Source: an uncultured Chloroflexia bacterium (GTDB lineage: Bacteria; Chloroflexota; Anaerolineae; B4-G1; SLSP01). From it: a DNA stretch of 64,000 nucleotides. The position numbers were made by a program, and so were the translations under genes. This document shows positions 1 through 64,000 of this stretch, one piece after another. How positions within the stretch are numbered: the stretch's first letter is position 1; the number at the start of each line of letters is the position of its first letter. The stretch lies in the NCBI GenBank assembly GCA_963751345.1, contig CAVVUS010000011.1, positions 416,001 to 480,000 of the forward strand. The letters are read 5' to 3'. Under the pieces are notes generated by a model that saw only the letters and a program-made list of their open reading frames with translations, had not been told where the DNA came from and did no database searches.

Positions 1-1326
1 GAGGTCAGCCAGGCGATCACGTCCATTCGCGACCCGGAGCTGCTGCTGATGCAGGTGACCGACCTGATACGGAACCACTTCGTCTATGGGGCCGTGGCTG
101 TCTACCTTGTCCCACCCGGAGGCGGAGAGGCGCGACTGCAGGCGCATGCGCCTCAGACGGCGGCGCCTCAGACAGCGACGCCTCAGACAGGGGCGCTCGA
201 GACGGCCTCCCTCCCCCCGCGCGGGAGCGTTGGGGAGGGGGCGTGGCCGGCGACGGTTCACATCGGCGACAGCTCGGTGGTCGCGGCGACCCTGCGGGCA
301 GGGACGGCCACCGTCCACAACGAGCCGGCACTCGGCGAACACGACTGGTATGCCCGGATGCTCAGCAGGGCGGCCGTCCCGCTAAAGATGGAGGACCGCG
401 TCGTCGGCGCTATCGCGGTCACGGCGACGGTTCACGAAGGCATCGAGCAGGACGAGCTGGAGGTACTGGAGGTGCTGGCGAATCAGGTGACCATTGCGCT
501 GGAGAACGCCCGGACGTATGAGCGCGAGCGTCAGGCGATAGCGCAGCTTGAGGAGGCCGAGGCTTTCAAGGCCCGCTTCCTGGCGAATATGTCGCATGAG
601 CTGATGGAACCTCTGAACACGATCCTCGGGTTCTCCCGCTTGCTCATCAAAGGCGTGGAGGGTCCGCTGAATCAACGTCAGCAGGAGGACCTGGAGCAGA
701 TCCACGGTGACAGCCAGCACTTGCTGGATTCCATCAGGGATATACTATCTATCTCACAGATAGAAGCCGGCCTGCTGGAACTGCGGCTGCAGCCCGTCGA
801 TCTCCGGGAGCTGGTCGCCGGCGTTGTGCCGACGGCAAGCGCGCTGGTTCGGGGGCGAGCGATCGAGCTCAAGTACGATGTACCTGCGGATCTGCCGCGG
901 CTTCGCGCGGATCCTTCTCGTCTGCGGCAGGTGCTGGTTCATCTGCTCAACAACTCGGCCAAGTTCACGGAATCGGGCGAAATCAGACTTCGGGCATGGT
1001 CCGCTGGAGGGACTGGGCGACTTCAGCCGGACGTGGACGGCCGTTGCGTGATCTTTGTCAGCGTGAGCGATACGGGTATCGGCATTCCTGCCGAGGATCG
1101 GGAGCGCATCTTTTCGCAGTTTGAGAAGGGGGGCAAGCGTGCCCGGACGGCGGCCGGCAGCGGGGCGGGCCTGGGCCTTGCGCTCTGCCGCGAGTTTGTG
1201 GCGCTCCACGGCGGTCGAATGTGGGTGGATAGCGAGGTAGGGGTGGGGAGCGTCTTCACGTTCTCCGTACCGGCATACTGCGACGCGGAAGAGGGAAGTG
1301 CCGCTCCCGGTGCAGGCGTGGCCTGA
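1..1326 (+). CDS. GAF-domain sensor histidine kinase (GAF-HisKA-HATPase), 5'-truncated by the window edge
   Basis: Frame is open from base 1 (EVSQAITSIRDPELL...). GAF end LANQVTIALENAR; H-box FLANMSHELMEPLN; N-box QVLVHLLNNSAKFT; G1 DTGIGI; G2 GAGLGL; SEVGVGSVFTF. Confidence 0.92.
   Translation, partial: EVSQAITSIRDPELLLMQVTDLIRNHFVYGAVAVYLVPPGGGEARLQAHAPQTAAPQTATPQTGALETASLPPRGSVGEGAWPATVHIGDSSVVAATLRAGTATVHNEPALGEHDWYARMLSRAAVPLKMEDRVVGAIAVTATVHEGIEQDELEVLEVLANQVTIALENARTYERERQAIAQLEEAEAFKARFLANMSHELMEPLNTILGFSRLLIKGVEGPLNQRQQEDLEQIHGDSQHLLDSIRDILSISQIEAGLLELRLQPVDLRELVAGVVPTASALVRGRAIELKYDVPADLPRLRADPSRLRQVLVHLLNNSAKFTESGEIRLRAWSAGGTGRLQPDVDGRCVIFVSVSDTGIGIPAEDRERIFSQFEKGGKRARTAAGSGAGLGLALCREFVALHGGRMWVDSEVGVGSVFTFSVPAYCDAEEGSAAPGAGVA
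148..207 (+). repeat. 15-nt tandem minisatellite x4 (GCGCCTCAGACGGCG; peptide APQTA) inside a GAF loop
   Basis: Units at 148, 163, 178 and 193, read directly. Confidence 0.85.
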
Positions 1327-1376
1327 GGGGCGACGTGTGGGGTCCGTTCGTAGGTTTCCGGAGAGGCTAAGCATAG

Positions 1377-3375
1377 ATGGCCAAGCGGAGTAACAGGGAT
1401 CGGGAACTGAGGGCATCGTCGCCGGGCCGCGCGTCGCGCAGCCTGCTGCCTGCGATGCTACGTTTGAGTCGAGTCGCAACGCTACTCGCGTTCGTCGTGA
1501 TCTGCGCGTCGATCCTGATGTTCTATCGCGACATGTTGGCCTGGGCCATCCCTCTTGGCGTCATCGGTTTGGTGCTCGCAATCATCGGGGGAACGCTGAC
1601 GCAGAGCCTCCTCATCCCGAAGCTCGCGGCACAGTTGTTCTCAGCACAGAGCAGCTTCCGCTCCGCGCTTGATGATCGCGCGGCGCTGGCGAGTCAGGTC
1701 GCCGGGCTACGGGACGATCGGGATGAGCTGAAGCAGCGTCTCCTGGCGCTGGAGGATGTGCCTGCGCCTCAGACGGCATCCGCGCCTCAGACGGCATCCG
1801 CGCTTCAGACGGAGGCCGCGCCGCAGACGGCGTCCGCGTCGCAGACGGCGTCCGCGTCACGCGATGCCGGATGCCTCCGGGCAGGGGAAACGCGCCGGGG
1901 CTGCGCCGCACGGGACAGCTGCCGCCCCCGATGGGGCGGATGAGATACTGCGATGGGCCGGCAGATTGGCCACCTCAAGAAGCATCTCGGCTCTCTATGG
2001 GGTTGTCAACGAAGCTATGCAGGGCAGCCGGCCGGCGCGCGTGCTCATCGTCTCGGGGAGCGCCAACAGCCAGGGCGGTCAGGCGATCGACGCCGGTATG
2101 GCCGTCGTGAGCGATGTGCAGGACGGTGGTCAGGTCGCGCCCTCGGCTGGCTCGCATCGTGATGATCTATCCTTGATGGCCGTGCATCCGCCCCAACTGG
2201 CTGACCTGATCCTGCTCGGATCGGGACTCTCCCAACCATTGTGGGTCGAGGATCTGTCCTGCGTCGATCCCGTATTGAGCCCCGAACTCGGCGAAGCGCT
2301 CGTCGGCTTGCGGGAGACCACCCTCTTTGGGGCGTTGGCGCTGATTCCGATGCGTGTCGACCTGCAGCGAGAATCTGGAAGCCCGGGGGACCCTTCACTG
2401 AAAGGGGGCGCTTTGCCCCTGGCGCGGGGGGCGGTTATTGCTCTGTTCGGGGCTGCCCACACGTTCGGGCCGGATGAACGTCGGCTCCACGAGTTGATCG
2501 GCGGTGTGTTCGGCGTCACGTTGGAGCGGATGCGCTCGCTGAGCGACACCCGTGCCGGCCTGATACGGCAGAACGATCTGTCGACGATGGGGCGCAAGAT
2601 CCGCCGTGCCACCGGCGCGGATGCCATCCTGCGGATTTCGGTGCAGGAGCTGAGCCTGGCATTGGGGGCATCCCGCGCGGAGATCCGTCTTGACCCGCAG
2701 GCAACTCGCGACGTGATGGGGTACCTTCCTGCAGACGGCTCTGGTGGCCTTCACGTCGTCGTCGCGTCCGGTGCTGGGGTCCCATCTTGTGCTTGGGTCA
2801 CGGACCTGGGCGATGGATGTTGCGAGCTGTGTGCTCCCATCGTGGTGGCGGACCGAACTCTCGGGTCGATCGTCTTTGAGCAAGATCCCGGTGATGAACC
2901 CTGGGGCACGGCGGATGCTGCTCTGGTCGATCACGCGTGCGAAGAGATCGGTCAGGCACTGGGATATGTCCGGCACCTGGAGGAGATGCAGAGCCGTACC
3001 AACTACGAGCACTTGGGCAGGGAGATCGGCGAGCGTCTGCGCGCCGGTGACGGGGCCTCGCTGCGTCTTGGTGGCGACGGTCGCGGTCCGGACGGGGCAT
3101 CCCCCCGACTCTACCGTGACGGGAACACAGCCGCGATGGACGTCGATCGCATTCTGCGGGCCACGCTGGGTGAGTTGGCCTCCGCACTTGGGGCCACCGG
3201 GACGATCACGCTTCATGCACCTGACGGCTGGGTGACGAGCGCCGCAGGGACGGGCGACGAGCCCCGTGTGGGTGAAGCCACCCCGGGCGCGCAGGCCGGC
3301 GGTAGTGACGCAGACGGGGCACAGCCTCCTAGCTTCGACGACGATGGTAGCGGTCCGGATGGAGGCGTGTCGTGA
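1377..3375 (+). CDS. Membrane (2 TM) multi-GAF protein with C-terminal half-GAF; frameshift near 1860
   Basis: ORFs 1377-1943 (two TM helices, coiled coil) and 1756-3375 (two GAF-like units, tail MDVDRILRATLGELASALGATGTITL). GGAGAGG upstream of 1377. Confidence 0.7.
1764..1858 (+). repeat. 18-nt tandem minisatellite x5 (GCGCCTCAGACGGCATCC; APQTAS)
   Basis: Units at 1764, 1782, 1800, 1818 and 1836. Confidence 0.9.
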
Positions 3376-4626
3376 TAGGGTCGCAGCCTCTGGCCATACT
3401 CGCTGTCACCGTCGGGGGTCTATGCCTCGTCCTGGCAATCATCATCTGGCGCCGGCAGGACCGCGCGAGGCACGCAGCTTACGAGGCGGCGTTGCGTCAG
3501 TCAGCCACGGCACTGCGGGATGTCGAGGCGTCAATCGATGCCCAAGTGCAGGCCAGGACCAGGGACCTCCGCCGGCGCTCCGATCTCTTCCGGGGCGCGG
3601 CTGCTGTGGCCAGGGATCTCACCGGGATGCACGACGAAGACGAGTTGATCCATTCTGTCGCCGAGATGATTTGCCGGCGCTTCGATATCGACCGGGCAGC
3701 AGTCTTTCTGACTCCCGGTGGGGTTGGGTGGTCTGCGGAGACGGTGCTCGTGCTAAAGGCCGTGTTCCCTCTGCAGGGACAGGCCTTGCAGGTTGGCGAC
3801 CTGGACCTGGGTGCTGGCCCGGAGAGCGCCGTCTGGGGGGCCTATCGGGAGGGTGAGCCACGGATCAACCACGGTATGGGATCCGAGATCGCGCTGCCAC
3901 TCAGGCTCCAGGACCATGGAGATGCGACAAGCGAGGCCGGGCATTCGCCCCGCTTCCCCAACAGGGGGGCGCGTCATCGGGGTTTTGGACATCCAGTCCG
4001 CGGAGCCCGGGGCGTTTAGCCGTGAAGACCTCGACGTGTTCGGCATCGTGGCCGATCAGCTCGCCTTGGCGATCGAGAACGCGAGTGCGCTCAATGCGTG
4101 CCGCCAGGCCGTCCAGCGGCTCGATATGGCCTACGATACACGGCTGGCGGCCATGTGGCGCGAATCGATAGTGCCCTGGCAGTATCGATTCGACGGTGTA
4201 GAGGTCCACCGTGTTGGTGTCGGCGAGGCCTACGGGGAGCGGGTGGAGCCTCGACCGACCCGCCCGCCGCAGCCCGCCGAGGGAGATTTGGTGGTGCCGC
4301 TATCGCTTCGGGGCCAGGTGATCGGCACGATCGCCCTGAGGCGGAACGGGGAGGCACCTGGATGGTCGCCGCAGGAGCGCGCGCTCGCAGCCTCTGTGGG
4401 CGCGCAGGCCGGGCAGGCCCTGGAGAGTGCACTGCTGCTCAGGGAGAGCCAGATGGCCTTGCTGAGCGAGCAAGCCGCTGAGCGTATCGCTTCCGGGATG
4501 CAGCGGACGCCGGATGTGGACGCGGTCATCCAGACGGCTATGCGAGACCTGCAGGCTCTGTTTGACCTAGAAGCGGTTGAGGTGCGTGTCGATCCGGCCT
4601 CGTCGGCCAAGGGGGAGGCGGGATGA
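3372..4626 (+). CDS. Single-TM GAF protein with degenerate GAF and half-GAF tail; frameshift near 3965
   Basis: ORF 3372-4019 (TM, VQARTRDL, GAF start ...SEIALPL) continues in ORF 3793-4626 (VIGVLDIQS...ADQLALAIENA...PDVDAVIQTAMRDL). GTGA overlap with the upstream stop; G-run at the break. Confidence 0.78.
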
Positions 4627-6717
4627 GTCGCGAGACGACGCAGCCTAACCGTGGACCCGATCGGGCGTCGCTTCGTCTCTACAGAGGCGGGCGCGCGCCG
4701 ATAGTGGGCGGCGGGTCCCGATCCCTCGTACGTGGGTCGGTTCGCCACCGTCTTCGGACCATGTTGCTTGTCTCCGGTGCGGTGACACTTGCGGTCCTGG
4801 TGGCGTTTGCTGTATACACGCTGCTCATTGGCCGCCAGTTGCAGGTGGTTCTGGGGTTAACGAGTGTCTCCGATAGCGTAGCGGAGGCCTCAGAGCAGCT
4901 GGCATCGTCTCGCGCCGGTCTGCTTAGCTACGCCGGAGGCGTGGCCCCCACGCCGGATGAGGCTGTGGCGAGCCTGGATCGCGCCTCAAACCTCCTGGCA
5001 GAGTCTCGCGCCAACGCCGGTCAGGAGTTGGGTGCACAGATCGAGACCCTGCAGCAGGCTCTCGTGGATCATCGAGTTGAGCTGGCAGCGATAGTAGAAG
5101 CATCGCCCCTCAAAAACCCTGTCCCTGAGGGCGAGGGAGTTCTGGCGGCATCGCCCTTGGTGGACGAGGCGGTTGCGTCGAGCCTGGATCTCAACAACCG
5201 GATCGGGCGCGTGGCCGAGGATGTCCGGCAGGCATCGAATGTTGCCCACGCGATGCTGAGACAGCGAGTCTATCTGTTGGCGATGGTGATTCTGAGTCTG
5301 GCCTTTGTCGGCCTCGTCGGCGTCTCGCTCGTCTTCGCCAACACGACAGGGAGTATTGCCCGCGGGATCGAGGCCCTGCACGCCGGTGCCCAGCAAGTGG
5401 CACGCGGCCGGCAGGGCGTCACAATCCCCGTCGAGGGTGATGGTGAACTGGGCGCCGTGGCTGTGATGCTCAACAGGATGTCTTCGAGATTGGCCGTTCT
5501 GGGCAGTCCGGCATCCACGTCGGTGCCGTCCGTGGAGGCGAGGTTGCTTCCCAGCGTCACACGGGGTGCGCAAGCCAGGTCTATGGTGATGCAAGGCGTC
5601 ATTCGGGTCGGTCGCGCAATTGCCGGTCCCCTGGATCTGGCGACAGTCGAACACAGAGCGGCTGCGGAGATCCGCGACACGTTTCTCCTCGACTGGGCCG
5701 GGATCTACCTTGTGGCAGAGAACGGGCGGACGATCGAGTTGCGAGCGAGTGCGGGCGATGTGGGGGGCAATGCTGATCCACAGGAACGACGTCTGGCGAT
5801 CGGCCAGGGCCTGGTGGGAGGCTCTATCGCAGAGGACAAGCTTCGCGGGAGCGCGCTGGAGATGGCAGCCGCCACCGGTGCGGAGGAGTCGGAGCCCGCG
5901 TCGAGAGCCGAGCGGATCACGCGGGTAGCGATTCCCTTACGTGCAGGCGGGCGTGTCATAGGGGCATTGAGTCTGGTCCTCGATCAGGGGGGATCCCGTT
6001 CGACCTCCACTGCGGGCGGTCTCTCTCTCCCGGCGACCCTAGATGTGCTCGTCGCTGAGGCGCCCGATTTGCTCCAGGCGATGGCGGATCTGGTTGCCGG
6101 TGCCATTGAGAGCGCCCGGCGCTATGGGGCGTCGCCGTCGGCCTTGGCCCCTGGGGGCGAGACGTACCGCAGCTTCACCCGGGATGGATGGCGGCGCGTG
6201 TTCGGTGATCGGGCAGCCGAATACCAACTGACCGGGGCCGGCGCTGTGTCGCGCTCGGAAGGCCCATCGCAGCCCGAGCTGGAGCCTGCGAGGGTGTCGG
6301 GCGAGGTCGTGCGGGAAGGACGGACCGTAACCCTTCCCCTCTCGGTTCGGGGCGAGGCCATCGGGGCCGTGCGCCTGCGGAAGGAAGCCTCGAAGACATC
6401 GCCCGGCGAGATCGATCTGGACAGACCACGAGGTCGAGCTCGCGAGGACGATTGTGGCTCGGCTTGGCGTCGCCCTCGACAGCGCGCGGCTCTATCAGGA
6501 CGCGCAGTTGAGTCTGGCGCGGGAGCGTGCGGCGCGTGAGGTCGCGGATCATATGAGGAATACGCTCGACTGGGACGAGCTGATGCAGACAGCGGTTCGC
6601 GAGATCGGTCGTACGGTTCAGGCGTCGCGAGTTTTCGTGCAGTGGGTGCCGCCCGAGGCGGAGTCTGAACACTCCCCCAGTCCGACGACGACCTCCGCGC
6701 CGCAGTACGGCGTCTGA
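4623..6717 (+). CDS. 2TM-HAMP-GAF protein with half-GAF tail; frameshift near 6420-6450
   Basis: ORF 4623-6539 (two TMs, HAMP-like GDGELGAVAVMLNRM, GAF) plus ORF 6454-6717 (LGVALDSARL...LDWDELMQTAVREIGRTVQASRVFV). ATGA overlap. Confidence 0.78.
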
Positions 6718-6758
6718 GCCGCGTACGGCGTCCGAGCCGCGTACGGCGTCCGAGCCGC
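6705..6758. repeat. 18-nt tandem repeat x3 (GTACGGCGTC[T/C]GAGCCGC) spanning a stop codon and intergenic DNA
   Basis: Units at 6705, 6723 and 6741. The reverse complement contains GCGGCTCAGACG, close to the APQT core. Confidence 0.85.
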
Positions 6759-6783
6759 AGCCGCCTGGGATTGAGAGGGAGGT

Positions 6784-9211
6784 ATGAGCCCCGCGTCCGT
6801 TCTGGCTATAGCGCTGCGCGTGCTTGCGGCCGGGGCGGCGGCGGTCGTGATCTGGCTGCTCGTCCGAGCGGCGACCGTTCGTTGGCGCGTAGCGGGAATC
6901 CGGACCCGACTGGCGGTGATCTCGATCGCGTTGGTTCTGGCCGTCGCGGTGGCCGTAGGTGGTACCTCAGTCTTCGTCGGCGTTCGCGCCTCTCGACAGC
7001 GAGCTTTCGACCAGCTCGAGACAGCGGTGGTCCTGAAGCAGCAGGCGGTCGATAGCTGGGTCCATCAACTCTCGTTTGCCCTGGATTCCCTGGTCGTCGA
7101 GGACTATGAGGTCCAGCGAGCGCAGTCGGTACTCCTCGGGAATCTGCCTGAGGATTTCCGCGCGACCGCCCGCCAAGAGCTCAGGACGCGATTCCTCAGT
7201 GTCATCCACCGCACCCAGTGGTTCGACGAAATCTCTCTCGTCACCACCGACGGTGTGGTCGCGCTGTCCACGGATGCCGATCAACAGGGCCGGAATGTAA
7301 CGGGCGCACCGTATTTTGCCGAAGCGTTAACAGGCCCCTACATCACGCCCCCCTATTACGACCCGGTCGCCGGTGGGGCTACGGTCGTCTTCGCGCGACC
7401 ACTCCAACTCGGCAACTACGTCTATGGTATCCTCGCGGCACGTTCGAGTATGGATGGGTTGACGAGAATCACCGGTGGGATGGCTGGCACGGCGCCGGCG
7501 GCCCAGCTGGGGACGGAGGCCTCAGCCGGTAGTGCGACGTATCTTGTCGGGCGTGACTACATCCTGCTGACGGCGCCTGTGCTGGCGGGTGGGTACCTTC
7601 CGGTTCACAGCCCGGCTGTCGATGCGGCTGTAGGCAGTCACGTGACGCTGGGCCGCGGGACGTATACGAACCATCGGGGCATATCGGTCCTGGGTGTCTA
7701 CACCTGGGTACCCAGCCTTGGAGTTGGCCTTGTCGAGGAGCTGACGACCGCCGAGGTGTTGGCCGGTGCGCGGCAGACCTCATACGCCACCGTTGGTATA
7801 GCCGGGCTCGCCGCCTTGGCTGCTGTGCTGGCAACGCTCGTCTTCTCGCGCGGTATCACCAACCCACTGACGGATCTTGCCAGGACTGCCACCCGCATTG
7901 CGGAGGGCGATCTACAGCTTCAGGCCCCTATTGAACGCGAGGATGAGGTGGGTGCTGTGGCCGGGGCTTTCAACGCGATGACGGCGCAACTGCGTGATCT
8001 GATTAGCGATCTCGAACGCCGAGTAGAGGCGCGAACCCGCGGCCTGCAGGCCGTGGCCGAAGTCTCCCGGACGACGACGTCGGTGCTGGATCCGGAATTG
8101 CTCTTGCCCCAGGTGGTCAATCTGGTTCAGCAGCGGTTTGGACTCTACTACGTCGGGTTGTTCCTGTGGGCGCCCGCGCCGTCCGAGGCGCTTTCGCCGT
8201 CTGAGGCGCTTTCGCCGTCCCCTGCCCAATCGTACGCTGTCCTGCGTGCCGGAACGGGAGAGGCGGGCGCCACAATGCTGGCGCAGGGCTGGCGTCTGGC
8301 GGTCGGCGGCGAGTCGATGATCGGGCAGTGCCTTGCTACAGGCGAGCCATTCGTCCTACAGCGGCAGGAGGATAACGTCGTGCGCCTGGCGAATCCACTG
8401 CTCCCTGAGACGCGATCTGAGCTCGCGCTGCCGCTGCGCTACGGTGAGCGCGTGATCGGCGCAATGACCGTTCAGAGTACTGAGGAGGCTGCTTTCGGTG
8501 AGTCCGACATCTCTGTGTTCCAGAACCTCGCCGACCAGGTGGCCGTGGCGGTGCAGAACGCCCAGTTGTTCGCCGAAACCCAGGCTGCGCTGGATCGCGC
8601 TCGTCGCCTCCAACGGCGGTACCAGACTCGGGCGTGGTCCGACTATCTGAGTGACCTGGACGTCACCGGTTACGAACTACGCGCCTCGGACGGCGTAGGC
8701 GCCTCGGACGGCGTGCGGACGCCTCGGACGGGGCGAAGCCGCATACCGGCGACAACGGTCACACTGGAGACGCCGGGGGGGACGACTGACCCGATTGACG
8801 CAAGGAATCCTTCCGGAGGTCCGCGAGGGCTTGGCCCTGGATCACCCGGTTGCCCAGGGCTCCCAGTTACGTATACCCCTTCGGCAGGGCGGGCAGGTCG
8901 TGGGGTTGATGGGCATTGAGCGGGCGTCGGGATGGCAGGAGGACGAGATCGAGCTGGTCCAAGGCCTGGTTGAGCAGCTCACTTTGGCCGCCGAGAATCA
9001 GCGGCTGCTTGACGATGTGAGTAGTCGCGCGGCGATGGAGAGAACCATCAGTGAGATCACATCTCGGGTCCGCGCCGAAATCGAGATAGAGTCGGTGCTG
9101 GAGCGGGCGCTGGCCGAATTGGCGAGGGCGTTGGATGCCGAGCACGGCGTGGCATTGCTGGAGCTCAACGGGTCGCCGGCCGACGGTTCGGATGGGGAGG
9201 ACAGCGCATGA
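6784..9211 (+). CDS. dCache-like/HAMP/GAF membrane sensor with half-GAF tail; frameshift near 8720-8790
   Basis: ORF 6784-8919: TMs, Cache-like PYFAEALTGPYITPPY, HAMP EDEVGAVAGAFNAMT, GAF LPETRSELALPL. ORF 8795-9211 carries the tail IESVLERALAELARAL. GGAGG RBS. Confidence 0.82.
8177..8220 (-). repeat. 18-nt tandem repeat x2.5, reverse-complement copy of the GCGCCTCAGACGG core (reads PSEALS in the gene)
   Basis: CGCCGTC[C/T]GAGGCGCTTT at 8177, 8195 and 8213 (partial). Confidence 0.85.
8681..8735 (+). repeat. Roughly 18-nt tandem repeat x3 (GCGCCTCGGACGGCGT), read in a different frame (ASDGV)
   Basis: Units at 8681, 8699 and 8719. Confidence 0.8.
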
Positions 9212-10960
9212 CCGGGCGGATGGCACGCAGTCAGGTGTCTGAGCGCTTGCGACGGCTGTTCGCGGTCGATGTCTCCGGGAATGGGGCTGAGGGCGCCACG
9301 ACTGAGCGATGCCAGACTTGGAGCCCTCGTGACCACCCTTTCCGCGATGGGTTTCCTGATCGCCGGGGCACTGCTGATCATCGTGGAGGTCGGCCGGCGT
9401 CGGGGCTACTTCGGGTCGGGACGCCAGGTGCTCGTCACGTCCCTCTTTCCCCTGGCCTTTCTGCCGCTCTCGGTCTACTGCTTTGCATTGGCCAAACGGG
9501 GTCACGTGCGCGGCGCTGCGAGGGTCTACGCGTGGACGACCTTCGTCGCGATTGTGCTTGCTGCCGCGCTGTTCAACGGCTACCTGTCGGCAACGTGGAT
9601 ACTGGTGTTCTGGCCCCTGGCGCTGGCGGGCAGTCTGCTGAGCCCGATCCGCGCAGTTCAGTTTGCTGTGGCTGCATTGGCTGCCTATGGCGGGATCTAT
9701 GTGGTCGAACGGGCCGGGTGGTACCGGCCCCCCTTGCCGACCGCACCCGCCGGATTCTCCTTTTTTGCGCTGTCGTTCGGTTGGCTGATGCTCGCCATCG
9801 CCGCGGGCATGGTGAACTACCTGCACGGGCGAAGCCTGCAGGGCACGCTGACCGAGCTCCGCGAGACCTCACGCGACCTGGAGGTCGCCCGACGCGACCT
9901 GGTCGTGCGGGTGGAACAGCGCACGGCAGAACTCAGCAGGCGTGCCGAGCAGTTCAGGGCGATTGCCGAGTTATCGCAGGCGGCGGCTGCGATCCGGGAT
10001 CCGGATGAACTTCTCACGGCAGCAGCAGCATTGATCTCGCGAGAGCTGGACTTCTACCACGTAGGGATCTTCATGCTCGATGGCGGGTGGGCGGTGCTGC
10101 GCGCCGCATCGTCGGAGGGTGGCCAACGGATGCTCGCGCGAGGACACCGCCTCAGGATTGGGCAGCAAGGCATCGTCGGCTATGTTGCGGAGATGGAGAC
10201 GTCCCGCTATGCGTTCAACGTCGGAGATGACGCGGTGTGGTTCAACAATCCCGACTTGCCGAGCACCAAGTCCGAGATCGCCCTGCCGCTGATCATCGGC
10301 GCACGCATCAGGGGAGTGTTGGATATCCAGACGGAGGTGCCGGTCGCATTTGGTGACGAGGATGTCAAGGTGTTGCGCGTCCTTGCCGACGGTATCGCCA
10401 TCGCAATCCAGAACGCACGATCGTTGCAGGAGATCCAGGCTGCGATGGAGCGCTTGGAGCGCTACCAGACGACCGATGTGCTGCAGGCCTGGCGTCGCAC
10501 CCTGGCTCGCAAGGATCTGCGGGTGGGTTACGTCTACACGGATGGGGAGACGATGCGACGCCCGTCCGGCGCAGACCGGCAGCCCAATCACGCGGACGGC
10601 ATCGCGGACGTGACTCAACAGACCACCGAGGACGGTAGCTATCTCCTGCTGGCCCCGGTTCGGGCGGCTGGACGAGACGTCGGGGTGATGTCGTTCGAGC
10701 GAAGCACCCCGTGGAGCGCCGAGGCTATGCAACTGGTCCGAGCCGTCGTGGCACAGCTCGATCTGGCGCTGGAAAACGCCCGACTGTTGGAGGAGACACG
10801 CCGCAGGGCAATGCAAGAGGCAGCGCGTGGCGAGATCGTCGGACGGATCCGGGCGACCGCGAGCACGGATGCTATCCTGCGAAACGCTGCGGAAGAGCTG
10901 GGCCGTGCCCTGCAGGTCGAACGCAGTCGTATTCAGTTGGTGCCGCCCGAGGAGATGTGA
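9208..10960 (+). CDS. Multi-TM (5-6 TM) GAF sensor with half-GAF tail; probable frameshift near 9275
   Basis: ORF 9269-10960: hydrophobic N-terminus, VEQRTAEL, GAF RAASSEGGQRMLARGHRL...NPDLPSTKSEIALPL, tail STDAILRNAAEELGRALQVERSRIQL. ATGA overlap at 9208. Confidence 0.85.
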
Positions 10961-10964
10961 GGTC

Positions 10965-13900
10965 GTGAACCAACAAGGCAATCGGGCCGCACGGCCTGGC
11001 ACCAGCAACCGGATGACGTTGATCGTGGCGGGGCTTCCTCTGCTCTTTCTCGCGCCCCTCCTCATCGGCCTGGGGTGGTACTACCTGGACGCCCATCGAG
11101 AGGACGCCTGGAGCCAGGCTGACCTCGCAACGCTGCAGGTGCGTCAGATCGTCAATGCCCTCACACCGTCTGTCGGTACGATCGAGGATGCGCTTGGCAT
11201 CACGGGTTATCTCGAGGAAACGGCCGGGAACGCGGCGGACTTCGACTTCATCGCCCTGGTGACCTACGATGGCACCGTTCTGGCGCACGCCAGTCCGCTG
11301 GCGCACGCCAGTCCGCTGGCGCATTCGCTCTCCGGCTACCAGGGGCTCAGGGTGGCGGAGTTGGCAAACCTCTACCAGGGGACGATCCCACGGGGCCCGG
11401 TTCAAGATCCCGGGGCTACGCCCACGAGCGGGGTTACCCGGCGCACCCTTCCCGGCGGAGATGTCTATCTCGTCTGGCGCGCCATGGCTATGCCGGGAGG
11501 CAGCGTCTCGGGTCCGGAGGGCCGGCTTTACATCGTGGTGGGTGAACCGGTAAGCGTCGTGGATCTGCCGGTTTACCCGTTCGTTATCGCGGGGGGAGTG
11601 GCCATCCTGGTGATCACCTTGATTGTCCATATGACACTCCGCCTGTTAGTGGTCGAGCCTTTAGGGAAACTCGCCGAGGGCGCTGTTCGCATCGGTGCTG
11701 GAGATCTGGCGCACACGATTCAGTTGGACCGCAAAGATGAGTTCGGGTTCGTTGCCCGTGCTCTTAATGATCTATCCGGCAGGTTTGGGGTCGCCGTATC
11801 AAGCTTGGAGCGTACCGTCGCGTCGCGCACGGCCGAGCTGGAGCGCCGAAACACGCAGCTTCGTGCGGTGAGCCTCGTTGCGCAAGAAGCCACGCGAGAA
11901 CGCGACGTGAACTCGCTGTTGACGACGGCGGCCAGTGCGATCTCCGACAACTTCGGATACTACCACACAGGCGTTTTCCTCGTCGATGACGCAGGGGAGT
12001 GGGCCATCCTGCGGAGTGCCTCGTCGGAGGGCGGCAAGCGAATGCTCAGCCGGGGACATCGGCTGAGGGTCGGACAGGTGGGTATCGTCGGCTACGTGGC
12101 GGCGCGCGGCAAACCGCGTGTCGCCTCGATGGTGGACAAGGACGAGGTTTGGTTCGATAACCCGGATCTTCCCGAGACCCGGTCCGAGCTTGCGCTTCCG
12201 CTGCTCGCGCGACGCCAATCTGCCGGCGCTCGCCAGGCCGATGGCGCTCGCCAGGCTGCTGGCGCTCGCCAGGCTGCTGGCGCCTTACCCTCCGTCATCG
12301 GCGTGCTCGATGTCCAGAGCGTTGAGATGGCAGCGTTCACGGAGAGTGACATTGCCACGTTGCAGCTCATGGCAGATCAACTGGCCGTGGCCCTCAACAA
12401 TGCCCAGGCCAATGACCTAATGGAAATGGCTCTGGCGGAGCTGCGTGATCTGCAGGTTGACTATGGCCAGAGGGGTTGGGCAAGGGTCGCACGGCGCATG
12501 CGCCCGATGGCCTATGAGTACGATCGTGCCTCCACGGTGCCGGTGCCCCCTGTTCCTATACCTCCCGATCTGGCGGAGGGCCGGATCTTGTCCGGCGTGG
12601 TGATGGATGGGGGAGTCCCCACGATCCTGGAGGCGCTTCGCGTTGGAGACCGGACGCTCGGGTACCTGGGTCTGACCGACGCCAACCGGGTCTGGGCGGA
12701 GGACGAGCTGGCCCTCGTCAGAAGCGTCGGCGAGCAGGTGGCCCTGGCGCTCGACAATGCGCGGCTGTTCGAAGACACCCAGCGCAGCGAGCGCCAGCAG
12801 TATCTGATCAGCCGCATTCTGCAGGCGGCTGCGGCGCCTCGGACGGCGGAAGCGCCTCAGACGGCGGAAGCGCCTCAGACGGCGGAGGCGCCTCAGACGG
12901 CGGAGACCGAGACGGGACAGCGCCCCGTCTCCGCGACCGCCGGCGATGGCCGGGAGCCGCAGGCGGCAACGGTGCTGCGTGAGATCGCGCGAGTACTGGC
13001 CCAGGGACTCAATATGGCGGTGGTGATCTTCACCTTCCCCAATCCGGGACGCCCCGTAGTTAGGTCGCACGCCGTCATCGACCCCAGCGGCGAAAGGCTG
13101 CCGCTCTTTGAAGAGGATCTGACGCTATCACCTGAGCATTTCTATTTCTTCCATGGTCTGGCAGATCCGGAGTTGGGGCCTCTGGCTCCACTCTTGGAGG
13201 GCTCGGATACTCTCCGTCGGCATCGTGCCGATCCCGCTGCCTCTCAGCCGGACGACAGCTATCTTGGAGCGTTGGACCGTTTCGACACCGATCGCGTGCT
13301 CTATGTGCCGATCGCCCAGATCTCGCAGAGTCGCATCCGCGAGGGCTTGAATGTGGCAGCGTCGCGAGCGACGGCAAGTCGCAGCGGTTTCATCGCCCTG
13401 ATCCCGGTGCGCGACGCTCCTCCGGTGGATCCCGACACTCGTGAGTTGGCCCAGGATCTCGCCAACCAGGTCGCCGTGGTCCTGGAGAACCTGAACCTGT
13501 CCGAGGAGACCCGTCAGCGTTCGGAGGAGTTGCGCGAGCTTTATCGGATCTCGCTGGAGCTCGCCGAGATCCTTGAGCCCGGGGAGGTGCTTGCCCGCCT
13601 GATGGTCCGGGGCACGGCCCTTCTGGGAGCAGACGCTGCCAATCTCTGGATCTATGACGCTGATGCGGGTGGGCTGGTGCCGGCGTCTCGATCACGTTCG
13701 TTGGGACGCAGAAGACGGGGACGCGGCGCGAGCATACCGACGGCGAGGGAAGGGTACCCGCGGCGCCGGTTGTCCGTCCGATTCGGTTGGGACGCGACTT
13801 GGCGGACGAGGCGCTCGACCGGCAGCAGACGGTCTACACGCCCGATGTCGCCGCGCAGGGAGAGTTGAGTGATGCCGCAGGGCCGTTCCGATCCTTGATG

Positions 13901-16003
13901 GCAATCCCCTTGTCGGGCGGCTGGGTCCCCTGGGTGTGCTCGTGGTTATGTCGGAGGAGACAGGGGCCTTTGGCCCGCGAGACGCGGGACTTGCCGGCCT
14001 CTTCTCGGCTCAGGCGGCGGCGGCCCTCGAGAACGCGCGCCTCAATCGGGAGGCTCAGCGACGGGCTGAGGAGTTCTCTCAGCTCTACGATGCAGGCATC
14101 GACCTCATCACGATCCTCGATGTCGAGGATCTCCTGAACAGATCTGCCGACTGGGCCCGGCGTGTGTTCGCTGCCGAGCGGGCGGTCGTCTTTCTGCGAT
14201 CTCCCGGCCGGGGCGCCGGACGATATCTGCGCGGGCAGATGGCGGATGGGGCGCAGAATCTGTTCGATCCGGAGACAGACCAGCCCAGCTCTGATGGGCT
14301 AACCGAGCATATCATCACTACGAACAAGAGCATCATTGTACGGGACAACCGCGAATCACCGCTGCCCAGTGCGGCACGCCTGGTCGAAGCCGGGCTGTTC
14401 TCGCAAATGGGGACGCCCCTGCGCGTCGGCGATGAGGTGATTGGCGCGCTATTTGTGAATGGGGCGGAGGCGGACCGGTACGGTGACCGGGATCTGAATC
14501 TCCTGGAGTTCCTGGCGACGCAGATCTCTTCCGCGCTGCAGAACGCCATCCAGTTCGGCCAGACCGAGCACGCGTTGGCGCTCGTGGGGCGACAGGCACG
14601 CTACCAGACCAACGTCTCTCAAGCGGTGGCATTGCTCAACGAGCTGGGCACCGATGCCGGTCCCGACGTGCTGCGGCTCGTTGGAGAGGCCGCGGGGGCA
14701 CAGGAGGTGCTCTACTACACGGCCGGCCAGGGTCGCTGATGGGTCAGAGAATGGCGACGTTGAGGGCGTCGTCTGGCGGCTGAAGAGTGCCTGGGTTGCT
14801 GAGAGGGTAGATAGCCCGTCGCCGGTGACCTCGCCATCAGGTCTCCTCTCGGCGAAGGATTTCCCACGCTGGCGGAGGTCTCTGGAGGAGGAGGGCTACT
14901 GGGCCTCGAACGGGGCCGGTCGATCTCCCGCGTCTCCCTTCGACGCTGCGCTGTGCCTGGGTCTGGCCGTGCCGGCGGAGGGTTCGTGTCCGGGCTTTCT
15001 CGCTCTGCTGAGTGACGGCGATGTGCCGTGGGAGAAGCAGGACATCGTCGCGCTGCAGACGGTGGCGGCTGCTTTCTCCAACACGTCGGCGCGGGAAGCG
15101 CTTTTCCGGCAGGTTGAATCCACGCTTAGCGAGACGGATGCCCTGTACAGGGGCAGCGCAGCTTTGAGCGAGGCCCGCACCTACGACGCCATTCTGGAGA
15201 CCCTGTTGCAGCATACCGTTCTCGGTGAGGGTTCGCAGAGAGCCACGCTTGAGCTGTTCGACCGGCCGTGGGCCGAGGCTACGGTGCCCGAGCCCTACAC
15301 CCGCCGCCCTGCCGAGGAGGGCCAGGCGACAGGGATACCTCAGGACTCGGAAATCGTGGCCTACTGGCCTATGGGTGAGAGCATTGAGATACGCGCACGA
15401 TACGCCGGGCGCAAGTTCCGGGCGCTCTTGCGCGCGCTGGAAGCAGGCGCACCCGTCTTCATAGAGGACCTTGGGAAGGTTGGGCTGGATCGTCCCCATA
15501 CAGACGAGCCTCCTGACCCCGCGCGCGAATCGCTCGTGCTGGACCGAAGGGCACTGGCCCTGTTTCGGAGGGCGCTGGGGGCGGAGAGCGTCATCTTTGT
15601 GCCGCTCACCGTGGGAGGCCAGAAGATCGGGTTCCTGCACGCCGACTATGCTTCTCCCCGGACGTTCTCGGATGCGGCGCGACGTCGTCTGGTCAGCCTG
15701 GCACAACAGGCGTCCGTCGCGGTCCTCAACCTGCGGCAGCTTCGCGAGACCGAGGCCCGCGTGAGGAGAGAGCAGTTGATCCGCCGGATTACGGGTCAGA
15801 TCCAGGAGGCCCCGGACGTGGAGGGCGTTCTGAAGACCGCGGTGATGGAGCTTGGGCGAGCCTTCGGGACACCGCGGGGCCGGATCCTGTTCCGGGAGCC
15901 CGAGACGGCCCACCGGGGTATCTCGACAGCGGATACGGACCCGGGTGGTGGTGGCGGGCCGAGCCAGCCCGATGACAAGCGCGGGAAGGGCACCGATTTA
16001 TGA
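10965..16003 (+). CDS. Large 2TM-HAMP multi-GAF protein without output domain, half-GAF tail; several frameshifts (about 13680-13790, 13930, 14730)
   Basis: ORFs 10827-13868, 13787-14137, 13936-14739 and 14654-16003 form a continuous GAF series. HAMP RKDEFGFVARALN; ends PDVEGVLKTAVMELGRAFGTPRGRIL. Confidence 0.75.
11280..11323 (+). repeat. 18-nt tandem repeat x2.5 (CTGGCGCACGCCAGTCCG; LAHASP)
   Basis: Read directly. Confidence 0.8.
12225..12283 (+). repeat. 18-nt tandem repeat x3 (GGCGCTCGCCAGGCTGCT; GARQAA) in the GAF beta-hairpin loop
   Basis: Units at 12225, 12243 and 12261, between ALPL and VIGVLD. Confidence 0.85.
12834..12905 (+). repeat. 18-nt tandem minisatellite x4 (GCGCCTCAGACGGCGGAA/G; APQTAE)
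   Basis: Units at 12834, 12852, 12870 and 12888. Confidence 0.9.
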
Positions 16004-19000
16004 AGCGCGCGAGCAGAAGCCGGGCCGTGCTTCTCGATGAGGTGAGAGACCTTCGGGAGCAGCTTGCCACGTTCTCGGGAGATGATCTGGCGACCACCGT
16101 CCGGCTGGTCCAGCCACTCATCGATGCAATACCGAACCCGATCTACTACAAAGCCGCGAACGGCGTCTACCTGGGCTGTAACGCTGCCTTTGCCAGGGAT
16201 GTGCTGGGGATAACCCGGGATAGGATTGTTGGCTGCACCGTAGCCGATCTGGCCGACGCGGTCCCTGCGGAGCTTGGCGACCTGCACGACAGGCAGGACA
16301 TCGCCCTTATGGCCTCGCACGGGACGCAGGTGTTTGAGGCGCCTGTCAGGTTCGCCGATGGATCTGAGCGTGACGTCCTCTTCAGCAAGGCCGTGCTTGA
16401 GGGGCCCACGGGCGGGATTGCCGGTATGGTAGGGGTTATGGTCGACGTGAGTGCCTACAAGTCGCAGGAGACCGGGCGCGACGCCGATCTGCTCGATGCA
16501 CAGCGACGGGCCACGCGTCTGCAGGTGGCCGCCGAGATCTCGCGGGCTGCATCCTCACTGCTTAGCCTTGATGAGCTGCTCCCGAAGTCCGTGAATCTCA
16601 TTCGCGATCGCTTTGACTTCTACTACGCCGGCATCTTCCTGCTCGATGAGCTCTCCGAATGGGCAGTTCTGCGCGCCGGAACCGGCGAGGCCGGCAGCAA
16701 GATGCTGGCTGCCGGGCATCGGCTGCTGCGCGGCGGCGATTCGATGATCGGCCAGTGCGTGGCCACCGCCGAGCCCCGCATCTCGCTTGACGTCGGCGAA
16801 GTGGAGACCCGCTTCGATAATCCCCTCCTTCCGGAGACGCGCTCGGAGATGGCGCTTCCCCTCATCAGCCGGAACAGGGTGATCGGAGCGATGACGATCC
16901 AGTCCGACCAGGCGGGCGCCTTTGCCGAGGAGGATATCACGGTCCTGCAGACGATGGCCGACCAGCTTGCCAACGCCATCCAGAACGCGCATCTCTTCGA
17001 GCAGATGGATGAGGCGGTCCGTGAGAACGAGATGCTCTATAACGTGAGTACCGCCGTCGGGGACGCCCGGTCACTGGAAGGCGTGCTGCAGGCGGCAGTC
17101 GACGTAGCGGCCTTCCTGGCGATGGACAGTGCTGCGCTCTGGACGTTCACGCGCTGGGATGCAGAAGGCGTGCCTGTGGCGGCAGATGTGCATACGGAGA
17201 CCTTGCGCCAGGCCGGAGCCGCGGATTTCCAGGAAGAGCAGGGCATAGCCTTCGACCGGGATCTGTATGGCTGGCTGTTTGCCGATCCCAGGCGCATCCA
17301 CGCTTACGCGGACCTGGGCGAATCGGCGGACCTGCAGGTCGTTGCGGGGGCAGCACCTGAGCTTCCCCCCCGGCAATCCTGGACCCCATGCGGCGTCAGG
17401 GGAATCGCAGCCTGATCGCCGCCGTGCTGGTCTCGCGGGAAAGACACCAGGGCGTCCTGATGTTGTATGGCCCCCAACCCCTCAAGGCGCTCCCCGATCA
17501 TCACGTCCAGGTGTTCGCTCGGTCGCTGGCCGATCAGGTGGCTTCGGTCCTGGACCGCCATGCGCTAGCTGCGGAGGCGGCGCGGCGGGCGTCGCAATTG
17601 GCCGCAGCGGCTGAAGTCTCGCGCGCCCTCTCGGCATACCTCGACTTGGAGCAGTTGCTGTCGGTGGCTACGTCACTCATCCAGGATCGTTTGGGAGTGG
17701 CCTACGTGGGTGTCTACGTGCAAGGGGAGGCGATCGGGACTGCGCCTGCCGGCCTGGATTTGCGGGCCGGGAGCGGCGACACAGCAGGCCGGTGGGATCC
17801 CGAAAATCCCCCTGCCTGGATCGGCAGATCCATCGGCGAACGCCGAGTCATGCGCAGCAGCTCGCCGCACTCGGAGAAGGCGAGCCGGGCGTGGGGAGCC
17901 ACGCCGAGCCTTGCAGCCCTCCCGCTTATCAGCCACGGCGAGGCGGTCGGTGTCGTAGTCATTGAGGCTGCGACTTCGGCGGCGCTCGACGACAATGATG
18001 TGGCGATCTATGCGACGCTTGCCGATCACCTGGCCAATGCGATTGTCAATGCCCGGCTGTTCGCGTCCTCCCAGGCGAGCCTCGAAGAGCTGCGTCGCCT
18101 GCAGCAGCAGTACGCTATGGGTATGTGGCGAGACTACTTGGCGCATCAGGAAGTCCTCGGCTATGCCTATGATCGTGAGGAGATTCTGCCGGTGGAAATC
18201 CCGGGTGCGACGGAGGGAGATGAGAGCCCGGAGCTCGCAGCAGCCGGGTCGTGGGAGCGGACCCTCGAACGTCCCCTGCATATCCGGGGCGAGACCGTCG
18301 GGGTGATGAGCTTCGGCGCCCCAGACGGCGTCGGCGACGCCGGAAACCCCGCCGGCGTGGTCAGAAGACCAGGTCGCGGTGCTGGAGGCCGTCCGTGAGC
18401 AGCTCGAATTGGCCCTGGAGAACCGGCTATTGATGGACCGTTCGCAGCGCTCGCTGGCGGAGACGAGGGCGCTCTATCGGATCGCCCAGCAGATCACCGA
18501 CGCCCGCGACACGACATCCGTCTTGCGGGCCGCAGTAGGGGGCATCTCCGTTCGTCAGTCTGAGGATACGGCGGTCGGGCCGGACTACGTCATAGCAGCG
18601 CTGCTTGAGCCCCGGACCGGCCCGAACAGGCTTCGCATCGTAGCCTCGCAAAGTCGCTCCGGCGACCCTGCACCGGTGGATGGCCTTTATTTCGATGATG
18701 TCCGCCGGTTCTATGAGGTGCTGCGCATCGAGGACCGGTTCATCACGCCGGATGTGAGCGGGAATCCTCTGTTCGGGGAGGGCATGCGGCGCTTCTTCGA
18801 GGAGTTGGGCATTCGTGCGACGGCGGCGTTTCCGCTGAGGGTTCGTGACGCCTACTATGGCACGATGATGGTCCACAGCGAGAGCGTTCGGGAGTTCACG
18901 GCCGCCGAGCTGAGCTTCTATGAGAATGTGGCGCGGCAGGCCTCGGTGGCGCTCGACAACCTCAGCCTTGTGGATGTCACCCGCGCGCAGGCCGAGCGTC

Positions 19001-21093
19001 GCGACATTCTGAACCAAGTTCTGCGTATCGCTTCGGCTTCCCTGGATCAGGCCACGATCGTCGGCGATGTCGGCGAGGCGCTCTCCCGGCGGCTGGATCG
19101 AGCCGTGTTGACGTGGGAGCACACCAGGACCTCAACCCGCCCGATATCGGCACACGAGGCCGGCGGCCGACGTATACCGTTTGAGATGTTAGACACCCAG
19201 GTCGTCGGGCCCGGTTGGCTCCCGGTGGCGGAACTGTGCTCGGCATGTGGCCGAAGGGGGCGAGCCGGCGATGTTGCGCCTTCGTGAGTCCGCAGAAGAC
19301 GGGGAACTGCCCCGTCTCTACAGTGGAGAAGGGGCACCAGATGGAGCACCGCCCAATCTACTCCTGGATCTAGTCGATGCGTATGCCGTGCCCCTCGCCG
19401 CGCGCGATACGGTCTACGGCGCGATCGTTCTCGGACGCCAGAACGGCCAGGAGCCCCTCGACGACCTGGAGTGCGAGTTGCTGCAGGTGGTGGGCACCAG
19501 TGTCGGCACGGCTCTGGAGACTGCAGCACTCTATCGGGATGCCCAGGAGACGGCTGTCAAGCTCAAGGAAGTCGACGACCTTAAGAACCAGTTCATGGCG
19601 AACATGTCCCACGAGCTGCGGACGCCGCTGAACTCTATCATTGGATTCTCCCGGGTGATGATCAAGGGCATCGATGGGCCGCTGACCGACATGCAGGAGA
19701 CGGACCTGAACGCGATCTATGACAGTGGGCGTCACCTGCTGAATCTGATCAACGATATCCTCGACATCTCCAAGATCAATGCCGGCAAAATGGAGATCAT
19801 CTTCGAGGCCATCGACCTGCGGGAGATGGTGCAGAGCGTTATGTCGACGGCCCTCGGTTTCGTCAAAGATCAGCCGATTGCCCTGCTGACCGACATACCG
19901 GATGACTTGCCACTCGTCGTGGCCGATTCACGCCGGATTCGACAGGTGCTCATCAACTTGCTGGGCAACGCGGGCAAGTTCACCGACAAGGGCTTCATCA
20001 AGGTGTCGGCTACCTACGACGACTACCAGGTAATCGTCAGCGTCCAGGATACCGGGATTGGCATCCCGCCCGACCGGATCCACGCCGTTTTCGAGCAGTT
20101 CGAGCAGGTCGACTCTACTTCGACGCGGCGCTATGGCGGTACGGGACTGGGCATTCCCCTTAGCCGGGAGTTCGTCCTCATGCACGGCGGCGATATGTGG
20201 ATCCAGGAGACCGTGGTCGGCCAGGGCACGATCTTCTGCTTTTCCCTGCCTCTCGGCGGACCCGAGGTCCGGCCTGAGGAGAACCGCCAGGAGGGGCTCA
20301 GCTTCATTCCGGCGCCGGTCTGCCCGGGAATCGAGGTGGGGTCTCCAAGGTTGTTCTCACGGTCGACGACGATGCGGGCGTCGTGACACTGTTCCGCCGT
20401 TACCTGGAGAAACAGGGGTATCGCGTCTTTGGCCTTACGAATGGGACGCGCGTGGTAGACGAGGCCAGGCGCCTCAGACCGTATGCGATCACGCTCGATG
20501 TCGTTATGCAGGATGAGGATGGGTGGTCCATCCTGGAGAGTCTCAAGGCGGATCCGGAGACGCGCGACATCCCAATCATCCTGTGCTCCATCCTTGGCGA
20601 CAAGCACAAGGGGCTGAGCATGGGGGTTGCTGACTATCTGGTCAAGCCGATCACCGAGCAGGATCTGCTTGAGTCGCTGGCTCGACTGGACACAGGATCT
20701 GGCCGCGGGCACGTGCTCCTCGTCGACGACAATGCTGGGGACAGGAAGTTGTGGCGGCGCATCCTCGAGGATGCCGGCTATCAGGTCGTTGAGGCCGGTG
20801 GCGGCGCTGCTGCAATCGACCACATTCACACAGCGCGCCCATCCGCAGTCGTTCTGGACTTGATGATGCCGGAGGTCGATGGGTTCCAGGTACTGGAGCA
20901 GCTTAAGGCAGACCCGAACACGCGTCAGGTGCCCGTCATCGTGGTCACCGCGAAGGACCTTGGGACAGAGGAACGTAGCAGGCTGCAGTTGCGAACCGTG
21001 GCGCTGCTACAGAAAGGGTTGTTCGATCAACAGCAACTCCTGGCCGACGTCGCCTCTGCGCTTGCTCGCGCCGACCATGCTCGGGTCACCTGA
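16000..21093 (+). CDS. Cytoplasmic hybrid histidine kinase: PAS, multiple GAF, HisKA, HATPase, two REC domains; frameshifts near 17370, 18350, 19240, 20340
   Basis: ORFs 16000-17415 (PAS LIDAIPNPIYYK..YLGCN; GAF), 17388-18398, 18379-19287, 19247-20386 (MANMSHELRTPLN, NAGKFT, DTGIGI, GTGLG) and 20383-21093 (ITLDVVM; VDDN...LDLMMP). Confidence 0.85.
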
Positions 21094-21095
21094 TC

Positions 21096-21123
21096 TTGAC
21101 ACCCTTCTGCAGTACAGTACAAT
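21096..21123 (+). promoter_or_regulatory. sigma70-type promoter of the ferredoxin gene (TTGACA-N16-TACAAT)
   Basis: TTGACA 21096-21101 and TACAAT 21118-21123. AGGAGG RBS before the ATG at 21176. Confidence 0.7.
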
Positions 21124-21175
21124 GGTCACCGGTTAGCTTTGAGACAGTATTACCCATCTGATAGGAGGCGTATCG

Positions 21176-21442
21176 ATGACATATGCGATTACCCCGATCT
21201 GTGAGCGTGCCGGTCTGTGCGTGGACGTCTGTCCGACGGACTCGATCCACTTCGTGGATGGCGACAGCGATTGGCCCATCTACTACATCAATCCGGATAC
21301 CTGCATCGACTGCGGTGCGTGCGCGGCCGAGTGCCCCAACGAGGCGATTTTCGCCGACATGGACCTGCCCGCGCAGTATGAGAGCTACGTTGATGTCAAC
21401 GAGGCGTTCTACGCGAAGGGCCCCGGTGCAGCCCTGGTCTAG
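21176..21442 (+). CDS. Ferredoxin (7Fe-type dicluster)
   Basis: CX5CX3CP (CERAGLCVDVCP) and CIDCGACAAECP motifs; strong RBS. Confidence 0.92.
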   Translation: MTYAITPICERAGLCVDVCPTDSIHFVDGDSDWPIYYINPDTCIDCGACAAECPNEAIFADMDLPAQYESYVDVNEAFYAKGPGAALV

Positions 21443-21461
21443 GCAGTAGGGCGTTACTTAT

Positions 21462-21494
21462 ACGAGGCCGGCATCCGCCGGCCTCGTTTCTGTT
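21462..21494 (+). terminator. Intrinsic terminator after ferredoxin (convergent gene pair)
   Basis: ACGAGGCCGGC-ATCC-GCCGGCCTCGT followed by TTCTGTT. Confidence 0.75.
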
Positions 21495-21504
21495 GTGGCT
21501 GTCG

Positions 21505-22785
21505 CTAGAGTGCGTAGATCGGGCTGGCGAAGATCCAGCCCACTCTGCGCCCGAGGTATCTCCGGTAGACCTCCACCCGGTAGATCCCGGCCTCGGCGGA
21601 CGTGTACCTCATGCTTTGGCCGTTCACTCTCTGGATCACCCGTCCATCGCGACGGAGGTGGATCTCGCCCGGCGCCGGCAGCGTGATCGTCAGGTTGATG
21701 GCACCCAGTCGGCGTATTTCCTGACCGGGCACGGCGGATGCCGATCCGCTCTGCATCTGGCACCGGAAGCCCCGTGTCGAATGCGGGAGGTCGTAGCCCA
21801 CCCACGTGCGGCCTGAGCGGAGCGCATCATAGATCAGGGCCTTGTCATCCTCCACCTCACCTGAGAGCGGCGAGCTCGTCAAGATGTGGGTATTGACGCA
21901 CCGGAAGAGGTATTCGTACGGGAGCATCGTGCGCCGGAACGGCCCCAGCTTGTAGGTGGCGGCCCGAGCGTCTGCCCCGCCGAGGGCCGCGATGCGGTAT
22001 CCTTGCCCGAGGAGCTCGTCCCAGAGCCGGAGCGTCGAGCGATAGGGACCACGAATGCCCGCCGCAGGCCAATAGGCGTACGCCAGAGCGGCCAGCCTTG
22101 ACCAGAGCAGTCCCTTGAACTCCGACATGTAATTCCAGATCTCCATGCCGTGGATACCCTCCGGTGGCCACTCGGCCCACGTGGCGGGGTGACGTCGGAG
22201 CGGGGGTGACTCGCGGGGAATGGCGGTAAGAGTCGGGCTCATCGGGCTGCGATGCTCGATGGGATGCGCGATGTAACAGACGCCCTCGCGTTGCCTGCAG
22301 GCCTGGATCAGGCTCCGGGTGCCGCTGAATGCGTAGGGAGCCATCTCCTTCTCGGCGCCGTAGACGAGCAGGTGATCGGCCTGCGGCCTGCGGCGGACGT
22401 TATGTAGCTCCTCCCCGGTGAGAACGAGCGTCCCCCCGCGATAGCCTTCTGCGCCCTGGGGGCGCACGTTGTGGTCGGTGACGATCACGAAGTTTAGCTT
22501 GGCCGCCGCCGCCGCCGAAGCGATGCGGCCATAGCCGCCGGTCCCATCGGAGTAGACCGAGTGCACGTGCGGGTTGCCGGCATACTCGCGGTAAGTGTCC
22601 ATGTCGCTCCCGGCTCCACCTAGACCGTCGTCCACCCTTAATGCATCAGGAACCGCGGACTGCCGCGTCCGTCCAGGTTGTCGTGAACGACGGTCCGCGA
22701 TCGGGATGCGACCCGCCGTCGTGGCCGTCTCAACCAACGCCGAGAGCTCGCGCCAGAAGCGGGAAGACTCAGGGGCATTGTCCAT
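21505..22785 (-). CDS. PHP-domain metallohydrolase (CehA/McbA-like); alternative start at 22602
   Basis: HVHSVYSDG, VTDHN, YIAHP, GMEIWN and GGADA motifs. Confidence 0.85.
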   Translation of the reverse strand: MDNAPESSRFWRELSALVETATTAGRIPIADRRSRQPGRTRQSAVPDALRVDDGLGGAGSDMDTYREYAGNPHVHSVYSDGTGGYGRIASAAAAAKLNFVIVTDHNVRPQGAEGYRGGTLVLTGEELHNVRRRPQADHLLVYGAEKEMAPYAFSGTRSLIQACRQREGVCYIAHPIEHRSPMSPTLTAIPRESPPLRRHPATWAEWPPEGIHGMEIWNYMSEFKGLLWSRLAALAYAYWPAAGIRGPYRSTLRLWDELLGQGYRIAALGGADARAATYKLGPFRRTMLPYEYLFRCVNTHILTSSPLSGEVEDDKALIYDALRSGRTWVGYDLPHSTRGFRCQMQSGSASAVPGQEIRRLGAINLTITLPAPGEIHLRRDGRVIQRVNGQSMRYTSAEAGIYRVEVYRRYLGRRVGWIFASPIYAL

Positions 22786-22799
22786 ACATCATTCCTGCA

Positions 22800-23924
22800 T
22801 CAGAGTATCAGCATCGCGTCGCCAAATGAGAAGAACCGGTACCGTGCTTCGATGGCTTCCCGATAGGCCCGACGGATGTTGTCTACGCCCGCAAATGCCA
22901 TCACCAGCGCCATCAGCGTGCTCCGGGGCAGGTGGAAGTTGGTGATGAGGGCATCGACCACCCGGAACTGGAACCCTGGCGTGATGTAGAGATCGGAGAA
23001 TCCCTCAAATGGCGAGAGCGACCGCCAGGGACACTGGGGAGAGACACCGTCCGTACCGCACGTCCCTGCCTCGAGGTCGCTCCCGACTTCTGGGTCGGCC
23101 TCGATCGGCGATTGCAGCAGCCCGTGACGCGCGGCAGTCTCCAGAACGCGAACGCTCGTGGTGCCTACCGCGACCACGCGGCGGCTGCTGACCTTGGTAC
23201 GGTTGACTTGCTCGGCCGTACGGAGATCGACCTGGCACCACTCCCGATGGATCTCGTGCCCCTCCAAGGTGCGCTCCGTAATCGGTCGGAAGGTATCCAG
23301 GCCGACGTGCAGCGTGACGAAGGCCAGGCCGACGCCCTCCGCCCGTAGCCCCAACATCAGGTCCGGTGTGAAGTGCAGCCCCGCCGTGGGTGCGGCCGCG
23401 CTCCCTGGCGTTCGGGCGTAGATGGTCTGGTAACGCTCCGGGTCATCGAGCCGCTTATGGATATAGGGCGGAAGGGGAGTGTGCCCGAGTGCCTCGAAGT
23501 ACCTCTCGACAGGCTCGGAGAAACGCAGCGTACGCTCGCCCCTCTCACCGCTTTCGATCACTTCGGCGGTGAGCTGCGAGGGCTCGTCATCCCTCAGCAG
23601 CCGGATTCTCGACCCCTTGCGTGTTGTTGCGCCGCCCACCAGGCAGCGCCAGCTCTGCTCGCCTAGCTTGCGCAGCAGGAGGATCTCCACTCGTCCGCCG
23701 GTGGGCTCCTTCTGACCGTACATGCGGGCCGGAATAACCCTACTCTCGTTGGCGACGAGAAGATCGCCGCGTGCCATGTAGTCACCGACGTCCCGGAAGA
23801 TCCGGTGCTCGATCTCGCCTGTATCGCGATGGAGCACCAGGAGACGGGATTCGTCACGATGGTCGATGGGCTCCTGAGCGATGAGCTCCTCCGGGAGCTC
23901 GTAATCCAGTTCATCAGTCTTCAT
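22800..23924 (-). CDS. queA: S-adenosylmethionine:tRNA ribosyltransferase-isomerase
   Basis: DYELPEELIAQEP, PLPPYI, YQTIYA, GSAAAPTAGLHFT, TLHVG..TF, TNFHLPRSTL, YRFFSFGDAM. Confidence 0.97.
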   Translation of the reverse strand: MKTDELDYELPEELIAQEPIDHRDESRLLVLHRDTGEIEHRIFRDVGDYMARGDLLVANESRVIPARMYGQKEPTGGRVEILLLRKLGEQSWRCLVGGATTRKGSRIRLLRDDEPSQLTAEVIESGERGERTLRFSEPVERYFEALGHTPLPPYIHKRLDDPERYQTIYARTPGSAAAPTAGLHFTPDLMLGLRAEGVGLAFVTLHVGLDTFRPITERTLEGHEIHREWCQVDLRTAEQVNRTKVSSRRVVAVGTTSVRVLETAARHGLLQSPIEADPEVGSDLEAGTCGTDGVSPQCPWRSLSPFEGFSDLYITPGFQFRVVDALITNFHLPRSTLMALVMAFAGVDNIRRAYREAIEARYRFFSFGDAMLIL

Positions 23925-23960
23925 TGATAGCCTTCTTGGCCCTCCCGCTTCGCGAAGGTT

Positions 23961-25307
23961 TCATCTTTCCGGCAGCAGGACGGGGCGAAGTTCAGGAGCG
24001 TAGGCGTCCAGCAGCTCCGGCGTGAGGGCGTTGCCACGCGCGATGGCGCCGTAGAGGTCGGCGCTGGGCCGTGGTGTCCGTTCCTGTGTGTGCGGGTCGA
24101 CTTCGATGAGGCCAAAGGGAAGCGTCCAGCCCTCCGACCACTCGAAGTTGTCCACAAGCGTCCAGTGATAGTAGCTCATCACCGGCACGTTTTCCTGGAT
24201 GACGCGCCAGAGCTGGTGCAGATGCCGGAGCAGCGCCCGAGGGCGTTGGTCGTCATCGCCGTCGGGTATCCCGTTCTCCGTGATGTGAATCGGAATGTTG
24301 AGGCGTGCCAGTCGCCTGCACGCGCGGGCCAAGCCCTCCGGATAGAGCTCGCCGTAGTCGCCGTCGAGGAGTTCTGCATCCTCGCTGTGCAGTAGCTGGC
24401 TCATCCCAGGCTCCTCAGAATGCCGATCAAACCGCACCAGATCGCGGGTGTAGTAGTTGAGGCCGATCCAGTCCAGTGTGCCCTGTGTGGCAAATGCAGG
24501 GAGAAACCCAAGCGGTGGCAGCCACCAACCGAGCGGCACCAGCTTGCCGGGTGCCAGGGCTCTGAGTGTGGTCTGATTGAACCATAGATCGTGGACCCAC
24601 GCCGCTATGCGGTCGAGCGGGCGCCTCGGGTTAGCAGGGTCGAAGAACCGCAGGTTATGTGCCAGGCCGACCTGTGCATCCTCCTGGCTCCGGTGTATCA
24701 CCCGGTAGGCCGCGGCATGGGCGCGCAGCATGTTGCGCAACACGGTCGCCGCCATGTTGAGGTCCTGCGCTCCCGGGGGAAATGTGCCCAGGATGTAACC
24801 CTCTGAGGCGTAGACGTTGGGCTCGTTGATCGTACACCACAGCGTGGCATAGTCGCCGAGCGCGCGCATCACCTGGTCCACATAGCGGACGAAGTAGGGG
24901 ATCACGTCAGGGTTGGTCCATCCGCCCTTCTCCGCCAGCCAGAGGGGATCGGAGAAGTGGTGCAGGGTCACCATGGGCTCGATGCCGCGGTCGCGCAGTC
25001 CCCGCAGCATCTCACGATAGCGGTCGAGTGCCGCGGTGTCGATCCGGCCGGGCGCTACCTCGACCCGACTCCACTCGATGGAGAGCCGCAGCGTCGTCAG
25101 GTTCATCGCTGCCGCGCGGTCGAAGTCCGCCTCGGCGTTGTCCCACCAGTCACAGGCTAGACCGGATGTATGTCCCCCGGCGATCCGGCCGGGTTGCTGT
25201 TCCCATGCCCACCACTGATTGTTGGTGTTGTTACCCTCGACCTGGTGAGACGCCGTGGCGGCGCCCCACCTGAAATCGGGTGGAAAGTGGTATGTGGCAT
25301 CGGGCAT
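23961..25307 (-). CDS. Glycoside hydrolase family 1 (beta-glucosidase-like)
   Basis: FRWGAATASHQVEG, TLHHF, TINEP (acid/base), ITENG (nucleophile), DNFEWSEG. Confidence 0.95.
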   Translation of the reverse strand: MPDATYHFPPDFRWGAATASHQVEGNNTNNQWWAWEQQPGRIAGGHTSGLACDWWDNAEADFDRAAAMNLTTLRLSIEWSRVEVAPGRIDTAALDRYREMLRGLRDRGIEPMVTLHHFSDPLWLAEKGGWTNPDVIPYFVRYVDQVMRALGDYATLWCTINEPNVYASEGYILGTFPPGAQDLNMAATVLRNMLRAHAAAYRVIHRSQEDAQVGLAHNLRFFDPANPRRPLDRIAAWVHDLWFNQTTLRALAPGKLVPLGWWLPPLGFLPAFATQGTLDWIGLNYYTRDLVRFDRHSEEPGMSQLLHSEDAELLDGDYGELYPEGLARACRRLARLNIPIHITENGIPDGDDDQRPRALLRHLHQLWRVIQENVPVMSYYHWTLVDNFEWSEGWTLPFGLIEVDPHTQERTPRPSADLYGAIARGNALTPELLDAYAPELRPVLLPER

Positions 25308-25456
25308 TGATCGACTCCATCATCAGAAGACGACCCGTCGGGTCGTCTCTGTAGTCCAGGTACATTGAGGCCCGGCAGTCAGCCGGGCGCTGCAAGGCAT
25401 TATAGTCGATCCGACCTACCAGGCAATCGCACACTCGTTGGACGTGTAGTCGTGCC

Positions 25457-28400
25457 CTACGGCGCGACTCGAACCGGCTCGTCGAGCGTCACACGGTTGG
25501 CCTGCACCATCTTTGGGTCGGGTGCTGTCGCCGTCAGGCGATCTCCCGTCCCTGGATCGTACCACCCGACACCCAGGTGATACGTCCCCTCGGGGACCTC
25601 TGCCACGTCGAGGGTCACGGTCTCGCTGACCACCTCTCCGGCCATCCACAAGGTGGTCGGGTAGGTCCAGTCTCGCGGCATCGCGTCATTCTGGGTGACG
25701 ACGACCTCGGTCTCCGGATTGTAGAGGTGCACGAAGCGCTTGTAATCCTGTGAGGGTGTGGCCGCGGCCTGCCACCATAGTGTCAGCTGCAACTGCTGCC
25801 ATCCGAAGCGCCCGTACCCCCGATGAGGTCGTAGCCCAGCAGCCGGATCGTGTCTTTTCTCCGAAGGAGGCGTCTGCTCCGAAGGAGGCGGACTCGGGGT
25901 GAGAGATCGTCGGGGCGGTGAAGAGCCGTGGACGCGCAGCCACCTGCACGGTGGCCACCGGGCCGCATGCGGTGACGCCCGATACCTCTCCAGCCAGCGT
26001 CAAGCCGAGTTCATAGGTGCCCTCGGCGAGCCGCGTCGGGAGACCGACGGTCACGGGAGAGAGCACCCACGTGTGCCGCGGCCACGCCGACGTCCTGCTC
26101 CCTGCGGCCAATGGGGCTGTCGTGGTGCCGACGATGTTGCCGGTCGAGTCGGTCAGCGTCCACGTGGCACTCAGATCGTCAGTTGGCTGAAGCAGGGCAT
26201 TCCACTGTGGCTGCAGTTGGAGGCTCTCTCCCTCCTGGATCGTGTCGGGCACGTCCAGGCCGAGGAGGGCCACCTCGCCGTTCTGACAGAGGATCGTCGC
26301 CCCCTTTCGGGTCTGCTCGCAGCACGCCGTGCGAAGATCATAGAGAGTGGGCGTGTCGAGGCGGATGGGGAGGTCAACCTGGCCCCCGCCTTCCATCGTG
26401 GCCTGCAGGTAGGTCACGACCTGGAGGACATAGTCGCCCGGCGCCAGTCCCTCGGGAAGAGGCACAACCACGGTGTCCACAACGCGTTGTCCCGGCTCCC
26501 AGAGGGTGGTGGGAAGGTAGCCGTAGCCGGGTTGCAGGTCTTGCTGGGCAAGCCGTCGCCCGTTCAAGTCCAGGACCCTCAGCGAGAGACGCCAGTTCCT
26601 GGCTGTGCCTGCAGTGGAGACGAGGCACCTGATCTTTCTCTCCGACGGCAGCCGCACTTTGGGTAGGGCACTCCCCTGTCTCTACGAGGGCGGTCGCGGG
26701 TTGGGCGGGACACTGCTCTGCCTCCACGCCGGCGGTCGTGCCTTGGGCGCACGACGCCGTTTCAGCTTCGACGGCAGGCTGGCTCAGAGTCCAGGTCATC
26801 TTCAGACGGAGGGTCTCGGGCTGTGGCTGTTCCACATCGAGCGCGAGCAGGTTCAGATCCTGGAATTGGGCGAGCACCGGGTCGTCATCATCCGCGGGTG
26901 GACCCTTGGGCACGCGGAGTTCACCGACGTAGAGCGGGCCCATCGTGTGCCCCTCGGCAGTCATCGGTGAGAGTTCCCCCGATGCGCCGGTGACACGGAG
27001 CTGGACGAGATAGAGTCCGCGCGAGAGGTCAACCGGAAGCGTCAGGGTCAGCCGGTTCGTCGCTGCAAGCGGTGCGGCGGCCTGCGCGACCGCAGCATCG
27101 ACGCCGTGCCGTGGTTCGGCCGGCGACACCACCTTGAGCGTCACCGTGAGGGGCTCCGCTGGGGGAGTGTCCCATACGAGGTCGACCGTGATAGTCTGGC
27201 CGGGTTCCACCGTCTCGGTCGATAGCCGGGCCGATTCCAGGCCGAGGTCACCGTAGGCCACCGGCCCGCGGTGGGGATAGGGCATCTGGTCGAAGTCGAA
27301 GAAGACGGCCTCACCTTCCGCGGGCTGCCCGGTCACGACCCCCGGCTGCAGGAAGAGTGGGCCGATCAGAGCAGCCCCAAGCACGCTGATGGCAATGCAT
27401 GCACCCCGGACCAGCGCCTTGATCTCTCGGTTTCCAGGCTGCTGTCTCCAGCCGCCGGCCCATATGAGGGCAACGGCGGCAACCACGACGGCGCCAAGTG
27501 AGCCTAGAGATGAGGCGCGTTCCAATGGCGTCGCCCGCAGCCTTAGGCTCACGGTGTGATTGCCCGGCACGAGATCCACTGCCAGTCGGCCGGAGCCCTC
27601 CACAGCATAGCACGGTGAAGGAGCGCCATCCACCGTCGCCGTCCACCCGGGCCACCAGTTAACCGGGAAGGCTACGGATGTGTTCGCCTCCATCACCGTG
27701 ACCGACCACGTCTGTTTGACCGGTGTGGATGCTATCAACTGGCCGTCGATGAGCGCGGGTCCCGCCGACTCGCCATCACCCACGGCGCGCAGCGACCCGT
27801 GGCGCTATCGCTCAGTCCGCTGGGCGCCTCGACCAGTCCGCTGGGCGCTTCGACCAGTCTGCTGGGCGCGTCGACCACGGCCTCCGAGATGTAGAGCCGG
27901 GGCACGACGGCGGCCGGGAGATATTCGTAGCGAATCGTGGTGCCGATGTTGCCCGTGAAGGTCTCATAGAACTGCAGATTCTCCCACGTCACATCACCGG
28001 GCGAGATGGCGAGCCGGTCCGGATGGAGGCCGAGAAGCGCCGCAGCGACCGTGAGGATCCCCGCGGCCAGGGCAAGTCCGCCCCGCACGTATCCCTGCCG
28101 CAGGTGCGGTTGCCCGGGGGCAGCCGCGTCCAGGCCGGCCAGAGGCTCGATGATCGCACCGGCGATGGCGGCGGTGAAGAGCGCCTGGATGGATAGGAAA
28201 CGCCAGGGGAACTGCGTCAGCGCCAGAAGCGACAGTCTCTTCCACAAGACGGCCGACAGTGGCGTGATCATGAAGGTGCTCAGCAGCAGGCCGGGCAGAA
28301 GCGCAAATGGCAGATAGGCAGCCGGCAGGCTCCGAGGGCCGGTGGGCGAGGTCGTCTCCGTGAGTGATGCTTCCCGCGACCTGGCAGCGAGGCGGCGCCC

Positions 28401-29482
28401 GACGGCGATGACGACTGCCGCGCTGCCCGCAAGGGCGAGCAGTGCCTGGACCAGACCCATCGCAAACGGCCCCGCTGCGTCCAGCGTGCCTGCCACGCTG
28501 TAGTTGAAGATCGGGACGCGCTGCACAAGATTGAGCCCGCGGAAATGGTTGCTGTAATTGAAATACCCCTCGGTGAACGCGGATCCCATCTGACCGTACT
28601 TCGTCTCAGCGATGGCGGGCAGCCAGAACCACATCGTCAGCAGGATCCCCGTCACGAACGACATCAGCACGCCGACGAGCCGGAAGACCTTTGGGGCAAG
28701 CCCAGAGTCTGCTCGGACCGGAAACCCCAAAGGTCTCGGCGTGGGCGATCCACACCGACACCAGGGCGTAGAAGAGTGCAAAGGGAGAGAAGATCAGCGC
28801 GGAGACGTTGTGGGTGAGGATGAGGGCCCCATAGGCGCCCCCTGCAGCGAGGACGCGTCCAACCGTGGGCCGGGACGCCACGCGATCCAGTGCCCATAGG
28901 ATGAGGGGAAACCAGACAAAGGCGTAGAACTCCGACAGCGAGTCTCCCCGCACATAGACGTTGACCAGGTGGAAGGGGGCGAAGGTATAGGCGGTCACAG
29001 CCAGCAGACGTGCCGTGGTGCCCCGGAAGATGCGGCTCGACCAGAGTCCCATCGTGATCGCTGCCAGGATGAAGCCGAGTGTCTGTGTTGCCTGTATCGC
29101 CGACAACACATTGATGCCCAGAGCCGTGAGCCCGCCGCTGACATAATAAGGGAGCGCGGCGTAGTAGTTGAAGAACGGATAGCCCAGGTCGTAAGCCGCG
29201 TGGGACATCCAGCGCGGCGGGAAAATGCCGTGGGCCAGGCTGTCCGCCATATCCATCGTCCGCTGCAGGAGAAACGGACTGTCGCCACCGCCACGGGTGT
29301 TGACGATGCCCGGCCCCCAGAGCGGGGCCGCCGCCAGGAGGCCGAGGAGTAGCCAGATCACAAACGACCTGGAGGCAAAGATCGAGCGGCGGGAGACGGA
29401 CGCAGACGCCCCTCGCCGATTCCGACGGCTCGCCGATTCCGATCGGCGTGGCGTCGAGCCGCAGCGTCTTTGGCATCGTCAT
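25457..29482 (-). CDS. Large GT-C-fold membrane protein (PTPS-related/YfhO-like N-terminus, repeated extracellular beta domains); multiple frameshifts
   Basis: ORFs 28606-29361 (PRW...GYPFFNYY, PFHLVNVYVRG, THN), 27735-28781 (FWLPA, QFPWRF, YEYLP), 26374-27783 (WWPGWTATVDG), 25686-26657 and 25457-25792 (YKRFVHL...PTTLW..GE). ATGA overlap at 29479-29482. Confidence 0.72.
27813..27875. repeat. 21-nt tandem repeat x3 (CAGTCCGCTGGGCGCCTCGAC; LVEAPSG on the minus strand)
   Basis: Units at 27813, 27834 and 27855. Confidence 0.85.
28685..28736. repeat. Palindromic REP/RPE-like element AGACCTTTGGGG...CCCCAAAGGTCT within a CDS
   Basis: 12-bp inverted repeat, near-identical to the copy at 31616-31666. 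One extra base coincides with the frameshift. Confidence 0.85.
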
Positions 29483-31688
29483 TGCGGCGGCTCGGTGAGG
29501 ATGACGGGTAGGTTGACGCCACCCATTGTCATGCGTCCCGTTGACCTGTGCCGCCACGCCCTCGCCCGTCTCCGAATCGTAGAGCCCCACCAACAGGCGA
29601 TCCTCGCCGGGCGAAGCGTGGTCGGGGGAGGGGCTCACGCCAGCGACCGGATGAAGGTCGAGGACGAGGTCGCCGGGCTGCCAGAACGACGTCGCGAGGT
29701 GGCCGAAGCCCGGTTGTCCGTCATGCTGGGCGATCTTGACACCGTCGCGTAGATAGTGGACAAATACGGTGTAGTCGCGATCGAGAGGTTTGGTCGTCTC
29801 CCACCACAGGTAGACCACGGCTCCCGCGGAGATGTCGGGCTCCCTCCTCCCGACGGAGAGGGCTGGGGAGGGGGCCGGCGCGACGAGCGCCGCGCGCAGC
29901 ACCACGCCGTTGTCGAACTCTGCCACGGGCGGCGGGACGTCAGGACGCGTGGCGGGCGATGATGATCGTGGCGATGCTGTAGGGCGCCGGGTCCAGGTCT
30001 CCCTGCGCCTCCGGTCCCTGTCTCACCTGCAGATAGGCGGGGTGGGGGAGATAAGGCAGCACGTCGGGCTCCCAATCGCGGTAGGGCCAGACGACGAAGG
30101 CCAGGCCGGCGTCATCCGACCGGCGTTTGCTCGATTGGGAGGAATGCCACCGACGACGCTGGGACGAGAAAGGGCAGCGACGTCCACTCGTCCCAGATCT
30201 GGCGGTCGACGTAGACGTATATGCTCTCTCCACCTCCTCCCGCCGTGGGGGAGGGCTGGGGAGGCGAAGCGGAATGCAGCATACGCGAGCCGTCCCACCC
30301 CGTGCCGATGAGCGTGTTGATCTCTCCGGCGAGGTCGACCGGACCCGCCTCAAACCAGTGGTAGGCCAGCGGCTCTGAAGGGTAGCGTATGAAGTAGTCG
30401 TGCGCCGTGCTGCCGAGTCCTGCCGCCAGGATGAGCGCGGGGAGCAGGTGCGTCAGGCCGCGCCCGCCGCGTGCCGGCCACCGCTTGTGATAGCCACGCC
30501 AGGCCGAGGACCGGCAGCAGTGCCGCCGTTGGCAGCACCCCCACACCTCGAAGGAAGTGCGGCGCGTCCTCAGCCAGCAGCGTGGGCACCGCCATAGCGG
30601 CGGTCCACAGGAGGACGGTCGCCATCGCCGCGCTGCGGCGGAATCGTGCGAGGGCAACCCCGACGCCAATCGTGAAAGCCAGCCCCAGCGCAGGGCCCCA
30701 CACCGGACGCCCCGAGACGTTGTGACGCCAAATCCGATCGCCCCGGATCGTGAACATGCCGAGGGTCGCCAGTGTGTGGCGCCCCAGGGTCTGCCAGAAG
30801 TGGCCGCCGTTGATCTGTTCGCTGAACACCGATACCTGTCCGGTACGCGCGAGCACGATGTCGGGATGCCCCAACGTATAGAGCCCCAGCGGCAACAGAA
30901 CGACGAGGGCGACCAGGCCTGCCCATACCGCGCCGCGCCAAAGACGCTTCATCTCTTCCCGGTGGGTGAGGAGCCCATAGATACCCAGGCACGCCACGGC
31001 GACCGGCGTAAACCGGGCCGCATTGTATGTGTACCAACTGGCACCATAGAGTGCGCCTGCGGCTATCCAGTGCGCCATCGGGCGAATGCCCTGTCGGCGC
31101 GCGCACGGCAGTAGTCTGCCGCACGGCAGTAGCCTGCCGCACGGCCTTAGCCGCCTGCGAGAGAAAGAGCGCCGTCAAGAGCGGAAGCAACACCGCGCGA
31201 AACCCGACCCGGCTCAGGTGCACGTGCCACAATGTCACGGCCAGGACGCCGAGTGCCAGGCGCCCCGCGCGCCGCCCCCAGAGCGTCCGACCCAGATCGT
31301 ACGTCGCAGCCAGGGTCAGGAATCCGACGTAGAAGGAGGGCAGGCGCACGGCGAGGGGACTGCGTCCCAGGATCGCGACGCCCAGTGTCACCAGGTAGAC
31401 GAAAAGCGGCTCACGCCCGTTGTTCGCCCCGAAATAGAGTTGGGGGCGCCCACCGAGGATGGAAAGTGCGTCCAGCCCGTGCTGGGCTTCGTCGTGGTAG
31501 AGACCTGGGGGGACTTGTCCGAAGGCTGCGAGCCGCAGCACTGCGCCCAGGAGAAGGAGTCCGAGAACGAGCAGGCGGCCTCGCCAGAACCGCCTGCCCC
31601 GTGCGGTCCCGATGAAGACCTTTGGGGCAAGCCCGAGTCTGCTCGGGCCGGAAACCCCAAAGGTCTCGATGCGGGCGTGCCGGTTCAT
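29479..31688 (-). CDS. ArnT/PMT-like (GT39/GT83, GT-C) membrane glycosyltransferase with C-terminal extracellular domain; frameshifts
   Basis: PPGLYHDEA, NNGREPLF, WHVHLSRVGFR, YTYNAAR, GDRIWRHN, PHFLR, DYTVFVH..QHDGQP..TSFWQPGD across ORFs 30570-31814, 30350-31078, 30112-30669, 29940-30353 and 28664-29926. GAGGAG RBS. Confidence 0.75.
31102..31145. repeat. 18-nt tandem repeat x2.5 (CGCACGGCAGTAG[T/C]CTGC; AVRQ[A/T]T)
   Basis: Read directly. Confidence 0.8.
31616..31666. repeat. 51-nt palindromic REP/RPE-like element read in frame (ETFGVSGPSRLGLAPKVF)
   Basis: AGACCTTTGGGG / CCCCAAAGGTCT 12-bp arms plus an inner GCCCGAG-TCTG-CTCGGGC hairpin. Confidence 0.88.
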
Positions 31689-31746
31689 CCCCGAGAATCT
31701 CCTCTGTCCTGGCACTGGGCGACGCAGCTTGGGAAAAGGCGCAATC

Positions 31747-32571
31747 TCAGGTCGCCGTTCCGGACGCGCAGACCAGTGTGCCGTAAGCGAACCCCTCCGG
31801 ATCCAGCAGGGCATCTCTCAGGCAATCGGGGTCCGCCCCTGTCATAATCCGCACGCGGAGCCACGGCTGTTCGCTCACCAGGCTGACCATTCTTTCGACC
31901 TTGTCTGCCATACCCCCGGTGACGTCGGTGTACCCTGATTGGCGAAGGTATTCCCGGACCTGCGGGTAGCTCTCCGGCGTGATCACCGGTATGACCTGCC
32001 GGTCACTGTCCAGGACGCCGGGCGCATTGCCAAGAAGCAGGATCCATGCCGGGCGCATGGTCCCGGCCAAATAGACGAAGACGTCCTCGGTCGATAGGAT
32101 CGTTCCGCCCAGGACCTCGTCAAAGGCAACGTCCCCGAAGACCAGCGGTATCAACCCGTGTTCCAGGGCGAGGCGAATCGGCCCCACTTCGAGAGACGCG
32201 ATCCTGCCGCTGCGGGCCAGCGCCGACGCGGAAGGCTGCAGGCTGATCATGGGGACGCCTGCGTCGACGAAACTGCTCACCACGAGGCGATTGAGCTGCA
32301 GCGCTGCCGCGCTGACTCTTGTGAACCCGTACCACTCTGCCGCCGTGGCGACGCCGTCGTGTGTACCGTATTGGCTGGCCTCCCAATGGCCAAAGGACCC
32401 CGACCCATGCCCGAAAACCACATCCAACTGCGGCTCGGCCTGCCGGGCGTCAGCGACTTCCCGTGCGAGCCGCTGGATCACGTCGAGCCTGGGGGTCGCT
32501 TCTCGCCGCTTGTCCGTGATGAGGGAGCCGCCGAGCTTGACGAAAATCAGCGGATGGGATCCGGGAGTCAT
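31747..32571 (-). CDS. ipk: Isopentenyl phosphate kinase (amino-acid kinase family)
   Basis: KLGGSLITDK, HGSGSFGH, GDVAFD, ILSTE, DVTGGMADK; adjacent to mevalonate kinase. Confidence 0.92.
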   Translation of the reverse strand: MTPGSHPLIFVKLGGSLITDKRREATPRLDVIQRLAREVADARQAEPQLDVVFGHGSGSFGHWEASQYGTHDGVATAAEWYGFTRVSAAALQLNRLVVSSFVDAGVPMISLQPSASALARSGRIASLEVGPIRLALEHGLIPLVFGDVAFDEVLGGTILSTEDVFVYLAGTMRPAWILLLGNAPGVLDSDRQVIPVITPESYPQVREYLRQSGYTDVTGGMADKVERMVSLVSEQPWLRVRIMTGADPDCLRDALLDPEGFAYGTLVCASGTAT

Positions 32572-33596
32572 CGCTTCTCCCCCTCGAGACTACACTCGCC
32601 GCCGGGCACGTCGAGCGATGCCGGGGCTGCCGGCCCCGGAGAGGCAAGGGTCTGATCCACGCCCACACACGTGTGCCAGAGGGCCGCGACCCCCGCCTTC
32701 GTCAGGGCTTTCTTCACGCCTTCCAGCGTGTCCTCCTCGACCAGGACGATGATATTGCCGCCCTGCCCGGCCCCTGTCAGCTTCGCACCCAACGCGCCGG
32801 CGTCCCGTGCCGTCTGGGCCAGGCGGTCGAGCTGGAGCAGCGAGACACCCATCTTGACGAGCAACTCCTGGTTCTCGTTGAGCAGGTTCCCGAGTGCGTG
32901 CAGGGCGCCCTGCTCAACGGCGGCACGCGCCGCTCGTGCGATGGCGCCGATGCAATCGAAGACGACATTGTAGTAGCTGGGCGTTGCCTCCCACCGATGC
33001 CGGACCTCGCCGACGGCCTCGCGTGTGGAGCTGGCGATTCCGCTGTTAGCGATCAGCAGATGGAAGGGCGTGTGGATCCGGAGGATCTCGGGCGGCTCAC
33101 CTCTGACGAAGTAGATGGGCCGTTCCCAGGCGATGACGGTGTTGTCGATGCCGCTGGGCGTCCCGTGGTGGATTTTCTCCACCTCGTACGCCATCTCGCT
33201 GACCACCGCATCGGGCAGTTCGGTGCCCAGACCGGCTGCCAGCGCACGGGCCGCGGCCACCGTGATGGCTGTGCCGCTGCCCATGCCGGAGGCTACGGGC
33301 AGATCCGACTTGAGCGTGAGCACGGCATCGGGTTCCGGAAGCTCTAGCCGATCGAGCACCAGGTAGGCAATCCTGGCCAGGGGATGCTCCGGGCCGGCCT
33401 CGCGGTACGTCAACTCTTGCCGGATGTCGAGGGCCCTGATGCGCAGCCCCGAGCCGGGAGGGCCCGGCTCGATCGAGGCGTGGGCCCGGACATCCGAGAC
33501 CGGGATGGCAATCGCAGGACGCCCGTACACCACGCTGTGATCTCCGCACAGGATGACTTTCCCTGGCGCGGTGCGCTCGACTGTTGCGACGTTCAT
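32568..33596 (-). CDS. mvk: Mevalonate kinase (GHMP family)
   Basis: APGKVILCGDHSVVYGRPAIA, PVASGMGSG, HGTPSGID, GAKLTGAGQGG. Confidence 0.93.
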   Translation of the reverse strand: MNVATVERTAPGKVILCGDHSVVYGRPAIAIPVSDVRAHASIEPGPPGSGLRIRALDIRQELTYREAGPEHPLARIAYLVLDRLELPEPDAVLTLKSDLPVASGMGSGTAITVAAARALAAGLGTELPDAVVSEMAYEVEKIHHGTPSGIDNTVIAWERPIYFVRGEPPEILRIHTPFHLLIANSGIASSTREAVGEVRHRWEATPSYYNVVFDCIGAIARAARAAVEQGALHALGNLLNENQELLVKMGVSLLQLDRLAQTARDAGALGAKLTGAGQGGNIIVLVEEDTLEGVKKALTKAGVAALWHTCVGVDQTLASPGPAAPASLDVPGGECSLEGEKR

Positions 33597-33600
33597 CGAT

Positions 33601-34476
33601 CTACCTGCCCAGGTAGAGGATCACGATGGCCGTCACGCCCCACAGCGCGACGTTTACGAAGGAGGGTCGATCCGCAAACAGGACTTCATCCGGCGCGAGC
33701 GTGCAGTTCTCGGTATGAATGAGGTACTGATACCGGAAGAGACCGTAGATGACGAAGGGGATCGTGAGCATCATCCAGGAGTTCTGGGGGAGGTTGGGCG
33801 CCGAGAAGGTGTACAGGGCGTACGCCACGATCGTTGACGATGTGACCATCGCGATAAGCTGGTCGAGCAGGCTGAGGTTGTAGTTCTTCAGGATGGGGCG
33901 GTGGTTCTCCGCCTCGCCCTCAAGCGCGACCAATTCACCTCGCCGCTTGCTGAGGCCAAGGAAGAGCGCCAACAGCGTTGTGCAGATGTAAAGCCACGGC
34001 GAGATGGTGGCATCCGCCAGGGGGGCGCCCGCGGCCACGCGCAGGACGAACCCGGCGGCAATCGCCATGACGTCGATCAGCACGATATGTTTCAGCACGA
34101 AAGAGTAGGCCAATTGCAGGACCAGATAGCCTGCCAAGGTGACGGCAAACCGCGTATCGAGCTGCCAGGCGGCCAGCAGTGATCCTGCGCCTAAGACGAT
34201 CGCGGCACCTATCGCGAGTTTCGGGGAGAGCTCGCCCGCCGGGAGTGGGCGGCGACGTTTCTTGGGATGCTGCCGGTCCTTTTCGAGATCCACGAGATCG
34301 TTGACCGTGTATACGACGCCCGAGATCAGGCAGAAGAGCGCAAACCCCGCGACCGTTGGCCAGAGGTAGACCGGTTCGAGCAGTTTGACGTCGAAGACCA
34401 GGGCCGCAAAGATGGCCGCGTTCTTCGTCCACTGGTACGGACGCATCGTTTTGAGGAGTGCGAGCAGTTGTCTCAC
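33601..34476 (-). CDS. UbiA-family polyprenyl-phosphate phosphoribosyltransferase (DPPR synthase-like)
   Basis: MRPYQWTKN, YTVNDLVDLEKDRQHPKKRRRP, YSFVLKH..LIDV, GFVLR, KRRGE. Confidence 0.88.
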   Translation of the reverse strand: MRQLLALLKTMRPYQWTKNAAIFAALVFDVKLLEPVYLWPTVAGFALFCLISGVVYTVNDLVDLEKDRQHPKKRRRPLPAGELSPKLAIGAAIVLGAGSLLAAWQLDTRFAVTLAGYLVLQLAYSFVLKHIVLIDVMAIAAGFVLRVAAGAPLADATISPWLYICTTLLALFLGLSKRRGELVALEGEAENHRPILKNYNLSLLDQLIAMVTSSTIVAYALYTFSAPNLPQNSWMMLTIPFVIYGLFRYQYLIHTENCTLAPDEVLFADRPSFVNVALWGVTAIVILYLGR

Positions 34477-34527
34477 GGAGCTATCTCACCTGGGTTGGTT
34501 GTCTAGGCCATAACAGGACACAGCGCA

Positions 34528-34555
34528 ATGATAGCGTGTTCGAAGGGATTGACAA
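34528..34555 (-). promoter_or_regulatory. Putative sigma70 promoter for the ubiA-mvk-ipk operon (TTGTCA-N16-TATCAT)
   Basis: Minus-strand reading. Its -35 overlaps the plus-strand TTGACA at 34549. Confidence 0.5.
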
Positions 34556-34576
34556 CTTGCACCCGGTGGGTATACT
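34549..34576 (+). promoter_or_regulatory. sigma70 promoter P1 (TTGACA-N16-TATACT)
   Basis: TTGACA 34549-34554 and TATACT 34571-34576. Confidence 0.7.
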
Positions 34577-34582
34577 AAATAG

Positions 34583-34800
34583 AGTATAGGTCAACGACGG
34601 TTGGCAACCGGACGATCCTACCGGATCTCGGGGGGCGCTGGCGGGGTTCGCTGATACAGTTCTGCTGATCAAGGTGGGTGGTGGGGCTTTGACAAGCAAC
34701 GATCGGCAGAGAACAAGAGTCATATAACGGACAGGCAGATGTTGACATAACCTGCGGTGGGGAGTTCAGCCCCGCAGGTCTAACGCTGCCTGTCATTTGA
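34583..34800 (+). ncRNA. Candidate structured RNA (sRNA or long rpoC leader), family unassigned
   Basis: Lies between two near-consensus promoters. Hairpins TTCTGCTGATC/GATCGGCAGAG (about 34660-34711) and GACAGGCAG...CCTGCGG..CCGCAGG...CTGCCTGTC (34730-34794). No credible ORF. Confidence 0.35.
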
Positions 34801-34802
34801 CG

Positions 34803-34830
34803 TTGACAACCCCCGCGAGTAGGTTATAAT
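34803..34830 (+). promoter_or_regulatory. sigma70 promoter P2 of rpoC (TTGACA-N16-TATAAT)
   Basis: Perfect consensus hexamers at 34803-34808 and 34825-34830. Confidence 0.8.
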
Positions 34831-34947
34831 ACTGCAGCTATGTCGTAGACACGACTGGTGGGTAATAGGAGCACTGAGAACCATTTTGCTCAGTTGCTCG
34901 TTTTGTTTCTAGGGGCCGTGTGGGTCCGATCTGCTAGGGGAGGAAGA

Positions 34948-39267
<4,320 letters not shown>

Positions 39268-39284
39268 ACATCACAGCTAGATGG

Positions 39285-39315
39285 AGGGGGCGACCGATCG
39301 GTCGCCCCCTTTTTT
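39285..39315 (+). terminator. Intrinsic terminator of rpoC
   Basis: AGGGGGCGACC-GATC-GGTCGCCCCCT then TTTTT. Confidence 0.9.
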
Positions 39316-39339
39316 CGTGGTAGACGGAATCCTGTTCCA

Positions 39340-39367
39340 TGCAACTCTCGTCCGGCATCGTCGTATA
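39340..39367 (+). promoter_or_regulatory. Putative ECF (SigW-like) autoregulatory promoter TGCAAC-N16-CGTATA
   Basis: Matches the AAC/CGT ECF pattern (B. subtilis SigW: TGAAAC-N16-CGTA) directly upstream of an ECF sigma gene. Confidence 0.6.
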
Positions 39368-39437
39368 GACTTATGTATCGGATAGCGGACGGCGTTTCTA
39401 CGCACTCCCACATGTGTGGCGAGTCAGGTTGGAGGCA

Positions 39438-39995
39438 ATGGAAGAAGAGGGCTTTCTCCGGTTAGCGCAACGAGGCGATGAAGAAGCGATTACCCAACTG
39501 GTGGAGACATACCAGAGGAGCGTGTTTGGAGTTTGTTACCGTATGCTGGGCGAGGCCAAAGAGGCCGAGGACGCCACGCAGGAGGCATTGGTGAAGGCGT
39601 TGACGAACCTGCATTCCTACGACATCGACCGTCCCTTCAGGCCGTGGCTGTTGCGGATCGCCTCCAACGAATGTATCGACCGGATCCGGCGCCGAAAGGA
39701 AACGCTCTCCTTGGATGGTATGGGAGAGGATGGCGCGTGGGAGTGGAAAGCAGGAAACAGCCCTAATCCTGAGAGCCAGATGCTCCACGAGGAGCGTCAG
39801 GCCACGGTGCGCGCGATGCTTGACGAGCTCAGTCCGGCGGATCGGACCGTGGTGACCCTGTTCTATTGGGAGAACCTATCCTATGCGGAGATCGAGGAGG
39901 TGACAGGCCTCACAATCTCCGCTATCAAGTCGCGGTTATTCCGGGCCCGCAAGCTTATTGCGGAGCACCTGGTTCAGGAGGAGATCTATGCCTGA
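39438..39995 (+). CDS. ECF RNA polymerase sigma factor (SigW/RpoE-like)
   Basis: AEDATQE, FRPWLLRIASN, LSYAEI...IKSRLFRAR; GGAGG RBS. Confidence 0.94.
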   Translation: MEEEGFLRLAQRGDEEAITQLVETYQRSVFGVCYRMLGEAKEAEDATQEALVKALTNLHSYDIDRPFRPWLLRIASNECIDRIRRRKETLSLDGMGEDGAWEWKAGNSPNPESQMLHEERQATVRAMLDELSPADRTVVTLFYWENLSYAEIEEVTGLTISAIKSRLFRARKLIAEHLVQEEIYA

Positions 39996-40546
39996 GGAAA
40001 CGAAGGGTATCTGGCAAGATATGCACAGCGAGGAATGGTGGGTTCATGTGATTGGAGGGTGCCCTGAGCCCTGATGAACAGGAAGCTTGGGACCGGCATC
40101 TCCTGGGGTGTGTGCAGTGCCAGCGTGAGTGGGCGGCCCTGGCCTCTGTGGATGAGTTTCTGCGCCTCGCCCCGGCGCCACCCCCGCTGTCCCGCGATTT
40201 CACTGCGGTCACGGTGGAGCGGATCGCGCAGAAGCAGCGCCTGCGTCGGCTGCTAAGCTTCATCGCGGGCACGCTGATCGTCGCTGTGGTCGCCGTCGTC
40301 GTGTTCGCTGCATTAGGCTATGCCTACACGTCTATGGAGAGAGGCATCGGCGCGGTGATATTCGCACGCCAGATCCTCTTTCAGTCGCTTGTTCACACCC
40401 TGGTCGGGCTCATAGTGAGTTGGAAGGCAGCACTACCTTTTATCGTGGGGGCGACGGTCGCCGTCTATCTGGTGATGATGCCGAACGGCTTGCTTGTGAC
40501 CGCGGCGCTCTTCTGGTTATCGCGCGGTCGTCGGGTGGAAGCCTGA
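39988..40546 (+). CDS. Zinc-finger (HxxxCxxC) membrane anti-sigma factor; probable frameshift near 40050
   Basis: HLLGCVQC followed by TM segments; ATG overlaps the sigma 3' end. Confidence 0.85.
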
Positions 40547-40583
40547 CAACTCGAAACCCAAAACTGCCTTCTTGGAGGTTCTG

Positions 40584-41753
40584 ATGAAGAGATTCACATT
40601 ATTCACGATCTTGATGGTTGCAGTGGCCTGCGCCCTGGTCGCCTCGCCGGTGCTGGCGGCACCGGCGGTCGCTGCCCCCGTCGCACAGGACAGCGGTGGC
40701 GTTCACTTCGGCGCTTATACACTGGATGCGGGCAACAGCGTCTCAGGCGATCTCGTTGTCCTCGGCGGCCCTGTGTTGCTGCGGTCCAACTCCCAGTTCA
40801 ACGGTGACCTGACCGTCTTTGGCCAGCTCAACATCGAAGAAGGCGCCACATTGGCCGGGCAGTTGGTGGTGTTCGGCTCCGCAGACGTCGCGGGCACCAT
40901 TGACGGCGACGTCTTTGCGATGGATTCGATCGCGTTTCAGAGCACTGCCCACGTTGGGGGGAATGTCTCTGCCGTGGGAAGCGTCGACCAGGCGCCTGGC
41001 GCCGTGATCGAGGGCCAGGTCACGCCGATTGATCGGAGCGGATGGCAGTGGCCCGGCGGGATCACCATCCCTCGCCCTTCTCCGAACCCTGTGACCGGAC
41101 AGACCGGGGGCAACCAAACGCCGCGATGGCTGACGTTCCTATGGAGTGTGGTGCGTGGTGTTGCGAGTGTGGTGATCATGGGGCTGCTGGCCGCAGTGAT
41201 CGCTAGCCTCTGGCCAACACAGTCGGAGAGGGCCGGCCGCGCGATCGAGGAGGCGCCGCTCGCCTCATTCGGGATCGGACTGCTTGGGCTGATCCTTTCC
41301 TTTCTCGCTGCCGTCCTGCTGGCTATCACGATCTGCCTGAGCCCCTTCGCCGTGATCGGTCTGATCATCGTCGGTGTTGGGTTGTTGTTGGGGTGGGTGT
41401 CCCTGGGCCTGGTTCTGGGGCGCCGAATCCTGGTGGGCCTGCTGAACCAGACGACACCCTCGACGGCGGTGGCTGCGGTCGTAGGCACCGTCCTGGTTAC
41501 GTCGCTCCTGGCCATCTCGCGGATCTTCGGGGTCCTCAACGGTCTTCTCGTTTTCCTGCTGGTGCCGCCTGCCGCAGGCGCCGTGATCCTCACGCGGTTC
41601 GGCTCCATGCCATATGCAACGCGGGGAAGCAACGTGACCGTCCATCCTCCGGCTTCTCTCGCGCCGCAGGCACCGGCACCTCCTCCCGCGCCGGTGGCAT
41701 CGACGCCGCCTCAGGAGGAGGCCGCCCCACCGTCTGAAGCGGACGAGGCGTAG
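40584..41753 (+). CDS. Exported bactofilin-like (polymer-forming) beta-helix protein with C-terminal multi-TM region
   Basis: Signal peptide; repeated GDL/GDV/GNV beta-helix turns; about 5 TM helices; Pro-rich tail. Confidence 0.8.
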   Translation: MKRFTLFTILMVAVACALVASPVLAAPAVAAPVAQDSGGVHFGAYTLDAGNSVSGDLVVLGGPVLLRSNSQFNGDLTVFGQLNIEEGATLAGQLVVFGSADVAGTIDGDVFAMDSIAFQSTAHVGGNVSAVGSVDQAPGAVIEGQVTPIDRSGWQWPGGITIPRPSPNPVTGQTGGNQTPRWLTFLWSVVRGVASVVIMGLLAAVIASLWPTQSERAGRAIEEAPLASFGIGLLGLILSFLAAVLLAITICLSPFAVIGLIIVGVGLLLGWVSLGLVLGRRILVGLLNQTTPSTAVAAVVGTVLVTSLLAISRIFGVLNGLLVFLLVPPAAGAVILTRFGSMPYATRGSNVTVHPPASLAPQAPAPPPAPVASTPPQEEAAPPSEADEA

Positions 41754-41804
41754 CCCTTGTAGCTCGAAGGTGCCTGGCAGTGGATGCCAGAAGCCGGAAC
41801 GTTC

Positions 41805-41841
41805 AGCGGCCCGGTATCCGATCGATACCGGGCCGCTTCTT
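41805..41841 (+). terminator. Intrinsic terminator
   Basis: AGCGGCCCGGTATC-CGATC-GATACCGGGCCGCT then TCTT. Confidence 0.78.
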
Positions 41842-41909
41842 GGTTGTTGGCGAGGGGCGCGGGGCTATAATCCTGCGTAACCGTCCGATGACATGAGCGA
41901 AGGAGGGCT

Positions 41910-42641
41910 ATGGACGATCGCTACGCGCGCCAGTTGGTGATACCTGAGATCGGGGAGCCGGGTCAGGCCCGGTTGCGTTTGTCCAGGGTGCTGGTCGTCG
42001 GCGCAGGCGGCCTGGGCTCGCCCATTCTGCTCTACCTTGCCGCGGCGGGGGTGGGCGTGCTGGGCATTGCCGACAACGACAAAGTGGGGCTCTCCAACCT
42101 CAACCGGCAGATTCTCTATACCACCGAGAACCTTGGGCGGAGCAAGGTACTGGCGGCCGTCCAGCGCGTGAGAGCGCTCAACCCCGCCGTCAAAGCCATT
42201 CCCCACGAGGAGCGCGTGCTTCGCGAAAACGGCGTGGCGCTGGTCCGGCAGTACGACCTGGTCGTGGAGGCCAGCGACAACCTGGAGACGAAGAGCCTGA
42301 TGAATGAGCTCTGTGTCGAGGCCGCCATCCCCCTCGTCTGGGCGGCGGTGTCGCGCTTCGAGGGGCAGATGGGTGTCTATCTGCCCGGACACGCCTGTCG
42401 TGGCTGCATCTTCCCGGAGGTTCCGGTGCCCGGCACCTATCCCTCGCCTGCCCAGCTCGGCATCGTCGGGGCCGCCGCAGGCGTGATGGGAGCTTTGGAG
42501 GCCACCGAAGCCCTCAAAGTCCTCCTGGAGATTGGCGAGCCGCTGGTAGACCGAATGCTGCTCTGGGACGGTCTCAACGCCTCGTTCGACGTGGTGACGT
42601 TCGAACGCGACCCGGCCTGTCCCGTCTGCGCAGGCCGATAG
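41910..42641 (+). CDS. HesA/MoeB/ThiF-family adenylyltransferase
   Basis: RYARQ, VVGAGGLGSP, SNLNRQ, SDN, CRGC and CPVC. TATAAT at 41866 and GGAGG RBS. Confidence 0.92.
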   Translation: MDDRYARQLVIPEIGEPGQARLRLSRVLVVGAGGLGSPILLYLAAAGVGVLGIADNDKVGLSNLNRQILYTTENLGRSKVLAAVQRVRALNPAVKAIPHEERVLRENGVALVRQYDLVVEASDNLETKSLMNELCVEAAIPLVWAAVSRFEGQMGVYLPGHACRGCIFPEVPVPGTYPSPAQLGIVGAAAGVMGALEATEALKVLLEIGEPLVDRMLLWDGLNASFDVVTFERDPACPVCAGR

Positions 42642-42729
42642 GTCTCTGTGCCTGGAGTTCTGCTGCTTAGGCTGTTGGTGCCTGGCACCTGAAGCGCCGA
42701 CACCCGCAGTCGAGAGGTCCGTCCCTTCA

Positions 42730-42761
42730 AGTGCCGGGGACTGCCGAAAGTCCCCGGCACT
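42730..42761. terminator. 13-bp hairpin between convergent thiF-like and proS (terminator or REP-like)
   Basis: AGTGCCGGGGACT-GCCGAA-AGTCCCCGGCACT, 9 nt beyond the proS stop. Confidence 0.65.
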
Positions 42762-42769
42762 GATAAGCC

Positions 42770-44220
<1,451 letters not shown>

Positions 44221-44260
44221 TCAGCCTTGTCTTCTGTGGATGGTCTCGGTCGCCCGCCGC

Positions 44261-44929
44261 TCAGCCGTGATGCAGGCCGCCGGCCACCAGATGACCTTGT
44301 TCGTAGTCAATGATGCAGAATGGCTCTACGTTGATGACCTCGGTCTCCCGGTACTGCGTCTGCCATGCAGCCAGTCCATAGCGGTGGTTGTGCCCGTGCA
44401 GCAGCAGGCGCGGGCGGAACCGGCGCATCAGCCTGAGGAAGACCGCGAACCCCCGGTGCGCTCCCTGGCGACTGTCGTGAATGCCCGCCGCCGGCGCGTG
44501 CGTGATCAGGATATCGAGATAGCGTCCGTGAATCGCGCGCATCAGCAGGAGCTGCAGAACCAGGCGCCGGGCACGCCGTCGCATCTCTGCCTCGGTGTAC
44601 TGGTAGGGCTCGCCGGATGAATACCGGATCGAGCCCTCCAATCCCCCGATGATCAGGTCCAGATCCTTGGCGTAGACAACTGCCCGGTCGACGTTCTCCC
44701 AACCGCCGGGACTGTCGACGACCTGCCCCCGTGGCAGTGTGAGCGGCTTGTCGTGGTTCCCGTGGACATAGAACGCATCGCGCACGCGGGTCTGCGTAAC
44801 GACGTATTCCATGTAGTCGTAAGGCAGATCCCCACACCCTACCAGTACGTCGACGGGTCCCGTCAACTGTGGTAGGTTCGCATGATAGAGCGCGCTGCTG
44901 ACCTCGTCGCTGATCGCCAGGATACGCAT
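44261..44929 (-). CDS. Metallophosphoesterase (calcineurin-like)
   Basis: ISD, CGDL, VHGNHD, ITHAP, HGHNH. Confidence 0.9.
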   Translation of the reverse strand: MRILAISDEVSSALYHANLPQLTGPVDVLVGCGDLPYDYMEYVVTQTRVRDAFYVHGNHDKPLTLPRGQVVDSPGGWENVDRAVVYAKDLDLIIGGLEGSIRYSSGEPYQYTEAEMRRRARRLVLQLLLMRAIHGRYLDILITHAPAAGIHDSRQGAHRGFAVFLRLMRRFRPRLLLHGHNHRYGLAAWQTQYRETEVINVEPFCIIDYEQGHLVAGGLHHG

Positions 44930-44973
44930 CTGCTGCCCATTCTGTCGCGCCGATGGCGACCACGATGCTCGGC

Positions 44974-45324
44974 CTAGTCTGCTGTGCCCTCGAGGGCGGC
45001 GTCAGCCGCCTGTGCCCCCGGTCCAAAACGCCTGTAGTTTACCGCCAGCTTGTCGGCAACGGCGCCGGTGAGATCGATCCCCGTTAGATAGGCGAGCTGC
45101 AGCAGATAGAGCATCACGTCTGCTAGCTCCTCGGCAAGCGCATCCGGGTCCGCCGACTCTCCCCACTGGAAGTGCTCCAGCACCTCCGCCGCCTCGAGAG
45201 AGAGTGAGATCGCGATGTTGCGGGGCGACTGTTTGAAACGGGAGTCGGCGCGATACCACCCCATCGCCTCGACGAAGGCATTCATCGCGTCGGTCAGCTC
45301 CTGGATGCTCTTGGCCTCACTCAT
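44974..45324 (-). CDS. MazG-like nucleotide pyrophosphohydrolase
   Basis: SPRNIAISLSLEAAEVLEHFQW...EELADV. Confidence 0.9.
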   Translation of the reverse strand: MSEAKSIQELTDAMNAFVEAMGWYRADSRFKQSPRNIAISLSLEAAEVLEHFQWGESADPDALAEELADVMLYLLQLAYLTGIDLTGAVADKLAVNYRRFGPGAQAADAALEGTAD

Positions 45325-45328
45325 CCGC

Positions 45329-46829
45329 TCACCGCTTCCAGGTGCGCAGCGCCTCGACGAAGAGCCTCACGCCGAACCCCGTGCCCCCTTTGGGCGCGTA
45401 GGGCGTGGCGGTCTCGACCAGACCGAGCCCCGCGATGTCGATGTGCACCCACGGCACCCCATCGGGAGGGAACTTGCTCAGGAAGTACGCAGCCGTGATC
45501 GTGCCTGCAGGTCGCCCGCCGATGTTCTTCATGTCGGCCACGTCGCTCTTGAGTTGTTCTCCGTAAGCCTCGAAGAGGGGCAACGGCCAGACGCGCTCGC
45601 CCGTCATCTCCCCGGCCTGCCGGAGGTGTTCGATCAGAGCGTCGTCGCCCAACACGGCGGCGGCGTGAGCCCCCAGCGCGATGATGCGGCTGCCCGTGAG
45701 CGTCGCGATGTCAAAGATCGCGTCAGGGTTGAACTCGCCGGCATAGGTGAGGGCGTCGGCGAGGATCAGCCGCCCTTCGGCGTCGGTACTGATGATCTCG
45801 ACGGTCAGCCCCTTGAGAGAGCGGAACACGTCTCCCGGCTTGGTGGCCAGGCTGTCCGGCATGTTCTCGGTGACCGGTGCCAGGCCCACAACGTGCAGGG
45901 GGAGGTCCAGCAGCGCGACGGCGCGCAGGGCGCCCAGAACGGCTGCGGCGCCTCCCATATCTCCCTTCATTGCTTCCATGCCCTGGCTCGGCTTGAGCGA
46001 GATACCCCCTGTATCAAAGGTGATGCCTTTGCCCACCAGCACGATCGTTGGCAGATCGGCGCGGCCTGCATTGTGCTCGAGGATGATCATCTGCGCGGGC
46101 TCGTTCCCGCCCTGATTGACGCTGAGCAGGAGATGCATGCCCATAGCTTCCATCGTGGCCTTGTCCAATATGCGCAAAGCTCAGACCCGTAGTGTCGGCG
46201 ACGGTCCGGGCCGCGTCCACCATGTGAAGCGGCGAGGCAATGTTCGCCGGTCGGTTCACCAGGTCGCGTGCCAGCGCCGTGGATTCGGCGATGATGCGCC
46301 CGGTGCGGAGAGCAGTCTCGGTGTTCGCCGGGTCCGCCGCTTGGCTAACGACGACCAGACGTTCGAGATCCGCCCGCTCGCCCTCTCGCTGCGTCTTTAG
46401 CTCGGTGAACCGGTAGCTGCCCAGCAGCGCGCCCTCGGCTGTCGCCTCGATCACACGCTCCGGCGCCTCGTCGAGACCCTCGGACATGACCGGCACGCTC
46501 AACGAGCTGAGCCCGAGGTCGCGGGCCTTGGTCGCCGCCGTCGCTGCCGCTTGCCTGACCCCATCGATCGAGAAGGCAGCTCGCTTGCCCAGCCCGACCA
46601 GGATGACCCGCTTCGCCGGAATCTGCCCGAGTGTGTAGAGCACCAGTGCCTCGTTCCGCTTGCCACGGAAATCGCCGTCTGCAATCAGCGCCGTGATCTC
46701 CTGCCCCAGCGCGCTATCCAACGCCGCCGCCTGTCCTGTCAGCGGGAGCTCCGTAGCCTCAAAAAGGCCGATCGCGACGGCGTCTGTCTGCTGCGCTTCC
46801 AGATCCTGTACACTAGCAATGATGTCCAT
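45329..46829 (-). CDS. pepA: Leucyl aminopeptidase (M17); frameshift near 46180
   Basis: N-terminal domain in ORF 46014-46973 (ARDLVNRPAN). Catalytic GKGITFDTGG, MKGDMGG, STDAEGRL and ATLTG in ORF 45329-46177. Confidence 0.93.
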
Positions 46830-47073
46830 CGAAAGACTCCCTTCGATTGTTGGTCTTCCCGGTAAGGCAATTCGCCCATTATACCACTCCGGTCGCCGAA
46901 CCTTGGCTTTGTTCGTGCCTGAGTCTGCAGGAGCAACGGATGCTGGACGACGGGCTCGCCCCCACAACAGCACTCTAACCCGCGCGGTAGCCCTGTGCAG
47001 GCAACTATGCTATAGTTTGGTATGCAATTGCGCCAATTGCCTCTACTGCCTCCTATACCGATCCGGGTGTGAG

Positions 47074-48138
47074 ATGACCGAAGATAGATCCATACTGACT
47101 CGCCGAGTTGCGGATGCCTGGCTCGAAGCCGTCACCCGCGCCAACCCCCTATTGGATGCCGATGAGGTCCGGGCGCAGCTTAGCGGCATGGCCGCTGATC
47201 TTGTTGCCATTGTGGCAGCCGGGTCGTTTGACGCCGAGGCCGCACGCGCGCTTGGCGCGCGGCTCGTCGAGCTGGACCGGCTTCAGCCTCAGGATCTCGA
47301 GCTGATGCAGCTCAGTCTCGCGCGGTCCCTGATGGGCAGTCCTGAATCCGCTGCTGGACTCCTCCCGGAGGATGCTGCGGTGCCGGACAGAGTCATGCAG
47401 GCCCTCTTGAGCCTGGCGTCCGGTTTCTACACAGCCGCCGCCCAGCGGCTGAGCGAGCGCGAGGTCGTCGCGGTCTCCAAGATCGGGCACGATCTCAAGA
47501 CGCCGATTAACGCCATCACCGGATTCTCGCGCGTGATCCTGAAAGAGATGGATGGGCCGATCACGGAGCTTCAGCGTCAGGATCTCACGTCAATCTACGA
47601 ATCCGGCCAGAAGCTGTTGACGATGGTCAATGACCTCTCCATCGTGCAGAAGCTGGATGCCGCCCAAACCGGCTTCCATGGGAGGCCCTTTCCGGTTGCC
47701 GATCTGCTGGCGGACGTGCTGCGCGTTACGCAGCCGGTAGCGGCGCCCCGGGACTATGTGTTCACCGTCGGAGCTGCAGGCGACCTGGGGTCCCTGGCCC
47801 TGGATGCCACGAGGGTAAGGTGGGTGCTCTTGACCCTCCTCCTGCACGCGATTCGCCATGCCGTGGCCGGTCAGATCTCCCTGATGGCCCGTCGCGATCC
47901 CCAGGACCCCGGATGGCTCGCGGTCGAGGTCTCGTACAGCGTGCCCGAGGGACTGCGCGCGTTTTCCGGGGACGTATTGGGAGCGGGAGACGGGGGTTTC
48001 GACGGGTCCTCCGACCTGGGGCTTGGCGTCTGCAGGCGATTCTGCGAGGAGCTGGGGGGGACCGTCACGCGGACAGGTGCGAGGGGCGTTACCTTCACGG
48101 TTCGTCTGCCCGGCCTGAGCACCGATCCACAGCTCTAG
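47074..48138 (+). CDS. Histidine-kinase-like protein with HisKA and degenerate HATPase
   Basis: GHDLKTPINAITGFS. N-box reads LLTLLLHAIRH, no DxGxG, G2 LGLGVCR. Extended -10 TGCTATAGT at 47008. Confidence 0.8.
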   Translation: MTEDRSILTRRVADAWLEAVTRANPLLDADEVRAQLSGMAADLVAIVAAGSFDAEAARALGARLVELDRLQPQDLELMQLSLARSLMGSPESAAGLLPEDAAVPDRVMQALLSLASGFYTAAAQRLSEREVVAVSKIGHDLKTPINAITGFSRVILKEMDGPITELQRQDLTSIYESGQKLLTMVNDLSIVQKLDAAQTGFHGRPFPVADLLADVLRVTQPVAAPRDYVFTVGAAGDLGSLALDATRVRWVLLTLLLHAIRHAVAGQISLMARRDPQDPGWLAVEVSYSVPEGLRAFSGDVLGAGDGGFDGSSDLGLGVCRRFCEELGGTVTRTGARGVTFTVRLPGLSTDPQL

Positions 48139-48212
48139 TTCGTGCAACTTCCGGACGACGTGCTGCGTAGATATCGATAGACTACACAGACACAAGTCGG
48201 GAGGCACGAAAA

Positions 48213-48572
48213 GTGGAGACAAACATCAAGGTTCTGGGCTGGCTGTATATTGTACTCGGCATTCTGGGCACGCTTGTCGGTGCGCTGGTGCTGGTCATTC
48301 TTCTGGGAAGCGGACTGCTCTCGGGCGATAGGCAGGCTATGGCCATTCTCATGATCGTGGGCGCGGTCGTGGCGGGCGTAGCCGTGATCGTATCCGCACC
48401 CGGGATCGTCGTTGGTGCGGGCTTGCTCAAGTTCCGGCCTTGGGCGAGGGTCTTGGCCCTCGTGTTGGGTTTTCTGAACCTGCCGGGGTTCCCATTGGGC
48501 ACGGTGCTGGGCATCTACACCTTCGTCTCGCTGCTTAACCCGGACGCGGAGGCGGTCTTCGCCGGAAACTGA
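48213..48572 (+). CDS. Small membrane protein (about 3 TM)
   Basis: Hydrophobic ORF with GLLKFRPWAR and PLGTVLGIY motifs; GGAGG RBS. Confidence 0.8.
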   Translation: METNIKVLGWLYIVLGILGTLVGALVLVILLGSGLLSGDRQAMAILMIVGAVVAGVAVIVSAPGIVVGAGLLKFRPWARVLALVLGFLNLPGFPLGTVLGIYTFVSLLNPDAEAVFAGN

Positions 48573-48591
48573 TGGGCCGCTATGACATTCC

Positions 48592-48626
48592 AACACCCCC
48601 GCCGACTGCCGGCGGGGGTGTTTTCT
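48592..48626. terminator. Intrinsic terminator between convergent genes
   Basis: AACACCCCCGCCG-ACTGC-CGGCGGGGGTGTT then TTCT. Confidence 0.8.
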
Positions 48627-48653
48627 GTGCGGCCTGCGCCATCCGAAGCGCGC

Positions 48654-49877
48654 TCAGTCGGGATAGGCGTACGGTGCCAATGCGAGCGCCGTCGTGCGTG
48701 TCAAGGCACCGGATTGCCTGACCTCGTCCAGGCCAAGCACGCCGCCGTCGGCGAAGTAGGCGAAGTCGAAATGAACCGGATCGCCGGCGACCTTTCCCGG
48801 CAGCGGCATCAGCCGCGCGGTCAGTGGCTTCTGGAGTCGAAGCGAAAGCGCCGCCACATCGAAGAGCAGCGAGGCGATCGCCTGCTCGCTGACGTCGCCC
48901 GGCAAGGGCACGGTGTCGAGACCGGTGCCGCACACCGCCGACCACTGAAGCAGGTCGCTGACGTGCAGCCGCCCCTCGGCAGCTCGCTGCGCCAGGACGC
49001 TGTCCTCGAGGACCGGCATCATCAGCCCACAAAAACCCGTGTGAAGGAACTGGGCGCCTTGCACGGCGTCGGTCAGGGTGGCGGCCGCAGCCAACGTCCC
49101 CGGAGCGCCAAGCGGCTGCCCGGTGAGGGCCTCGAGCGCCCCCCCGATGCTGATCGCGGGGTCAGGATGCGGCGCGAGCGAGAAGTCGACGCCCAGGAAT
49201 CTCACGCCGTGCGCCCGCGCGGCTCCTTGGCAGACGGTTGAGATGCCGGTGCCGTGGCTGGCGACCGCGACTCTGAGACGCCGATGTGCCTCGGCGGCAT
49301 CTGCTGCGCCGCTACAGGCGGAAAGGGCCAGGTCCGCAGACTCCGTTGCGATGGCGAACGCAGGCGTCTCTTCGGTCCAATACGCCGCCGGGAAAAACGG
49401 CGTTCCCTGCGGGACGTTCGCCAGGGCGGCGAATCGCAGATTGCCGAAGCCTCCCTCGATCCCCGCTGCCGCACGGATCACCTGCGCAGCCCCGCGAATG
49501 GCATCCCCATCGATCGCGAGACGCCCGTCGCTGCGGCTTACGATGTGTGTGGTGGCAAAGACCGTCTCTGTGGATTCCAGAATAGCCGGGAGATACCGCA
49601 GCATACCGGTTCCTGCCGGACCCAATGCCACGTAGTCGAACCCGGCGCCCAAGGACTGAGCCTCGAGCTCGCGAACTGCCGTGACGATCTCCCCCTCGCT
49701 GCTCAACCTCTCCAGCGTCGGAAAGGCATCCGTAGCGTATCTGAGCGTCTGGACCTCATACCCTGCTTCGCTGCATATCTCTTCGACCTCCCGGGCGACC
49801 TGGCCCAAGTCGCTCATGGCCGCCGCATCGGGTGGCAACTCGGTCCTGGCGAATACTGTGATTGAGCGAATCCTCAT
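48654..49877 (-). CDS. DUF711 / UPF0210 family protein
   Basis: MRIRSITV start, NLRFAALAN..PFFPAAY, GVDFSLAP, GFCGLMMPVLED, SAVCGTGLDTVPLPGD, KPLTARLMP. Confidence 0.85.
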   Translation of the reverse strand: MRIRSITVFARTELPPDAAAMSDLGQVAREVEEICSEAGYEVQTLRYATDAFPTLERLSSEGEIVTAVRELEAQSLGAGFDYVALGPAGTGMLRYLPAILESTETVFATTHIVSRSDGRLAIDGDAIRGAAQVIRAAAGIEGGFGNLRFAALANVPQGTPFFPAAYWTEETPAFAIATESADLALSACSGAADAAEAHRRLRVAVASHGTGISTVCQGAARAHGVRFLGVDFSLAPHPDPAISIGGALEALTGQPLGAPGTLAAAATLTDAVQGAQFLHTGFCGLMMPVLEDSVLAQRAAEGRLHVSDLLQWSAVCGTGLDTVPLPGDVSEQAIASLLFDVAALSLRLQKPLTARLMPLPGKVAGDPVHFDFAYFADGGVLGLDEVRQSGALTRTTALALAPYAYPD

Positions 49878-50009
49878 CTCTCTCCCCCTCTTCCTGGCGT
49901 AACGTGCCTGGCGAACCACGGGGATTATAGACCGAATCCGCGCAGCGCAGACATGGTTTCCGCTCTCTACGGGTGCACTCCATTCCGGAGGAAAGACGGC
50001 CACAGAAGG

Positions 50010-50115
50010 TGGACCGGGCGTCTCGCCCGCTCTGGCGAGGGCGGACTGTGCGCAGGCGGTTGAGGCCACGCCGTGGCTGTATTCGTGCGCTGGCGGGCGA
50101 GACGCCCGCGGTCCA
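50010..50115. repeat. REPIN-like inverted pair of GCGGGCGAGACGCCCGC palindromes in a divergent intergenic region
   Basis: TGGACC-GGGCGTCTCGCCCGC (50010-50030) inverted against GCGGGCGAGACGCCCGCGGTCCA (50093-50115). Confidence 0.75.
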
Positions 50116-50353
50116 TTATTGGCGCTCACCTGGCGTCCTTAGCTTGATACGCATGGGCGAGATCCTGAGGCTGCGCTCAGAACAGGCTGCCCGCGGTCCA
50201 TCATTGCTGGGCTGCCTGCCCCGATCCTCTCCACCCCCAATTGCGGCGTCGCCAACTCTCTGCTATATTAGGCATGGGCGCGGGTGCACAGTACCACCGG
50301 TCGGCCCGAGGCTCAGTTCCGTCCTATCTCTCGACCACGCAAAGGGGGTCACG

Positions 50354-51007
50354 ATGCCGGTTATAACGATTTCTCGCGAGTATGGAAGTGGGGGCACGCA
50401 GATTGCCCAGCGCCTGTGTCAGGTTCTCGGCTACAGCTACTTCGACAAGGACCTCATGGTCCAGGTCGCTGGCGAGGCGGGCGTCTCTGAGGCCAACGTG
50501 GTCGATTTCTCAGAGGACACCTACAAGATGCGCAGTTTCGTCGAGCGTCTGGTTGGCCGCCGGCGCTTGAGGACCGATGTCCCGCCTGCGAACGCCGGAG
50601 CGACCCCACTGCGGGTCGAGACGCTGAGCGAGGCCGACGGCATCAAGCTGGTCACGGACACGATTCTGGCTGCCTATGACCGCGACAACGTGGTGATCGT
50701 GGGCCGGGGCGGGCAGGCTATCCTGCAGGAGAAGCCCGGCGTCTTGCACGTTCGGGTCATCGCGCCGCTGGGCGGGCGAGCGCTGCGCGTCAAGGAAGAG
50801 CACGACATTTCGCTGTCCGAGGCGACCGAGCTGGCTCAGACGAAGGACCAGGCTGCGGAGGCCTACCTGGAGCGTTTCTTCAATATCGACTGGGACAACC
50901 CTATGCTCTACCATTTGATCCTCAACATTGGGAAGTGGGAGATCGAGGGCGCGGCCGATGTCATCATCGGCGCGCTGACCAACCTGAAGACGCTTCCCGA
51001 GCTCTGA
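50354..51007 (+). CDS. Cytidylate kinase-like family protein
   Basis: VITISREYGSGG, VIVGRGG, YHLILN. TTGCGG-N17-TATATT upstream. Confidence 0.9.
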   Translation: MPVITISREYGSGGTQIAQRLCQVLGYSYFDKDLMVQVAGEAGVSEANVVDFSEDTYKMRSFVERLVGRRRLRTDVPPANAGATPLRVETLSEADGIKLVTDTILAAYDRDNVVIVGRGGQAILQEKPGVLHVRVIAPLGGRALRVKEEHDISLSEATELAQTKDQAAEAYLERFFNIDWDNPMLYHLILNIGKWEIEGAADVIIGALTNLKTLPEL

Positions 51008-52254
51008 GTTGCCCGCGGGGAGACCTTTGGGGTTTCCAGCCTCAGCCGATTCCTGCTCGAGCTACGAACCCCAAAGGTGCTTAACTGACCCAACGCCTGG
51101 TCGAGATCCTCGATGATATCCTCGGGATCCTCAATGCCGACGGCGAAGCGGACGAGGCCATCGGTGATCCCCGAAGCCAACCGGGTCTGACGTGGAAGAC
51201 TGCGATGCGTCGTACTCGCGGGGTGCGTGATCAGCGTTCTGACGTCACCGAGACTTACGGTACGCGCACACAGGTTCACGTGATCGAGGAGATGCCTGCC
51301 GGCCTCCAGCCCGCCTTCGACTTCGAACACGACCACGCCGCCGCCGCCGCCCGGCATCTGGCGCCGGGCGAGATCGTATTGCGGGTGCGAGGGATGCCAG
51401 GGATAGCGGACCCAGGCGATGTCGGGGCGATCCGCGAGCCATTCGGCGACCCTCAGGGCATTGGCGTTGTGCCGCGCCATTCGCAGCGGGAGCGTCGTGA
51501 TCCCCCGTGCGATCAACCAGGCGTTGAAAGGGCTGATGCAACCGCCATACCGGCGGATGGGGCCTTTGAGCACGCTTTCGATGAAGGCTGCGGAACCTAC
51601 GACTGCGCCACCCAGCGAGTCCCCGTGCCCGCCCAGGAACTTGGTGGCGGAGTGAACCACGACGTCGATGCCTAGCTCGATGGGGCGCTGGTTCACCGGT
51701 GTGGCGAACGTGTTGTCGATGATGGTCATAATGCCGTGATGCCTGGCGATCTCGGCCAGCGCGGCGATGTCGTTCATCATCAGGGCAGGGTTGCCCGGAG
51801 ATTCCAGGTAGATCACGCGGGTGTTGGGCCGGATCGCGGCCTCGAACGCAGCGGTATCGGACGCCTCGACGAGGGTGACCTCGACCCCGTAGCGCGGCAG
51901 ATCCTCGGTAATCAGGTGATACGAGCCGCTGTAGAGGCCCGTGGTCGCCACGATATGGTCACCCCCCTCGACGACTGCGAGAAGCGCGGCGCTGACCGCC
52001 GCCATACCGGAGGCAGTGGCCACGGCGGCCTCCGCACCCTCCAGAGCGGCGACCTTCTGCTCCATCACGGCGATTGTCGGGTTGCCCCAACGCGTGTAGA
52101 TGGGCTGATTTTCCAGCTCGAATGCTCGGGCGGCTTCCTCCGCGCTGTCGAAGATGTAGGTGTTTGCCATATGCAGCGGCGGGGAGACGTCTTGCGGCGA
52201 TAGCTCCGTGCCGGTGTGGACAGCCTTCGTTTGCAGACCCCAAGATCGTTTCAT
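50908..52254 (-). CDS. PLP-dependent trans-sulfuration enzyme (methionine gamma-lyase / cystathionine gamma-synthase family); true stop probably near 51081
   Basis: YTRWGNPT, ASGMAA, YLESPGNP, DNTFATP, HSATKFLGGH, VSLGD, RFAVGIED. The ORF as read runs through a palindrome into the convergent gene. Confidence 0.9.
   Translation of the reverse strand: MKRSWGLQTKAVHTGTELSPQDVSPPLHMANTYIFDSAEEAARAFELENQPIYTRWGNPTIAVMEQKVAALEGAEAAVATASGMAAVSAALLAVVEGGDHIVATTGLYSGSYHLITEDLPRYGVEVTLVEASDTAAFEAAIRPNTRVIYLESPGNPALMMNDIAALAEIARHHGIMTIIDNTFATPVNQRPIELGIDVVVHSATKFLGGHGDSLGGAVVGSAAFIESVLKGPIRRYGGCISPFNAWLIARGITTLPLRMARHNANALRVAEWLADRPDIAWVRYPWHPSHPQYDLARRQMPGGGGGVVVFEVEGGLEAGRHLLDHVNLCARTVSLGDVRTLITHPASTTHRSLPRQTRLASGITDGLVRFAVGIEDPEDIIEDLDQALGQLSTFGVRSSSRNRLRLETPKVSPRATQSSGSVFRLVSAPMMTSAAPSISHFPMLRIKW
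51021..51078. repeat. Third copy of the ACCTTTGGGG...CCCCAAAGGT palindrome, between convergent genes
   Basis: ACCTTTGGGGTT 51023-51034 / AACCCCAAAGGT 51067-51078; interior differs from the other copies. Confidence 0.8.
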
Positions 52255-52457
52255 AGGTGTGGCCTTTCTCACAAAATGCGGGCGCCGAGGGCGCCCTAAG
52301 CGCTCAGTGTAGCACGGTCGCCGCGCTTAGCCACGCTCGTGAGCGTCAGACCGTCGAGCGCACGCCTCGCCGGGTTGCTTCAGCCGCCTTAGCAGGTAGA
52401 ATCCTGGGAGCGCTCGCACACCGAGAGCATCAGGCATAGGAGATCATACCATACGAG

Positions 52458-55400
52458 ATGACCGGCATCGCACAGATCACGCCCATTGAGACAGAGCCCT
52501 CGTCCAAACCTCGGCCCCACCGCATCAAGGTCGACGCGTGGAAAGTGGCCTATCTGGTCATCCTGATCCTGGCGCTGGCGACACGCCTGGTCGCGCTCGG
52601 CGACCGTGCCGTCAGCCACGATGAGACCACGCACGCCAAGTACTCCTGGAACCTCTACACGGGCCGCGGCTTCCGCCCCGACCCCCTGATGCACGGGCCC
52701 CTCCTCTTCGAGGCCACGGCTTTCTTCTTCGCGCTCTTTGGGGTGAGCGATTTCACCGCTCGCCTCTATACCGCGCTGGCGGGCGTGGCCCTGGTCATGG
52801 CGCCGTGGCTCCTGCGAAAGTGGTTGGGACGGCTGGGAGCCGTCATCGCGTCGGTCAGCCTGCTCATTTCGCCAATCGTGACCTACTACTCGCGCTATAC
52901 GCGCCACGACATCCCGATCATGCTGGCGGCTATCCTCTTGCTCTGGACGATCCTTCGCTATCTCGACAGCGGCGAGCACCGGTGGTTCTGGCCGATGGGC
53001 GTCTTCTTTGCCCTGATGTACGCTTCGAAGGAGAACGCCTACATCTACACAGCGATCTTCTTCGGCCTGATGGCGCTCCCTCTCCTCTGGCAGATCGTGA
53101 GGACCCGCTGGGACCGGCCGAACCTGATCCCGTGGATGGTGCTCCTCCTGGTCATCGCGCTTCTGGCGGGCGGGCTCTTCGCTGCGTCGCTCCGTCAGCC
53201 GCCGCCGGTCGAGCCGGAAGCTGTCACCGATGCCGCCGCGAGTGTCGCCCCACCGGTCTGGGGACGCGCCGGACTGGGAGTCGGGATCCTCGCCGCCGGA
53301 CTGATGGCGGTGATCGGTGTCGCCGCGGTGGGGGAGTCAAAGCTCCGTTCGTTCAGGCTTTTCGACGTGCTGGTGGTGCTTGGCACCTTCACCTTGCCCT
53401 TGGGCTCTGCCCTGCTGATGCGCTTCATCGCCGGTGTGGACATGACGCTCTTCTACGGGGCGCTGATGTCGGGAAGTTTTGCCGGCGTGCCCGGTCCTAT
53501 CCACCGTCGGGGCGTTCGTGACCCTGGGGGTGACATTGGCGGCGAGCGTCGGCATCGGGCTCTGGTGGAACATCAGGCGGTGGCCGATCATCGCGCTGGT
53601 CTACTACGGTGTCTTCTTCGTTCTCTTCAGCACGATCTTCACGTACGGCTGGGGCGTGCTGACCGGGCTCGTCGGCGGGCTGGCATACTGGATGGCGCAG
53701 CAGGGCGTACAGCGTGGGAGCCAGCCGTGGTACTACTACGGCATCATCGGTTCCCTCTATGAGTACATGCCGGTGGTCATCTCGTTGGTGGCGGGGGCTT
53801 GGTTGGTCGTCACCACGCTCGTGCGCAGGCCTGCCCCGCGCGCTGAGGTCTCCGATGAGCAGGCCGACAGAGCCCGAACCTGTTGTGCCCCCGATCTCCG
53901 AGCTTCTGCCGCGTCTCTTTCCCTTTTTCCTGCTGGCCTGGGCGCTGCTCTCGTGGGTTGCCTATGCCGTCGCCGGCGAGAAGATGCCCTGGCTCACGGT
54001 GCACATTGTGTTCCCCCACATCCTGCTTGCGGCGTGGGCGCTCGATCGGGCGTTTCACGACCTGACCTGGCGCGGGTTGGTGAGGCATTGGGCGTGGTTG
54101 GTGCCCGTCTCGCTGATCCTCCTCGGGTTCGCGTGGGCGGCGTTCGGAGAATCGTCGGGTAGCATGCGGCAGGTGCTTCAGCAGAGCGGGGCCGGAGAGC
54201 AGTTGGCGCTGGCAATCGAGCAACTCGAGCCGCTTGGGCGGACGATCGGTGGGCTGCTGGGTATTCTGATCTTCGGTGGGTTGCTCTTTTATGCTGTGGA
54301 GATCCAAGGGGTGAGACGCAGCCTCCGCCTGGCCGGGGTGACGGCTGTTGCCATCCTCGGCGTGCTGACCGTCCGCACGATGGTGATGGCCTGTTTCATC
54401 GACGATGAGCTGGCGACGGAGTTTCTCGTCTACGCCCACGGCACCCCGGACGTCAAGAAGGTCCTGGCCGATCTCGATGAACTCTCCTGGCGACTTACGG
54501 AGACGCCGGACCAACTCGCCGTGGCCTACGGCAAGGAGGTCGCCTGGCCTTTCTACTGGTATATGGACTCGCGCTATCCCGAGAGCTACTATTTTGAGAC
54601 GCCGGACCCGGATCGACTCCTCGCGTCGTCGGTCATCATCGCGGCGCGCTCCGAGTGGCCTGCCGTGGATGCCATCGTCGGCGACGGGTACGATACCTTC
54701 CTGTACAAGCACATCTGGTGGCCCATCGAGGACTACAAGAACCTCACGTGGGAGCGTATTCGCACCGCCCTGACCGATCCGGCGTGGCGGCAGGCCGTGT
54801 GGGACATTGTCTGGAGGCGAGACTACACGCGTTTCGCCGAGCTGCAGAATCCTGCGAGCCCGTTTACCCTGACGACCTGGCCGAATCGGCTGGAGTTCCG
54901 CCTCTATGTGCGCAAGGACGTCAATGACCTTGTCTGGGCTCAGCGCCCCGCAGGCGGGCAGCCGGCCACATCGGGCACGTCGGCCGACGACCCCTTCGCG
55001 GAGGGCGAGCGCGCCGTTTCCCCCGACAGGACGATCGCGATGCCGGGCACGACGCCTCGCGGCATCGCCACGGCCCCCGACGGCACGCTCTACGTCGCTG
55101 ACCCCGCCGGTAACCGGGTCTGGCACCTGACGGCCGACGCCGTGATGCTCGAGGTCTGGGGCAGCTACGGCACCGCGCCGGGGCAGTTCGACCGGCCCTG
55201 GGATGTCGCCGTGGACGCCGAGGGCAACGTCTACGTGGCCGATACCTGGAACCACCGCATTCAGAAGTTCACCGGCTGGGGCACGCCTCTGTTGAGTTGG
55301 GGCCGGTTCGCGCAGGTGGACGTGAACGATCCGACGGGCTGGGGCGCCTTCTACGGCCCGCGGGGCGTGGCGGTCGGCCCCGACGGCGAGGTCTACGTTG

Positions 55401-55864
55401 CCGATACCGGCAACAGTCGGATCCAGGTCTTCGATGGGAACGGGCAGTTCCTGAGGGCCTTCGACGGCGGCGTCATTGCTCCCGACCAGAGCACACTCGT
55501 GTCGCCGCTCTCGGAGCCCTCCGATGTCGCCGTCGCGGAGAACGGCGATGTCTACGTCGCGGACCTATGGCATCGCCGGGTACAGGTGTTGGCGAGCGAC
55601 GGTACGTTCCTGCGGGGATGGGATGTGCCTACCTGGGCGAGCGGCACGCTCGACGATGAGCCGCAGCTCTCGGTCCTGGGTGACGCCGTCGTGGTCACCG
55701 ATCCCGGCTACGGGCGCATCCTCAGCTTCACGCCCGATGGCACCTTTGTGGAGGCGCTTCGCTCCGCTGAGGGCGATGTCGTCCCCGCGGGCGTGGCCCT
55801 CCACTCGGACGGAATCGCGGTATCAGACGTGCAGGGCGCCCAGGTGTTCGTTTACCGCCGGTGA
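52458..55864 (+). CDS. TIGR03663/Agl23-like GT-C membrane protein fused to NHL beta-propeller; frameshifts near 53490 and 53820
   Basis: SHDET.H, DPLMHGP, YSRYTRHD, SKEN, YWMAQQGVQRGSQPWYYY, GEKMPW, LVYAH. NHL repeats PRGIA, VYVADTWNHRIQKF and GPRGVAV. Confidence 0.82.
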
Positions 55865-55882
55865 CAAGGAGTGGGAAGCACT

Positions 55883-55929
55883 GAGTACGGAGTAAGGAGT
55901 AGGATCGCCCTACTCCTTGCTCCGTACTC
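55883..55929. terminator. 21-bp hairpin built of GAGTA(C/A)G heptamers between convergent genes
   Basis: GAGTACGGAGTAAGGAGTAGG-ATCGC-CCTACTCCTTGCTCCGTACTC. Confidence 0.75.
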
Positions 55930-55939
55930 CTGACTCCTG

Positions 55940-57079
55940 TCATTTCTGATGATTCGGATCCGTCACCCGCTGATCCTCGACGTTCTTGTCCTTCGACGTG
56001 GCCTTCTTGGCCTCGATGAAGGCATCGTACGCAGCCCGGTCGACCGGCAGAGCGACAGGATGCCCGGTATGGCCGGAAAGGAGTATCGCATCGGCAAGTT
56101 CGAGGCTGTAGATGGCCTCGGGTCCCGGCGAGATGAGCGGCTCACCTTCCATGATAGCCCTCGCCACGTTGGCGACGATGGCGGCGTGTCCGGTCGGGCG
56201 CTCTTCGAGCTCTATTTCGATTTCCTGGGCATCGGGATGTCCCCACATGGCCTCGACGGCATCCGAGGCGGCTCGCACGCCGGGCGAGACCTCCCAGAAG
56301 TGAATCTCGTCGTTGGCGATGACCAGCTTCCCCAGCTCACCGCACAGCTCGATGCGGGTGCCGGTGGGGAACTCGTTGACGCTCTCCAGCAGATAGCCGG
56401 TGGCGCCATTGGGATACTCGATGAGGGCCGTGGCTTCGTCCTCGACCTCGATGATGTGCTGTCGGGTAGCGACCTTGGCGATCACGCGGGAGGGCATGCC
56501 GCCGAGCCACGTGAACAGGTCCATGCCGTGGGGGGCCTGATTCAGCAGGACGCCGCCGCCCTCGCCCTTCCAGGTGGCGCGCCACCCGGCCGAGTTGTAG
56601 TAGGCCTGGCTGCGGAAGTGGCTGTCGATCAGCAGCGTGCGGTAGAGCTCGCCCAGCCGGCCCTCGTCGACGAGGCGCTTCGCTGCCTGGCTCACCGGCA
56701 GCGTGCGCTGCTGGAACATCACGGAGAAGACGACGCCCGTGCGCTTGGCCGCCTCGATCATCGCCTCCGCGCCGGAGACGGTCACCGCCATCGGCTTCTC
56801 GCTGATGACGTGGATCCCGCGCTCCATCGCGTCGACGGCGATGGGAGGGTGGAAGTAGTGCGGGGTCGCCACAATCACGGCGTCGACCAGGCCGCTGTCG
56901 AGCAGCTCGACGTGGCTGGAGAATCCCGGGACGCCATAGGCGTCGGTCGCGGTCTGTAGCGCCGCGGGCGAGATGTCGCAGACCGCGGTGAGCTTGACTT
57001 CGTCGATAAAGGGCATATTCCGGGCGTGGCCACTGCCCATCCCGCCAACGCCGATGATCCCAAAGCGAACGGTATCCAT
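55940..57079 (-). CDS. Gfo/Idh/MocA family oxidoreductase
   Basis: GIIGVGGMG, ATPHYFH, SEKP, WRATWKGEGGGVLLNQAPH; GGAGG RBS. Confidence 0.93.
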   Translation of the reverse strand: MDTVRFGIIGVGGMGSGHARNMPFIDEVKLTAVCDISPAALQTATDAYGVPGFSSHVELLDSGLVDAVIVATPHYFHPPIAVDAMERGIHVISEKPMAVTVSGAEAMIEAAKRTGVVFSVMFQQRTLPVSQAAKRLVDEGRLGELYRTLLIDSHFRSQAYYNSAGWRATWKGEGGGVLLNQAPHGMDLFTWLGGMPSRVIAKVATRQHIIEVEDEATALIEYPNGATGYLLESVNEFPTGTRIELCGELGKLVIANDEIHFWEVSPGVRAASDAVEAMWGHPDAQEIEIELEERPTGHAAIVANVARAIMEGEPLISPGPEAIYSLELADAILLSGHTGHPVALPVDRAAYDAFIEAKKATSKDKNVEDQRVTDPNHQK

Positions 57080-57185
57080 TGTCAGCCTCCTCGTAGACGA
57101 GAACGTGGGTTTGCTGTGAGCGAGTATATACCGTGTCGGGATAGATGGGAATTGGCGCACCTTGTGCTTGGAGATGTCGATCGTT

Positions 57186-59321
57186 ATGCTTGTCTATCAG
57201 CTCACCATTTTCATCTCTGCCGTTCTGCTCTTTCTGATCCAGCCGCTGATCGGGAACGTGATCCTGCCCTGGTTCGGCGGATCTTCAGCCGTCTGGTCGG
57301 TGGCGGTGCTCTTCTTCCAGATACTGCTGGTCGTGGGCTATGCCTACGGTCACTTCTTGGTCCGGCGTCTGGGCCATCGCCGTCAGGGATGGGTACATCT
57401 CGGCGTGCTGGCCCTCTCTCTGCTCGTGTTGGGGCTCAACTTCATCGTCTGGCCGACGGCCATCACGCCCGGCGACCGTTGGGCCCCGGCAGCCGGCCAG
57501 GCACCGCTGCTCCGGGAGTTGCTGGCACTGGCGGTCAGTGTTGGGCTTCCCTATCTCGTGCTCTCCACGACCAGCCCCTTGGTGCAGACGTGGTATCGCC
57601 GCGCGCTTTCCCGATCGGAACCCCTACCCGCTCTACGCGCTCTCTAATGTGGGGTCGGTTCTGGCGCTGCTTGGGGTATCCGCTGCTGATGCAGCCCCTA
57701 TTCACGATTCCCGGCCAGGCGAACGCGTGGTCCGTCGGATACCTGGGGTTCGCCGTAGGGGTGTCGCTCGTCGCAGGGTCCGTGCTGCGCCCGGCCCTGG
57801 GCCGCCGGCCCGGGCCGCGCGCCCGGCGACCCGCATCCGAGAGCGTCGCTGAGACGGCGCCGCAGCCGCGCGCGAGAATGCGGGGGCGATGGTTGCTCTG
57901 GTTGGGCTTCTCCATGGTGGGTTCGGTTCTGCTCCTTGGCACCACCAACGAGATCACGGTCAACATCATGGCGCTGCCTATGCTCTGGGTAGGGCCGCTT
58001 GGTGATCTACCTGCTCACCTTTGTCATTGTCTTCAGCGGTGACCGGGGCTACTCACGCTGGTACCTTCTGCTTCTGCTTATCGCGACCCAGGTCTTCGGG
58101 ACGGTCTTGTCGCGCGGCAATGCTGCGCCCCTCCTGATGCAGTTGGGTGTCTACGGGGTGACCCTCTTCGCCGGCTGTATGGTGAGCCATGGAGAACTTG
58201 CGCAGGCTGCGTCCGCGCCAAGGCGATCTGACCGGTTTCTACCTGGTGCTCGGGGTAGGGGGCGCGCTTGGGGGGATCTTTGTCAACATCGTGGCGCCCG
58301 CGGTCTTCAAGGGCACGTGGGAGTTCCCCCTCGCGTTGCTGGCGTGCTGGACGCTCGCCGCGCTTGCGCTCGCGCTCGATAAGAGCTCTCGGATTGCGCG
58401 GCGGGAGTCGTTCCAGCTCATCATGTTCGCCCTGTTTGCGGTGGGGATGCTCACCAGCGCCTATCTCCTCGTCATGTCCGTTCGCGGCTTCAACGAGTCC
58501 ACGCTCGCGTCGGAGCGCAACTTCTACGGCATCCTTCGCGTGCGGGCCGTCGCTCTGGGCGATCCGCCGCACGCCGCCTACGAGATGGTGCACGACACGA
58601 CGATCCACGGCGTCCAGTACGTGACACAGGACCTGCGCGACCGGCCGACGGCGTACTACGGTCGCAACAGCGGGGTAGGGCTATCCATCCGAAAGCTGCA
58701 GGCGCGAAGCGACGCCATTCGCGTCGGCGCGCTTGGTCTGGGGGCCGGCACGATCGCGACCTACAACCGCGCCGGCGACGTCATGCGCTTCTACGAGATC
58801 GATCCCGAGGTCATGCGCTACGCCGAGGGTGAGGGCGGCTACTTCAGCTTCCTGGCGGATGCCGCCGGGGAGATCGACATCGTCCCGGGCGACGCACGGC
58901 TCTCGCTCGCGCACGAGCTTGCGTCAGGCGGGTCGCAGCGCTACGACCTGCTCGCCGTCGACGTCTTCAGCGGAGACGCGCCCCCCGTCCACATGCTCAC
59001 GTTGGAGGCCTTCGACCTCTACCTGGCGCACCTCACCGGCGACGGCCTGCTCGCGATCCACATCAGCACCACGCACCTGGACCTCGTGACCCTGCTCGCA
59101 GCAGAAGCGCGAGCAACTGGGGCTGCACGGTGTCATCGTCGACGACCTGGCGGGACGACGCCGGCAGCTTCCCGTCGCAGTGGGTGGTCATCAGCCGCGA
59201 TCCCGCCGCCCTCGCAGGAGGGTGGCTCGGCGACGCCCCCGACCTGGCCACGCGCCTCGACCCTGCCGTCCGTCCCTGGACCGACAGCTACAGCAACCTC
59301 CTCCAGGTCATCACCCGCTAG
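57186..59321 (+). CDS. Fused multi-TM / spermidine-synthase-like SAM methyltransferase; several frameshifts
   Basis: SAVLLFLIQPLIG..ILPWFGG, NPYPLYALSN, CMVSHGEL, RNFYG, TTIHGVQ, GLGAGT, YEIDP, GDAR, DVFSGD, WTDSYSNL across ORFs 57162, 57340, 57026, 57999, 58189 and 59130. Confidence 0.82.
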
Positions 59322-59335
59322 TGGACAGTCAAGTT

Positions 59336-59410
59336 GGTTCTAGTAACCGATTCATCGGTTCCGGGGCCGCCTTCTGATGCACCGGAACGACTGAAGTCGT
59401 ACTACGAACC
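59336..59410. repeat. GTAG-type REPIN-like element (two inverted small palindromes)
   Basis: GGTTC-TAGT-AACCGA-TTCA-TCGGTT ... AACGAC-TGAA-GTCGT-ACTACGAACC. Confidence 0.65.
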
Positions 59411-59478
59411 CCAAAAACCAGCTTCACTGATCACTAAGTGCTTCGGCCCGCGACCGGCGTTGAAGACGTGCCGCCGGC

Positions 59479-59554
59479 ACGTCTTCTGAGACGCTACGTC
59501 TTCTGAGACGCTACTCTTCGAGACGCTACGTCTTCTGAGACGCTACGTCTTCTG
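59479..59554. repeat. 17-nt intergenic tandem repeat x4.5 (ACGTCTTCTGAGACGCT)
   Basis: Units at 59479, 59496, 59513 (shortened), 59528 and 59545; preceded by hairpin GAAGACGTGCC-GCC-GGCACGTCTTC. Confidence 0.88.
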
Positions 59555-59582
59555 CCTCCCTCGCCACCTGCCGTGCCCGCCA

Positions 59583-59673
59583 CCCCCGACCTGGCTACGC
59601 AGTCGGCCCCGCTGTCCTTCCCTGGACTGACAGCTACTCCAACCTCCTCCTGGTCATCACGCGCCAGCCGTAG
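59583..59673 (+). pseudogene. Diverged duplicate of the 3' end of the spermidine-synthase-like gene
   Basis: Aligns by eye to 59236-59321 (..PWTDSYSNLL[Q/L]VITR). Confidence 0.7.
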
Positions 59674-59749
59674 CTCGGCCTGCGACGTCTGTTGTAGAGA
59701 CGCGGGCTTGCCCTGCGCCAAGCCGCGGGAAGGGCCGGGGGCCTCTCCC

Positions 59750-59777
59750 TTGACAGGCGCTCCCCGCCACATAGGAT
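59750..59777 (+). promoter_or_regulatory. sigma70 promoter (TTGACA-N16-TAGGAT) for the Ser/Thr kinase
   Basis: TTGACA 59750-59755 and TAGGAT 59772-59777. Confidence 0.6.
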
Positions 59778-59823
59778 GGGGCGTGGGAACGCCGATAGTG
59801 TTGAGCCTCAAAGGGGTCGACCT

Positions 59824-61476
59824 ATGCCATTGACCACAGGACAAATACTTCAGGATCGCTACCGCGTTGACGCCCTGCTTGGGCAAGGCGGGATGGGCGC
59901 CGTCTACCGGGCGGTCGATCTGCGCCTCGACAAGACCGTGGCGATCAAGGAGATGGTGCCCCAACCCGGCCTGGATCCGACTGCGTTGGAGCAGTTCCGC
60001 ACGCAGTTCCGGCAGGAAGCGGTGACCCTTGGGAAGCTGTCACACCCCCACTTGGTGCCGGTGACGGACTACTTCGAGGAGCGCGGCAACGATTACCTGG
60101 TGATGGCCTTCGTCGAGGGGGAGAGCCTTGCCGAGCGAATCAAGAGAGAGGGCGCGCTCCCCGAAGCACAGGTCGTGTTCTGGGCGCGCCAACTGCTGGA
60201 TGCGCTGGCTTACTGCCACGCGCGTGGAGTCATCCATCGGGACGTCAAGCCGCAGAACGTCATCATCACGCCGGAAGGCGAAGCCGTGCTGGTGGACTTC
60301 GGCCTGGTCAAGCTCTGGGACCCCGCCGACCCACGGACCAAGACCGCGATGCGGGCATGGGCACGCCCGAGTACGCGCCGCCGGAGCAGTGGGGCAACTT
60401 GGACCGGCACACCGATCCCAGGACCGACATCTATGGCCTCGGCGCGACACTCTACCACGCCCTCGTGGGCCGGGCCCCGCTTACGGGCAGCGACAGGATG
60501 GCGTTCCCCGCGCAGTTCAAGACCCCCCGCCAGATGAACGGGCTGATCAGCCCGGCGGTCGACGACGCTTATCCGGAGAGCGATGGCCCTTGCCTGGGAC
60601 GAGCGTTGGGCGAGCGCCCGCGACATGGCCGCGGCTCTCGAGCGCAGGGTCCCACTCGACGACACTCGTATCACGACCGGTGGGCAGCCCTCAGGGCGCC
60701 GCCGGTTGTCCTGGATTTGGGTGGCCGGCATCGTGGTGCTGGCGCTCGGCGGGATCGCGGCCCTGTGGTGGATGCGAAACGCCGCCGCTGTCCCTGGCCC
60801 GACCCCGGCCCCCAGTTACACGATCTCACCGGGGATGCAGCCCTCGCCAACGGCCGCCGAGCCGGTCGTGGCGACGGTGCCCGAGGGCGAGTCTCAGGTC
60901 GAGCCGACAGCCACAGCCGCCGCGACCCTGGCGCCGAGTCCGACTCCGACGCTCCCGCAGCCCACCTCCACCGTGGCGCCAACCCCCAGTCCGACCCCCC
61001 GGCCGACTGACACGCCGGCCTGCCCCCCTGTCCGGGGCGCATTTGCCGACGCCTGGGCGGCCGGACAGGACCGCCTCGGGTGCGCCCAGGGCGACCCCTT
61101 CACCGGTGTGGTTGCCGAGGAAGCCTTCGAGCACGGGAGGATGTTCTGGCGGGAGCCCCTGGACACGGGACAGGCCCTGGTCCTCTACAATGGCGGTGCT
61201 TGGCACACATACCAACACGCGCCCTACGTCGAGGGAAGCCCCGAGTTCCCCTGCGCCGACGCCGACACCCCGGCGCAGTGTCCGCCCACACCCAAGCGTG
61301 GCTTCGGCGCGATGTGGTGTGACATTGGCCGGATCCGCACTGGCCTTGGCAGCGCTCTTGACTGTGAACGCAGCTACACCGGCACCATGCAGCAGTTCGA
61401 CCGCGGCGCCGCCCTGCGCACCGACGCCGGCACCATCTACCTCTTCTACGCGGACGGGCTGTGGGAGCGCCGATAA
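59824..61476 (+). CDS. Membrane Ser/Thr protein kinase with Pro/Thr linker and extracellular LGFP-like domain; frameshifts near 60355 and 60570
   Basis: GQGGMGAVY, VAIKE, HRDVKPQN, DFG, GTPEYAPPEQ, DIYGLG; TM; RLGCA..FEHGRMFW, PKRGFGAMW. Confidence 0.88.
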
Positions 61477-61489
61477 ACGACATCATCAC

Positions 61490-61777
61490 CTTCACGCTCA
61501 AGGCAACTGCTACCGCAGCGCTCCCCCGCGACGCGGGTCCTGCCGACCACGCTACCTTCCTTCCTTGACTTGATCGCCGCGGGTGTTGCTGTCAGCCACA
61601 CCATGTCACCGCACTCCCGCGAGGAGAAGCCCGACGCGATCTGTTCCGTTACATCGAGTCGTTCTACAATCGTCGGCGTCTGCATTCGTCGATTGGCTAC
61701 CTCAGTCCGGTGGCCTTTGAACAGAATATCAACGGTGTTTAGCACTGCATAGTGTCCACCAAAACGGGGGAACCTCT
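61490..61777 (+). mobile_element. Decayed IS3-family element (transposase C-terminus plus right terminal inverted repeat)
   Basis: GNCY at about 61502. [29 protein letters not shown] at 61635-61742. IS3-like end TGTCCACCAAAACGGGGGAACCTC at 61753-61776. Confidence 0.8.
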
Positions 61778-61914
61778 GATTGTATAGCGCTACTGCAAGA
61801 ACTGGACAAGCACCGTCACAGTCGGGTACCCCAGCACCGCTTTCGCCGCGACCCTGAGACGTACCTCGCGGGGCTAGAGGAGTCACTCCCTATCTGATCT
61901 TGCTACCCTAACTG

Positions 61915-62180
61915 TCGAGATCCGGAAAGGTCTCGGCACGCTATTTCGCCACCGCCTCTTCGTCGCGCTCCACCGGCTTCTGGCGCGTCCAGCGCATCCA
62001 TTTCAGCAGCCGCCCCACGTGCCGCACGCTCTACATCACCCCGAACCTTCTAAGGATCACTTGCCGCACGCGTCCACACCCTCCCCCAAAATCTATATGC
62101 CTCGGGTCCGCGTGGCAGGTGCCCTGCCAGGCGCCCGGCTCGTCCTCCGACAAGCTGGGCTGGGGGCGCCCTGCCCGGAC
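61915..62180 (-). mobile_element. Decayed IS630-family transposase (winged-HTH orfA) remnant
   Basis: Minus strand reads ..LSEDE..RGPEAY.F..WT..RVRQVILRRFGVM*SVRHVGRLLKWMRWTRQKPVER-DEEAVAK*RAETFPDL, with stops and shifts. Confidence 0.7.
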
Positions 62181-62519
62181 TGTTACTCGGAGGAGATAAT
62201 GGGTTGGGGTACGCGGTCGCAAGGCGCGGGCTGCACGGTTAGGCCACGTCTCTTATACCCACAACAGATGATGCGCAATGGTGCCCTCCTGTCGATCGAG
62301 CACGCGCTTCGTCGCTGACAACTGACGGCCTCTCATCAACTCCGCTTGCACTTCGCGCCGATTGGGTGTAATCTGTGCATGGTGCGAGCTAAGGTGGGTT
62401 CCACGCGCTCCCAAATGTCGAACTTTCCTTTGTGGCTCTGTGCTGCGTGCTGCAACTATTGAAGTACGCCGCCACTCTTGTGTGTTGAGCGGTTCTTCTA
62501 CGGTCTGTGAGGCATCAAG

Positions 62520-64000
62520 ATGCCCTACTATGCGCACTCGAAGGAAGGCGTCAGCAAGGCTGAGTGGCAACTGCTGCTCGATCACCTGACCAACACCGGT
62601 GAAATCGCCGCCGAGCTGGGGCGCGATGCCGGGATCTCTGAGTTGGCGCGGACGGTTGCGCTGGTGCACGACCTGGGCAAGTACTCACGGGCATTCCAGC
62701 GCCGGCTGGAGGGCTCCAGGGCCAGGGTCGACCATTCGACGGCTGGGGCGCAGGCATTGGTGAGCCACTTCCGGGATCATCCCCTCGCGAAGCTGCTGGC
62801 CTACTGCATCGTCGGGCACCACGGTGGTCTGCCGGACTACGGTGACGCCACGGACGTTGAGACCCAGGGCACGCTGGTATCCCGCCTGAAGGCGAAGGTG
62901 CAGGATTACAGCGCCTTCAGAGACGAGATAGACCTCGCACAGATTGCCCTGCCGAACCGTCTCAGCATTCGCCCTCTACGCGAATCCCCACATTACTCTC
63001 TTGCATTCCTGACACGGATGGTCTACTCGGCGTTGGTCGACAGCGACTTCCTGGAGACAGAGACCTATATGAGCGGCGGTGAGAAACCGCGCGGCGCCTA
63101 CGCCGACATCGCCACCCTTTGCCGAGTTCTGAACGAGGCACTCCAGGACTTGGACAACCCAACGACGCCGATCAACGAGAAACGCACTGAGATACTGCAA
63201 AGCTGTCTCACCAAGGCTGGGTGCAAGCAGGGCGTCTTCACGCTGACGGTGCCGACGGGAGGAGGCAAGACGCTGTCATCGATGGCGTTTGCGCTCAACC
63301 ACGCCGTCAGGCACGGACTTAAGCGCGTCATCTACGTTATTCCCTATACCAGCATCATCGAACAGAACGCCGCGGTCTTCAAGGGCATCCTCGGCGAGGA
63401 AAACGTGCTCGAGCATCACGCCAACTTCGACTGGGAGCGTTTCGGCGACAGGTATAGCGACTCGCCGGGTGATATGACCAACGGCGCAGCGACGAAGCTG
63501 AAGCTGGCCGCGGAGAATTGGGATGTCCCCATCATCGTCACCACTAACGTGCAGTTCTTCGAGTCGCTCTATGCTCACCAGTCCTCACGCAGCCGCAAGG
63601 TACACAACGTCGCCAAGAGCGTGATCATCTTCGATGAGGCGCAGATGCTGCCGCTTGGGTATCTCAAACCCTGCCTGACGGCGATCCGGGAGTTGGTGGC
63701 CAACTACGGCGTTAGCGCCGTCTTCTGCACGGCGACCCAGCCGAGACTCGAGCGCTTCCTCACCGATCAGCCTGTCACCGAGCTGGCGCCGAACCCCGCC
63801 GACCTCTACAATTTCTTCAAGCGGGTCCGGGTCCGGTATACCGGCGTGATGGATGACGGGACGTTGGTCGAGCACATGAGCAGTAGCGAACAGGCGCTCT
63901 GCATCGTCAACACACGGCGGCACGCGCGAGGGCTTTATCAGATGCTGGCCGACAGGGTCCCCGCCGGCGAGGTCTTCCATCTCTCCACGCTGATGTGCCC
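62520..64000 (+). CDS. cas3: CRISPR-associated helicase/endonuclease Cas3 (HD + SF2 helicase), type I-C-like, 3'-truncated
   Basis: ATG at 62520: MPYYAHS...DHL...HDLGKY..FQ..DHSTAGA...GHHGGLPD...SALVDSDF; PTGGGKT; IPYTSIIEQ; LEHH; ENWD.PIIVTTNVQFFESL; FDEAQMLP; CTATQP; CIVNT; HLST. Open to the window end, so absent from the ORF track. Confidence 0.95.
   Translation, partial: MPYYAHSKEGVSKAEWQLLLDHLTNTGEIAAELGRDAGISELARTVALVHDLGKYSRAFQRRLEGSRARVDHSTAGAQALVSHFRDHPLAKLLAYCIVGHHGGLPDYGDATDVETQGTLVSRLKAKVQDYSAFRDEIDLAQIALPNRLSIRPLRESPHYSLAFLTRMVYSALVDSDFLETETYMSGGEKPRGAYADIATLCRVLNEALQDLDNPTTPINEKRTEILQSCLTKAGCKQGVFTLTVPTGGGKTLSSMAFALNHAVRHGLKRVIYVIPYTSIIEQNAAVFKGILGEENVLEHHANFDWERFGDRYSDSPGDMTNGAATKLKLAAENWDVPIIVTTNVQFFESLYAHQSSRSRKVHNVAKSVIIFDEAQMLPLGYLKPCLTAIRELVANYGVSAVFCTATQPRLERFLTDQPVTELAPNPADLYNFFKRVRVRYTGVMDDGTLVEHMSSSEQALCIVNTRRHARGLYQMLADRVPAGEVFHLSTLMC

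Follow-up and report, generated by a model that had tools for sequence, protein, structure and literature searches.

A conserved row of kinase-less membrane sensors with a common cut-off GAF ending in front of a shared hybrid kinase gene in Chloroflexota

The window, i.e. the whole stretch of 64,000 nucleotides analysed here from an uncultured Chloroflexia bacterium, encodes at positions 1-21093 a membrane HAMP-GAF kinase (K1), six receptors without an output domain (A to F) and a hybrid kinase (G) that is soluble and combines PAS, multiple GAFs and two receivers. These genes form an operon-like cluster in which six paralogous kinase-less membrane sensors lie between the two kinases (Table 1). 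The open frame of K1 begins upstream of the window and comprises 865 aa in the contig; its domain plan is 2 TM, periplasmic part, HAMP, GAF, HisKA and HATPase_c. Two flanking kinases had been proposed in the original prediction and both were found, with the correction that the upstream one is itself a membrane HAMP-GAF kinase. The six receptors share one plan. A variable sensing head is followed by either a HAMP domain or a signalling helix, then by a complete GAF and a small GAF-like domain of five strands (mini-GAF), and lastly by a tail of 49 residues. Their differing input regions agree with the first description. The four RTGA gene overlaps noticed before are genuine and are located at 3372 (GTGA), 4623, 9208 and 16000 (ATGA). 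A fifth candidate overlap at 20383 was rejected as an artefact; the kinase and its two receivers form one open frame in relatives, where gene G encodes 2217 or 2257 aa. HisKA, HATPase_c and the receivers, which together define a hybrid histidine kinase, were all detected in the pieces of G in the window.

Table 1. Genes of the sensory cluster, with positions in the window (GAF and mini-GAF limits of receptor E in residues).
Gene	Positions	Strand	Features	Tail	Evidence
K1	1..1326	+	3' part of membrane sensor kinase		Pfam (incl. orthologue), TM scan, full frame
Receptor A	1377..3375	+	2 TM, GAF-like region, small complete GAF with tail-type start, terminal tail	~3130-3213, preceded by 29-aa insert	
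Receptor B	3372..4626	+	1 TM, GAF, mini-GAF	4444-4590	
Receptor C	4623..6717	+	2 TM, HAMP, GAF, mini-GAF	6499-6645	
Receptor D	6784..9211	+	dCache, HAMP, GAF, mini-GAF	9014-9160	
Receptor E	9208..10960	+	5 TM, signalling helix, GAF (243-381), Trp-helix and five-stranded mini-GAF (383-483)	10793-10939	
Receptor F	10965..16003	+	2 TM, HAMP, several GAFs	15746-15892	
G	16000..21093	+	Soluble hybrid kinase PAS-GAF(n)-HisKA-HATPase_c-REC-REC		Pfam, relatives

The cluster contains at least 11 frameshifts. Every gene has at least one, and several are located at G/C runs of 5-7. In gene A the frameshift lies between 1732 and 1940, where the two frames of the gene overlap, either at an array of 18-bp repeats or shortly behind it; in gene D it lies near 8696-8698, within an 18-bp repeat array. 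Gene B is affected at a G6 run near 3965, gene C near 6410-6420, gene F at about 13700-13900 and at 14738, and gene G near 17370 (C7 run), 18338, 19245 and about 20300. A one-base insertion near 9306 parts the ATG of gene E at 9208 from the long frame; the proposed start at 9208 holds only when this base is removed, and otherwise the long frame begins at 9269. The rpoB gene of this assembly is split, too. These frameshifts are single-base assembly errors and not biology. Their number and the broken rpoB might suggest that the stops behind the tails are also errors, or that the genes are decaying non-functional kinase fragments. This explanation is refuted: none of the frameshifts falls at a tail stop, the tail is under strong purifying selection, and intact orthologues in short-read and closed genomes, two single-contig genomes included, end at the corresponding position.

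All 18 open-frame pieces of positions 1-21093 were searched with Pfam at E ≤ 0.01. In the six receptors only GAF, HAMP and dCache were matched, together with two sub-threshold chance hits. GAF profile matches (PF01590, PF13185 or PF13492) above the cut-off were obtained for pieces of all six receptors and for intact orthologues. The pair HisKA and HATPase_c, which marks a sensor histidine kinase, was present in K1 and G and in none of the six receptors. Within positions 1-21093 these two domains were confined to the flanking kinases, and Response_reg was matched only at 20383-21090. No match to MCPsignal, CheW or CheA was found in any piece of the window (E ≤ 0.01), in the scanned orthologues or in the closed genome G063 (E ≤ 0.001). 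Orthologous receptors likewise contained only sensor domains, namely the four orthologues of genome G010 and the 11 scanned of the 12 receptors of G063, the twelfth spanning two loci. The same was observed for giant proteins ending in the tail (12 of 12). Nothing beyond partial matches far below threshold was obtained from NCBIfam, and a protein atlas yielded only clusters named "GAF domain-containing protein". The proposed lack of a recognisable output domain in all six genes was confirmed.

All six tail strings quoted in the original prediction were found in the plus-strand translations, and the tail is common to the six receptors. It is homologous to the part of a phytochrome-type GAF that comprises the signalling helix, the first helix and the first strand; behind it the protein stops. 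Tail columns 1-47 align to columns 7-53 of the cluster's own GAFs (hhalign probability 85.8, E 5.3e-6), and in the PDB the tail profile is matched best by the 45 N-terminal residues of GAFs from Cph1 and cyanobacteriochromes (6oap with 8.9e-11, 8w26, 2lb5, 6oza, 6bhn). Both comparisons corroborate the earlier assignment of the tail as the start of a GAF fold. A complete GAF fold has about 130-150 residues and a five- or six-stranded sheet; the tail has only the first 45-47 positions, and Pfam alone recognised one of 30 isolated tails as GAF. By eye the tail helix resembles a HisKA H-box. This reading was dropped because the tail carries no conserved His and its match to GAF starts is significant.

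When based solely on the orthologues of gene E, a tail model recovered this cluster and nothing else; after four rounds it merged with ordinary GAF starts, and therefore rounds 1-2 were taken as the specific model. A wider profile of mini-GAF plus tail lacked specificity, matching 163,069 proteins at E ≤ 0.001 with giant multi-GAF proteins ranked highest, and became useful only after the best 150 of the 163,069 proteins had been re-scanned with the narrow tail model. In relatives, the tail is terminal in 201 of 219 tail-model matches, the frame ending 0-38 residues later (33 loci in 27 genomes). Such a pattern far exceeds chance. In the genome studied here the significant tail matches near a frame end (five genes, 11-41 aa before it) are all inside this cluster, and the tail of gene A, 58 aa before the frame end, scores merely E 0.009. 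Among 73 orthologues the tail is the best-conserved segment of the gene E protein, with conservation values of 0.81 for the tail helix and 0.86 for the strand versus 0.76 for GAF1 and 0.47 for the membrane part. The terminal strands vary among the paralogues (RSRIQL, RGRILF, VFVQW, GVALL, VEVRV, TITL) but are fixed within each orthologue group.

Of 401 Chloroflexota genomes sampled, 31 have arrays with 2-13 tail matches, among them 24 of 24 from the Anaerolineae family f4. In 28 of the 31 array genomes a hybrid kinase gene lies just downstream on the same contig and strand; the best match for this kinase is located 2.5-10.5 kb downstream of the nearest of the listed tails. The co-occurrence of the array with one type of hybrid kinase was thus anticipated correctly, and the pairing of array and downstream kinase is conserved throughout the class. 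Compared with arrays, hybrid kinases of this general type are much more frequent (172 versus 41 of 401 genomes). In two closed genomes (G063 and G278) REC precedes a row of 10 or 12 receptors, after which comes HK-REC-REC; within the retrieved stretch, neither has a K1-type kinase upstream of the array. Taken together, a kinase-less sensor row with a common cut-off GAF ending in front of a shared kinase gene is a conserved signalling layout.

How the receptors are connected to a kinase can be read in several ways. They might be kinase-dead paralogues that pair with the flanking kinases in mixed dimers via the closely related GAF and helical spine and tune their activity as alternative subunits, the tail only standing in for the missing next domain. 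Receptor GAF1 is 38-57% identical to the first GAF of kinase G (tblastn), K1 has the head-HAMP-GAF plan of the receptors with HisKA directly after it, and outside the arrays, in three of three single-hit genomes examined, the tail-type start belongs to a full GAF inside an ordinary kinase. However, the two closed genomes have 10 or 12 receptors per one kinase with no upstream K1-type gene in the retrieved stretch, and the receptors are membrane-bound whereas kinase G is soluble, which makes mixed dimers improbable. We give an equally low weight to a partner other than the hybrid kinase, such as a stand-alone receiver, a PLP-enzyme-receiver fusion at the cluster ends in other families, or an unlinked protein. 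Candidates of this kind do exist: in both G063 and G278 a REC-only gene precedes the array, while the gene after the kinase encodes a receiver fusion of about 557 aa, the N-terminal part of the fusion being PALP (Pfam, G063 only). Both genes are absent from this window and its genus-level relatives, whereas the hybrid kinase is kept in 28 of the 31 genomes.

The tail had originally been proposed to dock on the kinase or to donate a strand to it, and this was not borne out. The best-scoring GAF stretch of up to six per kinase covers the Pfam model end to end (3-136/136, 2-136/136) and therefore offers no slot for a donated strand. No GAF without its first strand was found among the kinase GAFs scored by Pfam, and no half-GAF acceptor in the clusters. 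A split GAF was also rejected, as no C-terminal GAF half able to complete the tail was found in the clusters examined. The paralogue-specific strands argue against one common docking site. Of the first overall interpretation the output-less receptors, the GAF-start tail, the real stops and the kinase co-occurrence stand; docking and strand donation found no support.

The structure of the tail was approached by AlphaFold and covariation. Single GAFs resemble the gene E model with TM 0.7-0.8 on the target, and tandem GAF or GAF-PHY chains do so less closely. A first model has a break between two tail helices (H484-530, H533-548) and a second shows one continuous helix (104-168); neither packs the tail strand. 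The tail is left as an unpacked helix in both models, and the self-contained cis domain which had been named beforehand as an outcome that would refute docking was not seen; being unpacked, the tail is free for a partner in these models. Folding two copies of gene E residues 385-563 gave scores of 0.07 and 0.08 versus a mark of 0.42. The top covariation pairs (MI, which on paralogues is confounded by subfamily structure) join three elements of the tail (helix, second helix and strand) to one another, and just one of the top 40 pairs joins the strand to the mini-GAF helix. Such covariation within the tail would fit a self-folding or intradimer unit. The tail might be a structural cap. Its second helix would then fold back, within the receptor dimer, on the signalling-helix coiled coil and the strand would latch near the mini-GAF, closing the spine, with any output leaving via another surface, e.g. 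the GAF domains. The covariation, strongest among the C-terminal half of the S-helix, the second helix and the strand, the conserved strand that each paralogue has of its own, and the helix break of the first model all agree with a cap. We nevertheless consider a cap rather unlikely, as both models leave the strand unpacked, the second runs straight through the break, and a mere cap is not expected to be the best-conserved segment of the protein.

Our tentative reading, to which we give somewhat less than an even chance, is that the receptors are co-sensors feeding the co-operonic kinase and that the tail is the likely output element. The receptors would act as dimers, pass a conformational signal down the helical spine to the terminal stub, and through it contact the soluble hybrid kinase, alone or as part of a complex, whether by strand donation, helix packing or in some other way. 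One phosphorelay would thereby collect the inputs of many membrane receptors. This reading draws on the sensor-only content of the receptors here and in orthologues, on the homology of the tail to the start of a full GAF, its terminal position and its conservation in gene E orthologues, and on the conserved arrays with their downstream kinase and the gene order of the closed genomes. A precedent is NreA, a GAF-fold protein which complexes with the kinase NreB and prevents phosphorylation of the regulator NreC (PMC12423327). The far greater abundance of such hybrid kinases, the covariation of tail elements mainly with each other, the end-to-end GAF matches of the kinases and the paralogue-specific strands speak against this reading. 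More doubtful still, and on balance unlikely, is the stronger proposal that the truncated GAF is a dedicated paralogue-specific coupling element which joins up to a dozen or more membrane receptors to one soluble hybrid kinase, a chemoreceptor-array-like many-sensors-to-one-kinase machine for which GAF modules alone suffice and which lacks CheW and CheA.

Schemes of two-component signalling usually show a single sensor kinase acting on one regulator, and many receptors pooled on one kinase are known mainly from chemotaxis. If the proposal is true, the cluster would represent a second, unrelated, GAF-built solution to receptor pooling and hence a new principle by which signals are integrated. 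A function would also be gained by a large protein group (the 201 terminal tails in 27 genomes and the giant GAF proteins that end in the tail) whose present label is just "GAF domain-containing protein". The single-contig array genomes G063 and G278 may come from cultured strains, in which case the idea can be tested directly. At the level of abstracts, no description of this system was found in the literature on GAF proteins of Anaerolineae and Chloroflexi or on tandem, MASE11 and output-less or stand-alone GAFs.

Three known systems invite comparison. The first are the tandem-GAF and GAF-PHY modules of PDE2/5/6, bacteriophytochromes, Cph1 and cyanobacteriochromes; the gene E model matches chains of this kind loosely, and the tail profile matches the N-terminal helices and first strand of the Cph1 and cyanobacteriochrome GAFs. 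There, however, the GAFs are complete and an enzyme comes next, whereas here the last GAF ends after its first strand and nothing follows. Like the MCP-CheW-CheA chemoreceptor arrays, the cluster has many membrane receptors that combine variable heads with a constant cytoplasmic module, bring no enzyme themselves and are encoded next to a common kinase. In contrast to those arrays, MCPsignal, CheW and CheA were absent from the genes scanned here, a hybrid of the HisKA type serves as the kinase, and the constant module is built on GAF. The NreA-NreB-NreC system of Staphylococcus carnosus also employs an output-less GAF-fold sensor that controls a co-encoded histidine kinase, by complex formation (PMC12423327), whereas the receptor-kinase link proposed here is indicated by synteny. 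NreA is a single soluble GAF, whereas the array genomes carry 5-13 membrane receptors each, and every receptor combines a GAF, a mini-GAF and a truncated third GAF.

The first 21,093 nucleotides of the window (1-21093, + strand) carry eight co-directional genes: a membrane sensor kinase (K1), six receptors (A-F) and a soluble hybrid kinase (G). Pfam was run on all 18 open-frame pieces of this region. The open frame of K1 begins upstream of the window; complete K1 contains two TM segments, and a HAMP domain was additionally seen in its orthologue from the relative G010. Pfam gave no cyclase or phosphatase domain, nor any for DNA binding or chemoreceptor signalling, in the 18 pieces. The receptors yielded TM segments and sensor-type domains only, confirming the original prediction that they lack an output domain. 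The six tail strings quoted there were all recovered from the + strand translations, and the four stop/start overlaps are genuine (GTGA at 3372; ATGA at 4623, 9208 and 16000). Another GTGA "junction", at 20383, is a frameshift artefact; in relatives one frame of 2217 or 2257 amino acids encodes both kinase and receivers.

Features of the receptor cluster and of related loci (window positions unless a locus is named)
Feature	Position	Strand	Content
K1	1-1326	+	GAF-HisKA-HATPase_c (Pfam)
Receptors A-F	1377-3375; 3372-4626; 4623-6717; 6784-9211; 9208-10960; 10965-16003	+	TM segments, HAMP, dCache, GAF only (Pfam, TM scan)
G	16000-21093	+	PAS-GAF(n)-HisKA-HATPase_c, then two receivers (Pfam)
18-bp arrays	148-196; 1764-1856; 6694-6758; 8177-8220; 8681-8731; 11280-11323; 12200-12283; 12822-12905; also 27813, 31102		
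Frameshift site	8696/8698		one base absent in all four metagenome runs
Frameshift site	9306		one base absent in X3
Frameshift site	14738		one base absent in X1
Frameshift site	18338		one base absent in X1
Frameshift site	19245		one base absent in X1
PALP-receiver fusion, G063	L019:7002-8669	-	PLP-dependent enzyme (Pfam PALP) fused to receiver
ParA/MinD-like frame, G016	L015:2125-2964		likewise in L017 (G020)
Repeated ~350-aa frame, G016	L015:1069-2121; 7189-8268		likewise in L017 (G020)

No gene of the cluster reads through in a single frame; at least 11 shifts were counted. Intact orthologues from the relatives G010 and G003 align through each break, and several breaks coincide with G or C homopolymers 5-7 bases long (3965, 8775, 17370, 19260). 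The essential rpoB gene of the same assembly (G000 contig C10:143888-147659, outside the window) is likewise broken into two open frames (723 and 624 aa), which marks the general indel error rate of this assembly; rpoC, inside the window (34858-39267), is whole. The comparison also took in contigs, 90-99% similar to the window, from four public metagenome runs (X1-X4) that belong to four studies. At several frameshift sites these contigs are exactly one base short, and each one-base deletion fuses both frames in the direction that the orthologues demand. The X4 contig across 18265-18469 shows one gap and is otherwise identical to the window; in the X3 and X4 contigs covering 18338 the deletion is absent at that exact place. 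Consequently, the cluster frameshifts are assembly errors. The stops after the half-GAFs had been considered possible errors of this kind, and none of the at least 11 shifts is located at a tail stop.

The coding genes also contain in-frame 18-bp tandem repeats, which encode hexapeptide repeats; most of these 18-bp arrays have a GC-rich palindromic core. Among tandem repeats of the whole genome, 18 is the most frequent period (126 arrays, seven of them inside this 21-kb cluster), and such a core occurs in 47 of the 126 compared with 1 of 119 period-12 arrays. Contigs of relatives omit the 1776-1866 array or are one 18-bp unit short at 12842. Thus, repeat copy number differs between strains.

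Each receptor ends in a tail of 49 residues. Thirty tails align over 49 positions almost gap-free. In a profile-profile comparison tail columns 1-47 matched columns 7-53 of the complete GAFs from the same cluster (probability 85.8, E 5.3e-6), a stretch covering signalling helix, first helix and first strand. In the PDB the profile matched best to phytochrome-type GAFs, over their N-terminal 45 residues: 6oap (8.9e-11), 8w26 and 2lb5 (Cph1-type), 6oza/6ozb, 3oov and 6bhn. The assignment of the tail to the beginning of a GAF fold is therefore right, and the tail is a member of one particular GAF lineage. Pfam alone recognised a GAF in 1 of 30 isolated tails.

Scoring of 8000 candidates gave 1196 relatives of gene E at E<=0.001 (>1000 in the database). 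Those with names are "GAF domain-containing protein" of Anaerolineae or Thermoflexales, in two cases GAF-containing methionine-R-sulfoxide reductase. Full-length relatives are about as long as gene E, and in alignments of 22 and 73 relatives all stop a few residues past the same strand. Conservation, taken as the mean majority-residue fraction per segment among the 73, was 0.86 for the tail strand, 0.81 for the tail helix, 0.76 for GAF1 and 0.47 for the membrane part. The tail model was limited to its first two rounds, in which matches are almost exclusively tails at or near the frame end: 36 of 41 in round 2 finish within 60 residues of it. Three of the other matches were significant, namely the complete small GAF inside gene A, the orthologue of this GAF, and a tail extended by 63 residues; the remaining two were not. 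Applied to 33 loci of 27 genomes, the model gave 219 matches. In 201 of them the stop follows after 0-38 residues, and the remaining 18, most of which score lower, are starts of ordinary GAFs. All five well-matching tails of G000 lie within this cluster, the gene A tail scoring weakly. The terminal module is conserved and under selection.

Gene A (frame 1732-3372, residues ~273-410) has an internal tail-type start, a small complete GAF after it and the real terminal tail last. Gene A and its G002 orthologue are the only receptors examined with such an internal start, and this GAF displays the untruncated version of the tail unit.

For gene E, AlphaFold modelling from 73 sequences (mean pLDDT 83.8) gave five TM helices, a long signalling helix and GAF1. 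Next come a long helix that contains Trp and a mini-GAF of five strands that lacks the lid helices, then helices 484-530 and 533-548; the end is unstructured (pLDDT 55-69). With this model Foldseek retrieved single GAFs; tandem GAF and GAF-PHY chains matched more loosely. A second model (mini-GAF plus tail, 149 paralogues) gave a single helix 104-168 and a coil end. In neither model is the tail packed on its own protein.

In an even draw of 401 Chloroflexota genomes the tail was found in 41 at E<=1e-7. Ten have one match and 31 have 2-13, including all 24 of the Anaerolineae family f4. Outside the arrays (rows of tail-ended receptor genes) the tail-type start heads a full GAF within ordinary kinases in 3 of 3 single-match genomes examined. 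A HisKA-HATPase-REC-REC profile matched 172 of the 401 genomes at E<=1e-80, a tally including five flagged unpublished (G165, G058, G247, G364, G193), which enter no other result here. The strongest kinase matches form a distinct group (E<=1e-217) that corresponds to the array genomes. Of the 31 genomes with arrays, 28 have their best match to the kinase profile 2.5-10.5 kb downstream of the nearest listed tail, with contig and strand shared; in G026 this match lies on a different contig, and the coordinates of G051 and G270 did not show adjacency either way. The single-contig genomes G063 and G278 have the order REC, 12 or 10 receptors, hybrid HK-REC-REC kinase and receiver fusion. The G063 kinase carries PAS-PAS-GAF ahead of HisKA, and 11 of its 12 receptors were scanned, giving MASE11, dCache, HAMP, PDC and GAF only. 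Among the best 150 giant multi-GAF representatives 26 are likewise tail-ended, and 12 of 12 checked contain only GAF, PAS or MASE11. The array is thus tightly and conservedly linked to one hybrid kinase.

Directly after the hybrid kinase of G063, a cluster of another family, lies a PALP-receiver fusion, and at the same position in G278 the receiver part was detected. A stand-alone receiver precedes the array in both genomes; the window contains neither this receiver nor the fusion. In G016 and G020 a ParA/MinD-like frame and a repeated ~350-aa frame stand in between receptor genes, as judged by eye from translations.

The receptors may be co-sensors which act on the co-operonic hybrid kinase by contact, and the tail would be their output element. 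Three observations speak against the more specific proposal that the tail donates a strand to the kinase: the best-scoring GAF stretches of the kinases are complete (Pfam), tails are fixed among orthologues and divergent among paralogues, and the strongest covariation, which is confounded by subfamilies, lies within the tail itself. Therefore, a tail serving as cap or latch and receptors forming mixed dimers with the flanking kinases both stay live rivals. At the level of titles and abstracts, no description of such a receptor array system was found in the literature. For co-sensors acting by contact there is a precedent in NreA, a protein with the fold of a GAF: it binds the kinase NreB and keeps NreB's regulator from being phosphorylated (PMC12423327).
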